Positions 1-64,000 of a stretch of 64,000 nt of DNA are shown piece by piece. The stretch is from contig CAWKEB010000002.1 of the NCBI GenBank assembly GCA_963848505.1, positions 389,832 to 453,831 of the forward strand, in the 5' to 3' direction. The notes below the pieces were generated by a model. The model was not told the DNA's origin. It worked only from the letters and a program-made list of their open reading frames with translations, and did not search any database. Source of the stretch: Candidatus Krumholzibacteriia bacterium (GTDB lineage Bacteria; Krumholzibacteriota; Krumholzibacteriia; LZORAL124-64-63). A program made the translations under genes and the position numbers. Numbering within the stretch: position 1 is the stretch's first letter; every line of letters begins with the position of its first letter.

Positions 1-1860
1 GAAACCCGTCGTGTCGGCAGGCAGGATGACCGTCTCGGTGGTGCCGCCAATCGTCTGGGAGGCCGTGAAGAAGTAGTGCAGCCGGTCGCCGGGGAACAGG
101 AACCCGGTGTCCGGCAGATCGTAGAGCCAACGCGCGGCGTCAATGGGCGTGCAGGCGACGCTGCCCTGGTCCGGCAGCCCGGCCGTGCGCCAGGGATCGA
201 ACAGCGGGTTGCGCCGCAGCAGGTAGTGCAATTGCGGCGGGCCGTCGAGCACGGCCCCGGTGCCCAGCGGTTTGCAGGTGATCTGGAGCGCGTCGGACGG
301 CGTGCTGGGCGGATCGACCGCGAGCGAGGCCTTGAACGGCACGCTGTTGGCCCCGAGGTCCATCAGGTCCACCTCGCCGCTGCCGGGGAAGGCGTCAGCG
401 GCGAGATTGCCGATTTCGACCGACAGCGACGGTCCGCCGGCTGCGTACGTGGCCACCCGCACGTTGTCGAAGTACGGCGCCGGCGTGGCATCGTTGCCCT
501 CCCAACCCCAGACCCAGCCGTACTCGATGGCGGCCAGCCGCACCTGGACGTGCGTGCGCCCGGGCACCAGCAGATCGTCCAGGTCATGGGTCTCCCGCAA
601 GTACTGGGGCCCGCCGTAGGAGACGACGCTGCGGTCGCGCCAGGAGGCCCGCGCCAGGTCGGCCGGATTGCCGCTGGCCACCGAGCGAACCTTCCAGGTG
701 TAGAACACCCCAGGCGCGTCGCCGGTCAGGTCCTCGTGGCGATAGACATCAAACGAGAGCCGGGCGCCGTCGTGGGCCGGGTCCGTCCAGGCCAGCGGTG
801 GCGAGATCACGGCGTTGTGCAGCTTCGTGGCCTGCTGGCCTGTCCAGTAGGGAAAAAGTGCTTCGGAGGTGCCGCCGGTCGAATTGACCACGTAGCCGCT
901 CGGCCCGTAGCACCAGCTGATGCAGGTCGAGCCGCCGGTGCCCGGCACCACCACCCCGTCGTCGATGAAGGCCATCTGGGGCGTGGTGTTGTTGCGGCAG
1001 GGGTCGAGGTCGCCCAGACCGGCCCAGAGCTTGGCGTAGTCACCCACACCCGGCGGCAGGAAGACCGCGAGCGCGCCCAGGGTGCCGTCCTCGAAGTCGC
1101 AGCTGGCGCCTCTGCCGTTGTCCAGGGTGATGACCACATCGTCCAGCTGGATGGCGCCGTCGTTGGGGAAGAGGCAGTCGTTGCCCCCGAAGCCGCCGTC
1201 GGAGTGGAAGCGGAACAGCACCCGCACCTCGTCGCCGGCCGGACCCAGGTACTCGCCCGGGGTGTAGACCGTCGTGCCGCCGGCCGGCGACGCGGTCAGC
1301 TGGCCCGAGGCCGACCAGAGATCGACGGTTGCCCCGCCGCTCTTCTCGCAGGAGATGTAGGCGTAGTCGTAGCCCGGTTCGGTGTCGAGGTTCACGATCG
1401 CCGACACCGTCACGGTGCACGGCTGGCTGTTGTCGATCACGGCGCCGCGCCATTCGAGGTAGTCGGCGGAATTGTTCGGGTAGCCGCCGACCTCGTCCCA
1501 GGCCTGCCCGCAGGAGGGAAGACCCGCATCACCGCACCAGGCGCTGAAGGTGCCGTTGACCGCATGGAAGGTGCTCACGTGCCAGAGGGGATCGTTGTCG
1601 GTGGTGTAGTCGATGCTGGTCCAGCCGTTCCAGTCGGCGGACCCGGCAGGGGATTCGAAGCTGCCGATCGCCGGCGCCCCGCTGCCGTGGGGCCCCATCA
1701 GGATCAGGGTGTCGACCTCCGCCTTGGCCGCGGGGCCGATCGGTCCGCCGACCAGGCGCGCTTCGCCTCCCGGCGACAGGCTCTCCGCGGGGACGGGACG
1801 GGCCGAGGCACCCAGGGGCAATGAGATGCACATCAACAGGCATACGAACAGGCAGCGCAT
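1..1860 (-). CDS. secreted hypothetical protein; its C-terminus lies beyond the left window edge
   Basis: Absent from the ORF track because it runs off the edge. I checked every triplet of this minus frame from 1 to 1860 and found no stop. ATG at 1860-1858 has GGAGG 8 nt upstream. The N-terminus MRCLFVCLLMCISLPLGASA looks like a signal peptide. Codons are GC3-rich. The plus ORF 76..1824 is its antisense shadow. Confidence 0.75.
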   Translation of the reverse strand, partial: MRCLFVCLLMCISLPLGASARPVPAESLSPGGEARLVGGPIGPAAKAEVDTLILMGPHGSGAPAIGSFESPAGSADWNGWTSIDYTTDNDPLWHVSTFHAVNGTFSAWCGDAGLPSCGQAWDEVGGYPNNSADYLEWRGAVIDNSQPCTVTVSAIVNLDTEPGYDYAYISCEKSGGATVDLWSASGQLTASPAGGTTVYTPGEYLGPAGDEVRVLFRFHSDGGFGGNDCLFPNDGAIQLDDVVITLDNGRGASCDFEDGTLGALAVFLPPGVGDYAKLWAGLGDLDPCRNNTTPQMAFIDDGVVVPGTGGSTCISWCYGPSGYVVNSTGGTSEALFPYWTGQQATKLHNAVISPPLAWTDPAHDGARLSFDVYRHEDLTGDAPGVFYTWKVRSVASGNPADLARASWRDRSVVSYGGPQYLRETHDLDDLLVPGRTHVQVRLAAIEYGWVWGWEGNDATPAPYFDNVRVATYAAGGPSLSVEIGNLAADAFPGSGEVDLMDLGANSVPFKASLAVDPPSTPSDALQITCKPLGTGAVLDGPPQLHYLLRRNPLFDPWRTAGLPDQGSVACTPIDAARWLYDLPDTGFLFPGDRLHYFFTASQTIGGTTETVILPADTTGF

Positions 1861-2024
1861 GGTCACACCCTCCAGGCACATCAGCGGGTCCGGTAATTTG
1901 TGAATCAGTATACCTGAATCGATTCCAACCGGTCAATTCGGCCCCGGACTTGCCCGCGGCCGCGACCGGGCGCTATAGTAGCCGCGGCACCACCAACTCC
2001 ACCTCTGCCCGAAGGACCCCGGTC

Positions 2025-2573
2025 ATGCCCGCATCGCGGATCAGGTTGCTGCTGCTTCTCTTGTTGGTCGGCTGCGCCGGGCAGCCCCCGCACCAGGACG
2101 ACGATCCCGCCGAGGTGGCCAAGACCTCCCTGACCACCGTCGGCGATCCGGCCCCGCTCTTCGCCGCCCCCCTGCTGGGCGGCGGCAGCTTCGACCTGGA
2201 GGCCCAGCGCGGCAAGGTGGTGCTGCTGAATTTTTTCGCCACCTGGTGCCCGCCCTGCATCGCCGAGATGCCGCACCTGCAGGCCGAGGTCTGGGATCGC
2301 TTCAAGGGCGACGGCTTCGCCATGGTCTCGGTGGCGCGGGAAGAGGATGCCGAGGTGGTCGCGCCCTTCGTAGCGAAGCACGGCGCGGGCTGGCCCTTCG
2401 CCCTGGACACGGACCGCAGCGTGTTCGCGCGCTATGCGGAAGCGTTCATCCCCCGCAGCTACGTGCTTGACCGCACGGGCCGCGTCATCTTCCAGGGCCA
2501 GGGCTACGCCGAGGCGGAGTTCGCCCACATGGTCGAGGTCATCGCCGCCGAACTGGCGAAGCCCGTCCCGTAG
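2025..2573 (+). CDS. TlpA/ResA-family thiol:disulfide oxidoreductase lipoprotein
   Basis: Internal ATG at 2025 gives MPASRIRLLLLLLLVGCAG, a lipobox signal. The thioredoxin motif is FFATWCPPCIAEMPHL. The upstream part of track ORF 1821..2573 looks non-coding. Confidence 0.85.
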   Translation: MPASRIRLLLLLLLVGCAGQPPHQDDDPAEVAKTSLTTVGDPAPLFAAPLLGGGSFDLEAQRGKVVLLNFFATWCPPCIAEMPHLQAEVWDRFKGDGFAMVSVAREEDAEVVAPFVAKHGAGWPFALDTDRSVFARYAEAFIPRSYVLDRTGRVIFQGQGYAEAEFAHMVEVIAAELAKPVP

Positions 2574-2581
2574 ACCGCGCC

Positions 2582-3082
2582 TCAGCGCCGCCCGTCGTCC
2601 AGCTCGCGCATACGGCGCAGGATGCCCAGGGGCGACTCGTGCCGGGCCGCTTCCATCAGCTTTTCCAGCCGCTGCTGCTGGTCGGCCTCCAGCGCCACGA
2701 ACTTCCGGCGCAGCCGCTCGGCGTAGGCGTCGCGCAGCACCACCAGCAGCTCCTCCAGCTCGTAGGGCTTGGGCAGGTAGCTGAAAGCGCCCAGCTTGGC
2801 GCACTCGACGGCGCTGCCCAGGGAACCGTGGCCGGTCAGGATGATCACCTCCAGGAACCGGTGCGCGGCCTTCAGGCGCGAGAGCAGCTCCTTGCCGTCC
2901 ATGCCGGGCATCTTGAGGTCCACCAGCGCCAGGTCGAACTTGTCGTCGACGCACAGGGCCAAAGCCTCGGCACCGCCGGCCGCAGTCGCGACCGCGAACC
3001 CCCGCAGCTCCAGCCGCTCCCTGAGGGCGGCCACGAACGGCGCCTCGTCGTCGACCACCAGGATGCGTATCGAGTCCGCCAT
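2582..3082 (-). CDS. single-domain response regulator (receiver plus short C-terminal helix)
   Basis: Receiver motifs ILVVDDE, DLALVDLKMPGMDG, ILTGHG and YLPKP are present. GGAGG lies upstream. The gene starts 16 nt after the stop of the upstream gene. Confidence 0.85.
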   Translation of the reverse strand: MADSIRILVVDDEAPFVAALRERLELRGFAVATAAGGAEALALCVDDKFDLALVDLKMPGMDGKELLSRLKAAHRFLEVIILTGHGSLGSAVECAKLGAFSYLPKPYELEELLVVLRDAYAERLRRKFVALEADQQQRLEKLMEAARHESPLGILRRMRELDDGRR

Positions 3083-3098
3083 CAGCCTACCTCCGCGT

Positions 3099-5147
3099 TC
3101 AGGCCCCGAGTCCCAGCCAGCGCCAATAGCCCCAGAAGGCCCACCCCCACAGCACGATGAAGCTCAGCACCCAGACCACCGCGCCGTGCTTCAGGAAGTC
3201 GGTCCGCGTCACCAGCTGCTGCCCCGTCAGCGGATCGCGGCAAAGGATGTAGACCAGCGCGCTGGCCGGCGTGCCGATGATCAGCATGTGCGCGAACGAC
3301 GAGGCGAAGGCGGTCGCGAAGCCCAGGACCCAGGGGTGCAGACCCGCCGCCTGGGCCATGGGCACGGTGATCGGACCCAGCGCCGCCACCGTGGCCCCGT
3401 CGCTCATGAAGTTGGTGACCACGCCCGTGATCAGGCTGACGGCCACCGGCAGGAAGCGGTCATGCAGCAGCGGCTCGGGCACCGCGCCCAGGAAACCCTG
3501 GGCCAGGTAGAGGGCGCCGCCGGTCTCGGCCAGGCCGCGGCCCAGGGCACTGGCCCCGCCGTAGAGGAAGACCACGTCCCAGGGCACCCGCGTGATGTCG
3601 CGCCAGTCGGCCACCCCCAGCACGTTCAGCAGCACCAGCCCGCCCAGCACGGGACCGCCCATGCCCAGGCGCTCGCCGCCGAGTATCCACCCCGCCACCA
3701 CCAGCAGGGACACCGCCGCGGTCAGCTTCTCGTCGCGGGTCAGGGGGCCGAGGCGGCTGCTCTCCTCCCGGGCCACCTGCGCCGCGTTCAGTCCCCGGGC
3801 GGGCAGCTGCCGCCGGAACGCCAGCAGGAAATACAGGCCCAGGACCAGGGACGCCACCGGCACGAAGGGCAGGCCGAAGCGCATCCACTGCAGGAACGTC
3901 GGTGCTGTGCCGTAGTCGGAGAGGATGCCCACCATGATGGCGTTGCGGCCGCCGGCGGCCGGGGAGCCGGGCCCGCCCAGGTTCGAGCCGAAGCAGACCA
4001 GCAGCGCGAACAGCACCAGCATCGCTCGCGGATCACGGCCGGGCTCCCGCGGCAGCCGCTGCCAGACCATGATCAGCATGGGCATCACCAGGGTCACCAG
4101 GATGGTCTCGCTGATGAACGAGCAGGCCAGGGCGAAGACGGGCAGGAACACGAAAAGCAGGGTCAGCGGTCCGCGCACCGGCCGCAGCAGCAGCATGGCG
4201 ATGCGCTTGTCCAGGCCGGTGCGGGCCATCACCCGCGACAGCGCCAGCACGCCGAAGATGAACACCACCGCGTCCTTGGCGAAGGACTGGGCGATGGCGT
4301 CCGGACGCATCACCCCGCCCACGTAGAGCACCACCGCCACCAGCAGCGCGGTCGCGCCGATGGGCACGGCGCCGGTGGCCCAGAAGATCGCCGCCACGGC
4401 GATCAGCGCGATCATCAGCTGGGTGCGGCCGGCCACGCGGCGGGCCCGGTCCGGCTGGTCCGTGGCGATGCCCGGGGGCGCGAAGCGGTCGAGGTAGTGG
4501 TCGGCGATCGTGTCGCCCGGATCCAGCTCCCCGTACGAGGCATAGCCGGCGATGGGGTCGTCCGCGCGCTCGGCTGCACGCGGCGTCGCCAACAGGGTCA
4601 CCAGCCGGGGCGCCGGCGGCAGGAATGCGGCCAGCACCAGGGACAGCAGGCCCGCCAGCATGATCGTCAGCACCACCGTGCGCCGGTTCGGCCGCAGGGG
4701 CCGCGGCGGCCGACGCTTGTCCTTGCGCAGGGGCGCGTCGCGGCGGGCCAGGGCGTGGGCGTGCTCACGGTCGGCCTCCCACAGCACCGGCTCGAGTTCG
4801 TCGACCGGCAGCGGCTTGGCCAGGAAGCGGAACACGCCGAGGCGCCCCATCTCGGCGGCCATGTCCACCGAGCCGTGGGCGGTGAGCATGATCACCGGCA
4901 CCTCGGGCCGGTAGCGGCGCAGCTCGACCAGGGTGGCGGCGCCGTCCATGCCCGGCATCACGAAATCGAGCACGACCATGTCCAGGTCGCGGTCGGCGCG
5001 GGCCAGGCGCAGGGCCTCCTCGCCGCTCTGCGCCTGGGCGACGTCGAAGCCGCGCAGCGCCAGGCGCTCGGCCAGGGAGCGGCGGAAGCCCTCCTCGTCG
5101 TCCACCAGCAGCACGCGCGGCCGATGCCCTGTCTTGCGGTTGTCCAT
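3099..5147 (-). CDS. receiver domain fused to an ion-transporter-superfamily (SLC13/DASS-, ArsB/NhaD-like) permease
   Basis: The N-terminal receiver has LLVDDEE, VLDFVMPGMDG, MLTAHG and FLAKP. About 550 aa of polytopic membrane protein follows, with duplicated hairpin-type motifs GSNLGGPGSP and TNFMSDGAT. Confidence 0.8.
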   Translation of the reverse strand: MDNRKTGHRPRVLLVDDEEGFRRSLAERLALRGFDVAQAQSGEEALRLARADRDLDMVVLDFVMPGMDGAATLVELRRYRPEVPVIMLTAHGSVDMAAEMGRLGVFRFLAKPLPVDELEPVLWEADREHAHALARRDAPLRKDKRRPPRPLRPNRRTVVLTIMLAGLLSLVLAAFLPPAPRLVTLLATPRAAERADDPIAGYASYGELDPGDTIADHYLDRFAPPGIATDQPDRARRVAGRTQLMIALIAVAAIFWATGAVPIGATALLVAVVLYVGGVMRPDAIAQSFAKDAVVFIFGVLALSRVMARTGLDKRIAMLLLRPVRGPLTLLFVFLPVFALACSFISETILVTLVMPMLIMVWQRLPREPGRDPRAMLVLFALLVCFGSNLGGPGSPAAGGRNAIMVGILSDYGTAPTFLQWMRFGLPFVPVASLVLGLYFLLAFRRQLPARGLNAAQVAREESSRLGPLTRDEKLTAAVSLLVVAGWILGGERLGMGGPVLGGLVLLNVLGVADWRDITRVPWDVVFLYGGASALGRGLAETGGALYLAQGFLGAVPEPLLHDRFLPVAVSLITGVVTNFMSDGATVAALGPITVPMAQAAGLHPWVLGFATAFASSFAHMLIIGTPASALVYILCRDPLTGQQLVTRTDFLKHGAVVWVLSFIVLWGWAFWGYWRWLGLGA

Positions 5148-5148
5148 G

Positions 5149-6654
5149 CTACCTCTTGAGCGGCAGGTCCACCGTGAAGGTGCTGCCTTCGCCCGCTGTG
5201 CTGGCCACCGACAACCGGCCGCCCAGCCCCTCGACGATGCCGTAGCTTACGCTCAGGCCCAGGCCCGTGCCCTTGCCCGGCTCCTTGGTGGTGAAGAAGG
5301 GCACGAACACCCGCTCCAGCTGCGCGGCGGTCAGGCCCACGCCGGTGTCCTCGACCTCGATGCGGAAGCGTTCGCCTGCGCGCCGGGTGTGCACCGTCAC
5401 CAGGCCCTTATGGGCCACGGCGTCCACGGCGTTCTTCAGCAGGTTCAGCAGCACCTGCCGCAGCTGGTCCGGGTCGGTGACCACCGTGCCCAGTTGCGGA
5501 TCGTAGTCCCGCGCCACCGACACGCCCGCGTTGTCCAGTTCGGCCTTGAGGATGCCTTCGATCAGCTCGTCCAGCAGGACGTGCGGATCCCGCTCCACCA
5601 GCCGCACCTCGCCCTGGCGCACGAAGCCCAGCAGCCGACGAGTGATGCCCGTGGCCCGGTATACCGCCGTCTCGATCGCCGCCAGGTGCTCGCGCACCAC
5701 CTCGGGCGTGGCCTCGCGCCCGAAGCGCGGGTCCAGCAGGTCCTTGATCAGGCCCGCCTTCTCCGCCACCACGGCCAACGGGTTGTTCACCTCGTGGGCA
5801 ATGCCGGCCGAGAGCTCGCCGACGGTGGCCAGGCGCGCCGCGTGCACCAGCTGCCGGGTCAGCTCCTGCTCCTTCTGCAGCGCGGCGTACTGCTGGGCCG
5901 CGACCCAGTGCGCCTGCAGCCGGATCACCAGGCCGCCGATCAGGCAGAAGGCCGCCGACACCAGCCACAGGTTCGTCGCGATGTCCGCCAGCAGCCCGCG
6001 ACCCGCCGCCGGCACCGGCAGCAGGCCGCCCTCGATCGCCTGCAGGTGGGCCGCCGTGATCTCGGGCGAGATCACCGCCCGCAATATGCGCGTGCTGCCG
6101 GCCGGCTCCAGCTTCAAGGCCATGGTGTAGTGGGGCTGGCCGCGAAAGCCCAGGTAGACGTCGGTGATCACGTGGGACGAAGCGCCGGCCAGCAGGCGGG
6201 TGAACCAGGCCTCCTGGGCGTAGCTGCGGTCCGCGAGTTCGGGCAGCGGCCCGGCGTAGGCCAGCACCCTGCCCCGGATGTCCAGCACCGCCAGGTCCAC
6301 GAACACGTCGCTGGCCTGCTGCAGTTGGGCCAGGTTGCGGGCCAGGTCGGCCGGATCCGGCGCCAGCAGGGCCCGCGGCTCGTCGGTCAAGCCGGTCAAG
6401 TTCAGCAGGCGGTCGCCCAGGAAGAGGTCGATCAGCGCCGCCTGGTGCTCGGCCATGGCCTGCAGGTGGCGGCGCTCGGCGTCGCGGGCGACGATCCGGT
6501 ACTGGACATGGAAGAACACCGTAAGCAGCAGCAGGGGAATGAAATAGAGAAAGACCAGCCGCAGCACGGCGTGGCGCAGCAGGGCGCGATAGGCGGCATC
6601 GCGACCCCACTCGGGGCGCGCCTTGGCGGCGCGCGGGTCGACCCGTCCGGTCAT
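5149..6654 (-). CDS. sensor histidine kinase with a periplasmic PDC/Cache-like region
   Basis: ATG at 6654 was chosen; the 845-aa track ORF is an upstream over-extension. There are two TM segments, an H-box (SAGIAHEVNNPLAVV), an N-box (LLNLLKNAVDA) and a G2 motif (GTGLGLSVSYGIV). The stop lies 1 nt before the next start. Confidence 0.85.
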   Translation of the reverse strand: MTGRVDPRAAKARPEWGRDAAYRALLRHAVLRLVFLYFIPLLLLTVFFHVQYRIVARDAERRHLQAMAEHQAALIDLFLGDRLLNLTGLTDEPRALLAPDPADLARNLAQLQQASDVFVDLAVLDIRGRVLAYAGPLPELADRSYAQEAWFTRLLAGASSHVITDVYLGFRGQPHYTMALKLEPAGSTRILRAVISPEITAAHLQAIEGGLLPVPAAGRGLLADIATNLWLVSAAFCLIGGLVIRLQAHWVAAQQYAALQKEQELTRQLVHAARLATVGELSAGIAHEVNNPLAVVAEKAGLIKDLLDPRFGREATPEVVREHLAAIETAVYRATGITRRLLGFVRQGEVRLVERDPHVLLDELIEGILKAELDNAGVSVARDYDPQLGTVVTDPDQLRQVLLNLLKNAVDAVAHKGLVTVHTRRAGERFRIEVEDTGVGLTAAQLERVFVPFFTTKEPGKGTGLGLSVSYGIVEGLGGRLSVASTAGEGSTFTVDLPLKR

Positions 6655-6780
6655 GGCCCTCCTGCCGTCGGTGCGCCGGGACACCCGGGACGGCCCCGGG
6701 TACCAAAAGGATACAACAGGAACACGGTCGTTCGCAGGAGAAACCCGCTGCGCCTCCCGTCTTCGCGGCGGCGGGGGGAT

Positions 6781-6810
6781 TTGCTCCCCGACCGGCCGCA
6801 CCCGTATAGT
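6781..6810 (+). promoter_or_regulatory. candidate sigma70-type promoter (TTGCTC-N18-TATAGT)
   Basis: Read directly from the lower-GC spacer upstream of the 6877 gene. Confidence 0.35.
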
Positions 6811-6876
6811 AAGATACGATAACAGGAGAATCTGGGAATCGGGCCGCGCCCGGCCCTGAATCCGAAGGATGATGCC

Positions 6877-7485
6877 ATGCGCCCGCTCACGCTGATCGTC
6901 CTGGTGCCTCTGTTGGCGGCCGCCGTGCCCGCTGTCGCCGACCTGACGAACCTGCAGAACGCCATCGGCCTGTACACCGACGTTCCCGGCGACCTGTCCA
7001 ACGTGAACCAGTTGGTGGTGTACGAAGGCGATCCGGGCACGTTCCCGGTGTACGTGGTGCTGACCAACCCCTACAACGAGAACACCGGGGCGTCGATCAG
7101 CCGGGTCGGGGGCTTCGAGTTCCGGCTCGAACTGCCCTCGAACATCATCCTGCTGGACGCCACGCAGCAGCCGTCGTCGATCAACTTCATGAATCCGCCC
7201 AACTTCTGCGTGGGCACGAGCATCTTCGTTTCCGGCGACGTGGCCCTCCTGCTGACCCTGACCCTGGGCGAGTTCAGCGGCAGCGGCGGCCGGATCATGC
7301 TGTCGCCGGTTTCGACCTACCCGTCGATCGCGGGCTCCATGGCGGTGACCGACGCCGACGACGACTTCTCCCTGTCGGCGGCCGTACCCGCGTCGGGCCG
7401 TTTCGATGCGCCGGTGTTCTGCGTCTTCTGCCGCCAATACGACGAGGAGTCCACCTGGGGCGGCATCAAGACCCTGTTCCGCTAG
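6877..7485 (+). CDS. small secreted protein carrying the C-terminal WG-K tag (ends ESTWGGIKTLFR)
   Basis: Signal peptide MRPLTLIVLVPLLAAAVPAVA; GAAGGA lies upstream of the ATG. I recognise no family. Confidence 0.7.
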   Translation: MRPLTLIVLVPLLAAAVPAVADLTNLQNAIGLYTDVPGDLSNVNQLVVYEGDPGTFPVYVVLTNPYNENTGASISRVGGFEFRLELPSNIILLDATQQPSSINFMNPPNFCVGTSIFVSGDVALLLTLTLGEFSGSGGRIMLSPVSTYPSIAGSMAVTDADDDFSLSAAVPASGRFDAPVFCVFCRQYDEESTWGGIKTLFR

Positions 7486-7505
7486 CCGCGCCGCCCGGTG
7501 TCCCG

Positions 7506-8498
7506 CTAGGGCCGCGGCCCGTCGTGGCACTGGTAGCAGGACACCCCGGTCCATCCCCCGCGGAAATCCGCTCCGTGGCACACCGAGCACGAGTGGGTGC
7601 CGAAGTCCTCGGCGTAGGTTCCGTGCTGGTTCCGACCGCGCCAGCCGATGGGATGCCCGCCCGGCCCGTCGTGGCAGGCGTAGCACGAGACCTCGCTCCA
7701 GCCGCCCTGGTAGTCCTCGCCGTGGCAGTTGCGGCAGCTGAGGGCCGAATTCTCCGCGACGAACGGGCCGTGGTTCGAGCCCAGCTCCCAGTTGGGCTCG
7801 TGGCCGCCGGGGCCGTCATGGCAGCGCCAGCAGGAGATGCCGCTCCAGCCGCCGAGGTAGTCCTCCCCGTGGCAGGGCTTGCAGGACAGGGCGGAGTTGC
7901 GGTTCACCTCGGTGCCGTGGCGCGAGGTTGTCCAGCTGCCGGAGTGGCCGCCCGGTCCGTCGTGGCACTGGTAGCACGAGACGCCGCTGCTGCCGCCGGT
8001 GAAATCCGCGCCGTGGCAGCCGACGCACGACGATGCGCTGCTGCCCCGCACGTACGCCCCATGCTGCGCCCCTTCGGCCCAGTCTTCGGGATGGGCGCCG
8101 CTGGGTCCGTCGTGGCACTGGTAGCACGACACACCGCTCCAGCCGCCCAGGTAGTCGTCGCCGTGGCAGGCTGCGCAGAGCGCCGCGCCGTTGGCCTCGA
8201 CCTCGGCACCGTGGCCGGCAGGATCGGCCCAGCCCGCGGGATGGCCGCCGGGCCCGTCGTGGCAGCCGTAGCAGCCCGGCGTACCGTCCTTGCCCTGCCA
8301 ATCGTCGCCGTGGCAGCCGGTGCACGAGTCGAGACCCCGCGCGGCGACGTACTCGCCGTGGAAATCGGGCGAGCTCTCCTGGATCCAGCTGTCCGGATGG
8401 GCGCCGAGGCCGGGATCGTCGGCGCGTTCGGCGCAGCCGGCCAGGAGCAGCAGGGCCCAGGCGCCGAGGAGGCAGGCGAGGTTTGCCGGGCGGTTCAT
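7506..8498 (-). CDS. 12-heme c-type cytochrome lipoprotein built from six diheme repeats
   Basis: ATG at 8498 gives MNRPANLACLLGAWALLLLAGCAE, a lipobox signal. There are 12 CXXCH motifs in a repeated pattern CxxCHGxD[YFW]xGGxxGxSC[YW]xCHDGPGGH. The upstream part of the 648-aa track ORF overlaps the next gene in another frame. Confidence 0.85.
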   Translation of the reverse strand: MNRPANLACLLGAWALLLLAGCAERADDPGLGAHPDSWIQESSPDFHGEYVAARGLDSCTGCHGDDWQGKDGTPGCYGCHDGPGGHPAGWADPAGHGAEVEANGAALCAACHGDDYLGGWSGVSCYQCHDGPSGAHPEDWAEGAQHGAYVRGSSASSCVGCHGADFTGGSSGVSCYQCHDGPGGHSGSWTTSRHGTEVNRNSALSCKPCHGEDYLGGWSGISCWRCHDGPGGHEPNWELGSNHGPFVAENSALSCRNCHGEDYQGGWSEVSCYACHDGPGGHPIGWRGRNQHGTYAEDFGTHSCSVCHGADFRGGWTGVSCYQCHDGPRP

Positions 8499-8503
8499 GG
8501 TGC

Positions 8504-9376
8504 TCAACCTCCGTGGCATGCGGCGCAGCTGGGCGCGGTCGGGCCGTCGCCGTGGCAGGCGATGCAGGATTCGGCCTCGAAGGCGCCGTCGACCGCGTGC
8601 TGTCCGCCGTCGCCGCTGCGCACCCAGCCGACCCGCGAGTGGCTGTCCGGCAGGACCCGGAACTGGGCGTGGCACGAGGTGCAGAACTCGGCCTCGGTGT
8701 GGCACACGGCGCAGTCGAGCTCGTTGCCACGGGCCTTGCTCGCATGGTCGTAGGCGAAGTTCAGGGTGTGGCTGCGCGGGCGCACGTTGTCGCCGGCGTG
8801 GCATTCCTGGCAGGTCGTCTGGGTGTGGCAGCCCGCGCACAGCATGGCGTCGTCGCGGGCCGGACCGCCGTGGCCCACGTCCCAGCCCACGGTGTGCGAA
8901 GCCGGCTTCAATTCCCGCGCCGGGGCATGGCAGACCCGGCAGTCGGCGTAGGCGTCGGCGGTCTCGTGGCAGGCACGGCAGTCGGGCTTGCCCGGCAGCA
9001 TGGGATCGGCGGCGGCCGGGTCGCCGTGGCAGGCGGCGCAGGCGATGCCGGCCGCGGCATGGGCCGCGTGGGCGAAGCGCTCGGCGCCGTACGCACGGAC
9101 CGCATAGTCGCCGGCCTCGTCCACGTTGAGGTGGCACATGGCGCAGGCCGTGTCGTCCTCGACATCGTGACAGGCGGCGCAGACGTCCATTTCCGGCCGA
9201 TGGGATTCGGCGGCGGCGGTCGAGGCGTCGACGCCCTCGTGGCACACGGTGCACTCCACGTCGTTCTCGAAGTGGGTGCGGTGGGGCATGATGATGCGGT
9301 CCGGCAACTCGGCAAGGGCGGCGAACGCCAGCAGCAGGATCGCCGCCGACGGAATCAGGATCCTGGTCACAGCCAA
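8504..9376 (-). CDS. periplasmic 12-heme c-type cytochrome
   Basis: Signal peptide plus 12 CXXCH motifs in 290 aa. The gene overlaps the upstream gene by 10 nt and ends 5 nt before the next start. Confidence 0.85.
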   Translation of the reverse strand: MAVTRILIPSAAILLLAFAALAELPDRIIMPHRTHFENDVECTVCHEGVDASTAAAESHRPEMDVCAACHDVEDDTACAMCHLNVDEAGDYAVRAYGAERFAHAAHAAAGIACAACHGDPAAADPMLPGKPDCRACHETADAYADCRVCHAPARELKPASHTVGWDVGHGGPARDDAMLCAGCHTQTTCQECHAGDNVRPRSHTLNFAYDHASKARGNELDCAVCHTEAEFCTSCHAQFRVLPDSHSRVGWVRSGDGGQHAVDGAFEAESCIACHGDGPTAPSCAACHGG

Positions 9377-10680
9377 CCTCCGCGGTCCAGGCCGAAGGGC
9401 GAGGCGCCGCGACCCATGGCCAGGTCCACACCCAGCAGGAAGCGGACGTCACTGTCGTATTGCGGATTCTCCAGGGCCTGCACCTCGGCGGTGAGGTTCA
9501 GGCCCGAGCGCAGGTTCAGGCGGGCGCGGGCCGCGAGGGTGACCAGGTCGCGCTCCTGGTCCTCGGGCACATCGGCCAGCAGGGCATAGGTCAGATACGA
9601 GGCCTCGCCTTCCAGCCGCAGCCACGGCCGGGCCTGCCAGCCGATCTCGCCGTACAGCGAGTTCTCGTCGCCGGCATCGCCCACCCGCAGCGAATAGCCC
9701 ACCCGCGCGCCCGGCAGCAGGGCGGCCAGGCCGATGCGGTTCGAACTGCGGTCGCCCACGAACGCGCCCTGGTACTCCAGCTCGCCGCCGAAGCGGGCGG
9801 CGCTCTCCCAGCGCAGCCCCGTGCGCAGGACTCGGATGCGCTCCAGGTCGGTGAAGCGCGAGAACCAGGAGGCGGCGTCCACGGTCGGGTAGCGGTCCAC
9901 GTACTGCAGCGTCAGCACCGGCCGGGTGCGGCCCCGCTGCCATTGGCCCTGGGCTTCCAGGCGCGCCCAGCGTTCGCCCACCAGGTCGTAGGAGGCGCGG
10001 GCCAGGGCGCGCAGGTTGCGCACGGCGGTGGTGGAGTACTCGCCGCCGACGGGCCGGAAGGCCACCACGCCGAGGCGCTCGCGGTAGGCCGCCGACAGGC
10101 CGAGGCTGTGCTTCGCTGCCGGACGGAGGACGACGCGGCCGCCGGCGGCGGCGTCCTGATCGAAGTCGGCCAACGCGAAGGCGTGCCCCGAAGGCACGGC
10201 GCCGCCGCCCCACACCGAGGTCTCCAGGCCGCTCCTGCCGCGGTAGACCAGCCGCACGCCGTCGAGGGTCAGGCCCGCCACGCCGCTATGCAGGAACTGG
10301 CGTCCCACCTCGACCCGTCCGCGCGCGCCGAGGCGTTGTTCCAGCAGCGCGGTGTGCAGCCGGGAAGTTTCGAACAGCGGGCCGGCATCGTCGGGCAGAT
10401 TGGCGAAGCGGCCGGCGGTGCGGAAGGTGAGACCGCCGCCGGCCAGGCCGGACGCGGTGCCGGCGAAGTGCTGGTAGAAGCGGAACTCGTCGCTGGTGGT
10501 GCCGGTCGAATCCGCACTCTGGTAGACGTAGCCGTTGGCCATCAAGCCGAATGACCAGGACGGCTGGGGCGGCGCGAGGGCGCCCGATCCGCTGGCGCCG
10601 GCGGGGTCCGGGCAGCCGACCGCGAGCAGAATCGTCAAAGCCAGGGGCGCACAGCGCAGACGGGCGCAAGAGGTTCCCAT
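9367..10680 (-). CDS. putative outer-membrane beta-barrel (porin-like) protein
   Basis: Signal or lipobox-like N-terminus (LLAVGC). Long runs of alternating hydrophobic/polar residues, rich in G, R, Y and aromatics, are typical of beta-strands. AAGGAAG lies upstream. It is the first gene of the cytochrome operon. Confidence 0.55.
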   Translation of the reverse strand: MGTSCARLRCAPLALTILLAVGCPDPAGASGSGALAPPQPSWSFGLMANGYVYQSADSTGTTSDEFRFYQHFAGTASGLAGGGLTFRTAGRFANLPDDAGPLFETSRLHTALLEQRLGARGRVEVGRQFLHSGVAGLTLDGVRLVYRGRSGLETSVWGGGAVPSGHAFALADFDQDAAAGGRVVLRPAAKHSLGLSAAYRERLGVVAFRPVGGEYSTTAVRNLRALARASYDLVGERWARLEAQGQWQRGRTRPVLTLQYVDRYPTVDAASWFSRFTDLERIRVLRTGLRWESAARFGGELEYQGAFVGDRSSNRIGLAALLPGARVGYSLRVGDAGDENSLYGEIGWQARPWLRLEGEASYLTYALLADVPEDQERDLVTLAARARLNLRSGLNLTAEVQALENPQYDSDVRFLLGVDLAMGRGASPFGLDRGGWL

Positions 10681-11133
10681 GGTGCCGCTTCCTTGAGGGC
10701 TGCCTCCGACCCCGAAAGGCCGGCGGATGCGGTCCGCGGGCGCCGATCGGCTCGATCAGGCCCGGTGCGGATCAAGGTCCACGGGCAGCATACAGGCCTG
10801 CAACGCGCAAATCCACAAGGAGTTATCGCACAATAGTGAGAGCGGGATCCAATATCGATTCAGCGGGCGAAGCAAGGCGAGCCCAGTCGGCAGGCGTCCA
10901 GGCGGAATGGGCAATCCCCGTCCCATTCCGCCTGATGCCAAGAGTCTATTCTAGAGGACAATATTTGTACAGTATTATCTTGGGCTGTAGGGCTCCGTGG
11001 AAATGAGTACTGAACTCCAGAGCGGGCCATGCTATACCCGCAGGAACCGATCCGCCGGAGCCTCGGAACTCGCCGCCGGCGAACCGCGCACGAACCGGGT
11101 GGCCTCGACCCGGATATCACGGAGGAAACAACC

Positions 11134-12882
11134 ATGTCCAAACGCAGATGCCTGCCTGCCATCATCGGGCTGCTCGCGATCACGGTCCTGCTTGCCGCCT
11201 GCGGCAGCGACGATCCCACCACGCCGCCGCCGGCGACCGACACCACCGCACCCCTGATCGTCGCCACCGGCCCCGAGTCCGGCGAGATCGCCGTCTCGGT
11301 GGATGACAGCGTGTTCGTCATGTTCAGCGAAGCCATGGACCCGACCACCGCCGCGGGCAACGTCTCCCTGTCGTCGGGCACGATCACCGGCTCGATCTGG
11401 TACACCGACCGGGTCCTGGCGATCGGCCACGGCGACTGGGCCACAGGCACCGAGGTCACCGTGACCGTGGGTACCGGCCTGGCTGACGTCGCCGGCAACG
11501 CCCTGGCCGCCGCGCACGTCTTCTCGTTCTGGACCGAGACCGCGGACCTGCTGCTCCTGGCCTCGACGCCTGCCGACGGCGCGACCGGGGTCAACCGCGA
11601 CGCATCCATCCTGCTGGTGTTCTCGCAGGAAGTGCAGATGGGCAGCCTCACCTCCCACGTCACGATCAGCGACGTGGTGACCAAGGCCGTCTATCCCTAC
11701 GCGGCCCAGGAACTGGAGTCGGGGCGGTACCTGCTGAATCCCGACGCCACCCTGCCGGCGAGTTCGACCCTCTACGTGACCGTCGACGCGGGCCTGGCGG
11801 CCTCCGGCGGCGGAGCCACCCTGCAGTCGGCGGTGGTCATCGGGTTCACCACCGGCGTGACCGTCGACACCGCGCCGCCGACGGTCGTGTCGACCTCTCC
11901 GGCCAACGGCTCCACCTCGGTCTCGCCCGATCATGGCTACTTCCGCCTGACCTTCAGCGAGCCCATAGATCCCGACTCGCTGGAACCCAGCAACTGGAAT
12001 TTCGAACTGCTGCTGATCATGGAGCAGACGGGCATCAGCCCGTCCTGGAGCGTGAACAACACCGTGCTGACGGTGGCGTTGCCGACCGGCCTGCCGGCCG
12101 GGCTGCCCATGGAGATCACCTTCGTCGGCTTCCGCGACGAGGCGGGCAACGCCCAGAACACGCCCTACACCTGGACGGCCAAGGTGGCCGGCAGCGCGGA
12201 CTACGTGCCGGTGGTCGACGGGGCCCGGTACGCCGACACGGTCGAGAGCACATGGGGCGTGGTCGGCAATCCGACCCCCGACGGCGGCGACTCCTGGGAC
12301 GTCTACCTGCAACTGGACACGCAGACCTCCACCGACTTCCGCATGGTCAGGTACTTCGACAGCGATTTCATCGACCCGACCGGCGACTGGGAGGACTTCC
12401 GCAAGTCCGCCAGTTCCCTGCAGTGGACGGGCTTCGGGAGCGACGGGGGCACCAAGGCGCGCCGCCAGGTCCTGAAGGCCGTCGATAAGAACGACTTCGA
12501 CACCCCGCTGACCATCCTGCCGCTGCCGATCGCGGTGGGCACCTGGTACTCCAGCACCACGGTCACCGTGCCCGGCGAAGGCAGCTATGCCGCGTCGCTG
12601 CAGGGCCGGGTGCTGGGCAAGGTCGACTATCCGCTTCCCCAGTCGGGCGGCACGGTCTTCTACAAGGACGCCTGGAAGGTGGTGCGCACCATGACGGTCT
12701 CGCTGGGCAGCGAGCCGGCCTTCACGCAGGTCGACACCGTGTGGTACTCCGCGACCCTGGGCGAAGTCCACAGCAAACACTACGAGACCGATCACATCGA
12801 CGACGAGTGGTACACGGAGGAAGCCTGGCGCTTCCCGGCCTTCTTCGCCAAGTCGAGCCTCGGCACGGAGTCGGGCTTCTGA
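11134..12882 (+). CDS. surface lipoprotein with three SbsA/Big_5-like Ig domains
   Basis: ATG at 11134 follows GGAGG. The lipobox is LLAACGSD. The pattern P..G...V......I.V.FSE.MDP recurs three times. Confidence 0.7.
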   Translation: MSKRRCLPAIIGLLAITVLLAACGSDDPTTPPPATDTTAPLIVATGPESGEIAVSVDDSVFVMFSEAMDPTTAAGNVSLSSGTITGSIWYTDRVLAIGHGDWATGTEVTVTVGTGLADVAGNALAAAHVFSFWTETADLLLLASTPADGATGVNRDASILLVFSQEVQMGSLTSHVTISDVVTKAVYPYAAQELESGRYLLNPDATLPASSTLYVTVDAGLAASGGGATLQSAVVIGFTTGVTVDTAPPTVVSTSPANGSTSVSPDHGYFRLTFSEPIDPDSLEPSNWNFELLLIMEQTGISPSWSVNNTVLTVALPTGLPAGLPMEITFVGFRDEAGNAQNTPYTWTAKVAGSADYVPVVDGARYADTVESTWGVVGNPTPDGGDSWDVYLQLDTQTSTDFRMVRYFDSDFIDPTGDWEDFRKSASSLQWTGFGSDGGTKARRQVLKAVDKNDFDTPLTILPLPIAVGTWYSSTTVTVPGEGSYAASLQGRVLGKVDYPLPQSGGTVFYKDAWKVVRTMTVSLGSEPAFTQVDTVWYSATLGEVHSKHYETDHIDDEWYTEEAWRFPAFFAKSSLGTESGF

Positions 12883-12913
12883 CCTGAGCGCGGCGATCGA
12901 GCGTCAAACGAGC

Positions 12914-12947
12914 GGGCCGGCATCCCAGGGATGCCGGCCCGTTCATT
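12914..12947 (+). terminator. candidate intrinsic terminator
   Basis: A 12-bp GC-rich stem (GGGCCGGCATCC / GGATGCCGGCCC) around a 3-nt loop, followed by GTTCATT. It lies 30 nt after the stop at 12882. Confidence 0.5.
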
Positions 12948-13149
12948 CCTGGCGCAGGTCGGGCGTCGTCGAGAAGCCCGTGGTCATCATCTCGATCGGC
13001 GAATAGGAAATCCAACCACCCATTCCACCCCTGCCGGCCCCCGAATCCCCCTGATCATGCCCCACCAGGCGGTCGTCCGGCAAGCCGGACGCCCTCCAGC
13101 CCATCTTGCGCCACCTGATTCCGCCCTCGGAGCCCCTCAATCCCGCCGT

Positions 13150-13560
13150 TCCGCACACACCCCTGCGTCCGCCGCCGCCGACCCGCTGCGGCACCGGCGC
13201 CCGCCGACTGGTCCATCTCCGGCCACTCCGCCTGGCCCGCTGACTGGTCCAGCGCCAGCTCCCCCTGCGGCGGCGACCGCGCCGGCAGCACCGGCGGCGC
13301 CGTCACCGGCTCCCCGAGATGCCGCAGTCATCGCCGAAGGCGGGATCGCGCAGCGATTCCATGCGCTCGATCACCGGTGGATGCAGCACGAACACGATGA
13401 TCCGCATGGGTTCGCCGCAGTGCGGGCACACCAGGGGCAGGCACTCGAACAGGCGCGTCAGCAGCAGCTCGGTGCGGCCGTCCACCGTCGGCTTGCGCAG
13501 GCGGTAGACCAGCAGGTCGTCGCTGAGGCGGCCCAGGCACTCGCCGCTCAACGGCGGCCG
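13150..13560 (-). mobile_element. decayed IS91-family (rolling-circle, Y1) transposase C-terminal remnant
   Basis: The minus frames read ...LVCPHCGEPMRIIVFVLHPPVIERM..., then after a frameshift LRHLGEPVTAPPVLPARSPPQGELALDQ. This matches my memory of the C-terminus of IS91/ISCR transposases (CPxCGGxMRIIAxI..PxVIxxIL.HLGL...PARxPPQ). No N-terminal catalytic part is present. Confidence 0.55.
13151..13205 (+). repeat. copy 1 of a 55-bp direct repeat (tail of the IS91-like remnant)
   Basis: Hand alignment to 18151-18205 gives 49/55 identical positions, in the same orientation. Confidence 0.7.
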
Positions 13561-13690
13561 GGCTGACGGCATCCGGGGCCGCCCCCGTTGCGCGGGGGCG
13601 GCCATTGTCCTTGTCGGGTCCCCGTTGGCGACCGGCGATCCGGTCGCGGTCCTGGCCGGGGTCTCCCCCGGGTTCAAGTTCGCCTGCAGC

Positions 13691-16600
13691 CTACCGCACC
13701 AGCGTCATCCGCGCCAACCGCGTGCCGAGCGTGGACTCCAGGCGCACGAAGTAGACGCCGGACGCCGCCGTACCGCCGGACCGCGACCGCCCGTCCCAGC
13801 GGACCACGTGGACGCCGGGCCCGCAGGTCCGCCCGTCGACCAGTTGAACCACGAGCCGTCCCGCCACGTCGTAGATGCCGAGGTTCACCGTCGCCGTGGC
13901 CGGCAGCTCGAAGCGCAGCTGCGTCGCGGGGTTGGCGGGATTGGGCCAGGGAGAAGCCAGGGACAGGGCCGACGGCACCGCCGGCACACCGCTCGGTCCG
14001 ACCGGCTCGTAGACCGTCAGGCGCTGGTTGACTGCGAGGCTCTTCTCGCCCAGCGGCAGGGTCTGCACCGTACCGTCGGTCCAGCGCACCTGCACGGAAT
14101 CGACCTGCACCGCCGTCCCGAGCCCGAACGACAGCACGGCCTCCGGCTGGCTCAGGTAGCCGGAGCCGCCCGAGACCTCCCGGATCTGGGCTGCCCCTGC
14201 GGCGAAGACCGTCACCCGCACGCCGATAGCCATGGCGTTGGAGGCCCGGCCCCTCAGCTCGACCTGGAGCCAGTTGCGACCCGTCTCCTGGTCGTTGCGC
14301 AGGAAGGTCAGGTTGGCGCCGTTGGCCACGACCAGGTCGGGGTCACCGTCCCGATCCCAGTCCGCCCAGGCGGCTCCGTTGCCGGAAACGCCCAGCACGT
14401 GATCGACGGTGAAACCGCCACCCCCGGTGTTGGCCAGCATGTAGCCGCCGTAGGTCAGGTCCAGATCGCCGTCGAGGTCGTAATCGACCCACGCCACGCT
14501 CCAGGCGCCACCATCGTTGACCGGCAGCACCACGGGGGTGAACACGTCGCCGCCGTCGTTACGCAGCAGGGCCTGCCCGATGGCAAGGTCCAGGTCGCCG
14601 TCGTTGTCGTAGTCTCCCCAGGCGGCGGAGACCTGCGTGAACTCGCCGAAGACGGCGTCGGCAACCGGCGTGAAGGTGCCGCCGTCGTTGCGTGCCAGCA
14701 CGCTCCCGCCAGGATAGAAGGCCGACGACGTTCTCAGCACGAGCACGTCGTCGTCGCCATCGTTGTCGTAGTCCCCGCAGACGGCGTTTTCGCTCAAGCC
14801 GCCGATCCCGAGACCCGTCGAGGTCGCCACCGTGAACCAGGTGCTGCCGTTGTTGCGGTACAGGCGGTTGGCGGAATCGGGCCAGAAGCTCGCCTCGACG
14901 TTGGTCGCATAGAGATCGAGCCAGCCGTCGCGGTCGAAATCCGTCCAGGCCAGCCCGGTCCAGGTCGACAGGAGGTCCAGGGGCGCGGGCGGCGCTAAGG
15001 CGAAAGTGCGCAGATGCCCGCCGTCGTTGTGGGAGACCTGGGTGCACGCGTAGATCCCGTTCACCGCCAGGTCGGGCCGGCCGTCGTTGTCATGGTCGCC
15101 CCAGGCCAAGCCGCGGCCTTCGGCGACCCCGGGGGAATCGTCGTAGCTGAACGTCCCGCCGACATTGCGCCAGACCTGGACCGGTCCGGACTCGATATAG
15201 CCGTCGCTGGTGGCCGCCAGGTCCGGGTCGCCGTCACTGTCGACGTCGCCCCAGGCCACGCCGCGGTAGCCCAGGCCCGACGGGAGACCGGACACGTCGG
15301 TGCGGGTGAACGGTTGCGGCTCGTTGATATCGATGATCTGGTTGACGGCCACGTTGTGCAGCCTCTGCGACTCCTGGCCGCTGCGAGGCCAGTAGATCTC
15401 CAGTACGTCGATCACCATGGCGGTGCCCAGGCCGAAATGCGCCGGCAGCATGTTCTGGCTCGGCGTGCCGCTGCCGCCGCCGACCTCCCGCCACTGCTGC
15501 CGGCCCCCGGCGCTGACCATGATCCGGGCGCCGATGCCGCCGCGGTTCGAGCCGATACCCTTGAGCTGCACTTCCAGCCAGGAATTGCCGGTTCTCTGGT
15601 TGTTCTGGTACAGGCGGCTGGTGGAGCCGTCGTTGGCGAGGAAGAAGTCCAGGTCCCCGTCGCGGTCGTAGTCCGCAAAAGCAACCCCCTGGCCGGTGCC
15701 GCTGACCGCCAGGATCTCCGGCGTGACGTTCGTGAATGCCGTCACCGCGCTGCTCGAGTCATTGCGCAGCAGACGGTTGGCGACACCGTAGCCGACGACG
15801 TAGACGTCCTGGTCTCCGTCGTTGTCCACGTCGCCCCAGGCGGCCGCATACGCCGGGATGGCGAGGTCGGCCACGACCATCGCCGCGTAGCTCGGCCCGC
15901 TTCCCCGGTACAGGACCGTCGTGGAAGTGGGGTCGCCCGGCCAGCCGCGGCAGACAAGCAGGTCCTGCACCGTGTCGTCGTTGTAGTCCGCCCAGGCGAT
16001 GCCCGTCGGATACCCGCCGGGCGTCACGGCGGGCCCCTCGACGATGAAGCCGGACGCGATCTGATCGAGGACGGCCACGCCGGTGAACGGCTGCGGGGTG
16101 ATCATGGCGACGCGGAAGACGCCGCCCCCGACGGTGCCCACGCGCGCGCCGACCGTGGCACCCACGCTCAACAGGGCACCGGAGGCGATGTCCGAAAAGC
16201 CGTAGCCGCCGGCCGCGTCCTGGTTCTGCAGCAGGCTGTTCGGGCGGGAGTAGTTCGACAGCAGCAGGTCCACGGCGCCGTCCCCGTTCGCGTCGACCCA
16301 GGCGGCGTCTGCCGTGGTCTCGGAGAAGCCGAGGGCCCGCACGTCCGTGAACGAGAACCCGCCCGCGGCGCCGGAGTTGCGGCAAAGAAGGTTCGGCATG
16401 GGACCGCCGGCCACGAAGAGGTCGAGGTCGCCGTCATTGTCGTAGTCGGCCCACTGGCCGGCTTCCGCGAACGAGCTGTTCACCGGCGCCGTCGCGACGT
16501 TCGTGAAGGAGCCCCACGCGTTGTGCAGGAGCAGGCTGGGCGCGCCGTAGTTGGCCACGTAGATGTCCTGCCAGCCGTCGCCGTCATAATCGCCCCAGGC

Positions 16601-17716
16601 CGCCGCTCGGGTCGGACCGCTGAAGCTGCCCGTCGCCGCAGTCTGGTCGGACCACAGGCGCGTGCCCCGCGCGAGCCGGAGCTCCGCGGCGGCGGTGCAG
16701 ACGTAGGAGACCAGGGGAACACCCGCGGCATCCGTGACCAGGGAAGGGTTCCGGCTCGTGACTCCGGGCTCCACGGCATGGATCTCCCACTGTCCCGTGA
16801 AGACCGCGTATTTCACCGCCCCGTTCGTGGCGTCGTAGTAGGCGATGGCCGAGCCCCGGATGCAGGTCTGCTGGCCGACGTCCCCCGCCTGGTCCACGGT
16901 CTGGATATCAATGCTGCCGGACGTGCCGAGCGACGCCAGCTTGAGTGCCGTGTTCGTCGCGTCGTAGTAGCTGATGGCGGGAAATCCGGCGCCGACGGAC
17001 GGTTTGTTGACCACCAGCGAGGTCCAGGTGCCGACGTCGCCGGTGACGTCCACGGGGATGAGCGTCCAGCTGCCCCCGTAGTTGGTGGCGTACTTGAGAT
17101 TGCCGCCGGCCGCATCGTAGTAGCTGATTCCCCGGGTATCGCCGGTCCCGTACACCTTCAGCGAAGTGTACTGGCCGACCGTGCTGTTCGTGGCATCGAC
17201 GGTGATGATGCTGAAGCTGGTGCCCGTGTAGGAGGCGAGCTTGAGATGTCCCTGGCCGTAGTAGCTGATGACCGGCCGGCGGGAAGAGTCCAGGGCCAGG
17301 GAGCTCCACTGCCCCACCGCTCCCGTGGCGTCGACCGTGACGTGCCCCCAGGTCGCCCCGGGCCGGCTGGCCAGCCGCAGGTCGGCCGACGGCTCGTAGT
17401 AGTAGCTGATGTAGGGGACACCGTCGCTGCTGATGGCGAGGGACAGCGAGGTTCCCACGTCGGTGTCGATCGTGGTCACGTTCCAGTTGCCCGGCACGCC
17501 CCAGGCGAATCGCAGCCGGTTCGCCAGGGCAGGCCGGTCGATGAAGGCGATGCAGATGTTGCCCGCTGGATCGCGGGCGACGGCGGTCTGGCCCGTGTTG
17601 GCGCCGATGACCGAACTGATGTCGAACTCCGGAGCCGCGAGGGCCGGCGCCGGTCCGGATGCGAGGACCCCCAGGAACGCCAGCAGCAGGAATGTCCGGA
17701 TCAGGCGGATACACAT
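13691..17716 (-). CDS. giant secreted FG-GAP/VCBS-repeat, CRTAC1/ASPIC-UnbV-like protein with a T9SS/FlgD-Ig-type C-terminal domain
   Basis: ATG at 17716 gives the signal peptide MCIRLIRTFLLLAFLGVLASGPAPALA. The N-terminus has six ISYYD-type propeller repeats. Many DxDGDGxxD FG-GAP motifs follow. Two UnbV_ASPIC-like segments are present (NSWLEVQLKG...GGSG). The C-terminus is PNPANPATQLRFELP...GVYFVRLES...MTLVR. Confidence 0.85.
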   Translation of the reverse strand: MCIRLIRTFLLLAFLGVLASGPAPALAAPEFDISSVIGANTGQTAVARDPAGNICIAFIDRPALANRLRFAWGVPGNWNVTTIDTDVGTSLSLAISSDGVPYISYYYEPSADLRLASRPGATWGHVTVDATGAVGQWSSLALDSSRRPVISYYGQGHLKLASYTGTSFSIITVDATNSTVGQYTSLKVYGTGDTRGISYYDAAGGNLKYATNYGGSWTLIPVDVTGDVGTWTSLVVNKPSVGAGFPAISYYDATNTALKLASLGTSGSIDIQTVDQAGDVGQQTCIRGSAIAYYDATNGAVKYAVFTGQWEIHAVEPGVTSRNPSLVTDAAGVPLVSYVCTAAAELRLARGTRLWSDQTAATGSFSGPTRAAAWGDYDGDGWQDIYVANYGAPSLLLHNAWGSFTNVATAPVNSSFAEAGQWADYDNDGDLDLFVAGGPMPNLLCRNSGAAGGFSFTDVRALGFSETTADAAWVDANGDGAVDLLLSNYSRPNSLLQNQDAAGGYGFSDIASGALLSVGATVGARVGTVGGGVFRVAMITPQPFTGVAVLDQIASGFIVEGPAVTPGGYPTGIAWADYNDDTVQDLLVCRGWPGDPTSTTVLYRGSGPSYAAMVVADLAIPAYAAAWGDVDNDGDQDVYVVGYGVANRLLRNDSSSAVTAFTNVTPEILAVSGTGQGVAFADYDRDGDLDFFLANDGSTSRLYQNNQRTGNSWLEVQLKGIGSNRGGIGARIMVSAGGRQQWREVGGGSGTPSQNMLPAHFGLGTAMVIDVLEIYWPRSGQESQRLHNVAVNQIIDINEPQPFTRTDVSGLPSGLGYRGVAWGDVDSDGDPDLAATSDGYIESGPVQVWRNVGGTFSYDDSPGVAEGRGLAWGDHDNDGRPDLAVNGIYACTQVSHNDGGHLRTFALAPPAPLDLLSTWTGLAWTDFDRDGWLDLYATNVEASFWPDSANRLYRNNGSTWFTVATSTGLGIGGLSENAVCGDYDNDGDDDVLVLRTSSAFYPGGSVLARNDGGTFTPVADAVFGEFTQVSAAWGDYDNDGDLDLAIGQALLRNDGGDVFTPVVLPVNDGGAWSVAWVDYDLDGDLDLTYGGYMLANTGGGGFTVDHVLGVSGNGAAWADWDRDGDPDLVVANGANLTFLRNDQETGRNWLQVELRGRASNAMAIGVRVTVFAAGAAQIREVSGGSGYLSQPEAVLSFGLGTAVQVDSVQVRWTDGTVQTLPLGEKSLAVNQRLTVYEPVGPSGVPAVPSALSLASPWPNPANPATQLRFELPATATVNLGIYDVAGRLVVQLVDGRTCGPGVHVVRWDGRSRSGGTAASGVYFVRLESTLGTRLARMTLVR

Positions 17717-18150
17717 GGCAACCCCCTCGGGACTGGGACGGCGGTCAACCGAGCACGAGGCCGGCACCGGCCGCCGCTGGTGTCATCCAGTGGCTGCGCG
17801 GATCGGTTACCGTGTTCGCATGGGACGCAGCGGGAGCAATTCGACTTTCCGGGGCGATCGGGACGATCGAGGCGGGCAGTCTCCGAAAACGGGCAGTTCA
17901 GAAGAACGCCGCGACGGCAGCGGACGCACTGCGCGGGGCGCAAGGTCTGCTCGGCGGACCGCAGGCTAACTAAGGGCCTCTCCAGCACCGCACGCCTCCC
18001 CCCGACGAACGGCCCGGCTGGAACGCGGCCCATTCAGGGGCCGCACCACCACCATCCTCTCACATACCGCGGAATTGATCAAATGATTTCATTATATCGA
18101 ACAATTCCCGGCGAATAGCGAATAGGCATCATAGGGGCATGGCGTCCTCT

Positions 18151-18205
18151 CCACACACACCCCTCCGTCCGCCGCCGCTTACCCGTTGCGGCACCGGCGA
18201 CCGCC
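18151..18205 (+). repeat. copy 2 of the 55-bp direct repeat
   Basis: See copy 1. It lies in the 675-bp spacer upstream of the FG-GAP gene. A shared CGGCGAATAG 10-mer sits nearby in both copies (12998 and 18109 regions). Confidence 0.7.
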
Positions 18206-18391
18206 TGCCCTGTTGTCCTGTCTCGGGGGATCTCAGTCGACTCATGTCGGCTCAATTTCCCAAGAGCAGCAAGTCGGTGGCGCAGCCGAGGTGCCGCGCC
18301 CGTGATGCATGCGTGATGGATGGGGTTTTGCATAGGGTCAGGACCCGCGGTTCCCCCGCTGGTCCTCATCCTCACAACCATTCTGCTAAGC

Positions 18392-20710
18392 TCATGTCTC
18401 GACGGTATCGGCCACGACGCCCGTCGGTCCGGACTGGCCCGGCGAGACCGGCGACGAGCCGCCGGCGCCGCCGCTGCCGCCAACGCCACTGATGAAGGTG
18501 ATCGACGAGACGTCAGCCACCCCGCCGGTCATCGTACTGAGGATGCCGATGCTCGGGCCGCCCGGACCGCCGCCGCCGCCGCCGCCGTAGCCGCCGGCGC
18601 CGCCGTTGCCGCCATTGCCGCCAAGGCCGACGTCCGAGCAGTCCCGGCTGCCACCGTTGGCGCCGATGCCCCCAGCGCCACTGTTGCCGCCGGCACCGCC
18701 GGCGCCGCCGGCGCCGCCGGTGGCGGTGACGATGATGCAGTCGACGATCACCGGCGCGGAGTTTTCCAGCAGCAAGCCGAGAGAGGCGCCGCCGCCCCAC
18801 CCGCCGGTGCCCGGCTGGCCCGCCAAGCCGCCGCCGCCGCCGCCACCACCCGAGGCGCCGACGCCGTCGGGTACGATGATCCAATCCCCGGCCTTGCCGC
18901 CGCCGCCGCCGCCGCCACCGCCGCCCCGTCCGCCCTGGCCCGCGGTGCCGGAACCGGACACGGGGACCAGCCAGACGCCGACGAAACCGACGCTGCCGAG
19001 GGAGGTGCTGGCGCTGCCGCCCGCACCGTTCGCGCCGTCGGCGCCGTTCGTGCCACCACCGCCGTTCGATCCCTGAACATCTGTGTCGCCGCCGAAGCCG
19101 CCACTGCCGCCGCCGGATCCGGTGGCGCCGAAGCCCCCGTCCGTGCCGTTGCCGCCGGCGTTGCCGCCGTGTCCGCCTGAACCGCCGGCGAAGGCGCCGC
19201 TGCCTCCGCTGCCGCCGATCCGGGCCGGCGCGTTGCCACAGATGCCGGCCAGGCCGACGTTGCCGTTGCCGCCGGCGCCTCCCGACGCACCAGGCGAGCC
19301 GGCATTCCCCGGCGCGCCGTCGCCGGCGGTGAACTGGCAACCGATGAACTCGACGAACGATCCGCAGTCCACCAGGCTGACCGCAACCGAAGCCTCCCCG
19401 GGGATGACCCCGTCGGCGGCTTCCACGTGCAGGCCTTCGATGTGCGTCCCCACGGAGAGATTCATGCCGAGCAGCGGCCGCCTGCCGCCCGTGACGTGAG
19501 AATAGCCGGGCGTGTCGCTCCAGGTGAGGGCATCGCGCCCGCCGTAGATCCCGATGCCGCCGACCAGGTTCAAGGCGCCGTCGTATTCGCCGACGGCCAC
19601 CAGCACCGAGTCCAGTTCAGCCGCCTGCGCCAGCGCCAGACCCTTGACGATCGAGCGCACCGGCTCTGTCGCCGTGCCCTCGTTGTCGTCGCTGCCGATC
19701 GGCGAGACGAAGATGGCGTTGGTGGGCAGCGTCACCACGGTCACCTGGACCACGGCCAGTCCGAAGCCGCCCTGGTCGTCGGTAACCCGCAATTTGGCCA
19801 GATACTGGCCCGCGGCGGGGTAGGTGAAGGATGTTGCCGCACCGGCGCCCGACGACCAGTCGAAGACGCCGTCGTTCTGGAAATCCCAATCCCACAACGC
19901 GACGGTGCCGTCGACGTCATGCGCGCTGCCGCTGAACGAGGTCGGCGCCCCTTCGATTTCCAGCGTGGCGCCGAGGCTGTCGACCACCGGCGGGATGTTG
20001 GCGCTCAGGCGCAGGAACAGGGAGCTCGCCGTCGTCGAGTCGCCGGCGGCCGTGAGAATCGCCGACGTCGCGTCGTCGAGATGGCCGGGATACGTCGCGT
20101 GCACTGGCCGCACGCCGATGGGCACGCCGGTCAGGCTGTAACCGCCCACGGCGTCAGTGACCGCCACGTAGGAGGTGCCGTCGACGAAGACGAGAGTGCC
20201 GTTCTGGTCGAGTGCGTTCTCGCGCGTGGCGCTCCCCAGGATCGTGCCCGTGGGCATGAGCTGGATATCCACCACCGTCGTGTCGGCCTTGTCCGCCGCC
20301 GCCTGGCTGATGGTCAGGTGGTCGCTGGAGCCCGCATGGTCGCGCAGGCTGGTGGTCAATAGGTAGTCCCCCGCCGCCAAGGCGTCGAACGCGTAGCGTC
20401 CGGCGGCGTCGGCCACCGCCGTGCGCACGCGGCCGCTCTTGGCGGCGTCCAGCGCGTCCCACGGACCCGTGCGGGCGGCGACCGAGGCGGCGCGTCCGGC
20501 GACCATGAATTCGAGCGTGACCACGGCGTCGGGCGCCGCGCCGCCCTGGACGGCGCGGACCTGCCCGGTGACGACGGCGCCGCCCGGCTGTTCGATGTCC
20601 CGCAGATTGCCGGGATCGGCCAGTCCTGAACAACCGGCCAGCGCGGCGAGGGCGAGGATCGCCGCCGACAGAAGCAGCCAACGTTGTTTCTGGCGCGTTT
20701 GCGGTCTCAT
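18392..20710 (-). CDS. lipoprotein with CarbopepD_reg-like domains, a PKD-like domain, a DUF1565-like segment and a roughly 300-aa glycine-rich tail
   Basis: ATG at 20710 gives MRPQTRQKQRWLLLSAAILALAALAGCSG. Domain cues are GRYAFDALAAGDYLL, a PKD-like WDWDFQNDG...YLAKLRVTDDQGG, and AIFVSPIGSDDNEGTATEPVRSI. GGxGGxG-type repeats then run to the stop. Confidence 0.75.
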   Translation of the reverse strand: MRPQTRQKQRWLLLSAAILALAALAGCSGLADPGNLRDIEQPGGAVVTGQVRAVQGGAAPDAVVTLEFMVAGRAASVAARTGPWDALDAAKSGRVRTAVADAAGRYAFDALAAGDYLLTTSLRDHAGSSDHLTISQAAADKADTTVVDIQLMPTGTILGSATRENALDQNGTLVFVDGTSYVAVTDAVGGYSLTGVPIGVRPVHATYPGHLDDATSAILTAAGDSTTASSLFLRLSANIPPVVDSLGATLEIEGAPTSFSGSAHDVDGTVALWDWDFQNDGVFDWSSGAGAATSFTYPAAGQYLAKLRVTDDQGGFGLAVVQVTVVTLPTNAIFVSPIGSDDNEGTATEPVRSIVKGLALAQAAELDSVLVAVGEYDGALNLVGGIGIYGGRDALTWSDTPGYSHVTGGRRPLLGMNLSVGTHIEGLHVEAADGVIPGEASVAVSLVDCGSFVEFIGCQFTAGDGAPGNAGSPGASGGAGGNGNVGLAGICGNAPARIGGSGGSGAFAGGSGGHGGNAGGNGTDGGFGATGSGGGSGGFGGDTDVQGSNGGGGTNGADGANGAGGSASTSLGSVGFVGVWLVPVSGSGTAGQGGRGGGGGGGGGGKAGDWIIVPDGVGASGGGGGGGGLAGQPGTGGWGGGASLGLLLENSAPVIVDCIIVTATGGAGGAGGAGGNSGAGGIGANGGSRDCSDVGLGGNGGNGGAGGYGGGGGGGPGGPSIGILSTMTGGVADVSSITFISGVGGSGGAGGSSPVSPGQSGPTGVVADTVET
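18440..19330 (-). repeat. glycine-rich low-complexity coding repeat (GGC/GCC-rich)
   Basis: All three minus frames and the plus frames stay open here. The frame contiguous with the N-terminal domains encodes GGAGGNG/GGSGG runs. Confidence 0.7.
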
Positions 20711-20748
20711 GTCCGATCCTTTCGAATCGCCGGGCCAGCGGGTCACGA

Positions 20749-21378
20749 CTAGCGGGTCACGATGAGAGAGCGGGTCGTTTGCGCTTCGCCCGAGCGCGCG
20801 CGGATCAGGTAGACGCCGGCCGGCGCGGTCCTGCCGTCGCTGTTGCGACCGTCCCAGGCATATTCGTGGACGCCCGCGTCGATGGACGCGGCGGCCCAGG
20901 CCCGCACCAGCCGACCGCGGGCGTCGTAGATGCGCAGGTCCACCGGCGACGGGCGTGCCACCTGCAGGCGCAGCTTCACGTCGCCGGACGCGGGGTTCGG
21001 CCACGGCGGATCGAAGGTGAGGGCGGCCGGCGCCAGGGCGACCGGCACTTCCGAGGTGACGTCGCTGGCGACCACGCCGTTCACATAGGCCGTCAGGTAG
21101 CGCTCGACGCGGAATTCTAGCGTGTAGGTGCCGGGGGCCAGTCCGTCGATGCACCAGGCGCCGTCCGTGCCGCTGACGGCCAGCACACCGGCGTACTGGC
21201 CGGCCGGCTCGCGCACGAAGATCCCGGCGCCGGCCACGGGCAGCCCGGTGGCGGCATCGCGGACCAGGCCGCAAATGGTGCCCGCGAAGCCGGGCGCGGC
21301 GCACAGGAGCAGAAGCAGCAGGGCCAGACCCGGCAAGCCGGCGGGGCCATGGCGGCGGGCAGCGTCGAGACGGCGCAT
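20749..21378 (-). CDS. secreted CarbopepD_reg-like protein with a T9SS/FlgD-Ig-type C-terminal domain
   Basis: ATG at 21378 follows GGGAGG. There is a signal peptide and a GTICGLVRDAATGLPVAGA motif. The C-terminus is PNPASGDVKLRLQV...GVYLIRARS...SLIVTR. Confidence 0.8.
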   Translation of the reverse strand: MRRLDAARRHGPAGLPGLALLLLLLCAAPGFAGTICGLVRDAATGLPVAGAGIFVREPAGQYAGVLAVSGTDGAWCIDGLAPGTYTLEFRVERYLTAYVNGVVASDVTSEVPVALAPAALTFDPPWPNPASGDVKLRLQVARPSPVDLRIYDARGRLVRAWAAASIDAGVHEYAWDGRNSDGRTAPAGVYLIRARSGEAQTTRSLIVTR

Positions 21379-21762
21379 GGAGAACCTCCCTACTTCCGGC
21401 AAGCATGACCGGATTCAGAGCATATCATATCAACGATAAATTTTGTCCGATATTTATGCACCCTCAGGGTTTTCCCCTGTGTGAACCAGAATGATCCCAT
21501 GCACGATTCCGAGACTCAGAGGCAACGTCGTGCGGTTCTGGCGGACGGTCGGGCCTCTCTCCGCATCTCTCAACCCAGCGAGATTCCAGGTACGAAATAT
21601 CGCCCCCGTAACTAACCGCGTGGCAAACAGTTAATTAGGCCCCGATTCAAACAGAACCACGGCCGGCGTCAACCTCTCGCGACACGATCTCCACGCCCCC
21701 GCCACCCGCCTCCCCGAGTAGGGCGCGCTGCGTGACTCGAAAGAGAGAGAAATCGGACGTTT

Positions 21763-21990
21763 CTATTTCCAAAGCGCCTTGAGATCTCCCCAGGTTGTGG
21801 ATTCGGACGGGACGGATTGGCCGGCAAACGGACTATACAGAACTGTGGCTCCGATACTCGGATTATCGCTGCGGTCGGTGATCCAGGACCGGATGGTCGC
21901 CTCATCGGTGGTGCCCCAGTGATTGTCGCCAAAACCGTAGGTGATGGATGTCCATCTGGACCCGTTGAAGTCGCAATCGACAACGGGCAA
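21763..21990 (-). pseudogene. probable 3' fragment of a WG-K-tagged secreted protein gene (ends STTWGDLKALWK)
   Basis: The frame is open only from 22020. There is no ATG or GTG (only a TTG at 21990), no signal peptide and no SD. Codons are lower in GC than in the neighbours. Confidence 0.4.
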
Positions 21991-21998
21991 GAATATCG

Positions 21999-22027
21999 TT
22001 GCGGTTGCATCATAACCAGCTTACGAT
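21999..22027 (+). promoter_or_regulatory. candidate promoter TTGCGG-N17-TACGAT, placed for a leaderless transcript of the 22034 gene
   Basis: The -10 box ends 6 nt before the ATG at 22034, and there is no SD upstream of that ATG. Confidence 0.3.
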
Positions 22028-22033
22028 AATGAC

Positions 22034-22300
22034 ATGGACGATGCGATCCGCAAGTACATGGCCGCCATCGGCCGGAAAGGCGGTGCCCGCAGCCGCCGGG
22101 AACTCAGCGCCGAGCAGGCCCGCCGGATGGTCCGGGTGCGCGAGGCACGCCGGGCCTACCGGACGTTCCACGCCCGGTGTTTCTGGTCGTATCAACCGGA
22201 CCTGGCCATCGGCCCGGACGACGTGGCCTGGGTCGCCGAGCAGTTGATGAAGCACGGCGATCGCCGCGCATGGGAGAAGGGGGCCAGCCTGTGCCGCTGA
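22034..22300 (+). CDS. small putative antitoxin/DNA-binding partner of the downstream nucleotidyltransferase
   Basis: 88 aa. A basic N-terminus (AAIGRKGGARSRREL) is followed by CFWSYQPDLAIGPDDVAWVAEQLMKHGDRRAW. From memory this resembles the fWdvd...d.ii.rvL..G....W motif of partners of DUF1814/AbiEii genes. It overlaps the next gene. Confidence 0.5.
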   Translation: MDDAIRKYMAAIGRKGGARSRRELSAEQARRMVRVREARRAYRTFHARCFWSYQPDLAIGPDDVAWVAEQLMKHGDRRAWEKGASLCR

Positions 22301-23086
22301 CCGGATTCCAGGCCGAACTGGGGCGGCTGCTGGCAGCCAACCGCAGCGAGGACAGCTACCTGGCAGGCGGGGCCGCCATCCTCGCCGAGCCCCACAGCCG
22401 CCGCTACAGCCGCCATCTCGACTACTTCCACGACAGCGCCGAGCGTGTGGCCTCGGCCTTCGCCGCGGACCAGCGACTGCTGGTGGATTCCGGTTGCGCC
22501 GTGGACATGGAGATCAGCCAGCCGGGCTACATCAGGACGGTGGTGCGGCGGGGCGCCGAGGCGACGAAGATCGAGTGGGCGCAGGACTCGACCTGGCGGT
22601 TCATGCCCGTCATGCGCAGCGAGATCTTCGGCTACCAGCTGCACCCGGTGGACCTGGCCACCAACAAGGTGTTGGCCCTGGCCGGCCGCGACGAGCCGCG
22701 GGACCTGGTCGACACCCTGTTCGTGCACGACACCCTGCTGCCGCTGGGCAGTCTGGTCTGGGCGGCCGCCGGCAAGGATCCGGGCTATTCGCCCCTGTCG
22801 CTGCTGGAGATGCTGCGCCGTCGGGGGCGCGTCCGGCCGGAGGACCTGCGGCGGCTGGATCTGGCCGGGGACCTGGACGTCGACGCAGCTCAAGGCGGAC
22901 TGGGACAGCGCGCAGCAGGCGGCCGAGGCGTTCGTCCGGAGCCGGCCGGCGGCCGAAGCAGGGTGCCTGTACTGGTCGCCGTCGGCATGGGCATTCATTT
23001 TGCCCACCGCGGACGAGGGTGGCGACGCCGTGCCGCACTTCGGCCGGCCGGGCGGGGTGCTGCCGCGGGTGCTGGAACCCGACTAG
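22291..23086 (+). pseudogene. AbiEii/DUF1814-like nucleotidyltransferase (type IV TA toxin family) with a +1 frameshift near 22880
   Basis: The first frame reads ...YLAGGAAILAEPHSRRYSRHLDYFHD...NKVLALAGRDEPRDLVDTLF...RRLDLAGDLDVD. The reading then continues only in the next frame (QLKADWDSAQQAAEAF...VLEPD, stop at 23086). The start is GTG 22291 (after GGGAGAAGGGGG) or ATG 22270. Confidence 0.55.
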
Positions 23087-23148
23087 ATACGATCCGGCGC
23101 GGATCGTGCAAGCCGGCCCGCTCTCTTGGTCTTCGGATCAGTCGCCTG

Positions 23149-24669
23149 CTAGAACCCCGTCGTCATCATCTCGATCGCCCGGTCGGCCAGGTCGGTGAAG
23201 CGGCCGAAAAACAGGCCCAGGCCCACCGTCGGCAGCGCCAGCACCGCCAGCAGCGCGTACTGCAGCCAGTGCAGCTTCAGCGGCGAGGTGTCCGCACCCT
23301 CGGCCGGGCGCATCAGGAACATCACCTTCACCACCCGGAAGTAGTAGTAGAGGCTGACCACGCTGTTCAGGGCGGCGAGGATCGCCAGCCAGAACCACTG
23401 CTTGTCCAGGACGGCCATGAACAGGTACCACTTGCCGACGAAGCCCGCGAACGGCGGAATGCCGGTCAGCGAGCCCAGGAAGATCACCATCATCACGCCC
23501 GCCCAGGGCGCGCGGAAGCCCAGGCCCACGTAGTCGTCCAGGTGCTCGCTCTTGAGGTGGTTGTTGATGGCCACCACGAAGAGGAAGGCGCCCAGGTTCA
23601 TCAGGGCGTAGACCAGCAGGTAGAAGAGGATGGCCTGCAGGCCGGCATCGGTCAGCAGCACGAAGCCCATCAGCAGGTAGCCCACGTGGGCGATGCTGGA
23701 GTAGGCCAGCATGCGCTTGACGTTGTCCTGGCGCAGGGCCACCAGGTTGCCGTAGGTCATGGTCACCGCGGACATCACCGCCAGCAGCAGCGGCCAGTTG
23801 ATCTGCTGCACCAACGAGGCCGAGGCCGCCGCGTCCGGCCCCGCGGCCAGGGTGGTGTAGAAGAAGCGGATCATCAGGGCGAAGCCCGCGGCCTTGGGCC
23901 CCACCGAGAACAGGGCGCTGACCGGGGTCGGCGCGCCCTCGTAGACGTCCGGAGCCCAGTAGTGGAAGGGCACCGCGGCGATCTTGTAGCTCATGCCGGC
24001 AATGACCAGGATCACCGCCACCAGCAGGCCGAAGGGCTCGACCCCGCCGGCCATCAGCCCCTCGCGGATGCCGGCGAACTGCAGCGAACCGGTCATGCCG
24101 TAGAGCAGGGTCAGGCCGTAGAGCATGATCGCGCTGCTGACGGCGCCGAAGATCACGTACTTCAGGCTGGCCTCCGTGCTGCGCAGGCTGGTGCGCATGA
24201 ACCCGGCCATCACGTAGCTGACGATGCCCACGGCCTCCATCGAGAGGAAGAGCATCAGCAGGTCCTTGGCCTCGGCCATCACGCACATGCCGGCGGTCAT
24301 CAGCACCGTCAGCGCGTAGAACTCGCCCTTGTTCTCCCGGGCGGGCCCCATGATCTCCTCGGAGGTCCAGGCGAAGAGCACCGTGACCAGGCCGACGAAG
24401 ATGAACAGCAGGCGGAAGTAGGCGGCCAGGCCGTCGACAACCACCAGGTCGCCCATGATGGTGTGCGTGCCCGGGTCCAGCGCCGCCACGGCATAGGCCC
24501 CGGCGGTGACCAGGCCGAACACCGTGACCGCGAACGGCACCCAGGGCCGCCGGCCGCGCACCAGCAGGTCGCCCAGCAGGGCCGCCAGGAAGGTGCCGCA
24601 GAGGATCGCCTCGGGACGCCACCAGGCCAGGTCCGACCAGTCCGGGATGTTCAGGTTCAACAGTTCCAT
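23149..24669 (-). CDS. nuoN: NADH-quinone oxidoreductase subunit N
   Basis: A 506-aa polytopic antiporter-like subunit. It is the last gene of the nuo operon. GAGGAG lies upstream. Confidence 0.93.
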   Translation of the reverse strand: MELLNLNIPDWSDLAWWRPEAILCGTFLAALLGDLLVRGRRPWVPFAVTVFGLVTAGAYAVAALDPGTHTIMGDLVVVDGLAAYFRLLFIFVGLVTVLFAWTSEEIMGPARENKGEFYALTVLMTAGMCVMAEAKDLLMLFLSMEAVGIVSYVMAGFMRTSLRSTEASLKYVIFGAVSSAIMLYGLTLLYGMTGSLQFAGIREGLMAGGVEPFGLLVAVILVIAGMSYKIAAVPFHYWAPDVYEGAPTPVSALFSVGPKAAGFALMIRFFYTTLAAGPDAAASASLVQQINWPLLLAVMSAVTMTYGNLVALRQDNVKRMLAYSSIAHVGYLLMGFVLLTDAGLQAILFYLLVYALMNLGAFLFVVAINNHLKSEHLDDYVGLGFRAPWAGVMMVIFLGSLTGIPPFAGFVGKWYLFMAVLDKQWFWLAILAALNSVVSLYYYFRVVKVMFLMRPAEGADTSPLKLHWLQYALLAVLALPTVGLGLFFGRFTDLADRAIEMMTTGF

Positions 24670-24696
24670 CGAGGAAGACTCCTCAGGCTGCGCCGC

Positions 24697-26193
24697 CTAG
24701 CCGGCCACGACCTTGATCAGGTTGTTCAGGGTCACCTTCATCAGATCCAGCACGGGCATGGGGTACACGCCCAGCACCAGCACCAGGATGCCGATCGGCA
24801 CCAGGGTGAAGAGCTCGCGGGTGCTGATGTCGGGCAGGCTGTCGTACTTGTCGTTCTTCGGGCCCAGGAACACCCGCTGCAGCATCCACAGCACGTAGGC
24901 CGCGCCGATGATCAGGCCCAGGGCGCTGACGATGGCCACGGTCCGGTAGACCGGGAAGATGCCCATGAAGATCATGGCTTCGCCCACGAAGCCGCTGAGG
25001 CCGGGCAGGCCCAGGGCGGCGAACAGCGCGAAGCTGAAGACGCTGGTGTAGATGGGCATCTGCAGGCCCAGGCCGCCGAAGCCGTTGATGTCGCGGTGGT
25101 GGGCGCGGTCGTAGATCACGCCCACGCAGAGGAACATCATGGCCGTGATGGTGCCGTGGTTGAACATCTGCAGCACGGCGCCGTTGATGCCGGCCTCGGT
25201 GAAGGCCGCCATGCCCAGCAGCACGTAGCCCATGTGGCTGACCGACGAGTAGGCCACCAGCTTCTTCATGTCGGTCTGGGCCATGGCGCAGTAGGCGCCG
25301 TAGAGGATGTTGATCGCGCCCAGGATCGCCAGCGGGAAGGCGAACCACAGCGCCGCGTCGGGCAGGATCGGGTAGCTGATGCGCAGGATGCCGTAGGTCC
25401 CCATCTTCAGCAGCACGCCGGCCAGGATGACGGACACGGCCGTGGGCGCCTCCACGTGCGCGTCGGGCAACCAGGTGTGGAACGGGAAGATGGGCACCTT
25501 GATGGCGAAGCCGATGAACAGCCCGATCCACAGCAGGTGGCGGATGTTCGTGGCCTGCAGCCAGGGGCCGTGGTTGGCCTGGTCGAACATGTGCAGCATG
25601 TTGAAGGTGTGGCCGCCGGTCACGGGGTCCTGCACGTTCAGGTAGAGGGCGATCATCGCCAGCAGCATCAGCACCGAGCCGGCCAGCGTGTAGAGGAAGA
25701 ACTTGATCGCCGCATACTCGCGCCGCGGGCCGCCCCAGATGCCGATCAGGAAGTACATGGGCAGCAGCATCACTTCCCAGAACACGTAGAACAGGAAGAA
25801 GTCGAGCGCCATGAACACGCCGAACATGCCGGTCTCGAGCAGCAGGAAGAGGGCGAAGTAGCCCTTGACCGCCTTCTCGATGTTCCAGGAGGCGATGATG
25901 CACAGGAACGAGAGCAGCGCCGTCAGCAGCACCATGGGCACGGACAGGCCGTCGATGCCCATGAAGTACTCGATGTTGAAGCTCTTGATCCAGGTGTAGT
26001 GCTCCACGAACTGGAAGGCCGACGAGCCCCGGTCGAAGTTCATGAACAGCTGGAAGGCCAGGATCAGGGGGACGGCGGCGGCGGCGGCGGCGGCCGTCTT
26101 GATGACCTCTTTCCGCTCCGAAGGAATGAAAGCGATCACAGCCGCCCCGATGACCGGGAAGAAGGTCATCCAGGAAAGAATGTGCTCACCCAT
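24697..26193 (-). CDS. nuoM: NADH-quinone oxidoreductase subunit M
   Basis: A 498-aa antiporter-like subunit with motifs such as WLPDAHVEAPT. Confidence 0.95.
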   Translation of the reverse strand: MGEHILSWMTFFPVIGAAVIAFIPSERKEVIKTAAAAAAAVPLILAFQLFMNFDRGSSAFQFVEHYTWIKSFNIEYFMGIDGLSVPMVLLTALLSFLCIIASWNIEKAVKGYFALFLLLETGMFGVFMALDFFLFYVFWEVMLLPMYFLIGIWGGPRREYAAIKFFLYTLAGSVLMLLAMIALYLNVQDPVTGGHTFNMLHMFDQANHGPWLQATNIRHLLWIGLFIGFAIKVPIFPFHTWLPDAHVEAPTAVSVILAGVLLKMGTYGILRISYPILPDAALWFAFPLAILGAINILYGAYCAMAQTDMKKLVAYSSVSHMGYVLLGMAAFTEAGINGAVLQMFNHGTITAMMFLCVGVIYDRAHHRDINGFGGLGLQMPIYTSVFSFALFAALGLPGLSGFVGEAMIFMGIFPVYRTVAIVSALGLIIGAAYVLWMLQRVFLGPKNDKYDSLPDISTRELFTLVPIGILVLVLGVYPMPVLDLMKVTLNNLIKVVAG

Positions 26194-26232
26194 GCGTGGC
26201 GCTCCTCTCGGGTGTTGGCAACAATCCCTGCA

Positions 26233-28332
26233 TCACAGGACTCGATAGACCAGGACCAGCACGACGAGCGAGGCGCTGGCGTACACCAGGTACGTCTGCA
26301 CCCGCCCGGTCTGGAGCCGGCGGAAACCCTCGCCGGCTCCCTGGAGCACGGCGGCGACGCCGTTGACGGCGCCGTCGACGACGAACCGGTCCATCAGCCC
26401 CGCCAGCGTGGACACGCCGCGGGTCAGGTAGCCGGTGCCGTTGACGATGCCGTCCACGACGTAGGTGTCGAAGGCGCGGCACATGGACGCCCACCAGAGG
26501 GTGAAGCGGTAGATCGTGGCCGCGTAGAGCTCATCGAAGAAGTACTGGCCCTGCAGCACCTTGTAGACCCCGTGGAGCGAGGCCTGCACCTTGGCGGTGT
26601 CGACCAGGCGGCGGTGGTAGACCAGGTAGCTGCCCAGGATGCCCAACGTCGCGACGATGATCGACATGGTCATGGCCCGCACGTGGGCGGTGTGGCGCAC
26701 GTCGTGGCCGCCGCCGTGGGCGGCCGCCGCCCCGTGGGCGGGCTCGCCGTAGGCGGTCTCGCCGTGGGCAGCCTCCGGCAGAGCCAGCACATGGGCGTCG
26801 GACGGGGCGGCCTCGAGGTGGAACTCGGCGCTGATCGCCGCCAGATCATAGGGCGCCACGAATCGCGAGAACCAGCCGTCGCTGGCGGTCTTCCAGCCCG
26901 CGGCCACGATGGACAGCACGGCCAGGATCATCAGCGGGATCGTCATGCTCCAGCCCGACTCGTGGGCGTGATCGTACCTGTGCTGGTCGCGCGGCTTGCC
27001 GAAGAAGGTCAGGAACACGATGCGGAACATGTAGAACGGCGTCAGCGCGGCGGCGGTGATGCCCAGGATGAACGGCAGGTAATGGCCGTCGGTCATGCCG
27101 AAGGCCAGGGTCGAGCCCAGGATGCCGTCCTTGGAGTAGAAGCCCGCGAACCCGGGCACGCCGCTGATGGCCAGGGTCGCGATCAGGAAGGTGATGAAGG
27201 TGATGGGCGTCTTCTTCCTGAGCCCGCCCATTTCCGGCATCTCCTGGCTGTGCACGGCGTGGATCACCGAACCGGCGCCCAGGAAGAGCAGGGCCTTGAA
27301 CATGGCGTGGGTCGTCAGGTGGAACATGCCGTTGGTGGAGTCGCCCGCGCCCAGGGACATGACCATGTAGCCCAGCTGGCTCAGGGTCGAGAAGGCCAGC
27401 ACCCGCTTGATGTCGGTCTTGACCAGGGCGATGGTCGCGGCGACGAAGGCCGTCACCGCCCCCACGTAGAGGATCACCAGCATCGCCGTCGGGCCGAACA
27501 GCGGTGCCAGTCGGGCCACCATGTAGACGCCGGCCGCGACCATGGTCGCCGCGTGGATCAGGGCCGAGACCGGGGTCGGGCCCTCCATGGCGTCGGGCAG
27601 CCAGATGTGCAGGGGCATCTGCGCCGACTTGCCCACGCAGCCCAGGAACAGGCCCACGCCCGCCCACGACAGCAGGGCACCCTTGATGGTGCCGGCGTGC
27701 ACGTGGGCGAAGAGCTCGAAGTAGTTGAGCGTGCCCGTGATGGTGAAGAAGGTCAGGATGCCCAGCCAGAAGCCGTAGTCGCCGACGCGGTTGGTCAGGA
27801 ACGCCTTCTTGTTGGCGTTGGCGGCCGAATGCTTGTGGAAGAAGAACCCGATCAGCAGGTAGCTGGCCAGGCCCACCAGCTCCCAGAACACGTAGAGGAA
27901 GAACAGGTTGTTCGCCAGCACGATGCCCAGCATCGAGAAGGTGAAGAAGCCCAGGAAGGCGAAGAATCGCTCGTAGCGGCGATCGCCGTGCATGTAACCG
28001 GTCGAGTAGAGGTGCACCAGGAAGCTGACGGTGCAGACCACCATCAGCATCACCGAAGTCATGCCGTCGACCAGGATGCCCGCGTCGACCTTGAAGCCCC
28101 CCAGGTCGATCCAGGTGAAGGCGCCCTCCACGCGGTGGGACGGGTCGCCGATCTTCCAGAAGGCCAGGAAGATACGGATCGCCAGCAGCTCGGCCACGCC
28201 CATCAGCGTGACGCCGATCCAGTCGCCCTGGCGCGGCAGCTTCTTCCCCAGGAAGAAGGTCAGCACGTAGCTCAGGAGCGGCAGCCCGAGGATGGCCAGC
28301 GCGGTATACAGGATGGCGTTGTCGCTCATCAC
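26233..28332 (-). CDS. nuoL: NADH-quinone oxidoreductase subunit L
   Basis: 699 aa with WLPDAMEGPTPVSALIHAATMV and a long C-terminal extension. The start is GTG 28332 or ATG 28329. Confidence 0.95.
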   Translation of the reverse strand: MMSDNAILYTALAILGLPLLSYVLTFFLGKKLPRQGDWIGVTLMGVAELLAIRIFLAFWKIGDPSHRVEGAFTWIDLGGFKVDAGILVDGMTSVMLMVVCTVSFLVHLYSTGYMHGDRRYERFFAFLGFFTFSMLGIVLANNLFFLYVFWELVGLASYLLIGFFFHKHSAANANKKAFLTNRVGDYGFWLGILTFFTITGTLNYFELFAHVHAGTIKGALLSWAGVGLFLGCVGKSAQMPLHIWLPDAMEGPTPVSALIHAATMVAAGVYMVARLAPLFGPTAMLVILYVGAVTAFVAATIALVKTDIKRVLAFSTLSQLGYMVMSLGAGDSTNGMFHLTTHAMFKALLFLGAGSVIHAVHSQEMPEMGGLRKKTPITFITFLIATLAISGVPGFAGFYSKDGILGSTLAFGMTDGHYLPFILGITAAALTPFYMFRIVFLTFFGKPRDQHRYDHAHESGWSMTIPLMILAVLSIVAAGWKTASDGWFSRFVAPYDLAAISAEFHLEAAPSDAHVLALPEAAHGETAYGEPAHGAAAAHGGGHDVRHTAHVRAMTMSIIVATLGILGSYLVYHRRLVDTAKVQASLHGVYKVLQGQYFFDELYAATIYRFTLWWASMCRAFDTYVVDGIVNGTGYLTRGVSTLAGLMDRFVVDGAVNGVAAVLQGAGEGFRRLQTGRVQTYLVYASASLVVLVLVYRVL

Positions 28333-28345
28333 CGGTACGTCTCCC

Positions 28346-28654
28346 TTATCGCTTCAGGCTCTGGGCGGCGTCGGCATGCACCGTCCCGAAGTTGCGGTAC
28401 ATGGCCAGCACGATGGCCAGGGCCACGGCGGCCTCGGCCGCCGCCAGCACGATGACGAAGGCGGCCATCATCTGGCCGTCGATCCCGTGTTCGACATGGC
28501 GGCTGAAGGCCACCAGGTTGATGTTCGAGGCGTTGAGCATCAGTTCGACGCCCATCAGGATGCCGACGGCGTTGCGCCGCGACATCACCGCGAACAGGCC
28601 CAGCGAGAACAGGGCCGCGCTGACGGTCAGGAAATGGGGCAGGCCGACGTTCAC
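28346..28654 (-). CDS. nuoK: NADH-quinone oxidoreductase subunit K
   Basis: 102 aa with MGVELMLNASNINLVAF. The GTG start overlaps the nuoJ stop (GTGA). Confidence 0.95.
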   Translation of the reverse strand: MNVGLPHFLTVSAALFSLGLFAVMSRRNAVGILMGVELMLNASNINLVAFSRHVEHGIDGQMMAAFVIVLAAAEAAVALAIVLAMYRNFGTVHADAAQSLKR

Positions 28655-29184
28655 GACGACACCTCCCGGTCGGCGGCCTCGCCGTCGACGTCACCGTTGT
28701 GGCGCTCGCGGATCAGCAGCGCCGCGCCGACCATCGCCGCCAGCAGCACCAGCGACACGTACTCGAAGGGGAAGATGTAGTCGGTCATGAAGTTGGTGCC
28801 GATCTCGGCCGTGGTCGGCTGCGCCGGCAGGGCGCGGCCGCCCCAGTTCACCGCGGTGATCGCCTTGTAGAGCAGCGCGAAGACGGCGACCGCGAACACC
28901 GCCGCCGGCACGTAGCGGTCCAGCCCGTGGCGGCGCTTGCCGTGCTGCGGCACCCGGGTCATCATCACCGTGAACAGCACCAGCACCAGCACGCCGCCCA
29001 CGTAGACCATGACCTGGGTCACGGCGATGAAGTCGGCGCCCAGGTAGGCATAGAGGCCCGCCGCGCCCAGCAGCGTGAACAGCAGCGCGAAGCCGGCGTG
29101 CACGATGTTGGGGCTGAACACGACCCACACCGCCGGCACGACCGTCAGCAGGGCCAGGGCCACGAAGATCAGGTCGGTGATCAC
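28651..29184 (-). CDS. nuoJ: NADH-quinone oxidoreductase subunit J
   Basis: The GTG at 29184 follows AAGGAG and overlaps the nuoI stop (GTGA). It encodes a 177-aa membrane protein. The longer track ORF is an over-extension into nuoI. Confidence 0.9.
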   Translation of the reverse strand: MITDLIFVALALLTVVPAVWVVFSPNIVHAGFALLFTLLGAAGLYAYLGADFIAVTQVMVYVGGVLVLVLFTVMMTRVPQHGKRRHGLDRYVPAAVFAVAVFALLYKAITAVNWGGRALPAQPTTAEIGTNFMTDYIFPFEYVSLVLLAAMVGAALLIRERHNGDVDGEAADREVSS

Positions 29185-29681
29185 GCGTCGTCTCCTTTGC
29201 CGTCGGGCTTGTCTTCCTTCGGCTCCACCCACCAGCCCTGGTCGATGCGGGTCTGGCGGTGACAGGGGATCTTCTGCTCGTTCGGGTCCATGAACTCGTA
29301 GACCAGCGACCGGCGGTCGTAGACCGAGTGGTCGTAGTCGTGGCTCATGGTGATCGAGCCGGTGTGGCAGTTCTCGGTGCAGAGCGAGCACCAGATGCAC
29401 TTGTTGTAGTCGATGGCGTAGCGAATCATCAGGCGATCCTTGCCCTTGCCCTCGGTCTCGATGTAGATGCAGTCGACCGGGCAGAGCTTCGCGCAGATGT
29501 TGCACGCGTCGCAGGTGGTCGTGTCGTTGTGCACGAAACCGCGGAAGCGCTCGGGCATGACCTGGCGCTCGTCCGGGTACTGCAGCGTCACCGGCTTCGT
29601 CCAGATGTGCTTGATGGTGATGCCCATGCCCTGCACGGCCGAGCCCACCGCCTGCACCATGTCCGCGAAGTACTGGACCAT
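29181..29681 (-). CDS. nuoI: NADH-quinone oxidoreductase subunit I (2x[4Fe-4S])
   Basis: Two ferredoxin motifs are present: CDACNICAKLCP and CIWCSLCTENCH. Confidence 0.95.
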   Translation of the reverse strand: MVQYFADMVQAVGSAVQGMGITIKHIWTKPVTLQYPDERQVMPERFRGFVHNDTTTCDACNICAKLCPVDCIYIETEGKGKDRLMIRYAIDYNKCIWCSLCTENCHTGSITMSHDYDHSVYDRRSLVYEFMDPNEQKIPCHRQTRIDQGWWVEPKEDKPDGKGDDA

Positions 29682-29714
29682 CTGCTGCCTCTCTTTATGC
29701 TGAGGCGCCGCCGC

Positions 29715-30764
29715 TCAACCGGCGGCGCCGCTGGCCATCATCCAGATGCCCGCACCCACCGTGCAGACCAGCGCGGCGGGGATCATCACCTTCCAGCACA
29801 GGTGCATCAGCTGGTCGACGCGCACGCGCGGCAGCGTCCAGCGGACCCACATGTTCAGGAAGACCATCAGCACGCCCTTGATCACGAAGGTCAGGGCGGC
29901 CGGCAAAAAGTCCAGACCCGGGATCGGCGACCACCAGCCGCCCAGGAACAGCATCACCGCGATCACCGAGACCAGGAACAGGTTGGCGTACTCCGCCAGG
30001 AAGAAGAAGGCGAAGCGCATGCCCGTGTACTCGGTGTGGTAGCCGGCGACCAGCTCCGACTCCGTCTCCGGCATGTCGAAGGGGCCGCGGTTGGTCTCGG
30101 CGATCGACGCGATGAAGTACAGGAAGAAGGACACGAACAGGAACGGGTTGCGGAAGACGAACCAGTTCCAGATGCCGCCCTGCTGGGCGATCACGATGTC
30201 CTGGGTGTTCAGCGAGCCGGTGTACATGACCACCGGGATCGCGGCCAGGGCCAGGGGGATCTCGTAGCTGACCATCTGCGCCGCGCCGCGCGCCGCGCCG
30301 TACAGGGCCCACTTGTTGTTGCTGGCCCAGCCCGCCATCAGGATGCCGATGATCACCATGCTGCTGACGGCGAAGATGTAGAACAGGCCCAGGTCCAGGT
30401 CCGCGGCCACGAAGCCCGGCGCCCAGGGGATCGCCGCCCAGGCCAGCAGCGAGCCCAGCAGCACCAGGATCGGCGCGAACACGAACAGGCCCTTGTCGGC
30501 CTCGGCGGGGATGATGTCCTCCTTGCCGAGGATCTTCAGCATGTCGGCCACGGCCTGGGCCCAGCCCTGCCAGCGGCCGGTGCGCATGGGCCCCCAGCGG
30601 CTCTGCAGGAAGGCCGCGACCTTGCGCTCCATCCAGGTGAAGATGATGGCGCAGAGGGCCATGACGGTGAACATCAGGGTCGCCATGATCGCGGCGACGG
30701 TGACGTGCGCGCCCGTCGCGCCCAGGCCGGCCTTGTCCATGAAGAACGCGTACATGGCTTCCAT
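29715..30764 (-). CDS. nuoH: NADH-quinone oxidoreductase subunit H
   Basis: 349 aa with ERKVAAFLQSRWGP. The start overlaps the nuoD stop (ATGA). Confidence 0.95.
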   Translation of the reverse strand: MEAMYAFFMDKAGLGATGAHVTVAAIMATLMFTVMALCAIIFTWMERKVAAFLQSRWGPMRTGRWQGWAQAVADMLKILGKEDIIPAEADKGLFVFAPILVLLGSLLAWAAIPWAPGFVAADLDLGLFYIFAVSSMVIIGILMAGWASNNKWALYGAARGAAQMVSYEIPLALAAIPVVMYTGSLNTQDIVIAQQGGIWNWFVFRNPFLFVSFFLYFIASIAETNRGPFDMPETESELVAGYHTEYTGMRFAFFFLAEYANLFLVSVIAVMLFLGGWWSPIPGLDFLPAALTFVIKGVLMVFLNMWVRWTLPRVRVDQLMHLCWKVMIPAALVCTVGAGIWMMASGAAG

Positions 30765-31942
30765 CAGCGGTCGATCTCCCCGAGTACGATGTCCAGCGAA
30801 CCGACGGTGGCGACCAGGTCGGACACCATCAGGCCCACGCCGACCTTCTCGATCACCTGCAGGTTGCAGAATGAGCAGGAGCGAACCTTGTTGCGGAAGG
30901 GCTTCTGGCCGCCGTCGGCGATGATGTAGTGGCCCAGCTCGCCCTTGGCGGTCTCGGTGCGGGTGAAGGCCGCGCCGGCGGGCACGCGCACCGGCTTCTT
31001 CAGCTCGATGCTCTGGTAGGGGCCGTCCGGCAGCTGCTCCAGCACCTGGCGGATCAGCCGGCAGCTCTGCTCGATCTCCCGCACGCGCACGATGTAGCGG
31101 TCCCAGCAGTCGCCCACGGTGCCCATCTCGCCCATGCCGACCGGCACCTCGAAGTCGAACTTCGAGTACAGCGAGTAGGGGTCGTCCTTGCGGCAGTCCC
31201 AGTTGACGCCCGAGCCGCGCAGCACCGGTCCGGTGCAGCCGTAGGCGAAGGCGTCAGCCCTGGAGATGACGCCCACGTCGGCCGTGCGCTCGATGAAGAT
31301 CTTGTTGTAGGTGAGCAGGGTGTTGTAGTCGGGCAGCTTCTTCTTCTCCATCATGGTCACGAACTCGAGCACGTCGTGCACCCAGTTGTCGGCGGGCAGG
31401 TCGTAGCGCACGCCGCCGGGCACCATGTAGTTGTAGAGCATGCGGCCGCCGGCGATGCGCTCCAGCAGGTTGAGGATCTCCTCGCGCTCGCGGAAGCAGT
31501 ACAGCAGCGGCGTCCAGGCCCCCATGTCCAGGCCGAAGGTGGCCAGGGCGATCAGGTGGCTGGCGATGCGCGAGAGCTCGGCCGTGGCGATGCGCAGGTG
31601 CTCGGCGCGGGCCGGGACCTCGATCTGGCCCAGCTTCTCCACCGCGGTCACGTAGGTGTGGTTGCAGGTCACGGGCGCCAGGTAGTCGAAGCGGTCGGTG
31701 TAGACCACCCACTGCTTGTAGTCGACGCCCTCGGCGATCTTCTCGGCGCAGCGGTGCAGGTAGCCCAGCACCGGCGTGACCTTGTAGACGATCTCGCCGT
31801 CGGTGTGCAGCAGCAGGCGCAGCACGCCGTGGGTGGCCGGGTGCTGGGGGCCCATGTTCAGCTCGAGCAGCTCGCTCTTGATGCCCGGCACCTGGTCCTG
31901 GTCGGCCCAGCCGCGCTTGCCGTTGGTCAGGTTGCTCGCCAT
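30764..31942 (-). CDS. nuoD: NADH-quinone oxidoreductase subunit D
   Basis: ATG at 31942 gives ...LNMGPQHPATHGVLRL.... The 694-aa track ORF is an over-extension through nuoC. Confidence 0.95.
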   Translation of the reverse strand: MASNLTNGKRGWADQDQVPGIKSELLELNMGPQHPATHGVLRLLLHTDGEIVYKVTPVLGYLHRCAEKIAEGVDYKQWVVYTDRFDYLAPVTCNHTYVTAVEKLGQIEVPARAEHLRIATAELSRIASHLIALATFGLDMGAWTPLLYCFREREEILNLLERIAGGRMLYNYMVPGGVRYDLPADNWVHDVLEFVTMMEKKKLPDYNTLLTYNKIFIERTADVGVISRADAFAYGCTGPVLRGSGVNWDCRKDDPYSLYSKFDFEVPVGMGEMGTVGDCWDRYIVRVREIEQSCRLIRQVLEQLPDGPYQSIELKKPVRVPAGAAFTRTETAKGELGHYIIADGGQKPFRNKVRSCSFCNLQVIEKVGVGLMVSDLVATVGSLDIVLGEIDR

Positions 31943-31944
31943 GC

Positions 31945-32580
31945 TCAGCCCTCCGCCGGGGTGTCGCCGCCCGCGGGCGCGTCCGCCGCCGGGGCAAAGG
32001 GGTTCTTGCTGTAGGGCTGGCCCTGCAGGGGCACGCCCGACCAGGAGCCGGGCATCACGTAGTCCTTGCGCAGGGGATGGCCCACCCAGTCCTCCTCCAG
32101 CAGCATGCGCCGCAGGTCGGGATGGCCGGCGAAGCGGATGCCCAGCAGGTCCCAGGCCTCGCGCTCGTGCCAACTGGCGGTCGCCCACACGCCCGACACC
32201 GTGGGCACGGAGTTCGCGGCCCGCGGCATGCGCACGCGCAGGGTGAACTTGTGCCGCTGCCCGTGGCTGAACAGGTGGTAGGCCACGCCCAGGTCGCCGT
32301 CGGCCACGCGGTCGCTGGCCTCGGGGGTGCCGTCGTCCTGGTAACCCAGGATGGCCACCGACTTGCCCTTGCCGTTCTCGTCGTAGCCGTCCCAGTCCAG
32401 GCCCGACAGGCACATCAGCTGGTTGCAGTCCAGGCGCGGGTCGTCGCGCAGGAAGGTGCAGGCCCTGGCGATGTCCGCCGTGGCGATCTCGGCCCAGGGC
32501 TCGAGCGGATCCTCGTGGAAGGCGATCGCCCCGGCACCGAGGTGCCCGGCAAGGAGGTCGTAGATGGCTTTGTGCTCCAT
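31945..32580 (-). CDS. nuoC: NADH-quinone oxidoreductase subunit C
   Basis: A 211-aa 30-kDa-subunit-like protein sitting between nuoB and nuoD. Confidence 0.9.
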   Translation of the reverse strand: MEHKAIYDLLAGHLGAGAIAFHEDPLEPWAEIATADIARACTFLRDDPRLDCNQLMCLSGLDWDGYDENGKGKSVAILGYQDDGTPEASDRVADGDLGVAYHLFSHGQRHKFTLRVRMPRAANSVPTVSGVWATASWHEREAWDLLGIRFAGHPDLRRMLLEEDWVGHPLRKDYVMPGSWSGVPLQGQPYSKNPFAPAADAPAGGDTPAEG

Positions 32581-32601
32581 GGTTCGCTCCGGGCCTTTCC
32601 G

Positions 32602-33216
32602 CTACTTGCGGTAGGGGATCTTCTTGGCGTAGTCCTGCACCCACTTGGGGGCCACGAAGCGGCCCTTGCGACCGCGGATCTTGTCCTGCAGGCGCATCAG
32701 GCCCTCCAGCAGCACCTCGGGGCGGGGCGGGCAGCCGGGCACGTACACGTCCACCGGGACGATGAAGTCCACGCCCTTGACCACGTGGTAGCCGTACTTG
32801 AAGTAGGGGCCGCCGCCGATGGCGCAGCTGCCCATGGCGATGACCCACTTCGGTTCCGGCATCTGGTCGTAGATCAGCTTCAGCCGCTTGGCCATCTTCC
32901 CCGTGACCGTGCCCGAGACGATCATCAGGTCGGCCTGGCGCGGGGTCGCACGGAAGGCTCCGGCGCCGAAACGGTCGATGTCATAACGGGTTGCGCTGGT
33001 GGCCATCATCTCGATGGCGCAGCAGGCCAGGCCGAAGGTCACCGGCCAGATGCTCGACAGCCGGGCCCAGTTGAAGACCTCGTCGACGGTGGTCAGGATG
33101 AAGTTCTTGGCGTCGGTCTCGACGACCTCCAGCAGCTGCTGGTCGACGTCGAACGAGAGCATGTTCTCCCGGGAAACGTCGTAGCCCTCGGGGGGCGTGG
33201 TGCTGTCCCTGCTCAC
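32602..33216 (-). CDS. nuoB: NADH-quinone oxidoreductase subunit B
   Basis: Motifs [15 protein letters not shown] and VPGCPPRPE are present. The GTG start overlaps the nuoA stop. Confidence 0.95.
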
Positions 33217-33698
33217 GGTGCCGTGACCTCCTCGTCGACCGGCGCGGCGACCGGGGCGGTCCCCTGCGGACGGTCGATGAGCTGCTTGACCCAGTCGAGA
33301 TCACCCTTGACCCACACGTAGGCCAGGCCCAGGGTGAGGATCGCCAGGAAGATGACCATCTCCCAGAAGACGATGGCGCCCAGGCCGGGCACCGGGAAGA
33401 GCTGCTTGAAGACGACCGCCCACGGGTACAGGAAGATGGTCTCCACGTCGAAGACGATGAAGAACAGGGCGATCAGGTAGAAGCGGACGTTGAAGCGCAC
33501 CCAGGAGGAACCCCGGGGCAGCTCGCCGCATTCATAGGTGGTCAGCTTGTTGGGATTCGGGGCGCTGGGGCGCAGCAGCTTGGCGATGCCGAGGGCCAGG
33601 CCCGCGAACGCGAAGCCGACCAGGACGAAGACCAGGACGGTGCCGAAATGCCCGGTGACACTCGCGTCCACGGCCCCCCAGGGGAGCGTCATAGTCAT
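33213..33698 (-). CDS. nuoA: NADH-quinone oxidoreductase subunit A
   Basis: ATG at 33698. Motifs are YECGE...[14 protein letters not shown]. It has a C-terminal extension. Confidence 0.9.
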
Positions 33699-33848
33699 GG
33701 CAGATCCCGGTTTCCGTTTGGTCCGGAGCAACCCCGGACCGTCAGCGTGGAAAAGGTCGGGCCACCCCGCAGGGCACCCGGCCGGGATGCGGCCCACCTG
33801 TTAAAGTGGACCAATTGAGTTGACGAAAATTCGACAACTGCGTAGCGA

Positions 33849-33877
33849 ATTACATATTTAGCATACTGGTGTGTCAA
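33849..33877 (-). promoter_or_regulatory. candidate sigma70 promoter of the nuo operon (TTGACA-N17-TGTAAT)
   Basis: Read on the minus strand in the AT-richer spacer, about 145 nt upstream of the nuoA ATG. Confidence 0.45.
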
Positions 33878-33933
33878 GGAATGATTGGTTGCGGGAAGCC
33901 CCGCTTGGAGTTAGGGACGCGGAGGCAGGAACG

Positions 33934-34368
33934 GTGCTCAGGATCATCGCCGTCGGAAGGATGAAGGACGCCCGTCTGGGCGATCTGCTGGAGGATTACC
34001 TGCGGCGGATCCGCCCCCTGGCCCCCGTGGAAATGATCGAGTTGAAGGACAGCGACCCGGCCCGGGAGGGTCGGGACATGGCCGCCCGCCTGGGCTCGGC
34101 CCGGGGCAGCGAGCTGACCGTGGCCCTGGACGAGCACGGCGAGGACCTCAGCAGCACCGATCTGGCCGCGCTGCTGGGGCAGCACGGCAGCATCGCCTTC
34201 CTGGTCGGCGGCGCCGACGGCCTGGGGCCCGCCGCCCGCGAACGCGCCGACCGCACCCTGCGCCTGTCCAGCCTGACCCTGACCCACGAGATGGCCAGGA
34301 TGCTGCTGGCCGAACAGATCTACCGGGGCCTGAGCATCCTGCGCGGCCGGCCCTACCACCGGGCTTAA
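33934..34368 (+). CDS. rlmH: 23S rRNA (pseudouridine1915-N3)-methyltransferase RlmH
   Basis: SPOUT motifs are present: IIAVGRMK..., GGADGL, LRLSSLTLTHEMARMLLAEQIYRG and RGRPYHR. GTG 33934 follows GGAGG and was chosen over the upstream ATG at 33871. Confidence 0.85.
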   Translation: MLRIIAVGRMKDARLGDLLEDYLRRIRPLAPVEMIELKDSDPAREGRDMAARLGSARGSELTVALDEHGEDLSSTDLAALLGQHGSIAFLVGGADGLGPAARERADRTLRLSSLTLTHEMARMLLAEQIYRGLSILRGRPYHRA

Positions 34369-34463
34369 GCGGCGACGAATCGCTGGGCTGGGCCCGCACG
34401 ATGATTTATACTGGCCGGCGGACATGACCGACAGAGTCCCCGCGGACCCCAGGAGACGCAACG

Positions 34464-35216
34464 ATGCCCATTTCCGCCCCCGCGACCAGGTTCGCCGCCG
34501 TCTGCGCCCTGGTCTGCGCCGTGCTGCTGGCCGCGGCCGCACCGGCGGCGACCCTGGATCTGACCGGCCCCGCCGGCACCGCCATCAAGGTCAACGGGCT
34601 TGACCTGGGCACGCTGCCGTTGGCCAAGCCCCTGACCCTGGGCCCCGGGGCCTACCTGGTCGAGGGCGAACTGCGGGGCTTCGTAGCCTTCAGCCGCACC
34701 CTGCGCCTGGCCGACGACAACGACCACGTGGCGCTGTACGTGCGCCTGGACCGGCTCAGCCGCAAGACGGCCTGGACCAGCAGCGTGCTCTACGCCGGCC
34801 TGGGCCAGTTCTACCTGGACAAGCCGGTGCGGGGCTGGTTCTACGTGGCGGCCGAGAGCGCGGGGCTGCTGACGGCCCTGGCCGGCGAGCTGCAGCGCAG
34901 CAACTACCGCTCCGATTACCTGGTGCTGCAGGACGCCTACGACACGACCATCAACGCCGACGAGGCCCTCTACTACAAGCAGCAGGCCGACCAGGCCTAC
35001 GCGAACATGGAAGATGCCGCAAAGCTGCGCGACACCGGGCTGCTGGTGGCCCTGGGGGCCATCACCGTCAGCGTGCTGGATGCCCTGATCACCTTCCCCC
35101 AGGTGGACGCCGGGCCGGGCCCGGTGCCGCCGGTCACCGGCTGGGCGCCCTCGCTGCCGACCGCGCCGGGCAACCCCCTGACCACCGTGCACGCGGCCGT
35201 GAAGCTGACCTTCTGA
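34464..35216 (+). CDS. secreted/membrane hypothetical protein (PEGA-like N-terminal domain, GLGQFY membrane segment)
   Basis: AGGAGA lies upstream. There is a signal peptide, a PEGA-like stretch (AIKVNGLDLGTLP) and VLYAGLGQFYLDKPVRGWFYV. Confidence 0.6.
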   Translation: MPISAPATRFAAVCALVCAVLLAAAAPAATLDLTGPAGTAIKVNGLDLGTLPLAKPLTLGPGAYLVEGELRGFVAFSRTLRLADDNDHVALYVRLDRLSRKTAWTSSVLYAGLGQFYLDKPVRGWFYVAAESAGLLTALAGELQRSNYRSDYLVLQDAYDTTINADEALYYKQQADQAYANMEDAAKLRDTGLLVALGAITVSVLDALITFPQVDAGPGPVPPVTGWAPSLPTAPGNPLTTVHAAVKLTF

Positions 35217-35239
35217 ACGGGATGAGGAGCCGAGACCCC

Positions 35240-36778
35240 ATGCGCACCGCGAGCACCCCGATCATCGCCCTGCTGGCCACCCTGGCCCTGGCCGCCGGCT
35301 TCGTCCTCTTCGGCGGCTGCGAGAGCAATCCGGCCGAGCCGGTCTACGACAACCCCTGGGATCCCGAAGGGCCCGAAGGCGGCGATGCCCTGCAGGTGCG
35401 GGCCACGGCCCTGGACACGGTCATCAACGTCATCTGGAACCAGCCCCAGGGCCAGGGCATCATCTTGTACGTGGTCAGCCACACCCTGGACAACGGCGGC
35501 GTGTGGGACGAGGTGGGCGAGGTCAACGCGACAACCGCGACCACCGGGTTCTTTCCCTACCGCGGCGCCGAACCCTCGCGCGTCCACTACTTCCGGGTGC
35601 AGGCCTTCACCGACGTCGACTTCTCGATCGTGGGCTACGGGCGCACCGCCGCGGCCCTGGCGCCGCCGCGCATGGTGCCGCTCACCGGCACCAGGCCCCG
35701 GGCCAGCCGCTACCTCGACCTGCTGATCACCGTCAACGAGGGCGACTCGCTGCGCCTGGCCGACAACGACACCTTCGGCGGCGCGGTCACCATCGCCGTG
35801 GCCGAGCTGGGCCAGCCGCAGACCGTGCCCTGGGACCTGGGCCCCGGCGCCAACAACACGGCGTTCGAGGTCCATGTCGAGGCCTTCGAGTCCGGCAACT
35901 ATCCGTCGCCGTCGGCGTCGCTGAATTTCACGGCCGCCTTCGCGCCGCGCCACTACGTGGCCGGAAAACCCGCATCCGTGGCCTCGCGTGTGGTCGACCT
36001 GGTCGTGCCGATCGAGGGCGTGACCGCCATGCGCTTCGCCCTCAGCAGCGGCGACCTGGCCCTGGCGACCTGGCTGGCGCCCGCCGACACGGTGCGCGGG
36101 TTCGTGCTCGCCGAGTCGGCCAACCCGCAGCAGGTCCACGGCGAGTACCAGGGCGACTTCGGCTACAACGCCACCTTCGCCCTGGCCGTGACGCCCGCCA
36201 CCCTGGCCTCTGCCACCTTCGTGCTGGACGTGCCGCCGAACCGCGTGATCCCCGGCCCGTCGGTGCGCGCGGTCAGCCAGGCGGCCGCCAACCAGATGCG
36301 CATCGGCGAGAGCGCCGGCTTCAGCAGCGTCCCCTGGCAGGCCTACCGGGACACGGTGATGGTCACGCTCTCGGCCGGCGAGGGCCGCAAGGTGCTGTAC
36401 GCCCAGTACCGCAACGACTGGGCCGACTCCCCCGTCCTGACCCAGTACGTGGACGTGGCCGGGCAGCCCATCGGCGTCGGCTTCCTGGCCCCCGCCGCCG
36501 GCGCCCTGCTGGCCGGCGGCACCTCGCTGCAGGTGCGGGGCACGGCCCTGGCCGGCTCGGCCTCCGACCGCCTGGACTCGGTGCGGGTCGATCTGGGCGA
36601 CGGCCTGGGCTGGCGCGCGCCCAACGGGACCACGTCCTGGGACATCATGTGGAGCGTGCCCGAGGTGACGGCCGCCACGCCGCGCACCCTGCGCGCGCGG
36701 GCCTGGGCCACCGACACGCTGACCGCGCTGGTGGACACGGCGACGGCGCTGGTTTCGGTGACGATCCAGGGGCCGTAG
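35240..36778 (+). CDS. lipoprotein of unknown function (Ig/FN3-like repeats)
   Basis: ATG 35240 follows GAGGAG. The lipobox is LFGGCES. Composition is beta-rich. Confidence 0.65.
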   Translation: MRTASTPIIALLATLALAAGFVLFGGCESNPAEPVYDNPWDPEGPEGGDALQVRATALDTVINVIWNQPQGQGIILYVVSHTLDNGGVWDEVGEVNATTATTGFFPYRGAEPSRVHYFRVQAFTDVDFSIVGYGRTAAALAPPRMVPLTGTRPRASRYLDLLITVNEGDSLRLADNDTFGGAVTIAVAELGQPQTVPWDLGPGANNTAFEVHVEAFESGNYPSPSASLNFTAAFAPRHYVAGKPASVASRVVDLVVPIEGVTAMRFALSSGDLALATWLAPADTVRGFVLAESANPQQVHGEYQGDFGYNATFALAVTPATLASATFVLDVPPNRVIPGPSVRAVSQAAANQMRIGESAGFSSVPWQAYRDTVMVTLSAGEGRKVLYAQYRNDWADSPVLTQYVDVAGQPIGVGFLAPAAGALLAGGTSLQVRGTALAGSASDRLDSVRVDLGDGLGWRAPNGTTSWDIMWSVPEVTAATPRTLRARAWATDTLTALVDTATALVSVTIQGP

Positions 36779-36928
36779 GCAGCCCGGCGCCACGCACCTG
36801 GATATCAAACATCAACGCTCTTGCTTTGTCCGCCAATTGATCATATCCTGTCTTCCTGTCTGGACTTGGGGGATCCCGGCACCCCGCCGGGAGCAGGTCC
36901 GTTTGCCGATGTGTCCTGGAGGGAAATC

Positions 36929-37456
36929 ATGAAAACGACGCTCAAGACGATGCTCGCGCTGGTCGCCTGCCTGATCGTGTTCGGCAGCGGACAGGTCCGC
37001 GCCGGCACCGAAGTACCCGCCGAATGGCTGGGCATCTGGCAGATCGAGATCACCGTCTACGACTGCGACACCAATGACGTGATCTTCCAGCTGGCCGAAC
37101 TGGACACGGTCTGCCCGGGCACGATCTTCGAGGATCCCGACGGCGGGGAATTCGACCTGACCTGCACCTCTGCGGCCGACGCCAACTCGCTGACCATGCA
37201 CTGCGAGGGCGAGTCCGAGTTCTTCCCCGGCTGCACCGCCAACTTCGTCCAAGATACGGCGGGAACCCGCAACGGCGAGACCTACACCGTGACCTCGACC
37301 ACGGCGATCTCGTACGTCGGCGACTGCTTCGGCATCGAGGACAGCTGCCAGCGCACCGAGACCACAGGTGCACGCATCGCGGGCGTTCCCGGCTCCTGTG
37401 AGAGCACGCCGAACCGGGACGAGACCTGGGGCTCGCTGAAGTCGAGCTACCGTTAG
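36929..37456 (+). CDS. small Cys-rich secreted protein carrying the C-terminal WG-K tag (ends DETWGSLKSSYR)
   Basis: ATG 36929 follows GGAGGG. The signal peptide is MKTTLKTMLALVACLIVFGSGQVRA. Confidence 0.7.
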   Translation: MKTTLKTMLALVACLIVFGSGQVRAGTEVPAEWLGIWQIEITVYDCDTNDVIFQLAELDTVCPGTIFEDPDGGEFDLTCTSAADANSLTMHCEGESEFFPGCTANFVQDTAGTRNGETYTVTSTTAISYVGDCFGIEDSCQRTETTGARIAGVPGSCESTPNRDETWGSLKSSYR

Positions 37457-37469
37457 GTCCGCATGGGGG

Positions 37470-40310
37470 CTACGGCTCGACCGGCCCGAGATACCGGTCG
37501 AGCCAGGCCACCGACTCGCGGACCAGGTCCGCCTTGGGCACCGTGTGCCCGCGCTCGTAGGTCAGGCGCTTCTTGTCCGCCGCCGGCGTGCCCAGCAGAT
37601 CGAACATGGGCTGCTGCGAGCTGGCGGCCGGGAAGAAGAAATCCAGCTCGCCGTTGAGCATCAGCGTGGGCTGCGTCACCCGCGTCACGTAGTTCAGCTG
37701 ATCGGCCTCGGGCAGCGCCCGCTGGAAGCAGAATCCCGCCACGTACAGCACGTTGACCTTCAGCCGCGGCTCGATCGCCGGCAGGATGGCCCCCAGCGCA
37801 CCGCCCCAGCTGACGCCGAAGTAGGCCAGGCGCTCGCCGTCCAGGTCCGCGCGCGATTCGACGAAGTCGATGGCCCGGGCCAGATCCTTGCCCCACATCA
37901 CCAGGTTGTCCTTGTAGAACGCCGTCTCCTCCGGGTAGTCGGAGGTGATCGCGCCGCCCCGCTCGTAGGTGCCCTTGTAGACCGGCAGCAGCAGCGCCCG
38001 CCCACCCCGGGCCAGGAAGTCGAGGCGGCGGAACTCGTTGAGGTTGAACACCCGATTGTGTACGGCGAGGGAGCCCGGGAACACCACCACCGTCTGGTAG
38101 GGCGGCTTGCCGCGGGCCGGCAGGAACAGATGCAGCTGCATCCGCTCGCCGCCATAGGCCGCGTCTATCTCCAGGGTCTGCCAACGGCCGGTGGCGATCT
38201 GCTGGTCGTCGATCTCCTTTGTGCGCAGCGGCTTGCGGTCGTACTGGAACTGGCGCCGGAAGTAGGCGAAGACCTCGTCGGGCACCGGCTGTTCGGCGCG
38301 GAAGTCGCGGAAGGGGATGGGAATCAAACGGCCCAGATCGGTCGCGGCGGGATCGCCCGCGACCGTGCGCATGCAGCGGAAGCCGTTGGACAACGAACGA
38401 TCGAACGCCGGCTGGGCGTAGGCGTCAACGAATGCGTAGCCGGGATCGTTCCAGCCGCCGCCGAGGATGAAATGCTCGCCCGGCCGATCGATGGGGTTGT
38501 GGATCCACTCGCGCACGTTGCCCGCCAGGTCGTGCACGCCGAAGCGGTTGAGGCTGAGGGTGGTGCCCACGGGCACGGTGCCGCGGCCCGAAAGATTGGC
38601 TTTCGGTGCGATCTGCCCGCTGGAAAAGGTGAAGGCAACACGGCTCCAGTGGAAGATCGTGGGCAGGATCCGGCCTGCCCAGGCCGCGTAGGCCGCGGCC
38701 TCGTGCCAGCTGATGCCGGCCACCGGGTGTTCGTCGTCGCCGGCTGGGTATTCGCCCATCATCCAGGCGGCGGGTCCGGGCTGCCCCACCGCGTCGACCA
38801 GGCGGGCCATGGCCTCGGCGCGGGTCAAGGTCCGATCGCGGTCAAGGAACGGTCCGGGCCAGAACTCCTCGCGACCGTAGCCGCCTTCGTCCAGGAAGCG
38901 CTTGTACTGGCGGTTGGTCACCGGATGCCGATCCAGCAGGAAGGCGCCCACCTGTTCGGTCTCCAGATGGTCGAGCCCCGGCATGTAGAGGGGGAAGCCG
39001 CCGGCAGGCACTTCTTCCATTTCGTCGGGGAGCTCGGTCGGCCGTCGCAACACGTGGTGCCAGGTGCAGGTGGTCGGGTCCGAGGCGTTGGTCATGGTCG
39101 GGCCGAGGTTCCAGACCAGGTCGTGCGCCGTGCGGTGTTCCGGCAGCTCCAGCCGCAGGCGCGTCAGCCCGCGGGGGAACGGATGGTTGCACAGCGGTGT
39201 CGGGCCGAGGTCGAGTTCGCGCTCCTGCGGGTCGTCGTAGAAGGCGGCAAAGACCCGGGCGCCCGCCGGATCCGAAGTGATGGAGATGGGGTTGTCGAAA
39301 TCGGGCCGCAGGCGTTCGACCAGGGGATCGCCCGGGGCGAGCTTCTCGATTTCGGCGGCCAGTTCGAAGGCCGTCCAGGAATCACGCCCCTCTTCCATGG
39401 CCAGGATGCGGTCGCACAGGCGGGTCAGCTCGGGCAGACCCTCGTCCCGCGGCCAGCGGCGCAGGGCGGTCAGCTCGGCACCCACTTCGGCGGCGCCGGC
39501 GGGGCGGTCGGCCGGGTCCTTCTCCAGGCAGCGGGACACGATCCGGTCCAGGCCCCGGGGCATGGCGCCGTTGAGGCGCGACGGCAGCGCCGGCTGTTCC
39601 CGTACCATCGACCCCAGCCGCGTGGCCAGGTCGTTGCCCATGAACGGCCGCTGCCCGGTGGCCATCTCGTGCAGCACGCAACCCAGGGCGAAGAGGTCCG
39701 AGCGCTCGTCGGCCTCGCGCCCCGACAGCTGTTCGGGCGCCATGTAGGCAAAGGTGCCCACCAGCGCGCCGGCGCCGGTCAGCGGCGCCGCGACGGTCGA
39801 CGAGTCGCCGCGCGTCGATTCTGCCGGCGGCGCAATCGCCGGCCGCGCCAGGCCGAAGTCCAGCAGCTTGATCCCCGCGGCGGTCAGCATCAGGTTGCCG
39901 GGCTTGAGGTCCCGGTGCACGAGGCCGGCGCCGTGGGCCGCGGCCAGGGCGGCGACCAACTGGCCCGCCATCTCCAGCAGTTCGTCCACCGGTAGTGCTC
40001 CGCGCTCCAGCCGCGCCGCCAGCGTCTCGCCGGCGATCAACTCCATCACCAGATAGTCGACGCCGTCGTTGTGCCCCACGTCGTGCAGGGTGCAGATGTG
40101 CGGGTGGTTGAGCCGGGACAGGGTGCGCGCCTCGCGCTGGAAGCGGGCGCCCAGTTCGGCCGAGTCCCGCAGCCCCCGCGGCAGCACCTTGACCGCCACC
40201 TCGCGCCCCAGGCGTTCGTCGCGGGCCCGGTAGACCTCGCCCATGCCGCCGGCGCCCAGGGCTGCGACGATGGTGTAGGGGCCGAGGCTGGTACCGGGGA
40301 GCAGGAACAT
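37470..40310 (-). CDS. Ser/Thr protein kinase fused to PEGA-like, FGE/sulfatase-modifying-factor-like and alpha/beta-hydrolase domains
   Basis: ATG 40310. Kinase motifs are LGAGGMGEVYRA, VAVKVL, HRDLKPGN, DFGLA and APE. FGE-like cues are HPVTNRQYKRFL, HPVAGISWHEAAAYAAW, DLAGNVREW and GFRCMR. A hydrolase nucleophile elbow (GVSWGG) is present. I see no TM segment. Confidence 0.85.
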   Translation of the reverse strand: MFLLPGTSLGPYTIVAALGAGGMGEVYRARDERLGREVAVKVLPRGLRDSAELGARFQREARTLSRLNHPHICTLHDVGHNDGVDYLVMELIAGETLAARLERGALPVDELLEMAGQLVAALAAAHGAGLVHRDLKPGNLMLTAAGIKLLDFGLARPAIAPPAESTRGDSSTVAAPLTGAGALVGTFAYMAPEQLSGREADERSDLFALGCVLHEMATGQRPFMGNDLATRLGSMVREQPALPSRLNGAMPRGLDRIVSRCLEKDPADRPAGAAEVGAELTALRRWPRDEGLPELTRLCDRILAMEEGRDSWTAFELAAEIEKLAPGDPLVERLRPDFDNPISITSDPAGARVFAAFYDDPQERELDLGPTPLCNHPFPRGLTRLRLELPEHRTAHDLVWNLGPTMTNASDPTTCTWHHVLRRPTELPDEMEEVPAGGFPLYMPGLDHLETEQVGAFLLDRHPVTNRQYKRFLDEGGYGREEFWPGPFLDRDRTLTRAEAMARLVDAVGQPGPAAWMMGEYPAGDDEHPVAGISWHEAAAYAAWAGRILPTIFHWSRVAFTFSSGQIAPKANLSGRGTVPVGTTLSLNRFGVHDLAGNVREWIHNPIDRPGEHFILGGGWNDPGYAFVDAYAQPAFDRSLSNGFRCMRTVAGDPAATDLGRLIPIPFRDFRAEQPVPDEVFAYFRRQFQYDRKPLRTKEIDDQQIATGRWQTLEIDAAYGGERMQLHLFLPARGKPPYQTVVVFPGSLAVHNRVFNLNEFRRLDFLARGGRALLLPVYKGTYERGGAITSDYPEETAFYKDNLVMWGKDLARAIDFVESRADLDGERLAYFGVSWGGALGAILPAIEPRLKVNVLYVAGFCFQRALPEADQLNYVTRVTQPTLMLNGELDFFFPAASSQQPMFDLLGTPAADKKRLTYERGHTVPKADLVRESVAWLDRYLGPVEP

Positions 40311-40411
40311 GGGGGCGGCCTTTCGGGCAACCGTCAACCTGGGGCTCAGCAGGGCGAAGCTGTAGTCTAGCGCTGGGGTTGGCGGGGCGCTACACAGGGG
40401 GTCGGTACCGT

Positions 40412-40452
40412 ACAAAGACCGGTCGCCGAACCCCCTGGGCTCGGCGACCGGT
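40412..40452 (-). terminator. candidate intrinsic terminator of the GH16 gene
   Basis: A perfect 12-bp inverted repeat (ACCGGTCGCCGA / TCGGCGACCGGT) around an 11-nt loop, followed on the minus strand by CTTTGT. Confidence 0.45.
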
Positions 40453-40480
40453 TGAATGAACACCGATGAGAGTCGCGGAC

Positions 40481-42304
40481 CTACTTCACAAGCACCATCT
40501 TCCGCGACTCCACGCCCTCGTCCGAGCGCAGGCGGTAGTAGTAGACGCCCGAGCCCACGTTGGCCCCGCCGTCGTCGCGGCCGTCCCACTGCACGGTGTT
40601 GAGCCCGGTGGCGCCGACGCCGCTGAAGGTCCGCACCCGGCGCCCGGCCACGTCGTAGATCTCGACGTCATAGGATCCGCCCGCCGGCAGCTCGAAGCGG
40701 ATCTCCGTCCGGGCGTTGAAGGGGTTGGGCGAGTTGGGCAGCAGCGCGAGCTTGCGGCCCGGGGTCGCCTCGCCGTCGCCGACGGCCGAGACCACGCCCG
40801 CATCCCAGTAGATGTCGTCGAGAGCGAACTCGCAGGCGGTGCCGTTCTCCTCCAGGATCACGAACGAGTAGCTGAGCATGCGCAGGTCCATGGCCGTGCC
40901 GCGGATGTCCGCGACCGGGATCGCGGCCTGCCCCCACTGGCCGTCGCGCACCAGGCCGTACTTGGTCTGGTTGGCGGGGAAGGACACGTAAAACTGGTTG
41001 TTCCAGGCATCGATGATGCCGATCTTGAAGGTCACGTTGGCCGGGATCTTGATCCGGAACTTGAGGTGGCCCTCGCCGAAGTCGAACAGGTTCAGCGGCT
41101 GCATGGACATGATGCCCGCACCGAACCAGCCGCGGCCCGCCGTCCGCCAGGACAGCACGTTGTCGCCCTCGTAGGGCGGGATCGCGCCGTCGACCAGGGT
41201 GCCTTCCCACACGTAGATCTCCGAGGAGACCTCGGCCTCGAGGGCGCCGTTGGTGGGCGTCAGGTCGGTGTAGATGCCGTAGGTGCGACTCTGGGCCACC
41301 GGCGGCCCCAGGTGCACCTCGCCCTGGCCGTTCCACTGGTAGACCCGGATGTAGTCCACGTACATGTTGGCCGGGAACGGCATGGAGACCGGCAGCCCGC
41401 TGCCGGGATCGCCCAGGTTGTAGGCGTCGGTGAAGGCGCCGCCGATCGCCAGGTTTGCGATCAGGTAGAACGGCTGCTGCAGCTCGGCCGACTCGCTGTC
41501 GATGGCGAACGGCGTCTCGAACAGGTCGTGCTCGACGCCTTCGTCGACCACCGTCAGGCGCAGGCTGTCCTCGTCCCAGTACAGCCGGTAGGTCATGAAG
41601 CGCTCGATCAGCGGATTGGCGTAGTTGAAGTAGGGCCGGCAGTAGACGTCGTTGGGATCCCAGGAGATGCTGGCGGCGCCGGACGGGTTGCCCGGATTGA
41701 CGGCGGCGTCGGAATAGTAGATGGCGTTGGCGCCCACCGACTGGTTCACGGTCGCGTTGTCCAGGCCGTTGCCGCCGTTGTGGGTGTCGTGCAGGTCGCG
41801 GTAGAGCTGCTTGCCGCCCATCTCCATCATGTCGATCTCGCCGGAGCGGGGCCAGGCGTAGTTGGCGGTGCCCAGCAGCCAGAAGGCGGGCCAACCGGCC
41901 AGGTCGATGTTGGGGATCCGCATCCGGGTCTCGATCATGCCGTACTTGACCGACACCGTCGACTTGGTGATCACCTTGCCCGAGGTGTAGGCCAGGGGGT
42001 TGCCCCACTGGTCGACGATGCCGGGGCCGCTCTCCTGCTTGGCCGTGATGAGCAGGGCGTTGTTCCCGGGCTCGCCCGGCACCCCCGCGATGACGGCGTT
42101 CTCGGCCTTGTAGAACTCGAGCTCGCCGTTGCCCCAGCCCCAGCTGCCGTTGCCGGTCAGCTTGATCCAGTTGTCGAGGTCGTCGAAGTCCTCCGCCCAG
42201 ATCAGGCTGCCGACCTGGGCCTGGGCGGCGCTGGCGACGAGGGCAAGGGCGATCACGGCGAGGATGAGGATGGGCTTGGTCACGGCATTGCTCCTCGGCG
42301 TCAT
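40481..42304 (-). CDS. secreted GH16 glycoside hydrolase (laminarinase-like) with a CBM-like module and a T9SS/FlgD-Ig-type C-terminal domain
   Basis: The GH16 catalytic motif is GEIDMMEMGG, with WPAFWLLG nearby. The C-terminus is PNPFNARTEIRFELP...GVYYYRLRS...KMVLVK. The start is ATG 42304 or GTG 42331. Confidence 0.85.
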   Translation of the reverse strand: MTPRSNAVTKPILILAVIALALVASAAQAQVGSLIWAEDFDDLDNWIKLTGNGSWGWGNGELEFYKAENAVIAGVPGEPGNNALLITAKQESGPGIVDQWGNPLAYTSGKVITKSTVSVKYGMIETRMRIPNIDLAGWPAFWLLGTANYAWPRSGEIDMMEMGGKQLYRDLHDTHNGGNGLDNATVNQSVGANAIYYSDAAVNPGNPSGAASISWDPNDVYCRPYFNYANPLIERFMTYRLYWDEDSLRLTVVDEGVEHDLFETPFAIDSESAELQQPFYLIANLAIGGAFTDAYNLGDPGSGLPVSMPFPANMYVDYIRVYQWNGQGEVHLGPPVAQSRTYGIYTDLTPTNGALEAEVSSEIYVWEGTLVDGAIPPYEGDNVLSWRTAGRGWFGAGIMSMQPLNLFDFGEGHLKFRIKIPANVTFKIGIIDAWNNQFYVSFPANQTKYGLVRDGQWGQAAIPVADIRGTAMDLRMLSYSFVILEENGTACEFALDDIYWDAGVVSAVGDGEATPGRKLALLPNSPNPFNARTEIRFELPAGGSYDVEIYDVAGRRVRTFSGVGATGLNTVQWDGRDDGGANVGSGVYYYRLRSDEGVESRKMVLVK

Positions 42305-42525
42305 GGAGGATCTCGATCCGCCGGCGACCACGCAGTTGGCGGGCGGCGGTGTTTCGGACCCGGTGACCCTACCACTTTATTCGGTCGCCGTACAATGAAA
42401 TTGCATCTTCGGCACAATTTCTTCGCTGCGACCTTAGACGAAACCGCTGGTTTTTGGTCCCGATTCGCAATTTCCGAACCAATGATGAAAACCGGACGGC
42501 TTTGTATGGTTTCCGAACAAAGATG

Positions 42526-42553
42526 TTGACACCGAGCGCGGATCGGGTACAAT
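42526..42553 (+). promoter_or_regulatory. candidate sigma70 promoter (TTGACA-N16-TACAAT)
   Basis: A near-consensus match about 90 nt upstream of the 42646 ATG, in an AT-richer divergent spacer. Confidence 0.45.
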
Positions 42554-42645
42554 CAGCCTTGAATTACGGGTCACCGTCTTGGCGGCCCGGCGCAGAACAT
42601 GGGGTTCTTCGCGATTCGGTATCCGGTAAGCATTGGAGGGTGATC

Positions 42646-43263
42646 ATGAGCAATAGCAAAAGTCTCGTCCTGGTCTGCATGGTGTCCCTGCTGGCCTTCG
42701 CCGTGAGCGGCGCCTCGGCCCAGAACATCCTGGTCAACGGCGACTTCGAGACCGGTGACCTGACCGGCTGGGAAGTCAACGGCGTCAGCGGCACCTCCAA
42801 CGTGACCGTGCAGTCCCCCGACAACGGCCCGACCCTGCCCGGCATGAACAACGCGTTCATGAGCAACTACGCCGAGGCCCTCGGCCTGAACCTGAAGCAG
42901 GTCACCGCGCCCGGCACCGCCGGCGGCGGCGAGGTCACCTACTCGTTCGACCTGAAGCTGGACCGGGCCGACGTGGGCGGCGTGCTCTTCGTGCAGATCT
43001 TCGCCGAGCAGGAAGGCGCGGGCATCGTCGGCGGCAGCGGCCTGATGGGCCCCTTCTGGCCGTGGAACGCCTGGACCACCTACACGGGCTCGTTCATGGC
43101 TCCTGAGACCACGGACTTCCTGACGATCCAGTTCGTGGCCACCACGGGCGCCGCCACCGGCACCAACTGCGTGGCCCACGTGGACAACGTGATCCTCGAG
43201 TCCCAGGGCGCGATCCCCAACGACGAGTCGAGCTGGGGCGCAGTGAAGTCCCTGTTCCGCTAG
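42646..43263 (+). CDS. secreted CBM4/9/22-like jelly-roll protein carrying the C-terminal WG-K tag (ends ESSWGAVKSLFR)
   Basis: ATG 42646 follows GGAGGG. There is a signal peptide ending in ASA. NILVNGDFETGDLTGWEV is typical of CBM_4_9-like modules. Confidence 0.75.
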   Translation: MSNSKSLVLVCMVSLLAFAVSGASAQNILVNGDFETGDLTGWEVNGVSGTSNVTVQSPDNGPTLPGMNNAFMSNYAEALGLNLKQVTAPGTAGGGEVTYSFDLKLDRADVGGVLFVQIFAEQEGAGIVGGSGLMGPFWPWNAWTTYTGSFMAPETTDFLTIQFVATTGAATGTNCVAHVDNVILESQGAIPNDESSWGAVKSLFR

Positions 43264-43284
43264 GAACTCTTGACTCCTGTGCGC

Positions 43285-43321
43285 AGGCCGCCTTCCATGC
43301 TTTGGGAGGCGGCCTTTTTTT
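43285..43321 (+). terminator. intrinsic terminator
   Basis: Stem AGGCCGCCT...AGGCGGCCT followed by a T7 run, 22 nt after the stop. Confidence 0.65.
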
Positions 43322-43340
43322 CCGCAGCCGGAAGGCAAAC

Positions 43341-44321
43341 ATGCAGACCATCCGCTGGGGCATCCTGGGACCGGGGCGGATCTCGCACAAGTTCGCCGAA
43401 GGCCTGCGCGAAGCCGCCGGGGCCGAACTGACCGCCGTCGGCTCCCGCGACCAGGGGCGCGCGACGGCGTTCGCGGCCGAGTTCGGGGCGCCCCACGCCC
43501 ACGGCAGCTACGAGGACCTGGCCGCCGATCCCACCGTCGACGCCGTCTACATCGGCACCCCCCACGCCTTCCACTGCGAACACACCCTGCTCTGCCTGCG
43601 CCAGGGCAAGCACGCGCTCTGCGAGAAGGCCCTGGCCCTGAACGCCGGCCAGGCCGAACGCATGATCACCGCGGCCCGCGAGGCGGGCGTGGTCCTGATG
43701 GAGGCCATGTGGACCCGATTCCTGCCGGCGGTGATCCGCGCGCGCGCGTTGGCCTTGGACGGGACCATCGGCGAGGTCCGTGCGGTCGTCGCCGACTTCG
43801 GGTTCCACGCGGCGTTCGATGCGAAGAACCGGCTCTTCGCGCCCGAGTTGGGCGGCGGCGCCCTGCTCGACCTCGGGGTCTATCCGTTGAACCTGGCCTA
43901 CCTGATCTGCGGCGAGCCGGTCGAGGTGCAGACCATGGCGACCCTGGGCACGACCGGTGTGGACGAGGAAGGCGCGATCCTGCTGCGGCACGCGGGCGGA
44001 CAGCTGTCGGTCCTTTCCTGTTCGCTGCGGGTGGACACGCCGCGGGAGGCGCGCATCCTGGGCACCGACGGCAGCATCACCCTCTGCCGCCCGTGGTGGG
44101 GAGCGACGCGGATCGAGCTGCGGACCCGGGCCGGGCGCGACGAGGTGATCGACCTGCCGCATCGGGGCGGCGGCTACACCCACGAGGCCGAGGCGTTCAT
44201 GGGGATGATCCGGGGCGGGGTGACGGAGTCCGAGGTGATGCCGCTGGACGAGAGCCTGGCCATCATGCGGACGATGGATGGGCTGCGGGGGCGGTGGGGG
44301 GTGCGGTATCCGGGGGAATAG
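43341..44321 (+). CDS. Gfo/Idh/MocA-family NAD(P)-dependent oxidoreductase (dihydrodiol dehydrogenase-like)
   Basis: The Rossmann N-terminus reads IRWGILGPGRISHKF. Further cues are DAVYIGTPHAFH and EKALALN. Confidence 0.85.
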   Translation: MQTIRWGILGPGRISHKFAEGLREAAGAELTAVGSRDQGRATAFAAEFGAPHAHGSYEDLAADPTVDAVYIGTPHAFHCEHTLLCLRQGKHALCEKALALNAGQAERMITAAREAGVVLMEAMWTRFLPAVIRARALALDGTIGEVRAVVADFGFHAAFDAKNRLFAPELGGGALLDLGVYPLNLAYLICGEPVEVQTMATLGTTGVDEEGAILLRHAGGQLSVLSCSLRVDTPREARILGTDGSITLCRPWWGATRIELRTRAGRDEVIDLPHRGGGYTHEAEAFMGMIRGGVTESEVMPLDESLAIMRTMDGLRGRWGVRYPGE

Positions 44322-44420
44322 CGGCTACCCGGCAACCTTCCCCCCTTCCCTCCGTACATCATCGATGTTTCCCTGCCCCGTTCAAAGCCCTGAATCACCG
44401 CATGATGGAGGCGCCCCACG

Positions 44421-45645
44421 ATGATGAAGAAGCTCCTGTGGATCGGTATCCCGGTGATCGTCGCGGGTATCGTGCTCGGCGCCATGGCGATGAAGCGCGG
44501 CGGCGAGCAGGCCCAGGAGGTCCAGACCGCCAAGGTGGAGCGCCGGAAGATCGTGCAGAAGGTGAGCGCCACGGGGAAGATCCAGCCCAAGGTGCAGGTG
44601 AAGGTCAGCGCCGACGTGAGCGCCAAGATCAACAGGCTGGCCGTGGTCGAGGGCCAGTGGGTGGAGAAGGGCGCCTTCCTGGTGGAGTTGGACCGCGAGC
44701 GCTACCTCGCCGCCGTCGAGAGCGCCGAGGCCAGCGTGCGCTCGGCCGAGGCCAACGCGACCCTGGTCAAGGAGAACCTGGGGCGCAGCCAGAAGGAATT
44801 CGAGCGGTACCGGGAGCTGGTGAGCCAGAACCTGGAATCCGCGACGGTCTTCGAGGACAAGGAATCGGCGTACCGGGTCGAACTCGCGCGCCACGAGTCG
44901 GCCCTCCACCAGGTGGAGCAGGCCGAAGCCGCCCTCAAGCAGACCCGCGACGACCTCTCCAAGACGACCATCTACGCGCCAATGTCCGGCACCATCAGCG
45001 ACCTGCGCAAGGAGCAGGGGGAGATCGCCATCGGCTCCCAGTTCCAGGAGGATGTCATCCTGGTCATCGCCGACCTCGCGGAGATGGAGACCCAGGTCAA
45101 CGTCGACGAGAACGACATCATCTCCATCGCCGTCGGCCAGCACGCGGAGATCGAGGTGGACGCGCTCCTGGACCAGGTGCTGACGGGGATCGTCGCGGAG
45201 ATCGCCAGCAGCGCCAACACCGCCGGCGCCGGGAGCTCGGACCAGAAGACGGAGTTCGAGATCAAGATCAGCATCACGGACCCGCCCCGGACCCTGCGCC
45301 CGGGGATGACCGCCGGCGCCGAGATCTTCACCAGGACCAACGAGAACGCCCTGAGCGTGCCGATCCAGAGCGTCGCGGTCCGCACGGTCGACCAGCTGGT
45401 GATGGCGGGCGAGGACCGGGCCGACGCCGAGCAGCGCTACACGGCCGATCGCGACGGCTTCGTGGAGATCGTCTTCTGCATCGAGAACGGGAAGGCGGTG
45501 GCCAGGCAGGTCACCACCGGGATCCAGAGCGACGAGCTGATCGAGATCCTGACCGGCCTCGCCGAGGGGGAAGAGGTGGTCACCGGCAGCTACCGGGCCA
45601 TCTCCAAGGACCTCGTCAACGGCGCCGCCGTCACCGTCAGCAACG

Positions 45646-45671
<26 letters not shown>
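44421..45671 (+). CDS. efflux periplasmic adaptor (HlyD/MacA family)
   Basis: An N-terminal TM anchor is followed by a lipoyl/coiled-coil pattern (VSATGKIQP...VSADVSAKI...[14 protein letters not shown]) and [10 protein letters not shown]. Confidence 0.85.
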
Positions 45672-46400
<729 letters not shown>

Positions 46401-46404
<4 letters not shown>

Positions 46405-47640
46405 GGCTGCTGCGCGACATCGCCGAGGCGCTGCGGATCGCCTTCGGCGCCCTGCGGGCCAACCGGGCCCGCGGCGTCCTGACTACCCTGGGCATCATCA
46501 TCGGCATCGTCGCGGTGATCCTCACCATGACCGCGGCCAACGGCCTGCAGAACACCTTCCGGCAGAGCTTCGCCTCGGTGGGCGCCGACGTGATCTACGT
46601 CTCGCGCATGCCCTGGGTGATCCAGGGGCGACTTCTTCCTGTACCGGAACCGGCCCGAGATCGACCTGAAGCAGGCCGCGGACCTGGAGTCCCGGCTGCG
46701 CGGGCGCGCCGTCGTCAACCCGACCATGGACACGTCCCGCGACGTGAAGTACCGCTCCGAGACCCAGTCGGGGCTGCGCATCATAGGCACCACCGACAAG
46801 CAGTCCATGGTCTCGAGCGCCCAGCCGGAGACCGGGCGCTTCCTCAACGAGTTCGACGTCACCTACAAGAAGAACGTCTGCGTCATCGGCACCGACGTGC
46901 GCGACGCCCTGTTCGGCAGCGCCAACCCCCTGAACCAGGCCATCAACATCGGGCGCACGCGCTTCCGGGTGATCGGCGTCATGGAGAAGCAGGGCGGCAG
47001 CTTCCTGGGCGGACCCAACTTCGACCGCCAGATCTACATCCCCATCACCTCCTACGTGAAGGCCTTCGGCGGCCAGCACGGGCGCGAGGGCGTGGACATC
47101 GCCGTCAAAGCCCCCTCGAAGGAGGCCCTGGAGGATCTGGAGTTCGAGGTGATGGGCGAGATGCGCAAGATCCGCAAGCTGCGCCCCACCGAGGACGACA
47201 ACTTCTCCATCAACAAGCTCGACACCCTCGTCGGCGCGTTCAACAACGTGATGGGCGTGGTGCTGCTGGTGGGGCTGCTGGTCACGAGCATCTCGCTGTT
47301 CGTCGGCGGCGTCGGCGTGATGAACATCATGTTCGTCTCGGTCACCGAGCGCACCCGGGAGATCGGCATCCGCAAGTCGATCGGGGCCAAGCCCCGCAGC
47401 ATCCTGATGCAGTTCCTGTTCGAGTCGGCCGCCATCTGCCTGCTGGGGGGACTGATCGGCATCCTGGTCGCCTCGATCCTGACCGCGGTGATCAACAAGG
47501 TGCTGATGCCGGCCAGCGTCTCGTTCGCCATCCTGCTGACGGCCGTCGTGGTTTCCATCGCGGTCGGCGTGGCGGCGGGCTTGGTCCCGGCCTTCCGCGG
47601 TGCCCGGCTCAACCCCATCGAGGCGCTGCGCTATGAATAG
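46401..47640 (+). pseudogene. ABC transporter permease (MacB/FtsX family) interrupted by a 1-nt frameshift in a G4 run at 46625-46628
   Basis: The N-terminal 75 aa are in one frame ([32 protein letters not shown]...MPWVIQ). The rest is in the +1 frame (GDFFLYRNRPEIDLK...TERTREIGIRKSIGAKPRSIL...LNPIEALRYE). Reading GGG instead of GGGG restores one ORF. Confidence 0.75.
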
Positions 47641-47663
47641 CACCCGGCCAGGGAGGCTGCACC

Positions 47664-48908
47664 ATGCGCCTGCTTGACGCCTTCTCCATGTCCCTGGGGG
47701 CGATCGTCAGGAACAAGCTGCGCTCGGTCCTGACCCTGGTGGGGATCGTGGCCGGCGTGGCCTCGATCATCGCCGTGATGACCGCGATCTCGGTGGTGCA
47801 GTCGACCATGGAGAAGGAGATGAGCGTCCTGGGCGCCCAGGTCTTCCAGGTGCAGAAGTGGCCGGCCGGGTTCAACTCCGACGCCGAGCGGCGCCGGGCC
47901 ATGCACCGCCCGCCGCTGACGGTCGCGAACGCCGACCTGATCCGCGCGCAGGTCTCGGGCGTGGACCTGGTGGGGGCGGAGATCTGGGACTTCGGGCACG
48001 CGGTCGAGTACAAGGGCGAGGCCACCAACGCCAACAGCTCGATCTGCGGCGGCACGCCCGAGTACCCGGCCAACAACACCCACTACGTGGGCCAGGGCCG
48101 CAACATCTCCCAGTCCGACGTCCGGTTCCACCGCAGGGTGTGCGTCATCGGCTTCGCCGTCGCGCAGGAGCTGTTCCCCTTCACCGACCCCGTCGGCAGG
48201 GACGTGCGCGTGGACGGCCGCAAGTACCAGGTGATCGGCGTGTTCGACCGCAAGAACTCGGCCTTCGGCGGCGGCTTCGACCAGTACGTGTTGATCCCCG
48301 TCACCACCTTCCTGGACACCTACGGCCTGGTCGGACCCGGCGGGTTCGAGCGCTCGGTCAACATCACCGTGCGCGCCATGACCCCCGAGCTGGCCGCCGA
48401 CGCCCTCGAGGAGACCCGGCAGCTGATGCGGCGCGAACGCGGGCTGAAGGCCAACGAGGAGGATAACTTCTCCTTCTTCAGCAGCGAGAGCCTGATCACC
48501 CAGTTCAACCAGATGACTCGGGGCGTGAAGCTGGCGGCGTTCGTGATCGGGATCATCGCGCTGGTGGTGGCGGGCATCGGCATCATGAACATCATGCTGG
48601 TCTCGGTGACCGAGCGCACCCGGGAGATCGGGATCCGCAAGTCGCTGGGCGCCAAGCCCCGTAGCATCATGCTGCAGTTCCTGCTGGAGGCCGTCACCCT
48701 GTGCAACATCGGCGGCGTGGTCGGCGTCCTGGTCGGCTTCGGGCTGGGCAACGTCGTGACCCTGTTCGCGCCCTTCGACGTCAACGTGCCAGTGGAGTGG
48801 GCCGTGATCGGGCTCGTGTTCTGCTCGGTGGTGGGCGTCGGCTTCGGGCTGCTGCCGGCGGTGCGGGCCTCGCGGTTGAACCCGGTCGAGGCGTTGAGCT
48901 ACGAGTAG
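47664..48908 (+). CDS. ABC transporter permease (MacB/FtsX family), intact paralogue
   Basis: 414 aa with TERTREIGIRKSLGAKPRSIMLQFLLEA...RLNPVEALSYE. Confidence 0.9.
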   Translation: MRLLDAFSMSLGAIVRNKLRSVLTLVGIVAGVASIIAVMTAISVVQSTMEKEMSVLGAQVFQVQKWPAGFNSDAERRRAMHRPPLTVANADLIRAQVSGVDLVGAEIWDFGHAVEYKGEATNANSSICGGTPEYPANNTHYVGQGRNISQSDVRFHRRVCVIGFAVAQELFPFTDPVGRDVRVDGRKYQVIGVFDRKNSAFGGGFDQYVLIPVTTFLDTYGLVGPGGFERSVNITVRAMTPELAADALEETRQLMRRERGLKANEEDNFSFFSSESLITQFNQMTRGVKLAAFVIGIIALVVAGIGIMNIMLVSVTERTREIGIRKSLGAKPRSIMLQFLLEAVTLCNIGGVVGVLVGFGLGNVVTLFAPFDVNVPVEWAVIGLVFCSVVGVGFGLLPAVRASRLNPVEALSYE

Positions 48909-48952
48909 CCCGGCCTGTCCGGGGCAACGCGCGGCGACCCGCACCCCCGCAT

Positions 48953-51900
48953 TCAGTTCCCCAGCAGCGCCTTGACCGCCGCTTCGATCTGCTGGTCCCG
49001 ACCCGCGGTCAGCACGTCGGGCTCGTTCCGCACCATGATGTCCGGCTCGAGCTGGGTGTTCTCGCAAAACTTCCCGTCCTCGCCCCGCCAGCCGCCCATG
49101 GGGATGCCGAAGCGCAGGTTCGGGTCGATCTGGTTCTCCCACCAGACGAAGGTGCCGGTGCCGGGCACGGGCATGCCCAGGGTCCGGCCCACGCCCTTGA
49201 TCTTGTAAGCCACCGGGAACAGGTGCGCGTCCGAGTAGTTGCTCTCGCCCATCAGCACGATCGACGGCTTGGTCCACTTGTCGTAGGACTCGGCGCCGAC
49301 GAACTGGCCGTGGGGGATGATGTCGAAGTACGCCTCGCCGGCCAGGAAGTCCGAGAGCTGGTCGTGGATGTTGCCGCCCCCGTTGAAGCGGGTGTCGACG
49401 ATCAGGGCCTCGGTGCCCAGGTGGCGGCCCAGCGCCTCCTCGAACACGACGCGCATGCTGGCGTCGTTCATCGAGCGCACGTGGACGTAGCCGATCCGGC
49501 CGCCGGACAGCCGCGCCACCTCGTCGCGGCGGTTGCGCACCCAGCGCTCGTAGAGCAGCTCGTACTCCTGGCGGGGTTCGATGGGCCTGACTTCCTGCTC
49601 CCAGCGGTTGCCCGAATCGGGATCGTGGATCGAGAGCAGGACCCGGTCCCCGGCCCTGCGGTTGAGCAGCCGCGCGTAGTCGCCGGCCGCGGCGACCTCC
49701 TGTCCGTCGATCCTCTCGATGACCTGGCCGGCCTTCAGCCGCACGCCCGCCCTGTCCAGGGGGCCGCCGGTCATGACCTCGGCCACCTTCAGGCCGCCGC
49801 CGGTGAAGCCGTCGTCGTAGAACAGGCCCAGGGCGGCGGTCTCATCGGTGTTCGGCGCCGTCGGCCGGTAGTAGCAGCCGGTGTGGGAGGCGTTCAGCTC
49901 GCCGAGCATCTCGCTGAGCATCTCGGCGAAGTCGTGGTTGTTGTTGATGTCGGGCAGGAAGCTCCGGTAGGACTCCCGGTAGACGTCCCAGTCGACGCCG
50001 TGCAGGTCGGCCACGTAGAATTTGCGCTGCAGCTGGCGCCAGATGTGGTCGAAGATGTATTCGCGCTCGGCGGCCGGCTTGAGCACCATCTCGCCCTTCG
50101 TCGGCAGCGGCTCGACCTCACCCGACTCGGTCTCGATCTTCTTCAGCTTGCCGTCGGCCAGGACCACGAGGAACTTGCCGTCGCTGGACATCTCGAAGCC
50201 GGCACGGCGCGCGCCCAGCTTGGCCAGCAGCCTGGTGTCGCCGCTGCGGGTCTCGGTCACCCACAGGTCCTCGCCCTTCTCGAAATTGGTCAGGTAGAAC
50301 AGCTTCTCGCCGTCGGGGGACAGCAGCCAGTCCGCGGCCGGCGAGGTGTGGGTCGTCAGCTTCACCCGCCGCTCGGTCAGGTTGTCCCGGTCGACGGTGA
50401 CGACCGCCGGCTCCTTGTCCTTCTTGTCCTTCTTGTCCTTCTTGTCCTTCTTCTTGTCGTCGTCGTCCTTGGCCTCTTCACGCTTCTCCTCCAGGTCCTT
50501 GACCAGCGCGAAGTCCTCCTTCGACAGGCGGAACCGGTCGTAGGCCGCCTTGTCGAAGAAGAGGGCGTGCACGTCCCAGGTGAAGACGCCGCCGCCCTGT
50601 CTGAGGGCGCCGTCGCGGTTGGTGCCCCAGATCATGGCCTTGCCGTCGAGCACCCACTTGGGCATCACGTCGTCGTAGCCGCTGAGGGTCAGGTTGATCA
50701 CATCGCCCTTGCCGTCGGCCGCGACCAGGCCGATCTCCGGCGACATCACCCGCTCGGGCAGGCCGTACTGGACCAGCAGCCACTTGCTGTCCGGCGACCA
50801 GGCGTAGTACTGGTCCCCGTCGGCGTACGAGTAGTTCAGGTTCGCCGGCAGCACCAGGCGCACCTGCCCGGACTTCAGGTTGATCACCTTCAGGGTCACC
50901 CGGTCCTCCAGGTAGGCGACCTCCCTGCCGTCGGGCGAGAACGCGGGCTGGAACTCCTCGGCCTCCGTGGCGACGACCGTGTCGGTCTTCAGCAGGGTTG
51001 CGGCATAGAAGTAGGGCTCGCTTTCCCGCGCGATGCCCACCGTGTAGACGTTCCAGCTGTCGTCCACCTCCGCCGCGTAGACCAGGGTACGCCCATCGGG
51101 GCTCCAGCGGGGGCTGCGCTCCTGCCACGGGGTGTCGGTGATGCGCTTGGTGACCCCGCCCTCGACGCTGCTGACGAAGATCTCGCCCCGGAAGACGTAG
51201 GCGAACTCCTTGTCGTTGGGCGCCAGCACGAATTCGGTGAAGCCCTCGTCCACCGGCACGACCCGGTCCGGGGCGGTCAGGCCATCGACGGCGATCCGCA
51301 CCTCCAGCTTCGCGGGCGGGCCGCCGGGCGCCAGGGTGTAGAGGTCGCCGTCGTAGGCGAAGCAGAGGGTGCCGTCGTCGGCACGGGTCAGGAAGCGCAC
51401 CGGATGGGTGGTGAAGCTCGTCACGGCGACGGCGGCGGCCGAGTCGGACAGGGAGCCGCGATACACGTTGAAGGACCCGCCCCGCTCGCTCAACCAGTAG
51501 AACTCGTCGCCGCCGGCGCCGAAGACGGGATCGCGGTCCTCGGCCGGGTCGGTCGTGACCTGTCGGTAGGTTCCGGTCGCCGTTTCGTGGACCCAGATGT
51601 CGCGGGTCACCGACGAGGTGTGGTGCTTGCGCCAGGGGCTCTCGTAGCCCTTGTAGTCGTGATAGAGCAGCCGCTCGCCCGCGGCGTCGACGGCCACGTC
51701 GAGGGCGGGCACCGGCAGCACCCGGGTCACCCTCCCGCCGGCCGTGGGCACCTGGTACAGTTCGGTCATGCCGCCGGTGGGGAACTGGGCGTTGGCGGCC
51801 GGATCCTGCCGCACGGCCGCGAACAGCACCGCCGTGTCGTCGGCGGTGAACGAGCCCGGCACCTCGCTGGACGAATGGAAGGTCAGCCGGGTGGCCTCGC

Positions 51901-52192
51901 CGCCGGCGGCCGGCATCACGAACACGTCGAAGTTGCCGAAACGGTCCGAGGCGAAGGCCAGGCTGCGGCCGTCGTGGCTCCAGACCGGCGCGTAGTCATA
52001 GGAGTCGCCGACGGTCAGCAGGACGGCCGCGCCGCCGGCGGCGGACACGGACCAGAGATCACCCTTGTATGCGAACACGACGGTGCTGCCATCGGGCGAG
52101 ATGGCGGGGTAGCGCAGCCACCGGGGCCCGTCGTCGGCGACGGCGCCGGTCGCCAGGACAAGGCAGCAGGTCAGCGCGGAAAGGAACTTCAT
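48953..52192 (-). CDS. Tricorn-like protease (TolB-like beta-propellers, PDZ, S41 peptidase)
   Basis: ATG 52192 gives a signal peptide and then RYPAISPDGSTVVFAYKGDLWSV. Repeated SPDG propeller motifs follow. The S41 core reads LIVDTRFNGGGNI...SNYSDAHLFP. The track ORF extends upstream through another gene. Confidence 0.85.
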   Translation of the reverse strand: MKFLSALTCCLVLATGAVADDGPRWLRYPAISPDGSTVVFAYKGDLWSVSAAGGAAVLLTVGDSYDYAPVWSHDGRSLAFASDRFGNFDVFVMPAAGGEATRLTFHSSSEVPGSFTADDTAVLFAAVRQDPAANAQFPTGGMTELYQVPTAGGRVTRVLPVPALDVAVDAAGERLLYHDYKGYESPWRKHHTSSVTRDIWVHETATGTYRQVTTDPAEDRDPVFGAGGDEFYWLSERGGSFNVYRGSLSDSAAAVAVTSFTTHPVRFLTRADDGTLCFAYDGDLYTLAPGGPPAKLEVRIAVDGLTAPDRVVPVDEGFTEFVLAPNDKEFAYVFRGEIFVSSVEGGVTKRITDTPWQERSPRWSPDGRTLVYAAEVDDSWNVYTVGIARESEPYFYAATLLKTDTVVATEAEEFQPAFSPDGREVAYLEDRVTLKVINLKSGQVRLVLPANLNYSYADGDQYYAWSPDSKWLLVQYGLPERVMSPEIGLVAADGKGDVINLTLSGYDDVMPKWVLDGKAMIWGTNRDGALRQGGGVFTWDVHALFFDKAAYDRFRLSKEDFALVKDLEEKREEAKDDDDKKKDKKDKKDKKDKEPAVVTVDRDNLTERRVKLTTHTSPAADWLLSPDGEKLFYLTNFEKGEDLWVTETRSGDTRLLAKLGARRAGFEMSSDGKFLVVLADGKLKKIETESGEVEPLPTKGEMVLKPAAEREYIFDHIWRQLQRKFYVADLHGVDWDVYRESYRSFLPDINNNHDFAEMLSEMLGELNASHTGCYYRPTAPNTDETAALGLFYDDGFTGGGLKVAEVMTGGPLDRAGVRLKAGQVIERIDGQEVAAAGDYARLLNRRAGDRVLLSIHDPDSGNRWEQEVRPIEPRQEYELLYERWVRNRRDEVARLSGGRIGYVHVRSMNDASMRVVFEEALGRHLGTEALIVDTRFNGGGNIHDQLSDFLAGEAYFDIIPHGQFVGAESYDKWTKPSIVLMGESNYSDAHLFPVAYKIKGVGRTLGMPVPGTGTFVWWENQIDPNLRFGIPMGGWRGEDGKFCENTQLEPDIMVRNEPDVLTAGRDQQIEAAVKALLGN
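50413..50468 (-). repeat. in-frame 9-bp tandem repeat encoding a K/D-rich insert (DDDDKKKDKKDKKDKKDK)
   Basis: The plus strand shows ccttgtcct followed by 3 x tcttgtcct and a related tail. Confidence 0.8.
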
Positions 52193-52248
52193 CGGGAGGT
52201 CTCCTCGGTCGTGGTCGGTGCGTCGGGGCAACGTCCCGCGAGAATACC

Positions 52249-53103
52249 CTACCCGGCTAGCCGGGTCACGATCAGTCCTCCGTACCGTTCGACCCGCTCC
52301 AGGTAGACCGCCAGCGGCACCTCCACCACGGCGTTCCCCTGGTACCACCCCGGCAGCCCGCTGCCGGCCGCGTGCACCAGCCAGGGCCCGCCGTCCTTCA
52401 CGATGACGATGCCCACGTGCCCGATCACCAGGCCGTGCTCGTCCCGCAGCGCCCGCGCCCTGGCGTCGTCGGGCGCCAGCACCAGCCAGGCGATGTCGCC
52501 TTCGCGCAACTCGCCGGGCACCATCGAGTTCTCGGGCACCCAGGTGAACGAACCCGCCGCATACCGCGCCGTGCCCAGGCTGTCGGGCCGTGCGCCGGTC
52601 AGCCGCGCCGTCACGTCCTGGCCCCACCAGCCGCTGCGCACCATGTCCAGGCTGTAGTCCAGGTGGGCGGGATGGTCGTAGTCGACGCGGCCGTCCGGCC
52701 CGACCACTTCGGCCGCGGGCGCCCCGGCGAAGCGCGTGCGCAACGCCCAGGCCACGGCTTCGCGCCCGTCGGCGGCGCGGGCCAGCTCGGTGACCCGATA
52801 CAACAGGCTGATGCAATCCTGACGCTGGTCCAGGACCAGGCGACCCAGGGCCGCGTAGCCGTCGTCGTCCAGGCCGAAGCAGTAGGACGCGCCGCCCGCG
52901 GCGACGAAGCGCCGGGCCCAGGCGCCGATCCGCGCCGCCAATGGCAGATCAGGGTCGACCGGGGCGCCTACCGGTCCGGCCGCGGCCGTCTCGCCCCCGT
53001 TGAACACGAGCGCGCGATCGACGGCCTGCACCTCGGGGTCGGCGGCGCAGGCCGCGACGGCCAGCATCAACAGCAGCGGGATCAACACACGGAACATGGT
53101 CAT
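52249..53103 (-). CDS. lipoprotein, DUF1460-like (amidase-like fold family)
   Basis: ATG 53103 gives MTMFRVLIPLLLMLAVAACA. DQRQDCISLLYRVTELA and IGHVGIVIVKDGGPWLVHAAGSG resemble DUF1460 as I remember it. Confidence 0.5.
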   Translation of the reverse strand: MTMFRVLIPLLLMLAVAACAADPEVQAVDRALVFNGGETAAAGPVGAPVDPDLPLAARIGAWARRFVAAGGASYCFGLDDDGYAALGRLVLDQRQDCISLLYRVTELARAADGREAVAWALRTRFAGAPAAEVVGPDGRVDYDHPAHLDYSLDMVRSGWWGQDVTARLTGARPDSLGTARYAAGSFTWVPENSMVPGELREGDIAWLVLAPDDARARALRDEHGLVIGHVGIVIVKDGGPWLVHAAGSGLPGWYQGNAVVEVPLAVYLERVERYGGLIVTRLAG

Positions 53104-53202
53104 CCCATCGACAGGAACGCGGCCACGGCTTGCCGCTCCGGCGGCCAAGGCCGATACTGCAGGGGAACGATGCATCCGTCCATCCCGATCCCGGAGCGCG
53201 CC

Positions 53203-53406
53203 ATGACCCGCACCACGCTAATCCGCAACGTCGCCGGCCCCCTGCTCGGCGGCGGCGCCGGCTTCCTGCTGAACAAGTGGATCACCTGCCGCGGCGGCGG
53301 CTGAAACATCACGTCCAACCCGGTGCTGATGATCCTGTTCGGGGCACTGTTCGGTTGGACGCTCCTCTCCGGCGGAGAGGGCAAGGGCAAGCGCAGCGGG
53401 GAGTGA
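53203..53406 (+). CDS. candidate small two-TM selenoprotein (DUF6132-like), with an in-frame TGA at 53302-53304
   Basis: MTRTTLIRNVAGPLLGGGAGFLLNKWITCRGGG-TGA-NITSNPVLMILFGALFGWTLLSGGEGKGKRSGE, in one frame with GC3-rich codons on both sides of the TGA. ATG 53170 is an alternative start. As a plain CDS it would stop at 53304 (33 aa). Confidence 0.4.
53312..53361 (+). promoter_or_regulatory. strong hairpin 10 nt downstream of the in-frame UGA (possible bacterial SECIS)
   Basis: A 9-bp perfect outer stem (CGUCCAACC / GGUUGGACG) plus a 6-bp inner stem (CGGUGC / GCACUG, one G-U pair). There is a 3-nt bulge and a 17-nt loop. Confidence 0.3.
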
Positions 53407-53412
53407 CGGGAA

Positions 53413-53796
53413 TCAGACGTTCGCGGTCGCCGGCCGGGGCAGGGCGTGGCCGCGGAAGGTCGCGCTGTCGGCCTCCACACGGAAATCGTTGAAGACCAGC
53501 CGCGGCACCACGGCACCGCAGTCGGCACAGCAGGCGGGGCCCACAGGCGCTGCGTCCGCCTCGGCCTCGGGCAGTTCGACCTGGCCCGCCTTGACCAGCG
53601 CCACCAACCGCTTGCGCAGCACCTTCACCTCGTCCTGCCAGTCGTGCAGCATCCGCTCCAGCAGATCCAGCGCGTCGTCATCCGCGGCGCCGGCGGCCAC
53701 CCGCTCGACCTGGGCCAGCAGGGCCCGGTAGGCGGCCTCGGCGCGCACGTAGCGCACGCCGTAGTCGTCGAGGTGTTCGCAGAAGTCCATGGGCAT
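53413..53796 (-). CDS. hypothetical protein
   Basis: AAGGAG lies 6 nt upstream of the ATG. Codons are GC3-rich. I recognise no family. Confidence 0.55.
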   Translation of the reverse strand: MPMDFCEHLDDYGVRYVRAEAAYRALLAQVERVAAGAADDDALDLLERMLHDWQDEVKVLRKRLVALVKAGQVELPEAEADAAPVGPACCADCGAVVPRLVFNDFRVEADSATFRGHALPRPATANV

Positions 53797-54043
53797 GAAG
53801 GCTCCTTCCTGGGGTGGTTATCGGCGGCGGCAGGGAGCGATTGACCCCCGCCTGGCCCGGCATATCCCACTACAATCGTCTGATTTGTCACTAAATTGTC
53901 ACGAAACTCCTTGATTATTTAACAGGCTGTGCCGAAATTGGCCTCAGACCGGGGTGGATCGCCACAGGCACGGCGACCGCGGCCCGGGATCACGGCGGAC
54001 CTCGATGAACGGCCCGCCGTCCACCCGACCGGAGGCTGGAACC

Positions 54044-55489
54044 ATGCGCAAGTCACTGCCGATGCTGGCGTTGCTCGTACTCGCGACCGCCCTGGTGGCC
54101 GTGCCCGCGGCGGCCATGAAGACCATCGACGAGCACCAGGACCTCAAGGGTCCGTTCCTGGACGGTCCGGCCGTCACCGCCGCCTGCCTCGATTGCCACG
54201 AGGACGCGGCCCACGACTTCATGAAGACCTCCCACTGGACCTGGCAGCCCATGCAGAACGTGGTGGGCAAGGGCCAGGTGCCCCTGGGCAAGAAGAATAC
54301 GGTGAACAATTTCTGCATCGCGGTCGATTCCAACTGGCCGCGTTGCACCAGCTGCCACGCCGGCTACGGCTGGCAGGACGGCAGCTTCGACTTCAGCGAC
54401 GCCACCAAGGTCGACTGCCTGGTCTGCCACGACAAGACCGGCACCTACCGCAAGTTCCCCACCGGCGCCGGGCACCCGGTCTATGAGCCCACCGAATGGG
54501 AAGGCAAGATCTGGGAGCCCCAGGACCTGGCCAGCATCGCCCGCGCCGTGGGCGTGCCCGACCGCGTCAACTGCGGAGCCTGCCACTTCTCCGGCGGCGG
54601 CGGCAACAACGTCAAGCACGGCGACATGGAACAGGCCCTGCTGCAGCCGGCCCGCGAGCTGGACGTGCACATGGGCGTCGACGGCGGCAACTTCAACTGC
54701 CAGGAGTGCCACGCCACCAACAACCACGACATCCAGGGCAACGCCATGTTCGCCTCGCCCGGCGGCACCAATCATCTGGAGTGCACCTCGTGCCACGAGG
54801 CGGATGTCCACGCCAAGCGCATCCTCAACTGGCACGGCAAGTCGATCGCCTGCCAGACCTGCCACATCCCCGAGTTCGCCCGCTCGGCCCCCACCACGAT
54901 CTGGTGGGACTGGTCGACCGCCGGCCAGAAGCGCGAAGTCCTGACCGACGACAACGGCATGCCGGACTACGATCAGAAGAAGGGCTCGTTCGAGTGGGGC
55001 AAGAACGTGGTTCCCGCCTACACCTGGTACGACGGCGTCAGCGGGCAGTACCTGCTGGGCGAGTCCATCAACCCCGACCAGGTCACGCGGCTGAACTGGC
55101 CCCAGGGCAACCGCACCGACCCCCAGTCGAAGATCTATCCCTTCAAGGTCATGAAGGCCAAGCAGCCGTACGACAAGGTGCGCAAGGTCATCGTCGTGCC
55201 CAAGCTGTTCGGCAAGACCGGCTACTGGAAGAGCTTCGACTGGAACGACGCCATCAAGCAGGGCATGGAGAGTGTGGGCCAGGAGTACAGCGGCGAGTAC
55301 GGCTTCGCCGAGACCGAGGCCTGGTGGAAGCTGAACCACATGGTGGCGCCCAAGGAAATGGCGCTGAAGTGCAAGGCCTGCCACGGCGAGGACGGCCGCA
55401 TGGACTGGGCCGCCCTGGGCTACGAGGGCGATCCCAACAGCAAGCGCGGCATCGCGCGCTTCGAGCTGAGCGAGGAATACAAGGAGTAA
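54044..55489 (+). CDS. octaheme c-type cytochrome, tetrathionate-reductase (Otr) family
   Basis: ATG 54044 follows GGAGG. There is a signal peptide and 8 CXXCH motifs. The spacing and motifs (TSHWTWQ, NNFCIAVDSNWPRCTSCHAGYGW, CLVCHD, VNCGACHF) match my memory of Shewanella Otr-type octahemes. Confidence 0.8.
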   Translation: MRKSLPMLALLVLATALVAVPAAAMKTIDEHQDLKGPFLDGPAVTAACLDCHEDAAHDFMKTSHWTWQPMQNVVGKGQVPLGKKNTVNNFCIAVDSNWPRCTSCHAGYGWQDGSFDFSDATKVDCLVCHDKTGTYRKFPTGAGHPVYEPTEWEGKIWEPQDLASIARAVGVPDRVNCGACHFSGGGGNNVKHGDMEQALLQPARELDVHMGVDGGNFNCQECHATNNHDIQGNAMFASPGGTNHLECTSCHEADVHAKRILNWHGKSIACQTCHIPEFARSAPTTIWWDWSTAGQKREVLTDDNGMPDYDQKKGSFEWGKNVVPAYTWYDGVSGQYLLGESINPDQVTRLNWPQGNRTDPQSKIYPFKVMKAKQPYDKVRKVIVVPKLFGKTGYWKSFDWNDAIKQGMESVGQEYSGEYGFAETEAWWKLNHMVAPKEMALKCKACHGEDGRMDWAALGYEGDPNSKRGIARFELSEEYKE

Positions 55490-55518
55490 CGGCGGGCTGC
55501 AGCCGCCGGCACCGGACG

Positions 55519-55546
55519 AAAAGGGCGCCCCTGGGGGCGCCCTTTT
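55519..55546. terminator. bidirectional intrinsic terminator
   Basis: AAAAGGGCGCCCC-TG-GGGGCGCCCTTTT, with an A-run and a T-run flanking it, lies between convergent genes. Confidence 0.65.
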
Positions 55547-55568
55547 CCGTATCCGGTTGACCGGCAGG

Positions 55569-56567
55569 CTAGCGGGTCGCGGCCGGGAAGACCGTCGTCC
55601 AGTCCCGCTTCATGTCCACCACCGTCCAGCCGCGCGCGGCCGACTCGTCCAACGCCTGGTCCAGCCGGCCCACCCTCGACTCGCGGTCGTAGGCCCACTC
55701 GCGCTCGGCGTCGGTGTGGTGCACGATCAGGCCGAAGCGGGCGCCCGGGCCGCCGGTTGCCCACTGCAGCATCTGCAGGTCGCCGTCCGAGTTGCCGAAG
55801 GCCGCAATGGGCCTCCGGCCGATGAACCGGTGGATGCCGACGGGCTTGCCGGCCTTGTCGTCGATGAAGTCGATCTCCGGCAGCCGCACGATCACCGGCT
55901 CGCCGTCCTGCAGCTCGAATGCGGTCTTGATGCTGCTGCCGATCACCTGCTCGGGTGGAATGCCGTAGACCTGCTCCGTCCACGGACGCATGAACTCGAT
56001 ACCGCCGCCGGAGACGATCCAGGTGCTGAAGCCGTGGTCCCGCAGGTAGGCCAGCAGCTCGAGCATGGGCTGGTAGACGGTCGCGGTGAAGGGACGGTCC
56101 AGGGTCGGGTGCCGGGCCGCGGCCAGCCAGGCGGTCACGATGCCGGTGAACTCGTCGCTGGTCATGCCCGCGTGGCTGGCCACGATCAGCTCCAGCAGGC
56201 CGTGCTCGCCGGCGGCAAACACCTGGTCCAGGTCTCCGTCCACGGCCGCCATGAACAGCGGCTGCTGCGCCCATTCGGGGTGCTCAGGAGCCAACTCCCG
56301 CACGCGGTCCAGGGCGAAGGCCAGCTGTCCGTAATAGGGCTGCTCGGCCCACAGCGTGCCGTCGTTGTCGAAGACGGCGATGCGCTCGGCCGCGGGGACG
56401 AATTCAGGGCTCGCCGGATCGCTGACCCGCTGCACGAACGACGTGACGGCATCGCGGGTCGGGCCGGCCGCCCACGAGGGCAGGGGGTCGGCGGGGCCGT
56501 CGCCGCTCCCGGCGCTGCAGCCGGCGAGCGCGACGGTACAGATCACCAGGACGGAGCGAAGGAACAT
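55569..56567 (-). CDS. HAD-superfamily hydrolase lipoprotein (subfamily IB-like)
   Basis: The lipobox is VALAGCS. HAD motif I is VFDNDGTLW. VSGG and GNSDGDLQML are also present. Confidence 0.8.
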   Translation of the reverse strand: MFLRSVLVICTVALAGCSAGSGDGPADPLPSWAAGPTRDAVTSFVQRVSDPASPEFVPAAERIAVFDNDGTLWAEQPYYGQLAFALDRVRELAPEHPEWAQQPLFMAAVDGDLDQVFAAGEHGLLELIVASHAGMTSDEFTGIVTAWLAAARHPTLDRPFTATVYQPMLELLAYLRDHGFSTWIVSGGGIEFMRPWTEQVYGIPPEQVIGSSIKTAFELQDGEPVIVRLPEIDFIDDKAGKPVGIHRFIGRRPIAAFGNSDGDLQMLQWATGGPGARFGLIVHHTDAEREWAYDRESRVGRLDQALDESAARGWTVVDMKRDWTTVFPAATR

Positions 56568-56648
56568 GGCATTCTCCCGGAAGCGGGCGGCCGCCGCACC
56601 GGGCGATGCGGCGGCCGCTCCATGAGTGATGGTTCGCGACCGGCCGGA

Positions 56649-58241
56649 CTAGCCGCCGCTCGGCACCAGCTTCTCCATGACCTGCTCAAGGCTGAAGCTC
56701 GCCGCCTTCTGCCGCGGCGGGTAGTCCTTGAAGGTGGCCAGGAAGCCGCCCACGTAGGCCTGGGCCGGCACCAGCAGGTAGGCCCGGTCGATCATCCAGT
56801 CGTAGTAGGTGTTCGAGGTGATCTGGGCCCGCTCGTAGGGATCGCGGCGCAGGTTGAACATCAGGGGCAGGCGCAGGGGCGTGAACGGCTCGGCCCACAC
56901 CCGCAGTGTGCCCTGGGCCCGCTGCTCCATGAAGACCAGCTTCCAGTCCTCGTAGCGCAAGGCCGTGAGGTCGCCGTCGTCCGAGAAGTAGAAGACCTCG
57001 CGCCGCGGCCCGGTCTCGACCTGGCCGGTCAGCAGGGGCAGCATGTCGTAGCCGTCGAGATGCACCTTGTACTTGCCGTCGCCGAGCTTGGCGCCCTTCA
57101 GCAGCTGGTCCTTGATGTCCTTCGCGCCGGCCGCCGCGGCGAAGGTGGGCAGCCAGTCCATATGGTGAACGATCTGGTTGTTCCAGCTGCCGGCAGCGAT
57201 GTGGCCGGGCCAGCGCACCATCGCCGGCACGCGCCAGCCGCCTTCCCAGTTGGTGTTCTTCTCGCCGCGGAACGGCGTGGCCGCCGCATCGGGCCAGCTG
57301 TTGTAGTGGGGCCCGTTGTCGGTCGAGTAGAAGACCAGCGTGTTGTCGGCGATGCCCAGTTCGTCCAGCAGCTGCAGGAACCGGCCGATGTGCATGTCAT
57401 GCTCGACCATGCCGTCGCCGTACTCGTCCTGGCCGGAGATGCCGCGCAGCTCGGGCTTCACGTGGGTGCGGAAGTGCATGCGCGTGCCGCTCCACCACAC
57501 GAAGAACGGCTTGCCGGCCTTGACCTGCTCGCGGATGAACGCCAGGGCGCGGTCGGAGGTCTCGTCGTCGACGGTCTCCATGCGTTTCTTCGTCAGCGGC
57601 CCGGTGTCCTCGATCCTCTGCTTGCCGCCGGGCTGGGACCACGAATGGATCACGCCGCGGGGGCCGAACTTCTCACGGAAGGTCTGGCCGTCGGCCAGCA
57701 CCATGTCGCCGGGGTAGTCCTCGTTCTCGGGCTCCTCCTCGGCATTCAGGTGGTAGAGGTTGCCGAAGAACTCGTCGAAGCCGTGCATGGTCGGCAGGTG
57801 CTCGTCGCGGTCGCCCAGGTGGTTCTTGCCGAACTGGCCGGTGGCATAGCCCTGGGCCTTCAGCACGGTGGCGATGGTCGGATCCTCCTTCTGCATGCCT
57901 TCCTTGGCGCCGGGCAGGCCGACCTTGGACAGGCCGGTGCGGAACACGCTCTGGCCCATGATGAAGGAGGCTCGGCCGGCGGTGCAGCTCTGCTCGCCGT
58001 AGTAGTCGGTGAAGGTCATGCCTTCGCGGGAGATGCGGTCGATGTTGGGCGTCTGGTAGCCCATCACGCCGTGGGTGTAGGCGCTGATGTTTGACTGGCC
58101 GATGTCGTCGCCCCAGATGACGAGGATGTTCGGCTGTGGCGGGGGTGGCGTTGCGGTCTGGGCGGCCGCCGTGGCGGCCAGCACGAGCGCGGTCAGCACC
58201 AGCAGGCAGGCGGGCGCGACCAGGCGTCGGGTCTTCGACAT
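56649..58241 (-). CDS. arylsulfatase (Cys-type sulfatase family)
   Basis: A signal peptide with KTRRLVA may be Tat-type. Motifs are NILVIWGDDIG and the C-x-A-x-R site SCTAGRASFIMGQ. Confidence 0.9.
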   Translation of the reverse strand: MSKTRRLVAPACLLVLTALVLAATAAAQTATPPPPQPNILVIWGDDIGQSNISAYTHGVMGYQTPNIDRISREGMTFTDYYGEQSCTAGRASFIMGQSVFRTGLSKVGLPGAKEGMQKEDPTIATVLKAQGYATGQFGKNHLGDRDEHLPTMHGFDEFFGNLYHLNAEEEPENEDYPGDMVLADGQTFREKFGPRGVIHSWSQPGGKQRIEDTGPLTKKRMETVDDETSDRALAFIREQVKAGKPFFVWWSGTRMHFRTHVKPELRGISGQDEYGDGMVEHDMHIGRFLQLLDELGIADNTLVFYSTDNGPHYNSWPDAAATPFRGEKNTNWEGGWRVPAMVRWPGHIAAGSWNNQIVHHMDWLPTFAAAAGAKDIKDQLLKGAKLGDGKYKVHLDGYDMLPLLTGQVETGPRREVFYFSDDGDLTALRYEDWKLVFMEQRAQGTLRVWAEPFTPLRLPLMFNLRRDPYERAQITSNTYYDWMIDRAYLLVPAQAYVGGFLATFKDYPPRQKAASFSLEQVMEKLVPSGG

Positions 58242-58325
58242 GGGTTGCCCTCCAGGAAACTCGGCACATGGTTGGGAATCGACGGATTATGCCCGGAAAG
58301 TTAAGCCGGGACCAACTTGATCGCA

Positions 58326-59759
58326 TCAATCAATTTCAAACCCCTCCCCCAACCGGGGCACCGCGACCTCGACACCGCTGATCTCGCGCAGCTTCTGCGC
58401 CAGGTGCGCCGACGACTCGGGTTCCCCGTGCACCACGAAGATGCGCCGCGGCGGCTGCGGGGCCGTGGCCAGCCAGCGCAGGATCTCGCCGCGGTCGGCG
58501 TGGCTGCTGAGACCCTCGACAGTCATCACCCGGGCGTTGACCGGCACGTTCTGGCCGTGCATGCGCAGGGTCTCCGCGCCGTCGCGCAATGAGCGACCAC
58601 GGGTGCCGACGGCCTGGTATCCCGTCAGCAGCACCAGGTTGTTGTGGTTGGGCAGGCGGTGCACCAGGTGGTGCAGGATGCGGCCGCCGGTCATCATGCC
58701 GCTGGAGGCGATGATCACCCGCGGGCCGTCCAGGCTGTTGAGCTGCTTCGACTCGTGCACCGTGCGGTGCAGGTGCACCTTGCGCGGGAACAGGCGGCTG
58801 CGCCCGTCCTCGGTGATGTCCGCATCGAGGTTCCCGTCGTAGAGGTGGCGCGAGTAGATGAGCGTGGCGTCGATGGCCATGGGGCTGTCGATGTGGACGG
58901 GCACCTCGGGCAGGTCGCCGTCGCGCATCAGGTCGCGCAGGATCAGCCCGATCAGCTGGGTCCGGCCCACGGCGAAGCTGGGGATCAGCACCACGCCCCG
59001 GCGGCGGATGGTCTCGGCGAAGGCCTCGCGGATCTGGTCGAGCACCGGCGCGCGGCTGTGGTCGCGGTCGCCGTAGGTGGATTCCAGCAGCAACACGTCG
59101 CAGGCGGGCAGCGGCTCGGGATCGGTGTGCAGGGGCACGCCGTAGCGTCCCAGGTCGCCGCCGAAAATGATGGTGGTCTCGCCGGGGTTGACCGCATCGG
59201 CGTGCGCCGGGCCGTCACCCTTGATGCGCACCTCGACGAAAGCCGCGCCCAGGATGTGGCCCGCGTTGTGGAAGCGGGCCCGCACCCCCGCGCCCAGGTC
59301 CCGCCAGTGGCCATAGTCCGTGGGCGCCAGCAGCTTCAGCGCCGCCAGGGCGTCGATCGACGTGTACAGCGGCTCGGCCGGCTGGTGCTTGGAGAAGCCG
59401 CGCTTGTTGGCGTAGGCCGCGTCCTCCTCCTGCAGATGGGCCGCGTCCATCAGCATCAGCTCGGCCAGCTCGGCCGTGGCCGGCGTGCAGTGCAGAGGCC
59501 CCCGATAACCGTACTGCATCAGGCGCGGCACCCAGCCCGTGTGGTCGATGTGGGCATGGGTCAGGATCACGTGGTCCAGGAAGCCGGGCTCGAAGCCCGG
59601 GTCCTGCCAGTTCCGCTGCCGCAGCTCCTTCAGGCCCTGGAACATGCCGCAGTCCACGAGCAGGCGGCAGCCCGGCACCTCCAGCAGGTGGCGGCTGCCG
59701 GTGACGGTGCCGGCGGCGCCGTGGAAGGTCAGGCGGGGACGCGCGGGGATCGTGGGCAT
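58326..59759 (-). CDS. MBL-fold beta-CASP RNA-metabolising hydrolase
   Basis: Motifs are LTFHGAAGTVTGS, VDCGMFQG and LTHAHIDHTG, followed by a C-terminal beta-CASP-like region. Confidence 0.85.
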   Translation of the reverse strand: MPTIPARPRLTFHGAAGTVTGSRHLLEVPGCRLLVDCGMFQGLKELRQRNWQDPGFEPGFLDHVILTHAHIDHTGWVPRLMQYGYRGPLHCTPATAELAELMLMDAAHLQEEDAAYANKRGFSKHQPAEPLYTSIDALAALKLLAPTDYGHWRDLGAGVRARFHNAGHILGAAFVEVRIKGDGPAHADAVNPGETTIIFGGDLGRYGVPLHTDPEPLPACDVLLLESTYGDRDHSRAPVLDQIREAFAETIRRRGVVLIPSFAVGRTQLIGLILRDLMRDGDLPEVPVHIDSPMAIDATLIYSRHLYDGNLDADITEDGRSRLFPRKVHLHRTVHESKQLNSLDGPRVIIASSGMMTGGRILHHLVHRLPNHNNLVLLTGYQAVGTRGRSLRDGAETLRMHGQNVPVNARVMTVEGLSSHADRGEILRWLATAPQPPRRIFVVHGEPESSAHLAQKLREISGVEVAVPRLGEGFEID

Positions 59760-59835
59760 GGGCGAGGCTCCTTGGGGCGCGGGCGGACCGATCCGGGAGT
59801 TCCCCGGGGGACCGGGTCATGATATCATCGTCCTC

Positions 59836-62175
59836 ATGCTAAACCATTATGTCCCAGTCGTCACGCGGTGCCCGGGGGCGTGGCTGATCATCGCGCTCAT
59901 GCTGGCCCTGCCGGCCCGGGCCGACAGCGATCTGCGCGACCTCGGCAATCGACACCTGCCATACAAGTTCCTGACCGACGGCACCCCTACTGCGTCCCGA
60001 GTCCTGGATGGCGGCTGGTGCCAACCGCTGTTGATCACCAGTCTCGACGGCACCGGCGTGGTCTTCATGGCCCGCAATCCCGGCATCGTCCGCGTCGACG
60101 AAGGACCACGGTTCTCCCACGTGCGCTGGCAGCACACCCTGCCACCGGAGTTCTGCCACCGCGAACCCTGCGCCTCCCTCGACGGCCTGTGGGACGTGGA
60201 CGGCGACGGCGACCTGGACCTGGTGCTGATCAGCCCCAACGCCGACCGCAGGCGCTGGCTGCTACGGGCCCTGGACATCGAAAGCGGCGAGGCGAGCGCG
60301 GAGTTCGTGCTCGCCGGCGGGCCCGAGCGTCGGCAGGACGGCCGTTGGGACGGTCAGTACAGCGTGGTCGGGGTGGCCGACGTGCCCCATTCGAATGGCC
60401 CCCGGCGAGCTTTCCTGATCGTCGCTGAAGCCGGCTTCGACTGGGAACCGCGCGGGGTCATGGCCGTCGACACCCGCAGCGGCGAGATTCTCTGGACGGA
60501 CTTCGGCGGGGCCAAGCCCTCCAGCAACCAGGCGCACTGCGCCGATCTCGACGGCGACGGCCGGCCCGAAGTCGTGTACTTGGGCTCAGCCGTCAAGAAC
60601 CTGCCCGGACCAGTCAACGGCCTGGGTGACGATGTCTGCACCGTGGTCGCGGTCGGTGCCGACGGGACGCGGAAATGGGTCCGCACGCTGCCGGGCGTCA
60701 TCGCCGGCTTTCTGCAGACCGTGACCACCGCCGACGGGGTGTTCGTTGTCGCGGCGCTGAGCGGCGCGCCCGGCCACCCGCCGCAGCTGCTGGTCCTGGC
60801 CGGCGACACGGGCGCGGTCGTCGCCGCCAGCGAACTGCGCGGCACGCCGCGTGGGTTGACCTGCGTCGACGGACCCGCGGGCGTGGACTGCTACCTGGGT
60901 GTCGACAGCCTGGGCATCGTCCGCTACCACTTCGCCGGTGAGCTGCGGTTGGTCGCCGTCGCGCTGATCCGCGAATTGGCCTGGGTCAATGGTCTGGGTC
61001 CGCTGCTGCCCAACAGCGGGTTGCAGGTGCTGGCCACCACCCATGCCGGCCAGGTTCTCGTCCTGGACCGCGACCTCGAGCCCCTGGCCTACTTCACCGA
61101 TCCGCTGCAGCCGCGCCCGCCCGGCGGCGTGGCCATCATGCCGGTGGCCGGCCGCGATCCGCAACTGCGGGTCCTCGGGCGCGAGGATACCGGCGGGCTC
61201 AACCTGGTGCTCGCCCCCAACCCCCGCGCCATTCCCTGGGGCGCCCTGTCGCTGCTGCCGGTGGCCGGCGGCGGCACCTGGTACCTGCGCCGGCGGCGGC
61301 GCGGCGCCAGCGCAGCCACCCGCCGCGAGCTGCGGCTGCAGCTGCTGGCAAGGCTCGAGCTGTCGAACCACGGCGCCATCGGCGCCCTGCGCTCGCTGCG
61401 GCGCCTGGTCTGGATCCTGGACGCCCTGGAGCAGACCGAAGGCGGCGCCACGGAACTGGAAGCCCGCCTGCAGGATCTGACGGGCGAGTGCACCGCCCAC
61501 ATGCTGCCGGAGCTGGCCGGCACCCTCGAACTGGCGGTGTTGGCCGGCTGCGACGGCGGCGTCACCGGCCAGGCCCGCAGCGCCCACGAACGCATCGTCC
61601 GCGTGCTGGGCAGTGGCGGGCGGGGGCACGAGGACGAGCTGCGTGCAGCGGCCTCCCTGCTCGAGCAGGCGCTGGTGACCCTGCGCCACGGGCTGGAGGA
61701 CGAGTTCCGCGCCGACCTGGCAGTGGTGGTCGGCCGGGTGTTGGCCGCCCATGCCGATACGGCCGCGGACCAGGGCGCAACCGTCGCCGTGCGCGGGCTC
61801 GAAGGGCCGGTGTGGTGCCGCATCGACCAGGACGAGCTGGTCTTCGTCGTCGACAACCTGGTGGAGAATGCCCTGCGCGCCATGGCCGCCAGCGGGCGGC
61901 GGGAACTGACGCTGACGGTGATTCGCGACCAGGGCCGGATCCTGCTGCAGGTGACGGACACCGGCTGCGGCATCGCACCCGACGACTGGGAAGCCGTGAT
62001 GGAGACCCGCAAGTCCGAACGGAAGGGCGGCGGGCTGGGCCTGCCCGAGAGCCGGCGGCGTCTGCGCAAGCACGGCGGGAGCCTGGCGATCACCGCCAGT
62101 GAAGCAGGGACGGGGACGACACTCGTGATGAATGTCGCCCCCGCCCGCGCCCAGGAGCGCGTCACAGAACACTGA
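59836..62175 (+). CDS. sensor histidine kinase with a periplasmic FG-GAP/propeller-like sensor region
   Basis: ATG 59836. The N-terminal TM/signal segment is followed by DVDGDGDLDLVL and DLDGDGRPEV repeats and a second TM. HATPase motifs are VVDNLVENALRA, DTGCGI and GGGLGL. The H-box is unclear (possibly LELSNHGAIGAL). Confidence 0.7.
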   Translation: MLNHYVPVVTRCPGAWLIIALMLALPARADSDLRDLGNRHLPYKFLTDGTPTASRVLDGGWCQPLLITSLDGTGVVFMARNPGIVRVDEGPRFSHVRWQHTLPPEFCHREPCASLDGLWDVDGDGDLDLVLISPNADRRRWLLRALDIESGEASAEFVLAGGPERRQDGRWDGQYSVVGVADVPHSNGPRRAFLIVAEAGFDWEPRGVMAVDTRSGEILWTDFGGAKPSSNQAHCADLDGDGRPEVVYLGSAVKNLPGPVNGLGDDVCTVVAVGADGTRKWVRTLPGVIAGFLQTVTTADGVFVVAALSGAPGHPPQLLVLAGDTGAVVAASELRGTPRGLTCVDGPAGVDCYLGVDSLGIVRYHFAGELRLVAVALIRELAWVNGLGPLLPNSGLQVLATTHAGQVLVLDRDLEPLAYFTDPLQPRPPGGVAIMPVAGRDPQLRVLGREDTGGLNLVLAPNPRAIPWGALSLLPVAGGGTWYLRRRRRGASAATRRELRLQLLARLELSNHGAIGALRSLRRLVWILDALEQTEGGATELEARLQDLTGECTAHMLPELAGTLELAVLAGCDGGVTGQARSAHERIVRVLGSGGRGHEDELRAAASLLEQALVTLRHGLEDEFRADLAVVVGRVLAAHADTAADQGATVAVRGLEGPVWCRIDQDELVFVVDNLVENALRAMAASGRRELTLTVIRDQGRILLQVTDTGCGIAPDDWEAVMETRKSERKGGGLGLPESRRRLRKHGGSLAITASEAGTGTTLVMNVAPARAQERVTEH

Positions 62176-62671
62176 AATCCTGGGGGTCCCCGCGGGTTGG
62201 TCGAGCCGGGTGGGAGGGAGTGCGCCTGCCTTCGCGATTGATGAGATATCCCCCGCTTCGCGGCTGCCCGGGTCGTCCGGTATCCGGATAACCCGGATGC
62301 CAGGAGGCGGGGACGTTCGATATTTCAGACGATATCTGGCCCGGATAACGGCGCAACTCCCTCCCGGCCCGGTGGCCCTTCCGGCATGAACGGAAGGCCC
62401 CCCTCGCGAACGGAATTGCAAATGGCGTGCTCCGTGGGCTTGACTGAACACAATTCTTTAGTTGCTGTAATGAAACGATTTACAACAAGACATAATATCT
62501 CCGCATCTCTGCGTGGCACATTGAAAACCGAGTTCGTGCTATCACGACCCAGCCACAAACGCCATAACCAGTTGTTGTTAAACGATATATATCGTGAATA
62601 TTCAGATTCGTCACTTCTTGCTCAAACAATATGATCTTTGATGTTTTCGATTTGCGGGTTTCACGTAGCCG

Positions 62672-64000
62672 TCACCCCTCCGCCCCCTCCAGGCCCAGGT
62701 CCTTCATGAATTTCCGGAAGGTCTGGATCGGCAGATCGCTCCGTTCGGCCGCGCGCCGGATGTCGCCGCCGGCCGCCTTGAGCTGGGCCGGCACGTAGCG
62801 CCGCTTGAAGTCGTCCACCAGACGGGTCTTGGCGTCCTTGTAGTTGCCGATCGCCGCCGAGCGCTGGGCGTGGCCCACCTGCAGGTCGTCCGCCCCGATC
62901 AGGTCGCTGTCGCAGAAGGCCACCGCGCTCTCGATGGTGTTGCGCAGCTCGCGACTGTTGCCGGGCCAGGCATAGCCCCGCAGCAGGGCCTGCGCGCCGG
63001 CACTGAAACCGCCGACGGTCCGGGCCTGGTTGCGCGCCGCGCGGTGCAGGAACGCCGTCGCCTGGGCCATGATGTCGGCCGGGCGATCGCGCAGCGGCGG
63101 GAGGTGCAGCTGGAACCCGGCCAGGCGATAGTAGAGGTCTTCGCGGAAGGCGCCGTCGGCGATGGCCTGCGGCAGATCGATGCGGGTGGCCGCGATCACC
63201 CGCACGTCGACCACCACCTTGTCGTCGCTGCCGACCCGGTCGTAGCTGCGCTCCTCCAGGAAGCGCAGCACCTTGGCCTGGAACTCGGCGCAGCAGGAAC
63301 CGATCTCGTCCAGGAAGAGGGTGCCGCCATCGGCCCGGCCCACCTTGCCCAGCCGGTTGCGGCTGGCCCCGGTGAAGGAGCCGCGGACGTGGCCGAACAG
63401 CTCCGACTCGATCAGCGACTCGGTGATGGCCGGGCAGTTGACGTCCTGGAAGGGACCGGACGCACGCCGGCCCAGATCGTGGATGCGCCGCGCCACCAGT
63501 TCCTTGCCCGTGCCGCTCTCGCCGGTGATGAGCACCGAACCGTCGACCTTGGCGATGCGCGCCACGTCCTGCATCAGCCGTTCGGACACCGGGTCGGCGA
63601 TGACGATCTCGCCGCGCAGGTCCGTCAGTTCCTCGTGCAGATCGGCCAGACGCCGGCGCAGGTCGTCGTCGGCGACGGCCTTCTCCAGCAGGTTGATCAG
63701 CTCGGCGGGATTGGGCGGCTTGGCCACGTAGTGGTAGGCCCCGGCCTTGATGGCCCTGACCACCGCGTTGATGTTGTCGCGATGGGCGCCGGTCAGCATG
63801 ATCACCGGGGGCGCATCGGCCTGGGCCTGCAGCGCCTCGAGCACCGCGAAGCCATCCGGCTCGCAGCCCAGGTCGATGTCCAGCAGCACCACGTCCGGCC
63901 TGAGATCCGCGATGGCCGCCAGGGCCGCGCCGCCGTTGTCCAGCACCTGCACCGAGAAGCGGCCCGCCAGGAAGGAGGCCAGATCCTGGGCGTATGCGCG
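62672..64000 (-). CDS. sigma54-dependent response regulator (NtrC family); its N-terminus lies beyond the right edge
   Basis: The frame stays open to 64000. There is a partial receiver domain. The AAA+ motifs are GESGTGKE and GSFTGA (a GAFTGA variant), plus WPGNSRELRN and a Fis-type C-terminal HTH. Confidence 0.9.
   Translation of the reverse strand, partial: RAYAQDLASFLAGRFSVQVLDNGGAALAAIADLRPDVVLLDIDLGCEPDGFAVLEALQAQADAPPVIMLTGAHRDNINAVVRAIKAGAYHYVAKPPNPAELINLLEKAVADDDLRRRLADLHEELTDLRGEIVIADPVSERLMQDVARIAKVDGSVLITGESGTGKELVARRIHDLGRRASGPFQDVNCPAITESLIESELFGHVRGSFTGASRNRLGKVGRADGGTLFLDEIGSCCAEFQAKVLRFLEERSYDRVGSDDKVVVDVRVIAATRIDLPQAIADGAFREDLYYRLAGFQLHLPPLRDRPADIMAQATAFLHRAARNQARTVGGFSAGAQALLRGYAWPGNSRELRNTIESAVAFCDSDLIGADDLQVGHAQRSAAIGNYKDAKTRLVDDFKRRYVPAQLKAAGGDIRRAAERSDLPIQTFRKFMKDLGLEGAEG

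Follow-up and report, generated by a model that had tools for sequence, protein, structure and literature searches.

The window analysed here, a 64,000-nucleotide stretch from a Candidatus Krumholzibacteriia bacterium, contains four genes whose predicted products resemble one another only in their last 14–29 residues, ending in the short form [S/T]-W-G-x-[I/L/V]-K-x-x-[F/Y/W]-[R/K]-stop (Table 1). Four dissimilar open reading frames with a common end had been noted in an initial annotation, and six-frame translation of the whole window located all four tails where they had been placed: the pattern WG-x-[ILVM]-K-x-x-[FYW]-[RK] matched four times, always immediately 5' of a stop codon, with no internal copies, and a looser expression recovered no additional ones. 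The motif appeared in none of 200 second-order Markov simulations of the window (chance expectation approximately 0). For the three intact genes, the annotated range of 175–205 aa and the Sec signal peptides proved correct; the stop codon directly follows the motif, leaving no hydrophobic stretch, in keeping with the annotated absence of a hydrophobic helix. Recent duplication of a single domain does not explain the shared ends, because the 36-nt tail DNAs have only 17–29 of 36 bases in common and the proteins are alike solely in their terminal residues.

Table 1. Positions of the tail genes, their tails and other genes discussed in the text, numbered from the first nucleotide of the window.
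Feature	Position	Strand	Basis or remark
Gene 1, 202-aa Sec-exported protein, beta-sandwich body plus tail	6877–7485	+	ATG at 6877; signal peptide MRPLTLIVLVPLLAAAVPAVA, followed by D
Tail 1, ESTWGGIKTLFR	7447–7482, TAG to 7485	+	six-frame motif scan
1358-aa FG-GAP/ASPIC protein with FlgD-Ig T9SS CTD	13691–17767	-	Pfam
CarboxypepD_reg + FlgD_ig/Por_Secre_tail T9SS-CTD protein, just downstream of the gene-2 remnant	20749–21402	-	Pfam
Gene 2, 75-codon 3' remnant without signal peptide	21763–21990	-	phmmer alignment to full-length relatives
Tail 2, STTWGDLKALWK	21766–21801, TAG from 21763	-	six-frame motif scan
Gene 3, 175-aa Cys-rich Sec-exported protein plus tail	36929–37456	+	ATG at 36929; signal peptide MKTTLKTMLALVACLIVFGSGQVRA, followed by G
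Tail 3, DETWGSLKSSYR	37418–37453, TAG to 37456	+	six-frame motif scan
616-aa GH16-like protein with FlgD-Ig/T9SS CTD, conserved gene-4 neighbour	40481–42331	-	Pfam
Gene 4, 205-aa Sec-exported stand-alone CBM4/16/22-like jelly-roll plus tail	42646–43263	+	ATG at 42646
Tail 4, ESSWGAVKSLFR	43225–43260, TAG to 43263	+	six-frame motif scan
Tricorn-like protein (PD40, Tricorn_C1, PDZ_Tricorn, Peptidase_S41)	48956–52816	-	

Conservation of the tail among relatives

The tails were retained in relatives of the window genes. Among 19 relatives of gene 1 (36–83% identity; Krumholzibacteria where labelled), TWGG[IV]K[TS]L[YF][RHQ] was kept in 18, the exception being one truncated fragment; all nine relatives of gene 3 (40–71% identity) terminate in W-[GSDN]-x-[VLM]-[KR]-S-x-[YF]-R; and gene 4 has more than 300 homologues, with the tail or a close variant in all 120 listed. 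For these three genes, orthologues retain the tail while the linker preceding it varies, a pattern that suggests purifying selection on the tail. Gene 2 aligns to residues ~315–388 of ~385-aa signal-peptide proteins with the same tail (phmmer, 1.84 billion representatives), and its GC3 is 0.64 (0.81–0.92 for genes 1, 3 and 4). Divergent members of its family carry 2–6 additional residues after the motif, and recognition of a free carboxylate therefore cannot be universal.

AF2 models of genes 1 and 4 place the tail outside the folded domain, on a linker predicted to be disordered. In the gene 1 model (mean pLDDT 81.7; weak cohesin-like match, TM ~0.4), tail residues 192–202 are coil with pLDDT below 50; in the gene 4 model, which Foldseek matched to CBM4, CBM16 and CBM22, the fold stops at residue 186 and is followed by a linker and a short helix (residues 197–203, pLDDT ~50).

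Spread, terminal position and secreted cargo

A DNA-pattern scan of GTDB genomes recovered at least 120 loci, those listed being mainly from Eisenbacteria and Krumholzibacteriia, with some metagenome-assembled genomes labelled Fibrobacteraceae, Gemmatimonadota and Latescibacterota. All 132 pattern matches listed fall at the end of a reading frame, and the loci listed contain in total at least 135 tail open reading frames of 100 aa or more (a few others were shorter or cut by a contig end). Each of the positions from -17 to -13, left free by the search pattern, shows 1.3–2.0 bits of conservation; the wider consensus is a P-[VT]-P-[VT]-[ER] linker followed by [ST]-W-G-x-[IVL]-K-x-[LM]-[YF]-R. 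Across phyla the G, K and R are near-invariant; the chain ends in R or K, and in some orthologues in H or Q.

The annotation had also asked whether the motif occurs equally often internally or on cytoplasmic proteins, and it does not. Among copies in the fetched loci that the pattern had not selected, 22 of 25 lie within 6 residues of the stop codon, the other three being two relics inside tandem domain-plus-tail fusions and one apparent frameshift. A signal-peptide-like N-terminus was found in 115 of 125 5'-complete tail open reading frames and in 242 of 583 control open reading frames (Fisher P = 1e-27, using a home-made heuristic that scores 41% of controls as positive); only ~8 of the 115 are lipoprotein-like. 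Ahead of the tail stand varied domains of extracellular type (among them beta-helix, NosD, LTD, PMP repeats, NHL and other propellers, CBMs, M36 peptidase and ExeM-like nuclease), and some of them belong to NCBIfam families named for PEP-CTERM, rhombosortase or myxosortase signals (ScyF-like NHL, M36 peptidase and ExeM-like).

The initial annotation could not assign the tail to any named system, and the searches support this down to isolated peptides: the tails of the four window proteins had no NCBIfam or Pfam match at E ≤ 10, five isolated tail peptides matched no NCBIfam family at the same threshold, no sorting-signal model was among the 25 commonest NCBIfam families matching 113 tail proteins (E ≤ 0.1), and no counterpart of the tail was found in the NCBIfam, Pfam, PDB or literature searched. 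Clustering of neighbouring genes across 121 loci brought out only T9SS cargo, two-component systems, ABC ATPases, kinases and TPR proteins; no partner dedicated to the tail proteins emerged, and exosortase, rhombosortase and sortase did not recur.

Tails also differ in flavour between genomes. Within one genome, non-homologous tails match at 4.8 of 13 free positions, compared with 3.5 between genomes, a value that 0 of 2,000 permutations reached; this is the pattern expected from a co-evolving reader, although hidden paralogy or gene conversion could also be a source of within-genome similarity.

A proposed C-terminal recognition tag for exported proteins

The tag is real, terminal, modular over unrelated folds, carried by proteins with signal peptides and conserved in orthologues. 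We interpret it as a linear, portable tag by which the C-terminus of a Sec-exported protein is recognised and bound by a putative envelope component, a reading to which we assign a probability of roughly 0.6; the tail is probably a so far undescribed tag for addressing or docking. The tag would consist of a flexible linker (in this genome, acidic and rich in Ser and Thr) and a 9–10-residue basic amphipathic segment at, or a few residues from, the C-terminus. After removal of the signal peptide, the envelope component may bind the now exposed tail through the tail's hydrophobic face (W, I/V, L and Y/F), which has the conserved Lys and the final Arg at its flanks, and may then deliver the cargo to, or hold it at, the cell surface or outer membrane, on a route alongside the T9SS CTD used by other proteins of the same genome. 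The existence of a reader, binding through a helical face and a cell-surface destination are what we infer beyond the observed properties of the tag. The annotation's idea of a second, short C-terminal sorting, anchoring or processing signal gains support from terminality, signal peptides, the lack of a known model and the absence of a duplicated domain, with the mechanism itself staying conditional.

A further step, which we regard as possible at somewhat less than even odds, is that the tail is the cargo signal of a hitherto overlooked pathway for envelope sorting or surface docking in candidate phyla of the FCB group (Krumholzibacteriota, Eisenbacteria and relatives). If so, a receptor or enzyme of its own would serve this pathway, which would run parallel to T9SS, and the tail would be the first short linear C-terminal sorting signal lacking a membrane span on bacterial Sec-exported proteins; if the density in the window held genome-wide, a biased extrapolation, there could be of the order of a hundred tail proteins per genome.

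Relation to T9SS and other explanations

T9SS occurs in FCB-group lineages, and three proteins in the window that the initial annotation had contrasted with the tail proteins do carry T9SS/FlgD-Ig CTDs (PF13860/PF18962) that are distinct from the tails. The position of one of these, the CarboxypepD_reg gene, beside the gene-2 remnant indicates that tail and T9SS CTD are both used in one genome. T9SS itself might be the reader, so that no new machinery would be needed, with the tail acting as a CTD-less or minimal T9SS signal or as a peptide that docks the protein onto T9SS-anchored surface proteins. We consider this unlikely, although it is the strongest of the alternatives and several observations are in its favour: labelled tail-bearing taxa are nearly all FCB-group, and a GH16-like protein of ~600 aa adjoins the CBM-like gene 4 or its orthologue in four of four genomes (the window, L124, L126 and L128). 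A FlgD_ig match was obtained for the GH16-like neighbours in two of the three other genomes, and a T9SS-type C-terminal end was read in L124, L126 and L128. In L126, from Eisenbacteria, three tail proteins flank the GH16-like gene in a glucan-utilisation-like cluster; this cluster and the pairing in four genomes also give the proposed recognition tag a surface context. Furthermore, the tail replaces the T9SS CTD in sister proteins, which speaks for the recognition tag as well; examples are tandem paralogues in L022 (70% identical, one with the tail and the other with the CTD) and the L106/L092 pair, whose shared domain stops 21 aa and 110 aa, respectively, from the C-terminus. In P. gingivalis, export of RgpB depends on the final residues of its CTD. 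T9SS FlgD-Ig cargo genes are present in 32 of 121 tail loci and beside two of the four window tail genes, but this adjacency (26% of loci) is about the level expected by chance given the cargo density of the window.

The terminal residues themselves also weigh against T9SS as the reader. The conserved last strand of the T9SS CTD reads [KR]-h-x-h-h-[KR]-COOH, and a position matrix derived from the final 7 residues of 36 local T9SS CTDs gave the tails -9.7 bits, left-out CTDs +11.2 bits and random C-termini -13.8 bits, tails and CTDs agreeing only in the R at the very end and the L at -3. PF18962 and PF13860 were absent from the four window proteins and from the 25 commonest Pfam families on 113 tail proteins, which are all but four single-member families. 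That the tail is itself a T9SS type-A CTD domain was rejected, because it spans no more than ~20 aa, as opposed to the 70–100-aa Ig-like CTD, and both models match true CTDs yet not the tails.

Less probable still is a membrane or lipopolysaccharide anchor that needs no reader, in which the protein would be kept non-covalently on a membrane surface by a cationic amphipathic helix, short and Trp- and Tyr-rich, much as in PBP5 and PBP6. The predicted geometry would suit such an anchor: positions -9 (W/M/L/F), -6 (I/V/L), -3 (L/M) and -2 (Y/F) would fall within a 120-degree arc of a helical wheel, flanked by K(-5) and R(-1) and opposite the variable -7, the gene 4 model has a short helix on a flexible linker, and W is swapped for M, L or F in orthologues. 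However, 9–10 residues make 2.5 turns, compared with ~18 residues in known amphipathic anchors, the near-invariant G, K and R and the genome-specific flavours favour a protein partner over a lipid surface, and the few tail proteins that are already lipoproteins would have no need of a second anchor.

We give very little weight to a proteolysis or quality-control tag, read by a PDZ envelope protease (S41/Prc-like, Tricorn-like or HtrA) that would process, activate or degrade the cargo. Strict C-terminal position suits PDZ-type recognition and the window encodes a Tricorn-like protein, but Prc/Tsp-type PDZ domains favour non-polar C-termini, at odds with a terminal Arg or Lys; no protease linkage was seen in 121 loci, and a degradation tag on more than 100 extracellular-type families, conserved in orthologues, is hard to explain. 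For a tail with no function as a unit, arising by chance, from a cryptic domain common to the proteins, from a repeat in the DNA or from a feature of translation such as read-through of the stop codon, the TAG stop in all four window tail genes could be cited. This reading is effectively refuted, as TAG ends 20 of 40 genes tallied in the window, tail genes overall end in TAG (52%), TGA (31%) or TAA (17%), no sequence is conserved 3' of the stop, codons differ between tails, chance expectation is approximately 0 and the upstream folds are unrelated.

Significance

For each of the C-terminal sorting signals LPXTG, PEP-CTERM and the T9SS CTD, recognition of the signal opened the way to a dedicated machine and to prediction rules for surface proteomes. 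The tail marks a large share of the predicted secretome in several uncultured phyla common in soils, sediments and wastewater. Among its carriers are putative proteins of glycan binding and glycan degradation, such as the CBM-like protein whose gene adjoins that of a T9SS GH16-like enzyme. Knowledge of the tag improves the annotation of 'hypothetical' secreted proteins and flags mis-binned contigs, and it defines a putative reader as a target for comparative genomics and biochemistry. If sufficient for targeting, it could also serve as a very small portable surface-display tag.

Comparison with known C-terminal signals

The tail failed all testable defining features of the known signal families; its function is a proposed one. 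The T9SS type-A CTD (TIGR04183/PF18962, and the FlgD_ig-like PF13860 form in these phyla) is likewise C-terminal on Sec-exported, extracellular-type FCB-group proteins, modular over unrelated passengers and found in the same genomes, often in neighbouring genes. It is, however, a 70–100-residue Ig-like beta-sandwich, whereas the tail has ~10–20 residues, no fold, no HMM match and terminal residues that do not fit the CTD last strand; cargo size also differs, with a median of 245 aa for tail proteins and mostly 400–1400 aa for neighbouring CTD proteins.

PEP-CTERM/exosortase, GlyGly-CTERM/rhombosortase, MYXO-CTERM and LPXTG/sortase likewise mark numerous unrelated secreted proteins of a genome by a short C-terminal sequence, and we take the P-x-P-x-E...[ST]-W-G consensus to resemble 'PEP-x-[ST]-W' loosely. 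Tripartite signals, however, combine a motif, a hydrophobic transmembrane helix and a basic cluster, whereas the tail ends in a single Arg or Lys and then the stop; with no transmembrane helix after it, a membrane-embedded transpeptidase cannot act in the usual way. The tail was accordingly rejected as a member of these families (no helix, no basic cluster and no NCBIfam model). The OMP beta-signal, read by BamA, is similarly at the extreme C-terminus of diderm envelope proteins with an aromatic near the end, but its aromatic (usually Phe) is last, whereas the tail has its aromatic at -2 and Arg or Lys last; this assignment was also rejected, the modelled bodies being soluble beta-sandwiches and Pfam finding beta-helices and propellers in others, with none resembling a membrane barrel. 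A T1SS signal was rejected because T1SS substrates leave the cell in a single step and have no Sec signal peptide, whereas 115 of 125 tail proteins have one.

The anchor of E. coli PBP5 and PBP6 is, like the tail, a basic amphipathic end after a linker on an exported protein. The tail has about half its length (the helix modelled in one of two AF2 models has 7 residues at pLDDT ~50, compared with ~18 or more for a PBP5-type anchor, which suffices for membrane binding), position-specific invariant residues and more than 100 unrelated families of carriers. A C-terminal address tag is, as a general idea, already known, and the closest analogy is with the eukaryotic PTS1 -SKL/PEX5 and KDEL/KDEL receptor pairs, in which a short linear peptide with a free C-terminus on folded, unrelated cargo is read by a soluble or membrane receptor; these belong to another domain of life and differ in sequence and compartment, and the analogy does not imply homology to the tail.

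Four proteins with a common ending

ORF translation confirmed the four ORFs whose shared short C-terminal ending (hereafter, the tail) had been described in the initial annotation (Table). In a six-frame search of the window, WG.[ILVM]K..[FYW][RK] matched four times, each match abutting a stop and none being internal; a much looser expression added no copies in the window, and the motif was absent from 200 of 200 simulated sequences with the window's trinucleotide statistics. Likeness among the four proteins was restricted to their last 14–29 residues, which does not accord with recent duplication of a single domain, the alternative raised at the outset, and the four tail DNAs had 17–29 of 36 bases in common but differed in their codons, which speaks against a DNA repeat or a recent duplication as their source.

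Genes 1, 3 and 4 (202, 175 and 205 aa) are intact and carry the clear Sec signal peptides initially ascribed to them. Gene 2 lacks a signal peptide, and its GC3 is lower (0.64). Against 1.84 billion representative proteins, phmmer aligned it to the C-terminal ~75 residues of relatives ~385 aa long, which have signal peptides and share the tail (the same tail in 57 of 78 under a loose pattern, close variants in the rest); it is therefore a 3′ remnant. A small ORF adjoins this remnant. The ~45-residue segment preceding the gene 2 tail recurs three to five times within giant proteins of 1,800–4,600 aa (P0168, P0179, P0181, P0191 and P0210) and thus forms an independent repeat module.

Relatives of the intact genes kept the tail. 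For gene 1, TWGG[IV]K[TS]L[YF][RHQ] was retained in 18 of 19 relatives (36–83% identity; the remaining relative is truncated to a fragment), with variable residues immediately upstream, and for gene 3 the tail was retained in all nine. Gene 4 belongs to a very widespread family (>300 homologues), and the tail was kept in 120 of 120 among the matches listed, which were at least 60% identical and, where MAG labels were given, came from Krumholzibacteria or Eisenbacteria; in these 120, W was replaced by M, L or F and G by S, T, A or D, and the most constant part was K-A-L-[YF]-R. Synteny around gene 1 is partly kept, three of four genomes sharing a two-component/DASS unit and some a multihaem cytochrome operon, and is uninformative on the tail.

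Coordinates of tail genes and associated features (positions are those of the window or of the named GTDB locus)
Feature	Location	Strand	Description
Gene 1	6877-7485	+	Intact, clear Sec signal peptide
Gene 2	21763-21990	-	3′ remnant retaining the final 75 of ~385 codons
Gene 3	36929-37456	+	Intact, clear Sec signal peptide
Gene 4	42646-43263	+	Intact, clear Sec signal peptide
Small ORF	22034-22300	+	Adjoins gene 2 (together 21763-22300)
250-aa protein	34464-35216	+	Signal peptide; upstream of gene 3
Tricorn-like protease	48956-52816	-	1,287 aa
Gene 4/GH16-like pair	window 40481-43263; L124 3911-6612; L126 5226-10052; L128 3761-6633		Conserved gene pair
Tandem domain-plus-tail protein	L019, 470-aa ORF	-	One of two with an internal tail relic (the two relics read …WGALKAMFR-YTQ… and …WGKIKGLFY-PAPP…)
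Tandem domain-plus-tail protein	L074 1649-2905	+	One of two with an internal tail relic
Lipoprotein array	L074 1649-6325		At least six tandem paralogues

Distribution, terminal position and export

The tail was back-translated to a DNA pattern that included the stop codon and scanned over one genome per GTDB species, matching at least 120 loci (L001–L120; the rough estimate of chance matches is ~50 over the whole GTDB collection). Among the matches listed, ~45 were labelled Eisenbacteria, and other labels were Krumholzibacteriia, Fibrobacteraceae/Fibrobacter, Gemmatimonadota, Latescibacterota and Kapaibacterium; the tail is widespread in Krumholzibacteriota, Eisenbacteria and neighbouring lineages of the FCB group. 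Tail-bearing records include the chromosomes CP070707.1 and OZ244210.1 and the 2.1-Mb contig CAVQXP010000004.1. A few out-of-group labels also appeared among the matches listed (Limnocylindria, L032 and L118; Kerfeldbacteria, L058; Verrucomicrobiia, L080; Anaerolineaceae, L098; Alphaproteobacteria, L010). Because the tail proteins on contigs with non-FCB labels resemble those of the Eisenbacteria type, and the L098 contig also encodes a protein with a type IX secretion system (T9SS) C-terminal domain (CTD), these contigs were likely mis-binned, and the tail could mark binning quality.

All 132 of the 132 pattern matches listed lay at the end of a reading frame, and tail ORFs with a minimum length of 100 aa numbered at least 135, including copies outside the DNA pattern (a few pattern matches were shorter than 100 aa or cut by a contig end). 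Among the matches listed, positions −17 to −13, left free in the pattern and so conserved independently of the selection of matches, read P/A-V/T-P/A-V/T-E/R at 1.3–2.0 bits each, and a Cys occurred at −18 to −20 in ~45% of tails. Separately, a family of small (~130–150 aa) secreted proteins (L002, L010, L061, L083 and L108, two members being from Kapaibacterium MAGs) ends in …[ST]WG-x-IK-x-MFR without the P-V-P-V-E linker, and may bear either the same tag or a family-specific ending.

Within the matched loci, 25 copies of the peptide motif fell outside the DNA pattern: 16 were at the stop, five had one extra residue, one had six and three were internal. Two internal copies are in proteins built as two tandem domain-plus-tail units, an arrangement that marks the first tail as a gene-fusion relic, neighbouring paralogues having been joined after loss of a stop codon; in the third, a stop directly after the motif in the +1 frame suggests a frameshift. 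On a simple test, a signal-peptide-like start (a basic N-region, then a 9-residue uncharged hydrophobic stretch) was present in 115 of 125 5′-complete tail ORFs versus 242 of 583 coding-like control ORFs from the same loci (Fisher P = 1 × 10−27). With 22 of the 25 unselected copies at most six residues from the stop and most tail ORFs signal-peptide-like, the motif in these loci is not equally frequent internally or on cytoplasmic proteins, a possibility for which the initial annotation had allowed. By eye, the signal peptides were mostly classical type I, with a lipobox in only ~8 of the 115.

In the lipoprotein array of L074, an acidic run (…GCGDDD…) comes after the lipobox of each paralogue, reminiscent of the lipoprotein surface-export signal of Bacteroidota, and each paralogue ends in a G-containing flavour of the tail, WG-x-[ILV]-K-G-[LI]-[FY]-R. 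Stop-codon tallies from the window and the tail genes led to the rejection of read-through and of an effect specific to TAG: TAG accounted for ~50% of stops in tail genes (L001–L120 and window) and neighbouring controls alike, with TAA at 17% versus 7% and TGA at 31% versus 45% (chi-square P = 2 × 10−4), a usage that may reflect high expression.

Cargo and structure

Domains on 113 tail proteins (Pfam and NCBIfam) included right-handed beta-helix/NosD, lamin-tail domains, PMP repeats, NHL and other propellers, CBMs, phosphoesterase, pectate lyase, M36 peptidase and ExeM-like nuclease. Some matched NCBIfam families are named for PEP-CTERM, rhombosortase-dependent or myxosortase-dependent signals, and such a 'choice of anchor' pattern is what typically betrays a sorting signal. 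An AlphaFold2 (AF2) model of gene 1 (mean pLDDT 81.7) gave a beta-sandwich, predicted with confidence and weakly matching a cohesin-like fold, in which the last 11 residues were coil (pLDDT < 50), and one of gene 4 (60-sequence alignment) gave a CBM4/16/22-like jelly roll ending at residue 186, then a disordered linker and a seven-residue helix (W197–L203, pLDDT ~50); the tail is thus predicted to be a linear appendage outside the fold. Judged from the conservation pattern, a helical wheel would gather the conserved hydrophobic positions (−9, −6, −3 and −2) on a single face bordered by K(−5) and R(−1), with variable −7 facing away. Together, these features describe a conserved linear tag that is portable, strictly C-terminal and carried by Sec-exported proteins.

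Possible functions of the tail

The mechanistic reading that we favour (probability roughly 0.6) is an address or docking tag: a receptor would read the tail, and the protein would be addressed to, or docked at, the cell surface. The best, though indirect, clue to this destination is the context of gene 4, a CBM-like protein adjoining a ~600-aa GH16-like protein in the window and three other genomes. FlgD-Ig was found in the window copy of the GH16-like protein and in two of the three others, and all have T9SS CTD-like ends; locus L126, from Eisenbacteria, has three tail proteins flanking the GH16-like enzyme in a glucan-utilisation-like cluster with GH16, GH97, ROK and MFS genes. This pairing and cluster suggest that tail proteins act outside the cell alongside T9SS-anchored enzymes.

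All-against-all BLAST of 1,048 ORFs from the 120 loci and the window gave recurrent non-tail clusters of T9SS cargo (32 loci), two-component systems (16), ABC ATPases (7), Ser/Thr kinases (6) and TPR/glycosyltransferase-like proteins (5), with smaller clusters appearing housekeeping-like from reading their sequences; among these 1,048 ORFs of 121 loci, no family specifically accompanied tail genes. Non-homologous tails were more alike at free positions within a genome (4.8 of 13) than between genomes (3.5 of 13; 0 of 2,000 label permutations were as high), and in the three intact window tails [ST]-W-G is preceded by an acidic [DE]-[DE]-[ST] stretch in place of the P-V-P-V-E of the wider consensus. 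Such likeness would be expected from a co-evolving protein reader; gene conversion or undetected paralogy could equally give rise to it. The window also encodes a Tricorn-like protease (PD40 propeller, Tricorn_C1, PDZ_Tricorn and Peptidase_S41), an S41/PDZ protein that is a speculative candidate reader of C-termini; no link between it and the tail was found.

Among the alternatives to a receptor-read tag, a T9SS-linked signal is possible but unlikely. FlgD-Ig CTD protein genes occur in 32 of the 121 loci and adjoin two of the four window genes, an adjacency rate of about the chance expectation from the window's cargo density. Sister proteins do exchange tail and CTD: adjacent paralogues in L022 are 70% identical, one with the tail and the other with the CTD, and the domain common to the L106/L092 pair is followed by 21 residues in the tail protein but by 110 in the CTD protein. 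A membrane or LPS anchor needing no reader is improbable. A tag for proteolysis is more improbable still, and that the tail is an artefact is barely credible.

Comparison with known signals

The three T9SS/FlgD-Ig CTDs with which the tail was initially contrasted are present in the window. That the tail is a miniature CTD was ruled out by the lack of an HMM match among the commonest families, by the absence of a WG-x-IK element in or before the CTD in 36 aligned local CTDs and by a position matrix built on the seven C-terminal residues of the CTD, on which tails scored −9.7 bits versus +11.2 for left-out CTDs and −13.8 for random C-termini; the position matrix likewise rejected mimicry of the CTD's last strand. 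The C-terminus of the 250-aa protein encoded upstream of gene 3 reads …HAAVKLTF-stop, its terminal Phe being an OMP-type beta-signal, whereas the tail's last residue is Arg. No NCBIfam or Pfam sorting-signal model matched the tails, isolated tail peptides at E ≤ 10 included, so no existing model in these collections accounts for them; no PDB sequence matched the consensus peptide at E ≤ 10, and a literature search found no published description. The original proposal of a second, short C-terminal signal belonging to no named system is thus supported, the tail being conserved, strictly terminal and distinct from every signal family tested.

What the first reader, a model, noticed from the sequence alone, without database searches (positions are those of the whole stretch)
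53170..53406. Candidate selenoprotein: small two-TM protein with UGA at the second Cys of a C-x4-C motif, plus a downstream hairpin
Reading through the TGA at 53302-53304 gives a 67-aa product, ...GAGFLLNKWITCRGGG[U]NITSNPVLMILFGALFGWTLL.... From memory, small Bacteroidota-type proteins (I believe Pfam DUF6132) read ...G.IAG.LYY.FVGCSSGTCAITSNP....YGA.MG.LL. In that alignment the TGA falls exactly on the second Cys of C-x4-C. Codon bias stays coding-like on both sides of the TGA. Ten nt after the UGA a 50-nt hairpin begins (53312-53361: 9-bp perfect stem, bulge, 6-bp stem, 17-nt loop), which is the right place for a bacterial SECIS. Standard gene callers would miss or truncate this gene, and I do not know of a Sec-containing member of this family.
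Basis: partly seen in the sequence, partly recalled or inferred. Interest (0 to 1): 0.75.

Follow-up and report, generated by a model that had tools for sequence, protein, structure and literature searches.

The report
Unlisted small membrane selenoprotein gene (DUF6132-like)
A 67-codon gene that gene callers cut short at an in-frame TGA almost certainly encodes a tiny two-helix membrane protein with selenocysteine in place of an invariant cysteine, and it belongs to a widespread TGA-containing branch of protein family DUF6132 that the selenoprotein catalogues I checked do not list.

Summary
The ORF at 53203-53406 (+) has one in-frame TGA (53302-53304). Codon statistics are coding-like on both sides of it, and it is the best of 314 open TGAs in the window on that test.

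The read-through product scores 46 bits against a profile I built from 120 real DUF6132 proteins (shuffles reach at most 9). The TGA falls on the invariant second Cys of C-x2-G-x-C-x-ITS-x-P.

A TGA-specific DNA pattern found 76 true homologues (34 of 36 genome hits, 42 of 47 metagenome hits) in Krumholzibacteriia, Verrucomicrobia, Delongbacteria, Leptospirales, Fibrobacteraceae, Bacteroidia, Ignavibacteria, Planctomycetota, Spirochaetota and human-gut contigs. All stay conserved downstream of the TGA. Of 240 protein-database relatives, 239 carry Cys there.

TGA forms carry lineage-specific hairpins just after the TGA, mostly with loops that start with G and with compensatory changes. Eight Cys forms lack them. 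Two independent assemblies reproduce the window's TGA.

Sec machinery (selA, selB, selC, selD) is not in the window and could not be checked. Neighbouring genes (thioredoxins, rhodaneses, OsmC, and a thioredoxin fusion) point to a thiol/selenol redox or sulfur-relay role. A 2026 table of 119 selenoprotein families and NCBIfam r20 do not list this family.

The parts
53203..53406 (+). Coding sequence of the small selenoprotein candidate: 67 codons including Sec, plus the stop TGA at 53404-53406.
   Evidence: Translation; GC3 and codon model; 46-bit match to a DUF6132 profile; start supported by the orthologue L020 beginning MTRSS....
53170..53202 (+). Possible 11-codon N-terminal extension from an upstream in-frame ATG. 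This is the start used by public gene callers, which report a 44-aa truncated ORF. It is the less likely true start.
   Evidence: Most orthologues begin about 29 residues before the first Cys.
53193..53196 (+). Shine-Dalgarno-like GGAG, 6 nt upstream of ATG 53203.
   Evidence: Read directly from the sequence. Its role is inferred.
53227..53283 (+). First hydrophobic helix (residues 9-27, NVAGPLLGGGAGFLLNKWI) with a G-x3-G-x3-G glycine zipper.
   Evidence: Aligns to invariant G columns of DUF6132. The AF2 model of the nearest Cys homologue has a helix here.
53287..53322 (+). Inter-helix loop motif C-R-G-G-G-U-N-I-T-S-N-P. The first Cys codon TGC is at 53287-53289.
   Evidence: Invariant C, G, C/U, I, T, S and P columns. 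This segment is a loop in the AF2 model of P0122.
53302..53304 (+). In-frame TGA, proposed selenocysteine codon.
   Evidence: Aligned to Cys in 239 of 240 homologues. TGA occupies this site in 76 homologous loci. Identical in two independent assemblies.
53312..53361 (+). Candidate bacterial SECIS hairpin. Lower stem 53312-53320 with 53353-53361; upper stem 53321-53327 with 53343-53349; loop 53328-53342. An alternative 4-bp upper stem closes a GUUC loop at 53337-53340.
   Evidence: -25.9 kcal/mol, z = -4.0 on the + strand, against -18.2 kcal/mol on the - strand. The lower stem can pair in 80% of clade cells. The GUUC-loop conformer folds at -21.0 kcal/mol.
53323..53370 (+). Second hydrophobic helix (residues 41-56, VLMILFGALFGWTLLS) with G-x3-G. 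Its codons also form the 3' half of the hairpin.

Best explanation
The region 53203-53406 (+) is a real gene for a 67-residue selenoprotein.

Decoding: the UGA at 53302 is decoded as selenocysteine by the standard bacterial route. SelB carrying Sec-tRNA(Sec) is recruited by the mRNA hairpin immediately downstream (53312-53361), which lies inside the coding sequence.

Product: a divergent member of the DUF6132 family. It has two glycine-zipper hydrophobic helices joined by a short loop that carries C-x2-G-x-U-x-I-T-S-N-P, so a Cys/Sec pair sits at the tip of a membrane helical hairpin.

What is shown: the reading frame, the homology, the Cys/Sec alignment, conservation of TGA forms across phyla, and the hairpins.

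What is inferred: that Sec is actually inserted, and the function. From gene neighbourhoods the most likely role is a membrane-anchored thiol/selenol redox or sulfane-sulfur relay that works with thioredoxin-, glutaredoxin- or rhodanese-type partners. Sec would replace the more reactive Cys.
For: Frame and codon statistics on both sides of the TGA.

Homology: 46.2 bits and E = 1.6e-16 (search space of one sequence) against a profile of 120 PF19628 proteins, with a gapless alignment over profile positions 11-58 spanning the TGA. The best of about 1,900 scored shuffles reached 9.0 bits.

TGA-containing homologues: a TGA-specific pattern gave 36 genome and 47 metagenome hits. Of these, 34 and 42 score at least 30 bits and the rest score 14.4 bits or less. 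They come from at least 9 phylum-level groups. Downstream ITS-x-P...G-x3-G is conserved. In the window's clade pN/pS is 0.32 downstream and 0.38 upstream of the TGA.

Cys column: Cys in 239 of 240 database homologues. The exception, P0121, is a TGA that its source translated as W.

Hairpins:
- 82% of 62 distinct TGA forms have a perfect hairpin of -4 kcal/mol or better whose loop starts 16-37 nt after the UGA (mean -7.6). Only 1 of 8 Cys forms does (mean -1.15).
- Loops are mostly GUG, GUUC, GGUAU, GUA or GGUC. This fits the published bSECIS rule of a G in the first two loop positions (PMC13188914).
- In the Verrucomicrobia/Delongbacteria/Bacteroidia group, helix 12-20/24-32 is 89.5% paired, has 4 pairs changed on both sides, and has a covariation score of 0.516 against 0.193 in shuffles (0 of 500 shuffles reach it).
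- Gly two residues after the Pro (P-W-G-S), which builds that stem, is absent from all 239 motif-matched Cys-form proteins.

The window hairpin is stronger on the + strand, -25.9 against -18.2 kcal/mol.

TGA is an ordinary stop in 17 of 40 window genes.

Two independent assemblies (ERR4010640, ERR4010632) are 100% identical to the window, including the TGA.

Functional context:
- trx-trx-exported trx-[Sec gene]-OsmC-ArsR operons.
- A Sec-DUF6132::thioredoxin fusion in L018.
- Cys forms sit next to thioredoxin, glutaredoxin, rhodanese and MBL-rhodanese genes.
Against: No selA, selB, selD or tRNA-Sec in the 64-kb window, nor in about 615 kb of related loci by a motif scan or a tRNA scan. The Sec trait of this organism is therefore unverified.

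Pfam's own DUF6132 model and NCBIfam do not report the window protein.

Rfam has no match.

The window's minimum-energy hairpin has a 15-nt loop, outside the 3-9 nt of the published bSECIS model. Its inner helix is not conserved in the clade (48% paired), and the clade's 9-bp GUUC hairpin is reduced to 4 bp here.

The generic bSECIS model does not discriminate in my implementation: 55 of 62 TGA forms and 5 of 8 Cys forms pass.

Whole-region folding z-scores are only modestly better downstream than upstream of the TGA (mean -1.05 against -0.45, p = 0.018).

The TGA in related loci was required by the search pattern, so its presence there is by construction. The evidence lies in the number, diversity and downstream conservation of the hits.
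Confidence: 0.85

Rival explanations
1. The UGA is read through, but not as selenocysteine. Near-cognate decoding (Trp or Cys) or a local recoding signal inserts another residue, and the hairpin merely promotes read-through.
For: The Sec machinery is unverified. One public gene call translated the orthologous TGA as W, although that is an artefact of the chosen genetic code.
Against: The codon replaces an invariant Cys, which is the classical Cys/Sec signature. The hairpins have the position and G-first loops of bacterial SECIS elements. TGA is a normal stop in the window. TGA forms occur in many unrelated phyla.
Confidence: 0.06
2. The real product is the short peptide that ends at the TGA (33 or 44 aa). 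The downstream sequence is conserved for another reason, for instance as a structured 3' element or as a terminator of the convergent gene 53413-53796 (-).
For: Public gene callers annotate the 44-aa ORF. The hairpin lies about 50 nt downstream of the stop of the minus-strand gene.
Against: The downstream part keeps frame-specific GC3 of 0.91 and a sense codon signal. It aligns residue by residue to the second half of DUF6132 and is under purifying selection at the protein level (pN/pS 0.32). No terminator-like site was found on either strand. The hairpin is weaker on the minus strand. The same arrangement occurs in loci that have no convergent gene.
Confidence: 0.03
3. The gene is a pseudogene, or the TGA is a sequencing or assembly error for TGC/TGT.
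For: TGA is a single base change away from TGC or TGT.
Against: Two independent assemblies from different runs are identical. There are 76 homologous loci with TGA and an intact, conserved downstream frame. TGA forms carry dedicated hairpins that Cys forms lack.
Confidence: 0.02
4. There is no + strand gene. The three-base periodicity comes from the open antisense ORF 53100-53528 (-).
For: That ORF is open for 142 codons and shares its third codon position with the candidate.
Against: It scores -30.6 nats as sense against antisense. Its product is Pro/Arg/Ser-rich. It overlaps the 3' end of the gene at 53413-53796. The + frame has specific homology.
Confidence: 0.01

Closest known systems
Pfam DUF6132 (PF19628), Cys-containing small membrane proteins, mainly from Bacteroidota
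   Same: Same length class and the same two glycine-zipper helices. Same loop motif C-x2-G-x-C-x-I-T-S-x-P...G-x3-G. Same type of neighbours: ArsR-family regulator, thioredoxin, rhodanese.
   Different: TGA (Sec) replaces the second Cys. The window's clade lacks the YY motif and the Gly before the first Cys, ends in a conserved LLSGGE tail, and falls below Pfam's own model. No function has been established for either form.
Known bacterial selenoproteins of sulfur and thiol metabolism listed in PMC13188914: rhodanese-like forms 1-5, YeeE/YedE (GUxSG), thioredoxin/glutaredoxin (UxxC), and the putative mercuric transport protein (C/SxxU)
   Same: Sec replaces a redox-active or substrate-carrying Cys. 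Cys-containing homologues are the majority. The SECIS lies inside the coding region directly after the UGA. The putative mercuric transport protein is listed there under Pfam PF02411. From my own knowledge, not checked here, that family (MerT) is also a small membrane protein with a Cys/Sec pair.
   Different: No sequence relation: no NCBIfam or Pfam selenoprotein model matches. The motif spacing is C-x4-U rather than UxxC or CxxU. The protein is only a two-helix hairpin with no thioredoxin fold.
Published bacterial SECIS consensus model (Fig. 2A of PMC13188914, read); the E. coli fdhF SECIS is the classical example (from my own knowledge)
   Same: A stem-loop starts about 11 nt from the U of the UGA. 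Loops begin with G followed by G or U (GUG, GUUC, GGUC, GGUAU) 16-37 nt after the UGA. In the Verrucomicrobia forms the UGA itself pairs in a lower helix.
   Different: The structure differs between lineages. In the window the most stable fold has a 15-nt loop, and only an alternative conformer shows the GUUC loop. SelB binding has not been tested.

Membership tests
Pfam DUF6132 (PF19628) | Match to Pfam's own HMM above the gathering score (23.2 bits). | tested here: not met
   No PF19628 hit for the window product (U replaced by C) even at E <= 10. 28 of 31 other TGA-containing homologues do hit it at E <= 1, best 7e-11.
Pfam DUF6132 (PF19628) | Significant match to a profile built from bona fide members. 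| tested here: met
   46.2 bits (39.9 with X at the Sec site) against a profile of 120 PF19628-annotated proteins. The alignment is gapless over profile positions 11-58. Shuffles reach at most 9.0 bits.
Pfam DUF6132 (PF19628) | Invariant residues G-x3-G-x3-G ... C-x2-G-x-C-x-I-T-S-x-P ... G-x3-G. | tested here: met
   All are present, with TGA at the second C. Other columns invariant in that sample are not kept: YY becomes LN, the G before the first C becomes T, and Y before the G-A becomes F.
Pfam DUF6132 (PF19628) | Two-helix hairpin of about 55-90 residues with the motif in the connecting loop. | tested here: met
   Two hydrophobic segments are present in the window product. The AF2 model of the nearest Cys homologue P0122 has helices 11-33 and 46-62 with the motif in the loop, at only moderate confidence (mean pLDDT 65).
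Bacterial selenoprotein gene | In-frame UGA aligned with Cys in homologues. | tested here: met
   Cys in 239 of 240 homologues at this column. Nearest Cys form is P0122, 47% identical.
Bacterial selenoprotein gene | Coding conservation continues past the UGA, in this gene and in orthologues. | tested here: met
Bacterial selenoprotein gene | [quoted passage not shown] | tested here: inconclusive
   The family as a whole fits well. In the window, the strong hairpin has a 15-nt loop. A conformer with a 4-bp stem and a GUUC loop at spacing 32 satisfies the model at -21.0 kcal/mol. However, the generic model also passes 5 of 8 Cys controls, and Rfam shows nothing.
Bacterial selenoprotein gene | selA, selB, selC (tRNA-Sec) and selD present in the genome. 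| not testable with these tools
   None in the window.
Bacterial selenoprotein gene | Selenium shown in the protein. | not testable with these tools
   Needs an experiment.
Catalogued selenoprotein families (NCBIfam r20; Table 1 of PMC13188914) | Match to any catalogued selenoprotein model or entry. | tested here: not met
   No NCBIfam model matches the 31 members, apart from thioredoxin models on the fused domain of L018. None of the 119 listed families cites PF19628 or describes a comparable small two-helix membrane protein. A full-text search for DUF6132 found no relevant paper.

The most novel reading that the evidence does not exclude
Sec-DUF6132 is a new kind of minimal membrane redox or sulfur (selenium) relay. 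A glycine-zipper helical hairpin, probably oligomeric, presents a Cys-x4-Sec pair at the membrane surface. It passes reducing equivalents or sulfane sulfur between exported thioredoxin-, rhodanese- or cytochrome-type partners and the membrane or cytoplasm. In the window's clade this may be coupled to the conserved neighbouring octaheme tetrathionate-reductase-family cytochrome.
Probability: 0.2. Interest if true: 0.75.

Novelty: new member of a known kind. Interest (0 to 1): 0.58.

Why it matters
The finding adds a selenoprotein family that is missing from the catalogues I checked, namely a 2026 table of 119 families and NCBIfam r20.

The family is small, membrane-embedded and taxonomically broad, covering at least 9 phylum-level groups, several poorly studied candidate phyla and human-gut contigs. 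Standard gene callers systematically truncate or miss it.

It also gives DUF6132, a family of unknown function, its first strong functional clue. The second Cys is a reactive, Sec-replaceable residue, and the genes travel with thioredoxins, rhodaneses and OsmC.

The set of lineage-specific in-frame hairpins, with Cys-form controls, is useful material for improving bacterial SECIS models.

Tried and rejected
Searches that found nothing:
- Pfam and NCBIfam on the window product. The Pfam miss turned out to reflect the sensitivity of that model, not absence of homology.
- The word-indexed protein search with the window product.
- Rfam at gathering and at permissive thresholds; only noise.
- A promoter and terminator scan of 52800-54100.
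- tRNA-Sec in the window and in 34 loci.
- A motif scan for SelA, SelD and SelB signatures in 615 kb of fetched DNA.
- A viral-contig scan for Cys forms.
- Literature searches for DUF6132, and for Krumholzibacteria together with selenocysteine; nothing relevant. The BSepDB supplements are not held.

- The cluster look-up does not accept U.

Tests that were too blunt:
- Whole-region MFE z-scores gave only a weak signal.
- My implementation of the generic bSECIS model does not separate Sec forms from Cys forms.

Considered and rejected: the antisense ORF, pseudogene or sequencing error, a reassigned TGA, and the hairpin acting as a terminator of the convergent gene.

Full report
**1. What is in the sequence**

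The region 53104-53412 lies between two minus-strand genes. One is an AmiA-like lipoprotein gene whose start I place near 53103. The other is a 127-aa gene of unknown function at 53413-53796.

On the + strand an ORF runs from ATG 53170 or ATG 53203 to TGA 53404-53406, with one in-frame TGA at 53302-53304. I prefer 53203 as the start for three reasons:
- A GGAG sits 6 nt upstream (53193-53196).
- The orthologue L020 starts at the equivalent Met.
- The distance from the start to the first Cys then matches the family.

**2. Is it coding on both sides of the TGA?**

- GC3 is 0.97 before and 0.91 after the TGA, while GC1 and GC2 are about 0.5-0.6.
- A codon-usage model trained on 23 window genes prefers the + sense frame to the best other frame by 13.3 nats upstream and 7.8 nats downstream.
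- The open antisense ORF 53100-53528, which shares the third codon position, scores -30.6 nats and is a shadow frame.
- Of 314 TGAs in the window with 30 open codons on either side, this one ranks first for coding signal on both sides. The next two are ordinary gene junctions.
- TGA is a normal stop codon here: 17 of 40 predicted genes end in it, including this gene.

**3. Homology**

- A sequence written from that recollection hits PF19628 at 47.7 bits and retrieved 820 real proteins, and all 120 listed carry PF19628.
- A profile built from 120 of them scores the window product at 46.2 bits (E = 1.6e-16 for one sequence; 39.9 bits with X at the TGA). The alignment is gapless over profile positions 11-58 and spans the TGA.
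- About 1,900 scored composition-preserving shuffles reach at most 9.0 bits.
- The product keeps the invariant G-x3-G-x3-G, C-x2-G-x-C-x-I-T-S-x-P and G-x3-G columns. The TGA sits exactly on the second Cys.
- It lacks the YY pair and the Gly before the first Cys, so it is a divergent member.

**4. TGA-containing relatives**

I scanned for a degenerate DNA pattern that required TGA at that codon plus the invariant residues. The pattern is unique in the window and absent from 100 shuffles.

- It found 36 loci in one-genome-per-species GTDB contigs and 47 in metagenome contigs.
- Scored against the DUF6132 profile, 34 and 42 of these reach at least 30 bits. The remaining 7 stay at 14.4 bits or below, a clean split.
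- The true hits come from Krumholzibacteriia, Verrucomicrobia, Delongbacteria, Leptospirales, Spirochaetota, Fibrobacteraceae, Bacteroidia, Ignavibacteria, Planctomycetota, unclassified MAGs and human-gut metagenomes.
- They give 62 distinct sequences around the TGA.
- All continue in frame through ITS-x-P and the second helix to a nearby stop.
- In the window's clade, pN/pS is 0.32 for the 24 codons after the TGA and 0.38 for the 24 before it.

The closest relatives are Krumholzibacteriia MAG loci. L020 is 67% identical in the small protein. L027 shares synteny, with the octaheme cytochrome 83% identical and the AmiA-like protein 73% identical. The window therefore most likely comes from that lineage.

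**5. Cys against Sec at the column**

A profile of the window's clade retrieved 956 proteins.

- The one W (P0121, 66% identical to the window product) is a TGA that its source translated with another genetic code.
- The nearest true Cys form, P0122, is 47% identical.
- So the window's clade appears to be all-TGA, and the wider family is overwhelmingly Cys. This is the classical Cys/Sec pattern.

**6. Is the TGA an error?**

Two Logan assemblies from different runs (ERR4010640, ERR4010632) are 100% identical to the window over 1.5-1.8 kb, including the TGA. Their gene calls show the truncated 44-aa ORF.

**7. The hairpin**

*In the window.*
- 53312-53361 folds at -25.9 kcal/mol (z = -4.0) on the + strand, and at only -18.2 kcal/mol on the - strand because of G-U pairs.
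- The structure is a 9-bp stem, a 3-nt bulge, a 7-bp stem and a 15-nt loop.

*In the relatives.* Each lineage has its own hairpin right after the UGA:
- Verrucomicrobia, Delongbacteria and Bacteroidia pair the S-N/S-P-W-G-S codons into a 7-9-bp stem with a GUG or UUG loop.
- Leptospirales have a GUA loop.
- Most Krumholzibacteriia have a 9-bp stem with a GUUC loop inside an outer stem.
- The human-gut clade has GGUAU.
- L072, L076 and L082 have GGUC.

*Tests.*
- A simple test (perfect stem of at least 5 bp, loop of 3-8 nt starting 16-37 nt after the codon) gives -4 kcal/mol or better in 82% of 62 TGA forms (mean -7.6), against 1 of 8 Cys forms (mean -1.15).
- In the first group, helix 12-20/24-32 is 89.5% paired (33-61% when partners are slid). 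Four pairs change on both sides, including a coordinated AGC-to-UCG switch of both Ser codons. The covariation score is 0.516 against 0.193 in shuffles, and 0 of 500 shuffles reach it. These changes largely separate two clades, so they represent few independent events.
- The Gly in P-W-G-S that builds this stem occurs in none of the 239 motif-matched Cys-form proteins. The RNA structure appears to constrain the protein sequence.
- In the window's clade the helices are 83% paired against 41-56% when slid, with little covariation.

*How the window compares with its clade.*
- The window shares the outer stem (80% paired across the clade).
- It has replaced the inner 9-bp stem by its own 7-bp helix, which is only 48% paired in the clade.
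- A conformer that keeps the clade's GUUC loop on a 4-bp stem costs 6 kcal/mol more (-21.0 against -27.0).

*Limits of the SECIS evidence.*
- The published consensus model (PMC13188914) is met by that alternative conformer, not by the minimum-energy fold.
- My implementation of that model does not discriminate: 55 of 62 TGA forms and 5 of 8 Cys forms pass.
- Whole-region z-scores are only modestly better downstream.
- Rfam has no match.

**8. What could not be shown**

The window has no selA, selB, selD or tRNA-Sec. Nor does the roughly 615 kb of related DNA I held. Sec insertion itself is therefore inferred.

**9. Likely function**

An AF2 model of the nearest Cys form gives two helices (11-33 and 46-62) with the motif in the connecting loop, at moderate confidence (pLDDT 65).

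Gene neighbourhoods are consistent across forms:
- **Delongbacteria/Bacteroidia TGA forms:** trx (CFQC), trx (WCGPC), exported trx (WCGPC), [Sec gene], OsmC, ArsR.
- **Planctomycetota L018:** the Sec protein is fused to a CGPC thioredoxin domain, and another trx lies upstream.
- **L072:** a YeeE/YedE-type sulfur transporter is adjacent.
- **L005:** Crp, TauE and MBL-rhodanese lie upstream.
- **Human-gut forms:** the gene lies between a polyferredoxin-like membrane protein and an Rrf2 regulator.
- **All eight sampled Cys forms** fall into two context types. Three (L084, L086, L091) have ArsR-DUF6132-thioredoxin, two of them followed by DUF302. Five (L085, L087-L090) have DUF6132 followed by rhodanese genes, four of them downstream of Crp, YgaP-like TM and an MBL-rhodanese or pyridine-nucleotide-disulfide-reductase-rhodanese gene.
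- **P0122** is followed by a glutaredoxin/thioredoxin gene that overlaps it.
- **The window's clade:** the conserved neighbours are the AmiA-like lipoprotein gene and an octaheme cytochrome with the PF11783 domain, in 19 loci. This may reflect shared ancestry only.

I therefore propose a membrane-anchored thiol/selenol redox or sulfane-sulfur relay. The details are inferred.

**10. Novelty**

- The 2026 inventory of 119 prokaryotic selenoprotein families (PMC13188914) has no entry with PF19628 or a comparable small membrane hairpin.
- NCBIfam r20, which carries the curated selenoprotein models, matches none of the 31 members.
- A full-text search for DUF6132 found nothing relevant.
- I rate it a new member of a known kind: a bacterial selenoprotein family with Cys homologues and an in-frame SECIS.

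**Verdict**

Confidence that this is a genuine Sec-encoding DUF6132-like gene is about 0.85. The main gap is the unverified Sec machinery.

Noticed in passing
window 53954-55489 (+); likely start 54062: An octaheme c-type cytochrome with the PF11783 (Cytochrome_cB) domain lies about 650 nt downstream of the Sec gene. From my own knowledge this domain marks the tetrathionate-reductase family. It is syntenic with the Sec gene in 19 Krumholzibacteriia-type loci. The 2026 review lists the tetrathionate reductase family octaheme cytochrome (TIGR04315) as a selenoprotein in some species. The copy here has an uninterrupted ORF.
   Followed up: partly
L092:586-789 (protein P0121): A public JGI gene call holds an orthologue with W at the Sec position and again at the terminal TGA. 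The contig was translated with a TGA-as-Trp code, which masks a selenoprotein.
   Followed up: yes
L018 (Planctomycetota MAG), match at 6990-7057 (+): The TGA-containing DUF6132 domain is fused to a C-terminal thioredoxin domain (CGPC), giving 172 residues in total. A separate thioredoxin gene lies about 400 nt upstream.
   Followed up: partly
L001, L003, L011, L016, L017, L021-L024, L028-L030 and related metagenome loci; codons +6 to +9 after the TGA: The residues P-W-G-S after the motif occur only in TGA forms. No Gly is seen at that position in 239 Cys-form proteins. Their codons form the GUG-loop hairpin, so the RNA structure appears to dictate protein sequence.
   Followed up: yes
L095:1566-1700 and L096:1239-1373 (equivalent to window 53170-53304): Public gene callers annotate only the 44-aa N-terminal fragment that ends at the TGA.
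   Followed up: yes
L005 (Bacteroidetes MAG), match at 3984-4051 (+): This TGA form sits in the typical Bacteroidota Crp, TauE, MBL-rhodanese context but shows no convincing hairpin after the TGA. It may be a pseudogene, a sequencing error, or a different SECIS type.
   Followed up: no
L042, L044, L058, L061, L063, L070, L071, L078, L083: A nearly identical TGA-containing form recurs in nine contigs, four of them (L042, L061, L071, L083) labelled human gut metagenome and the others unlabelled. It lies between a polyferredoxin-like 4Fe-4S membrane protein and an Rrf2 regulator, and its hairpin loop is GGUAU.
   Followed up: partly
window 3099-5147 (-): A response-regulator receiver domain is fused to a Na+/sulfate (CitMHS-type) transporter. 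A histidine kinase and a second receiver gene lie next to it.
   Followed up: no
window 37470-40463 (-) and 56649-58241 (-): A Ser/Thr protein kinase is fused to an FGE-sulfatase (formylglycine-generating enzyme-like) domain. An arylsulfatase gene lies elsewhere in the window.
   Followed up: no
window 23149-33671 (-): A complex I (nuo) operon with hits to the chain 3, 20-kDa, 49-kDa (a 626-aa product), NADH dehydrogenase (PF00146), chain 6 and chain 4L families and three antiporter-like subunits. By the usual naming these are A, B, D, H, J, K, L, M and N, with C and D possibly fused. No E, F or G genes were seen in the stretch I annotated.
   Followed up: no
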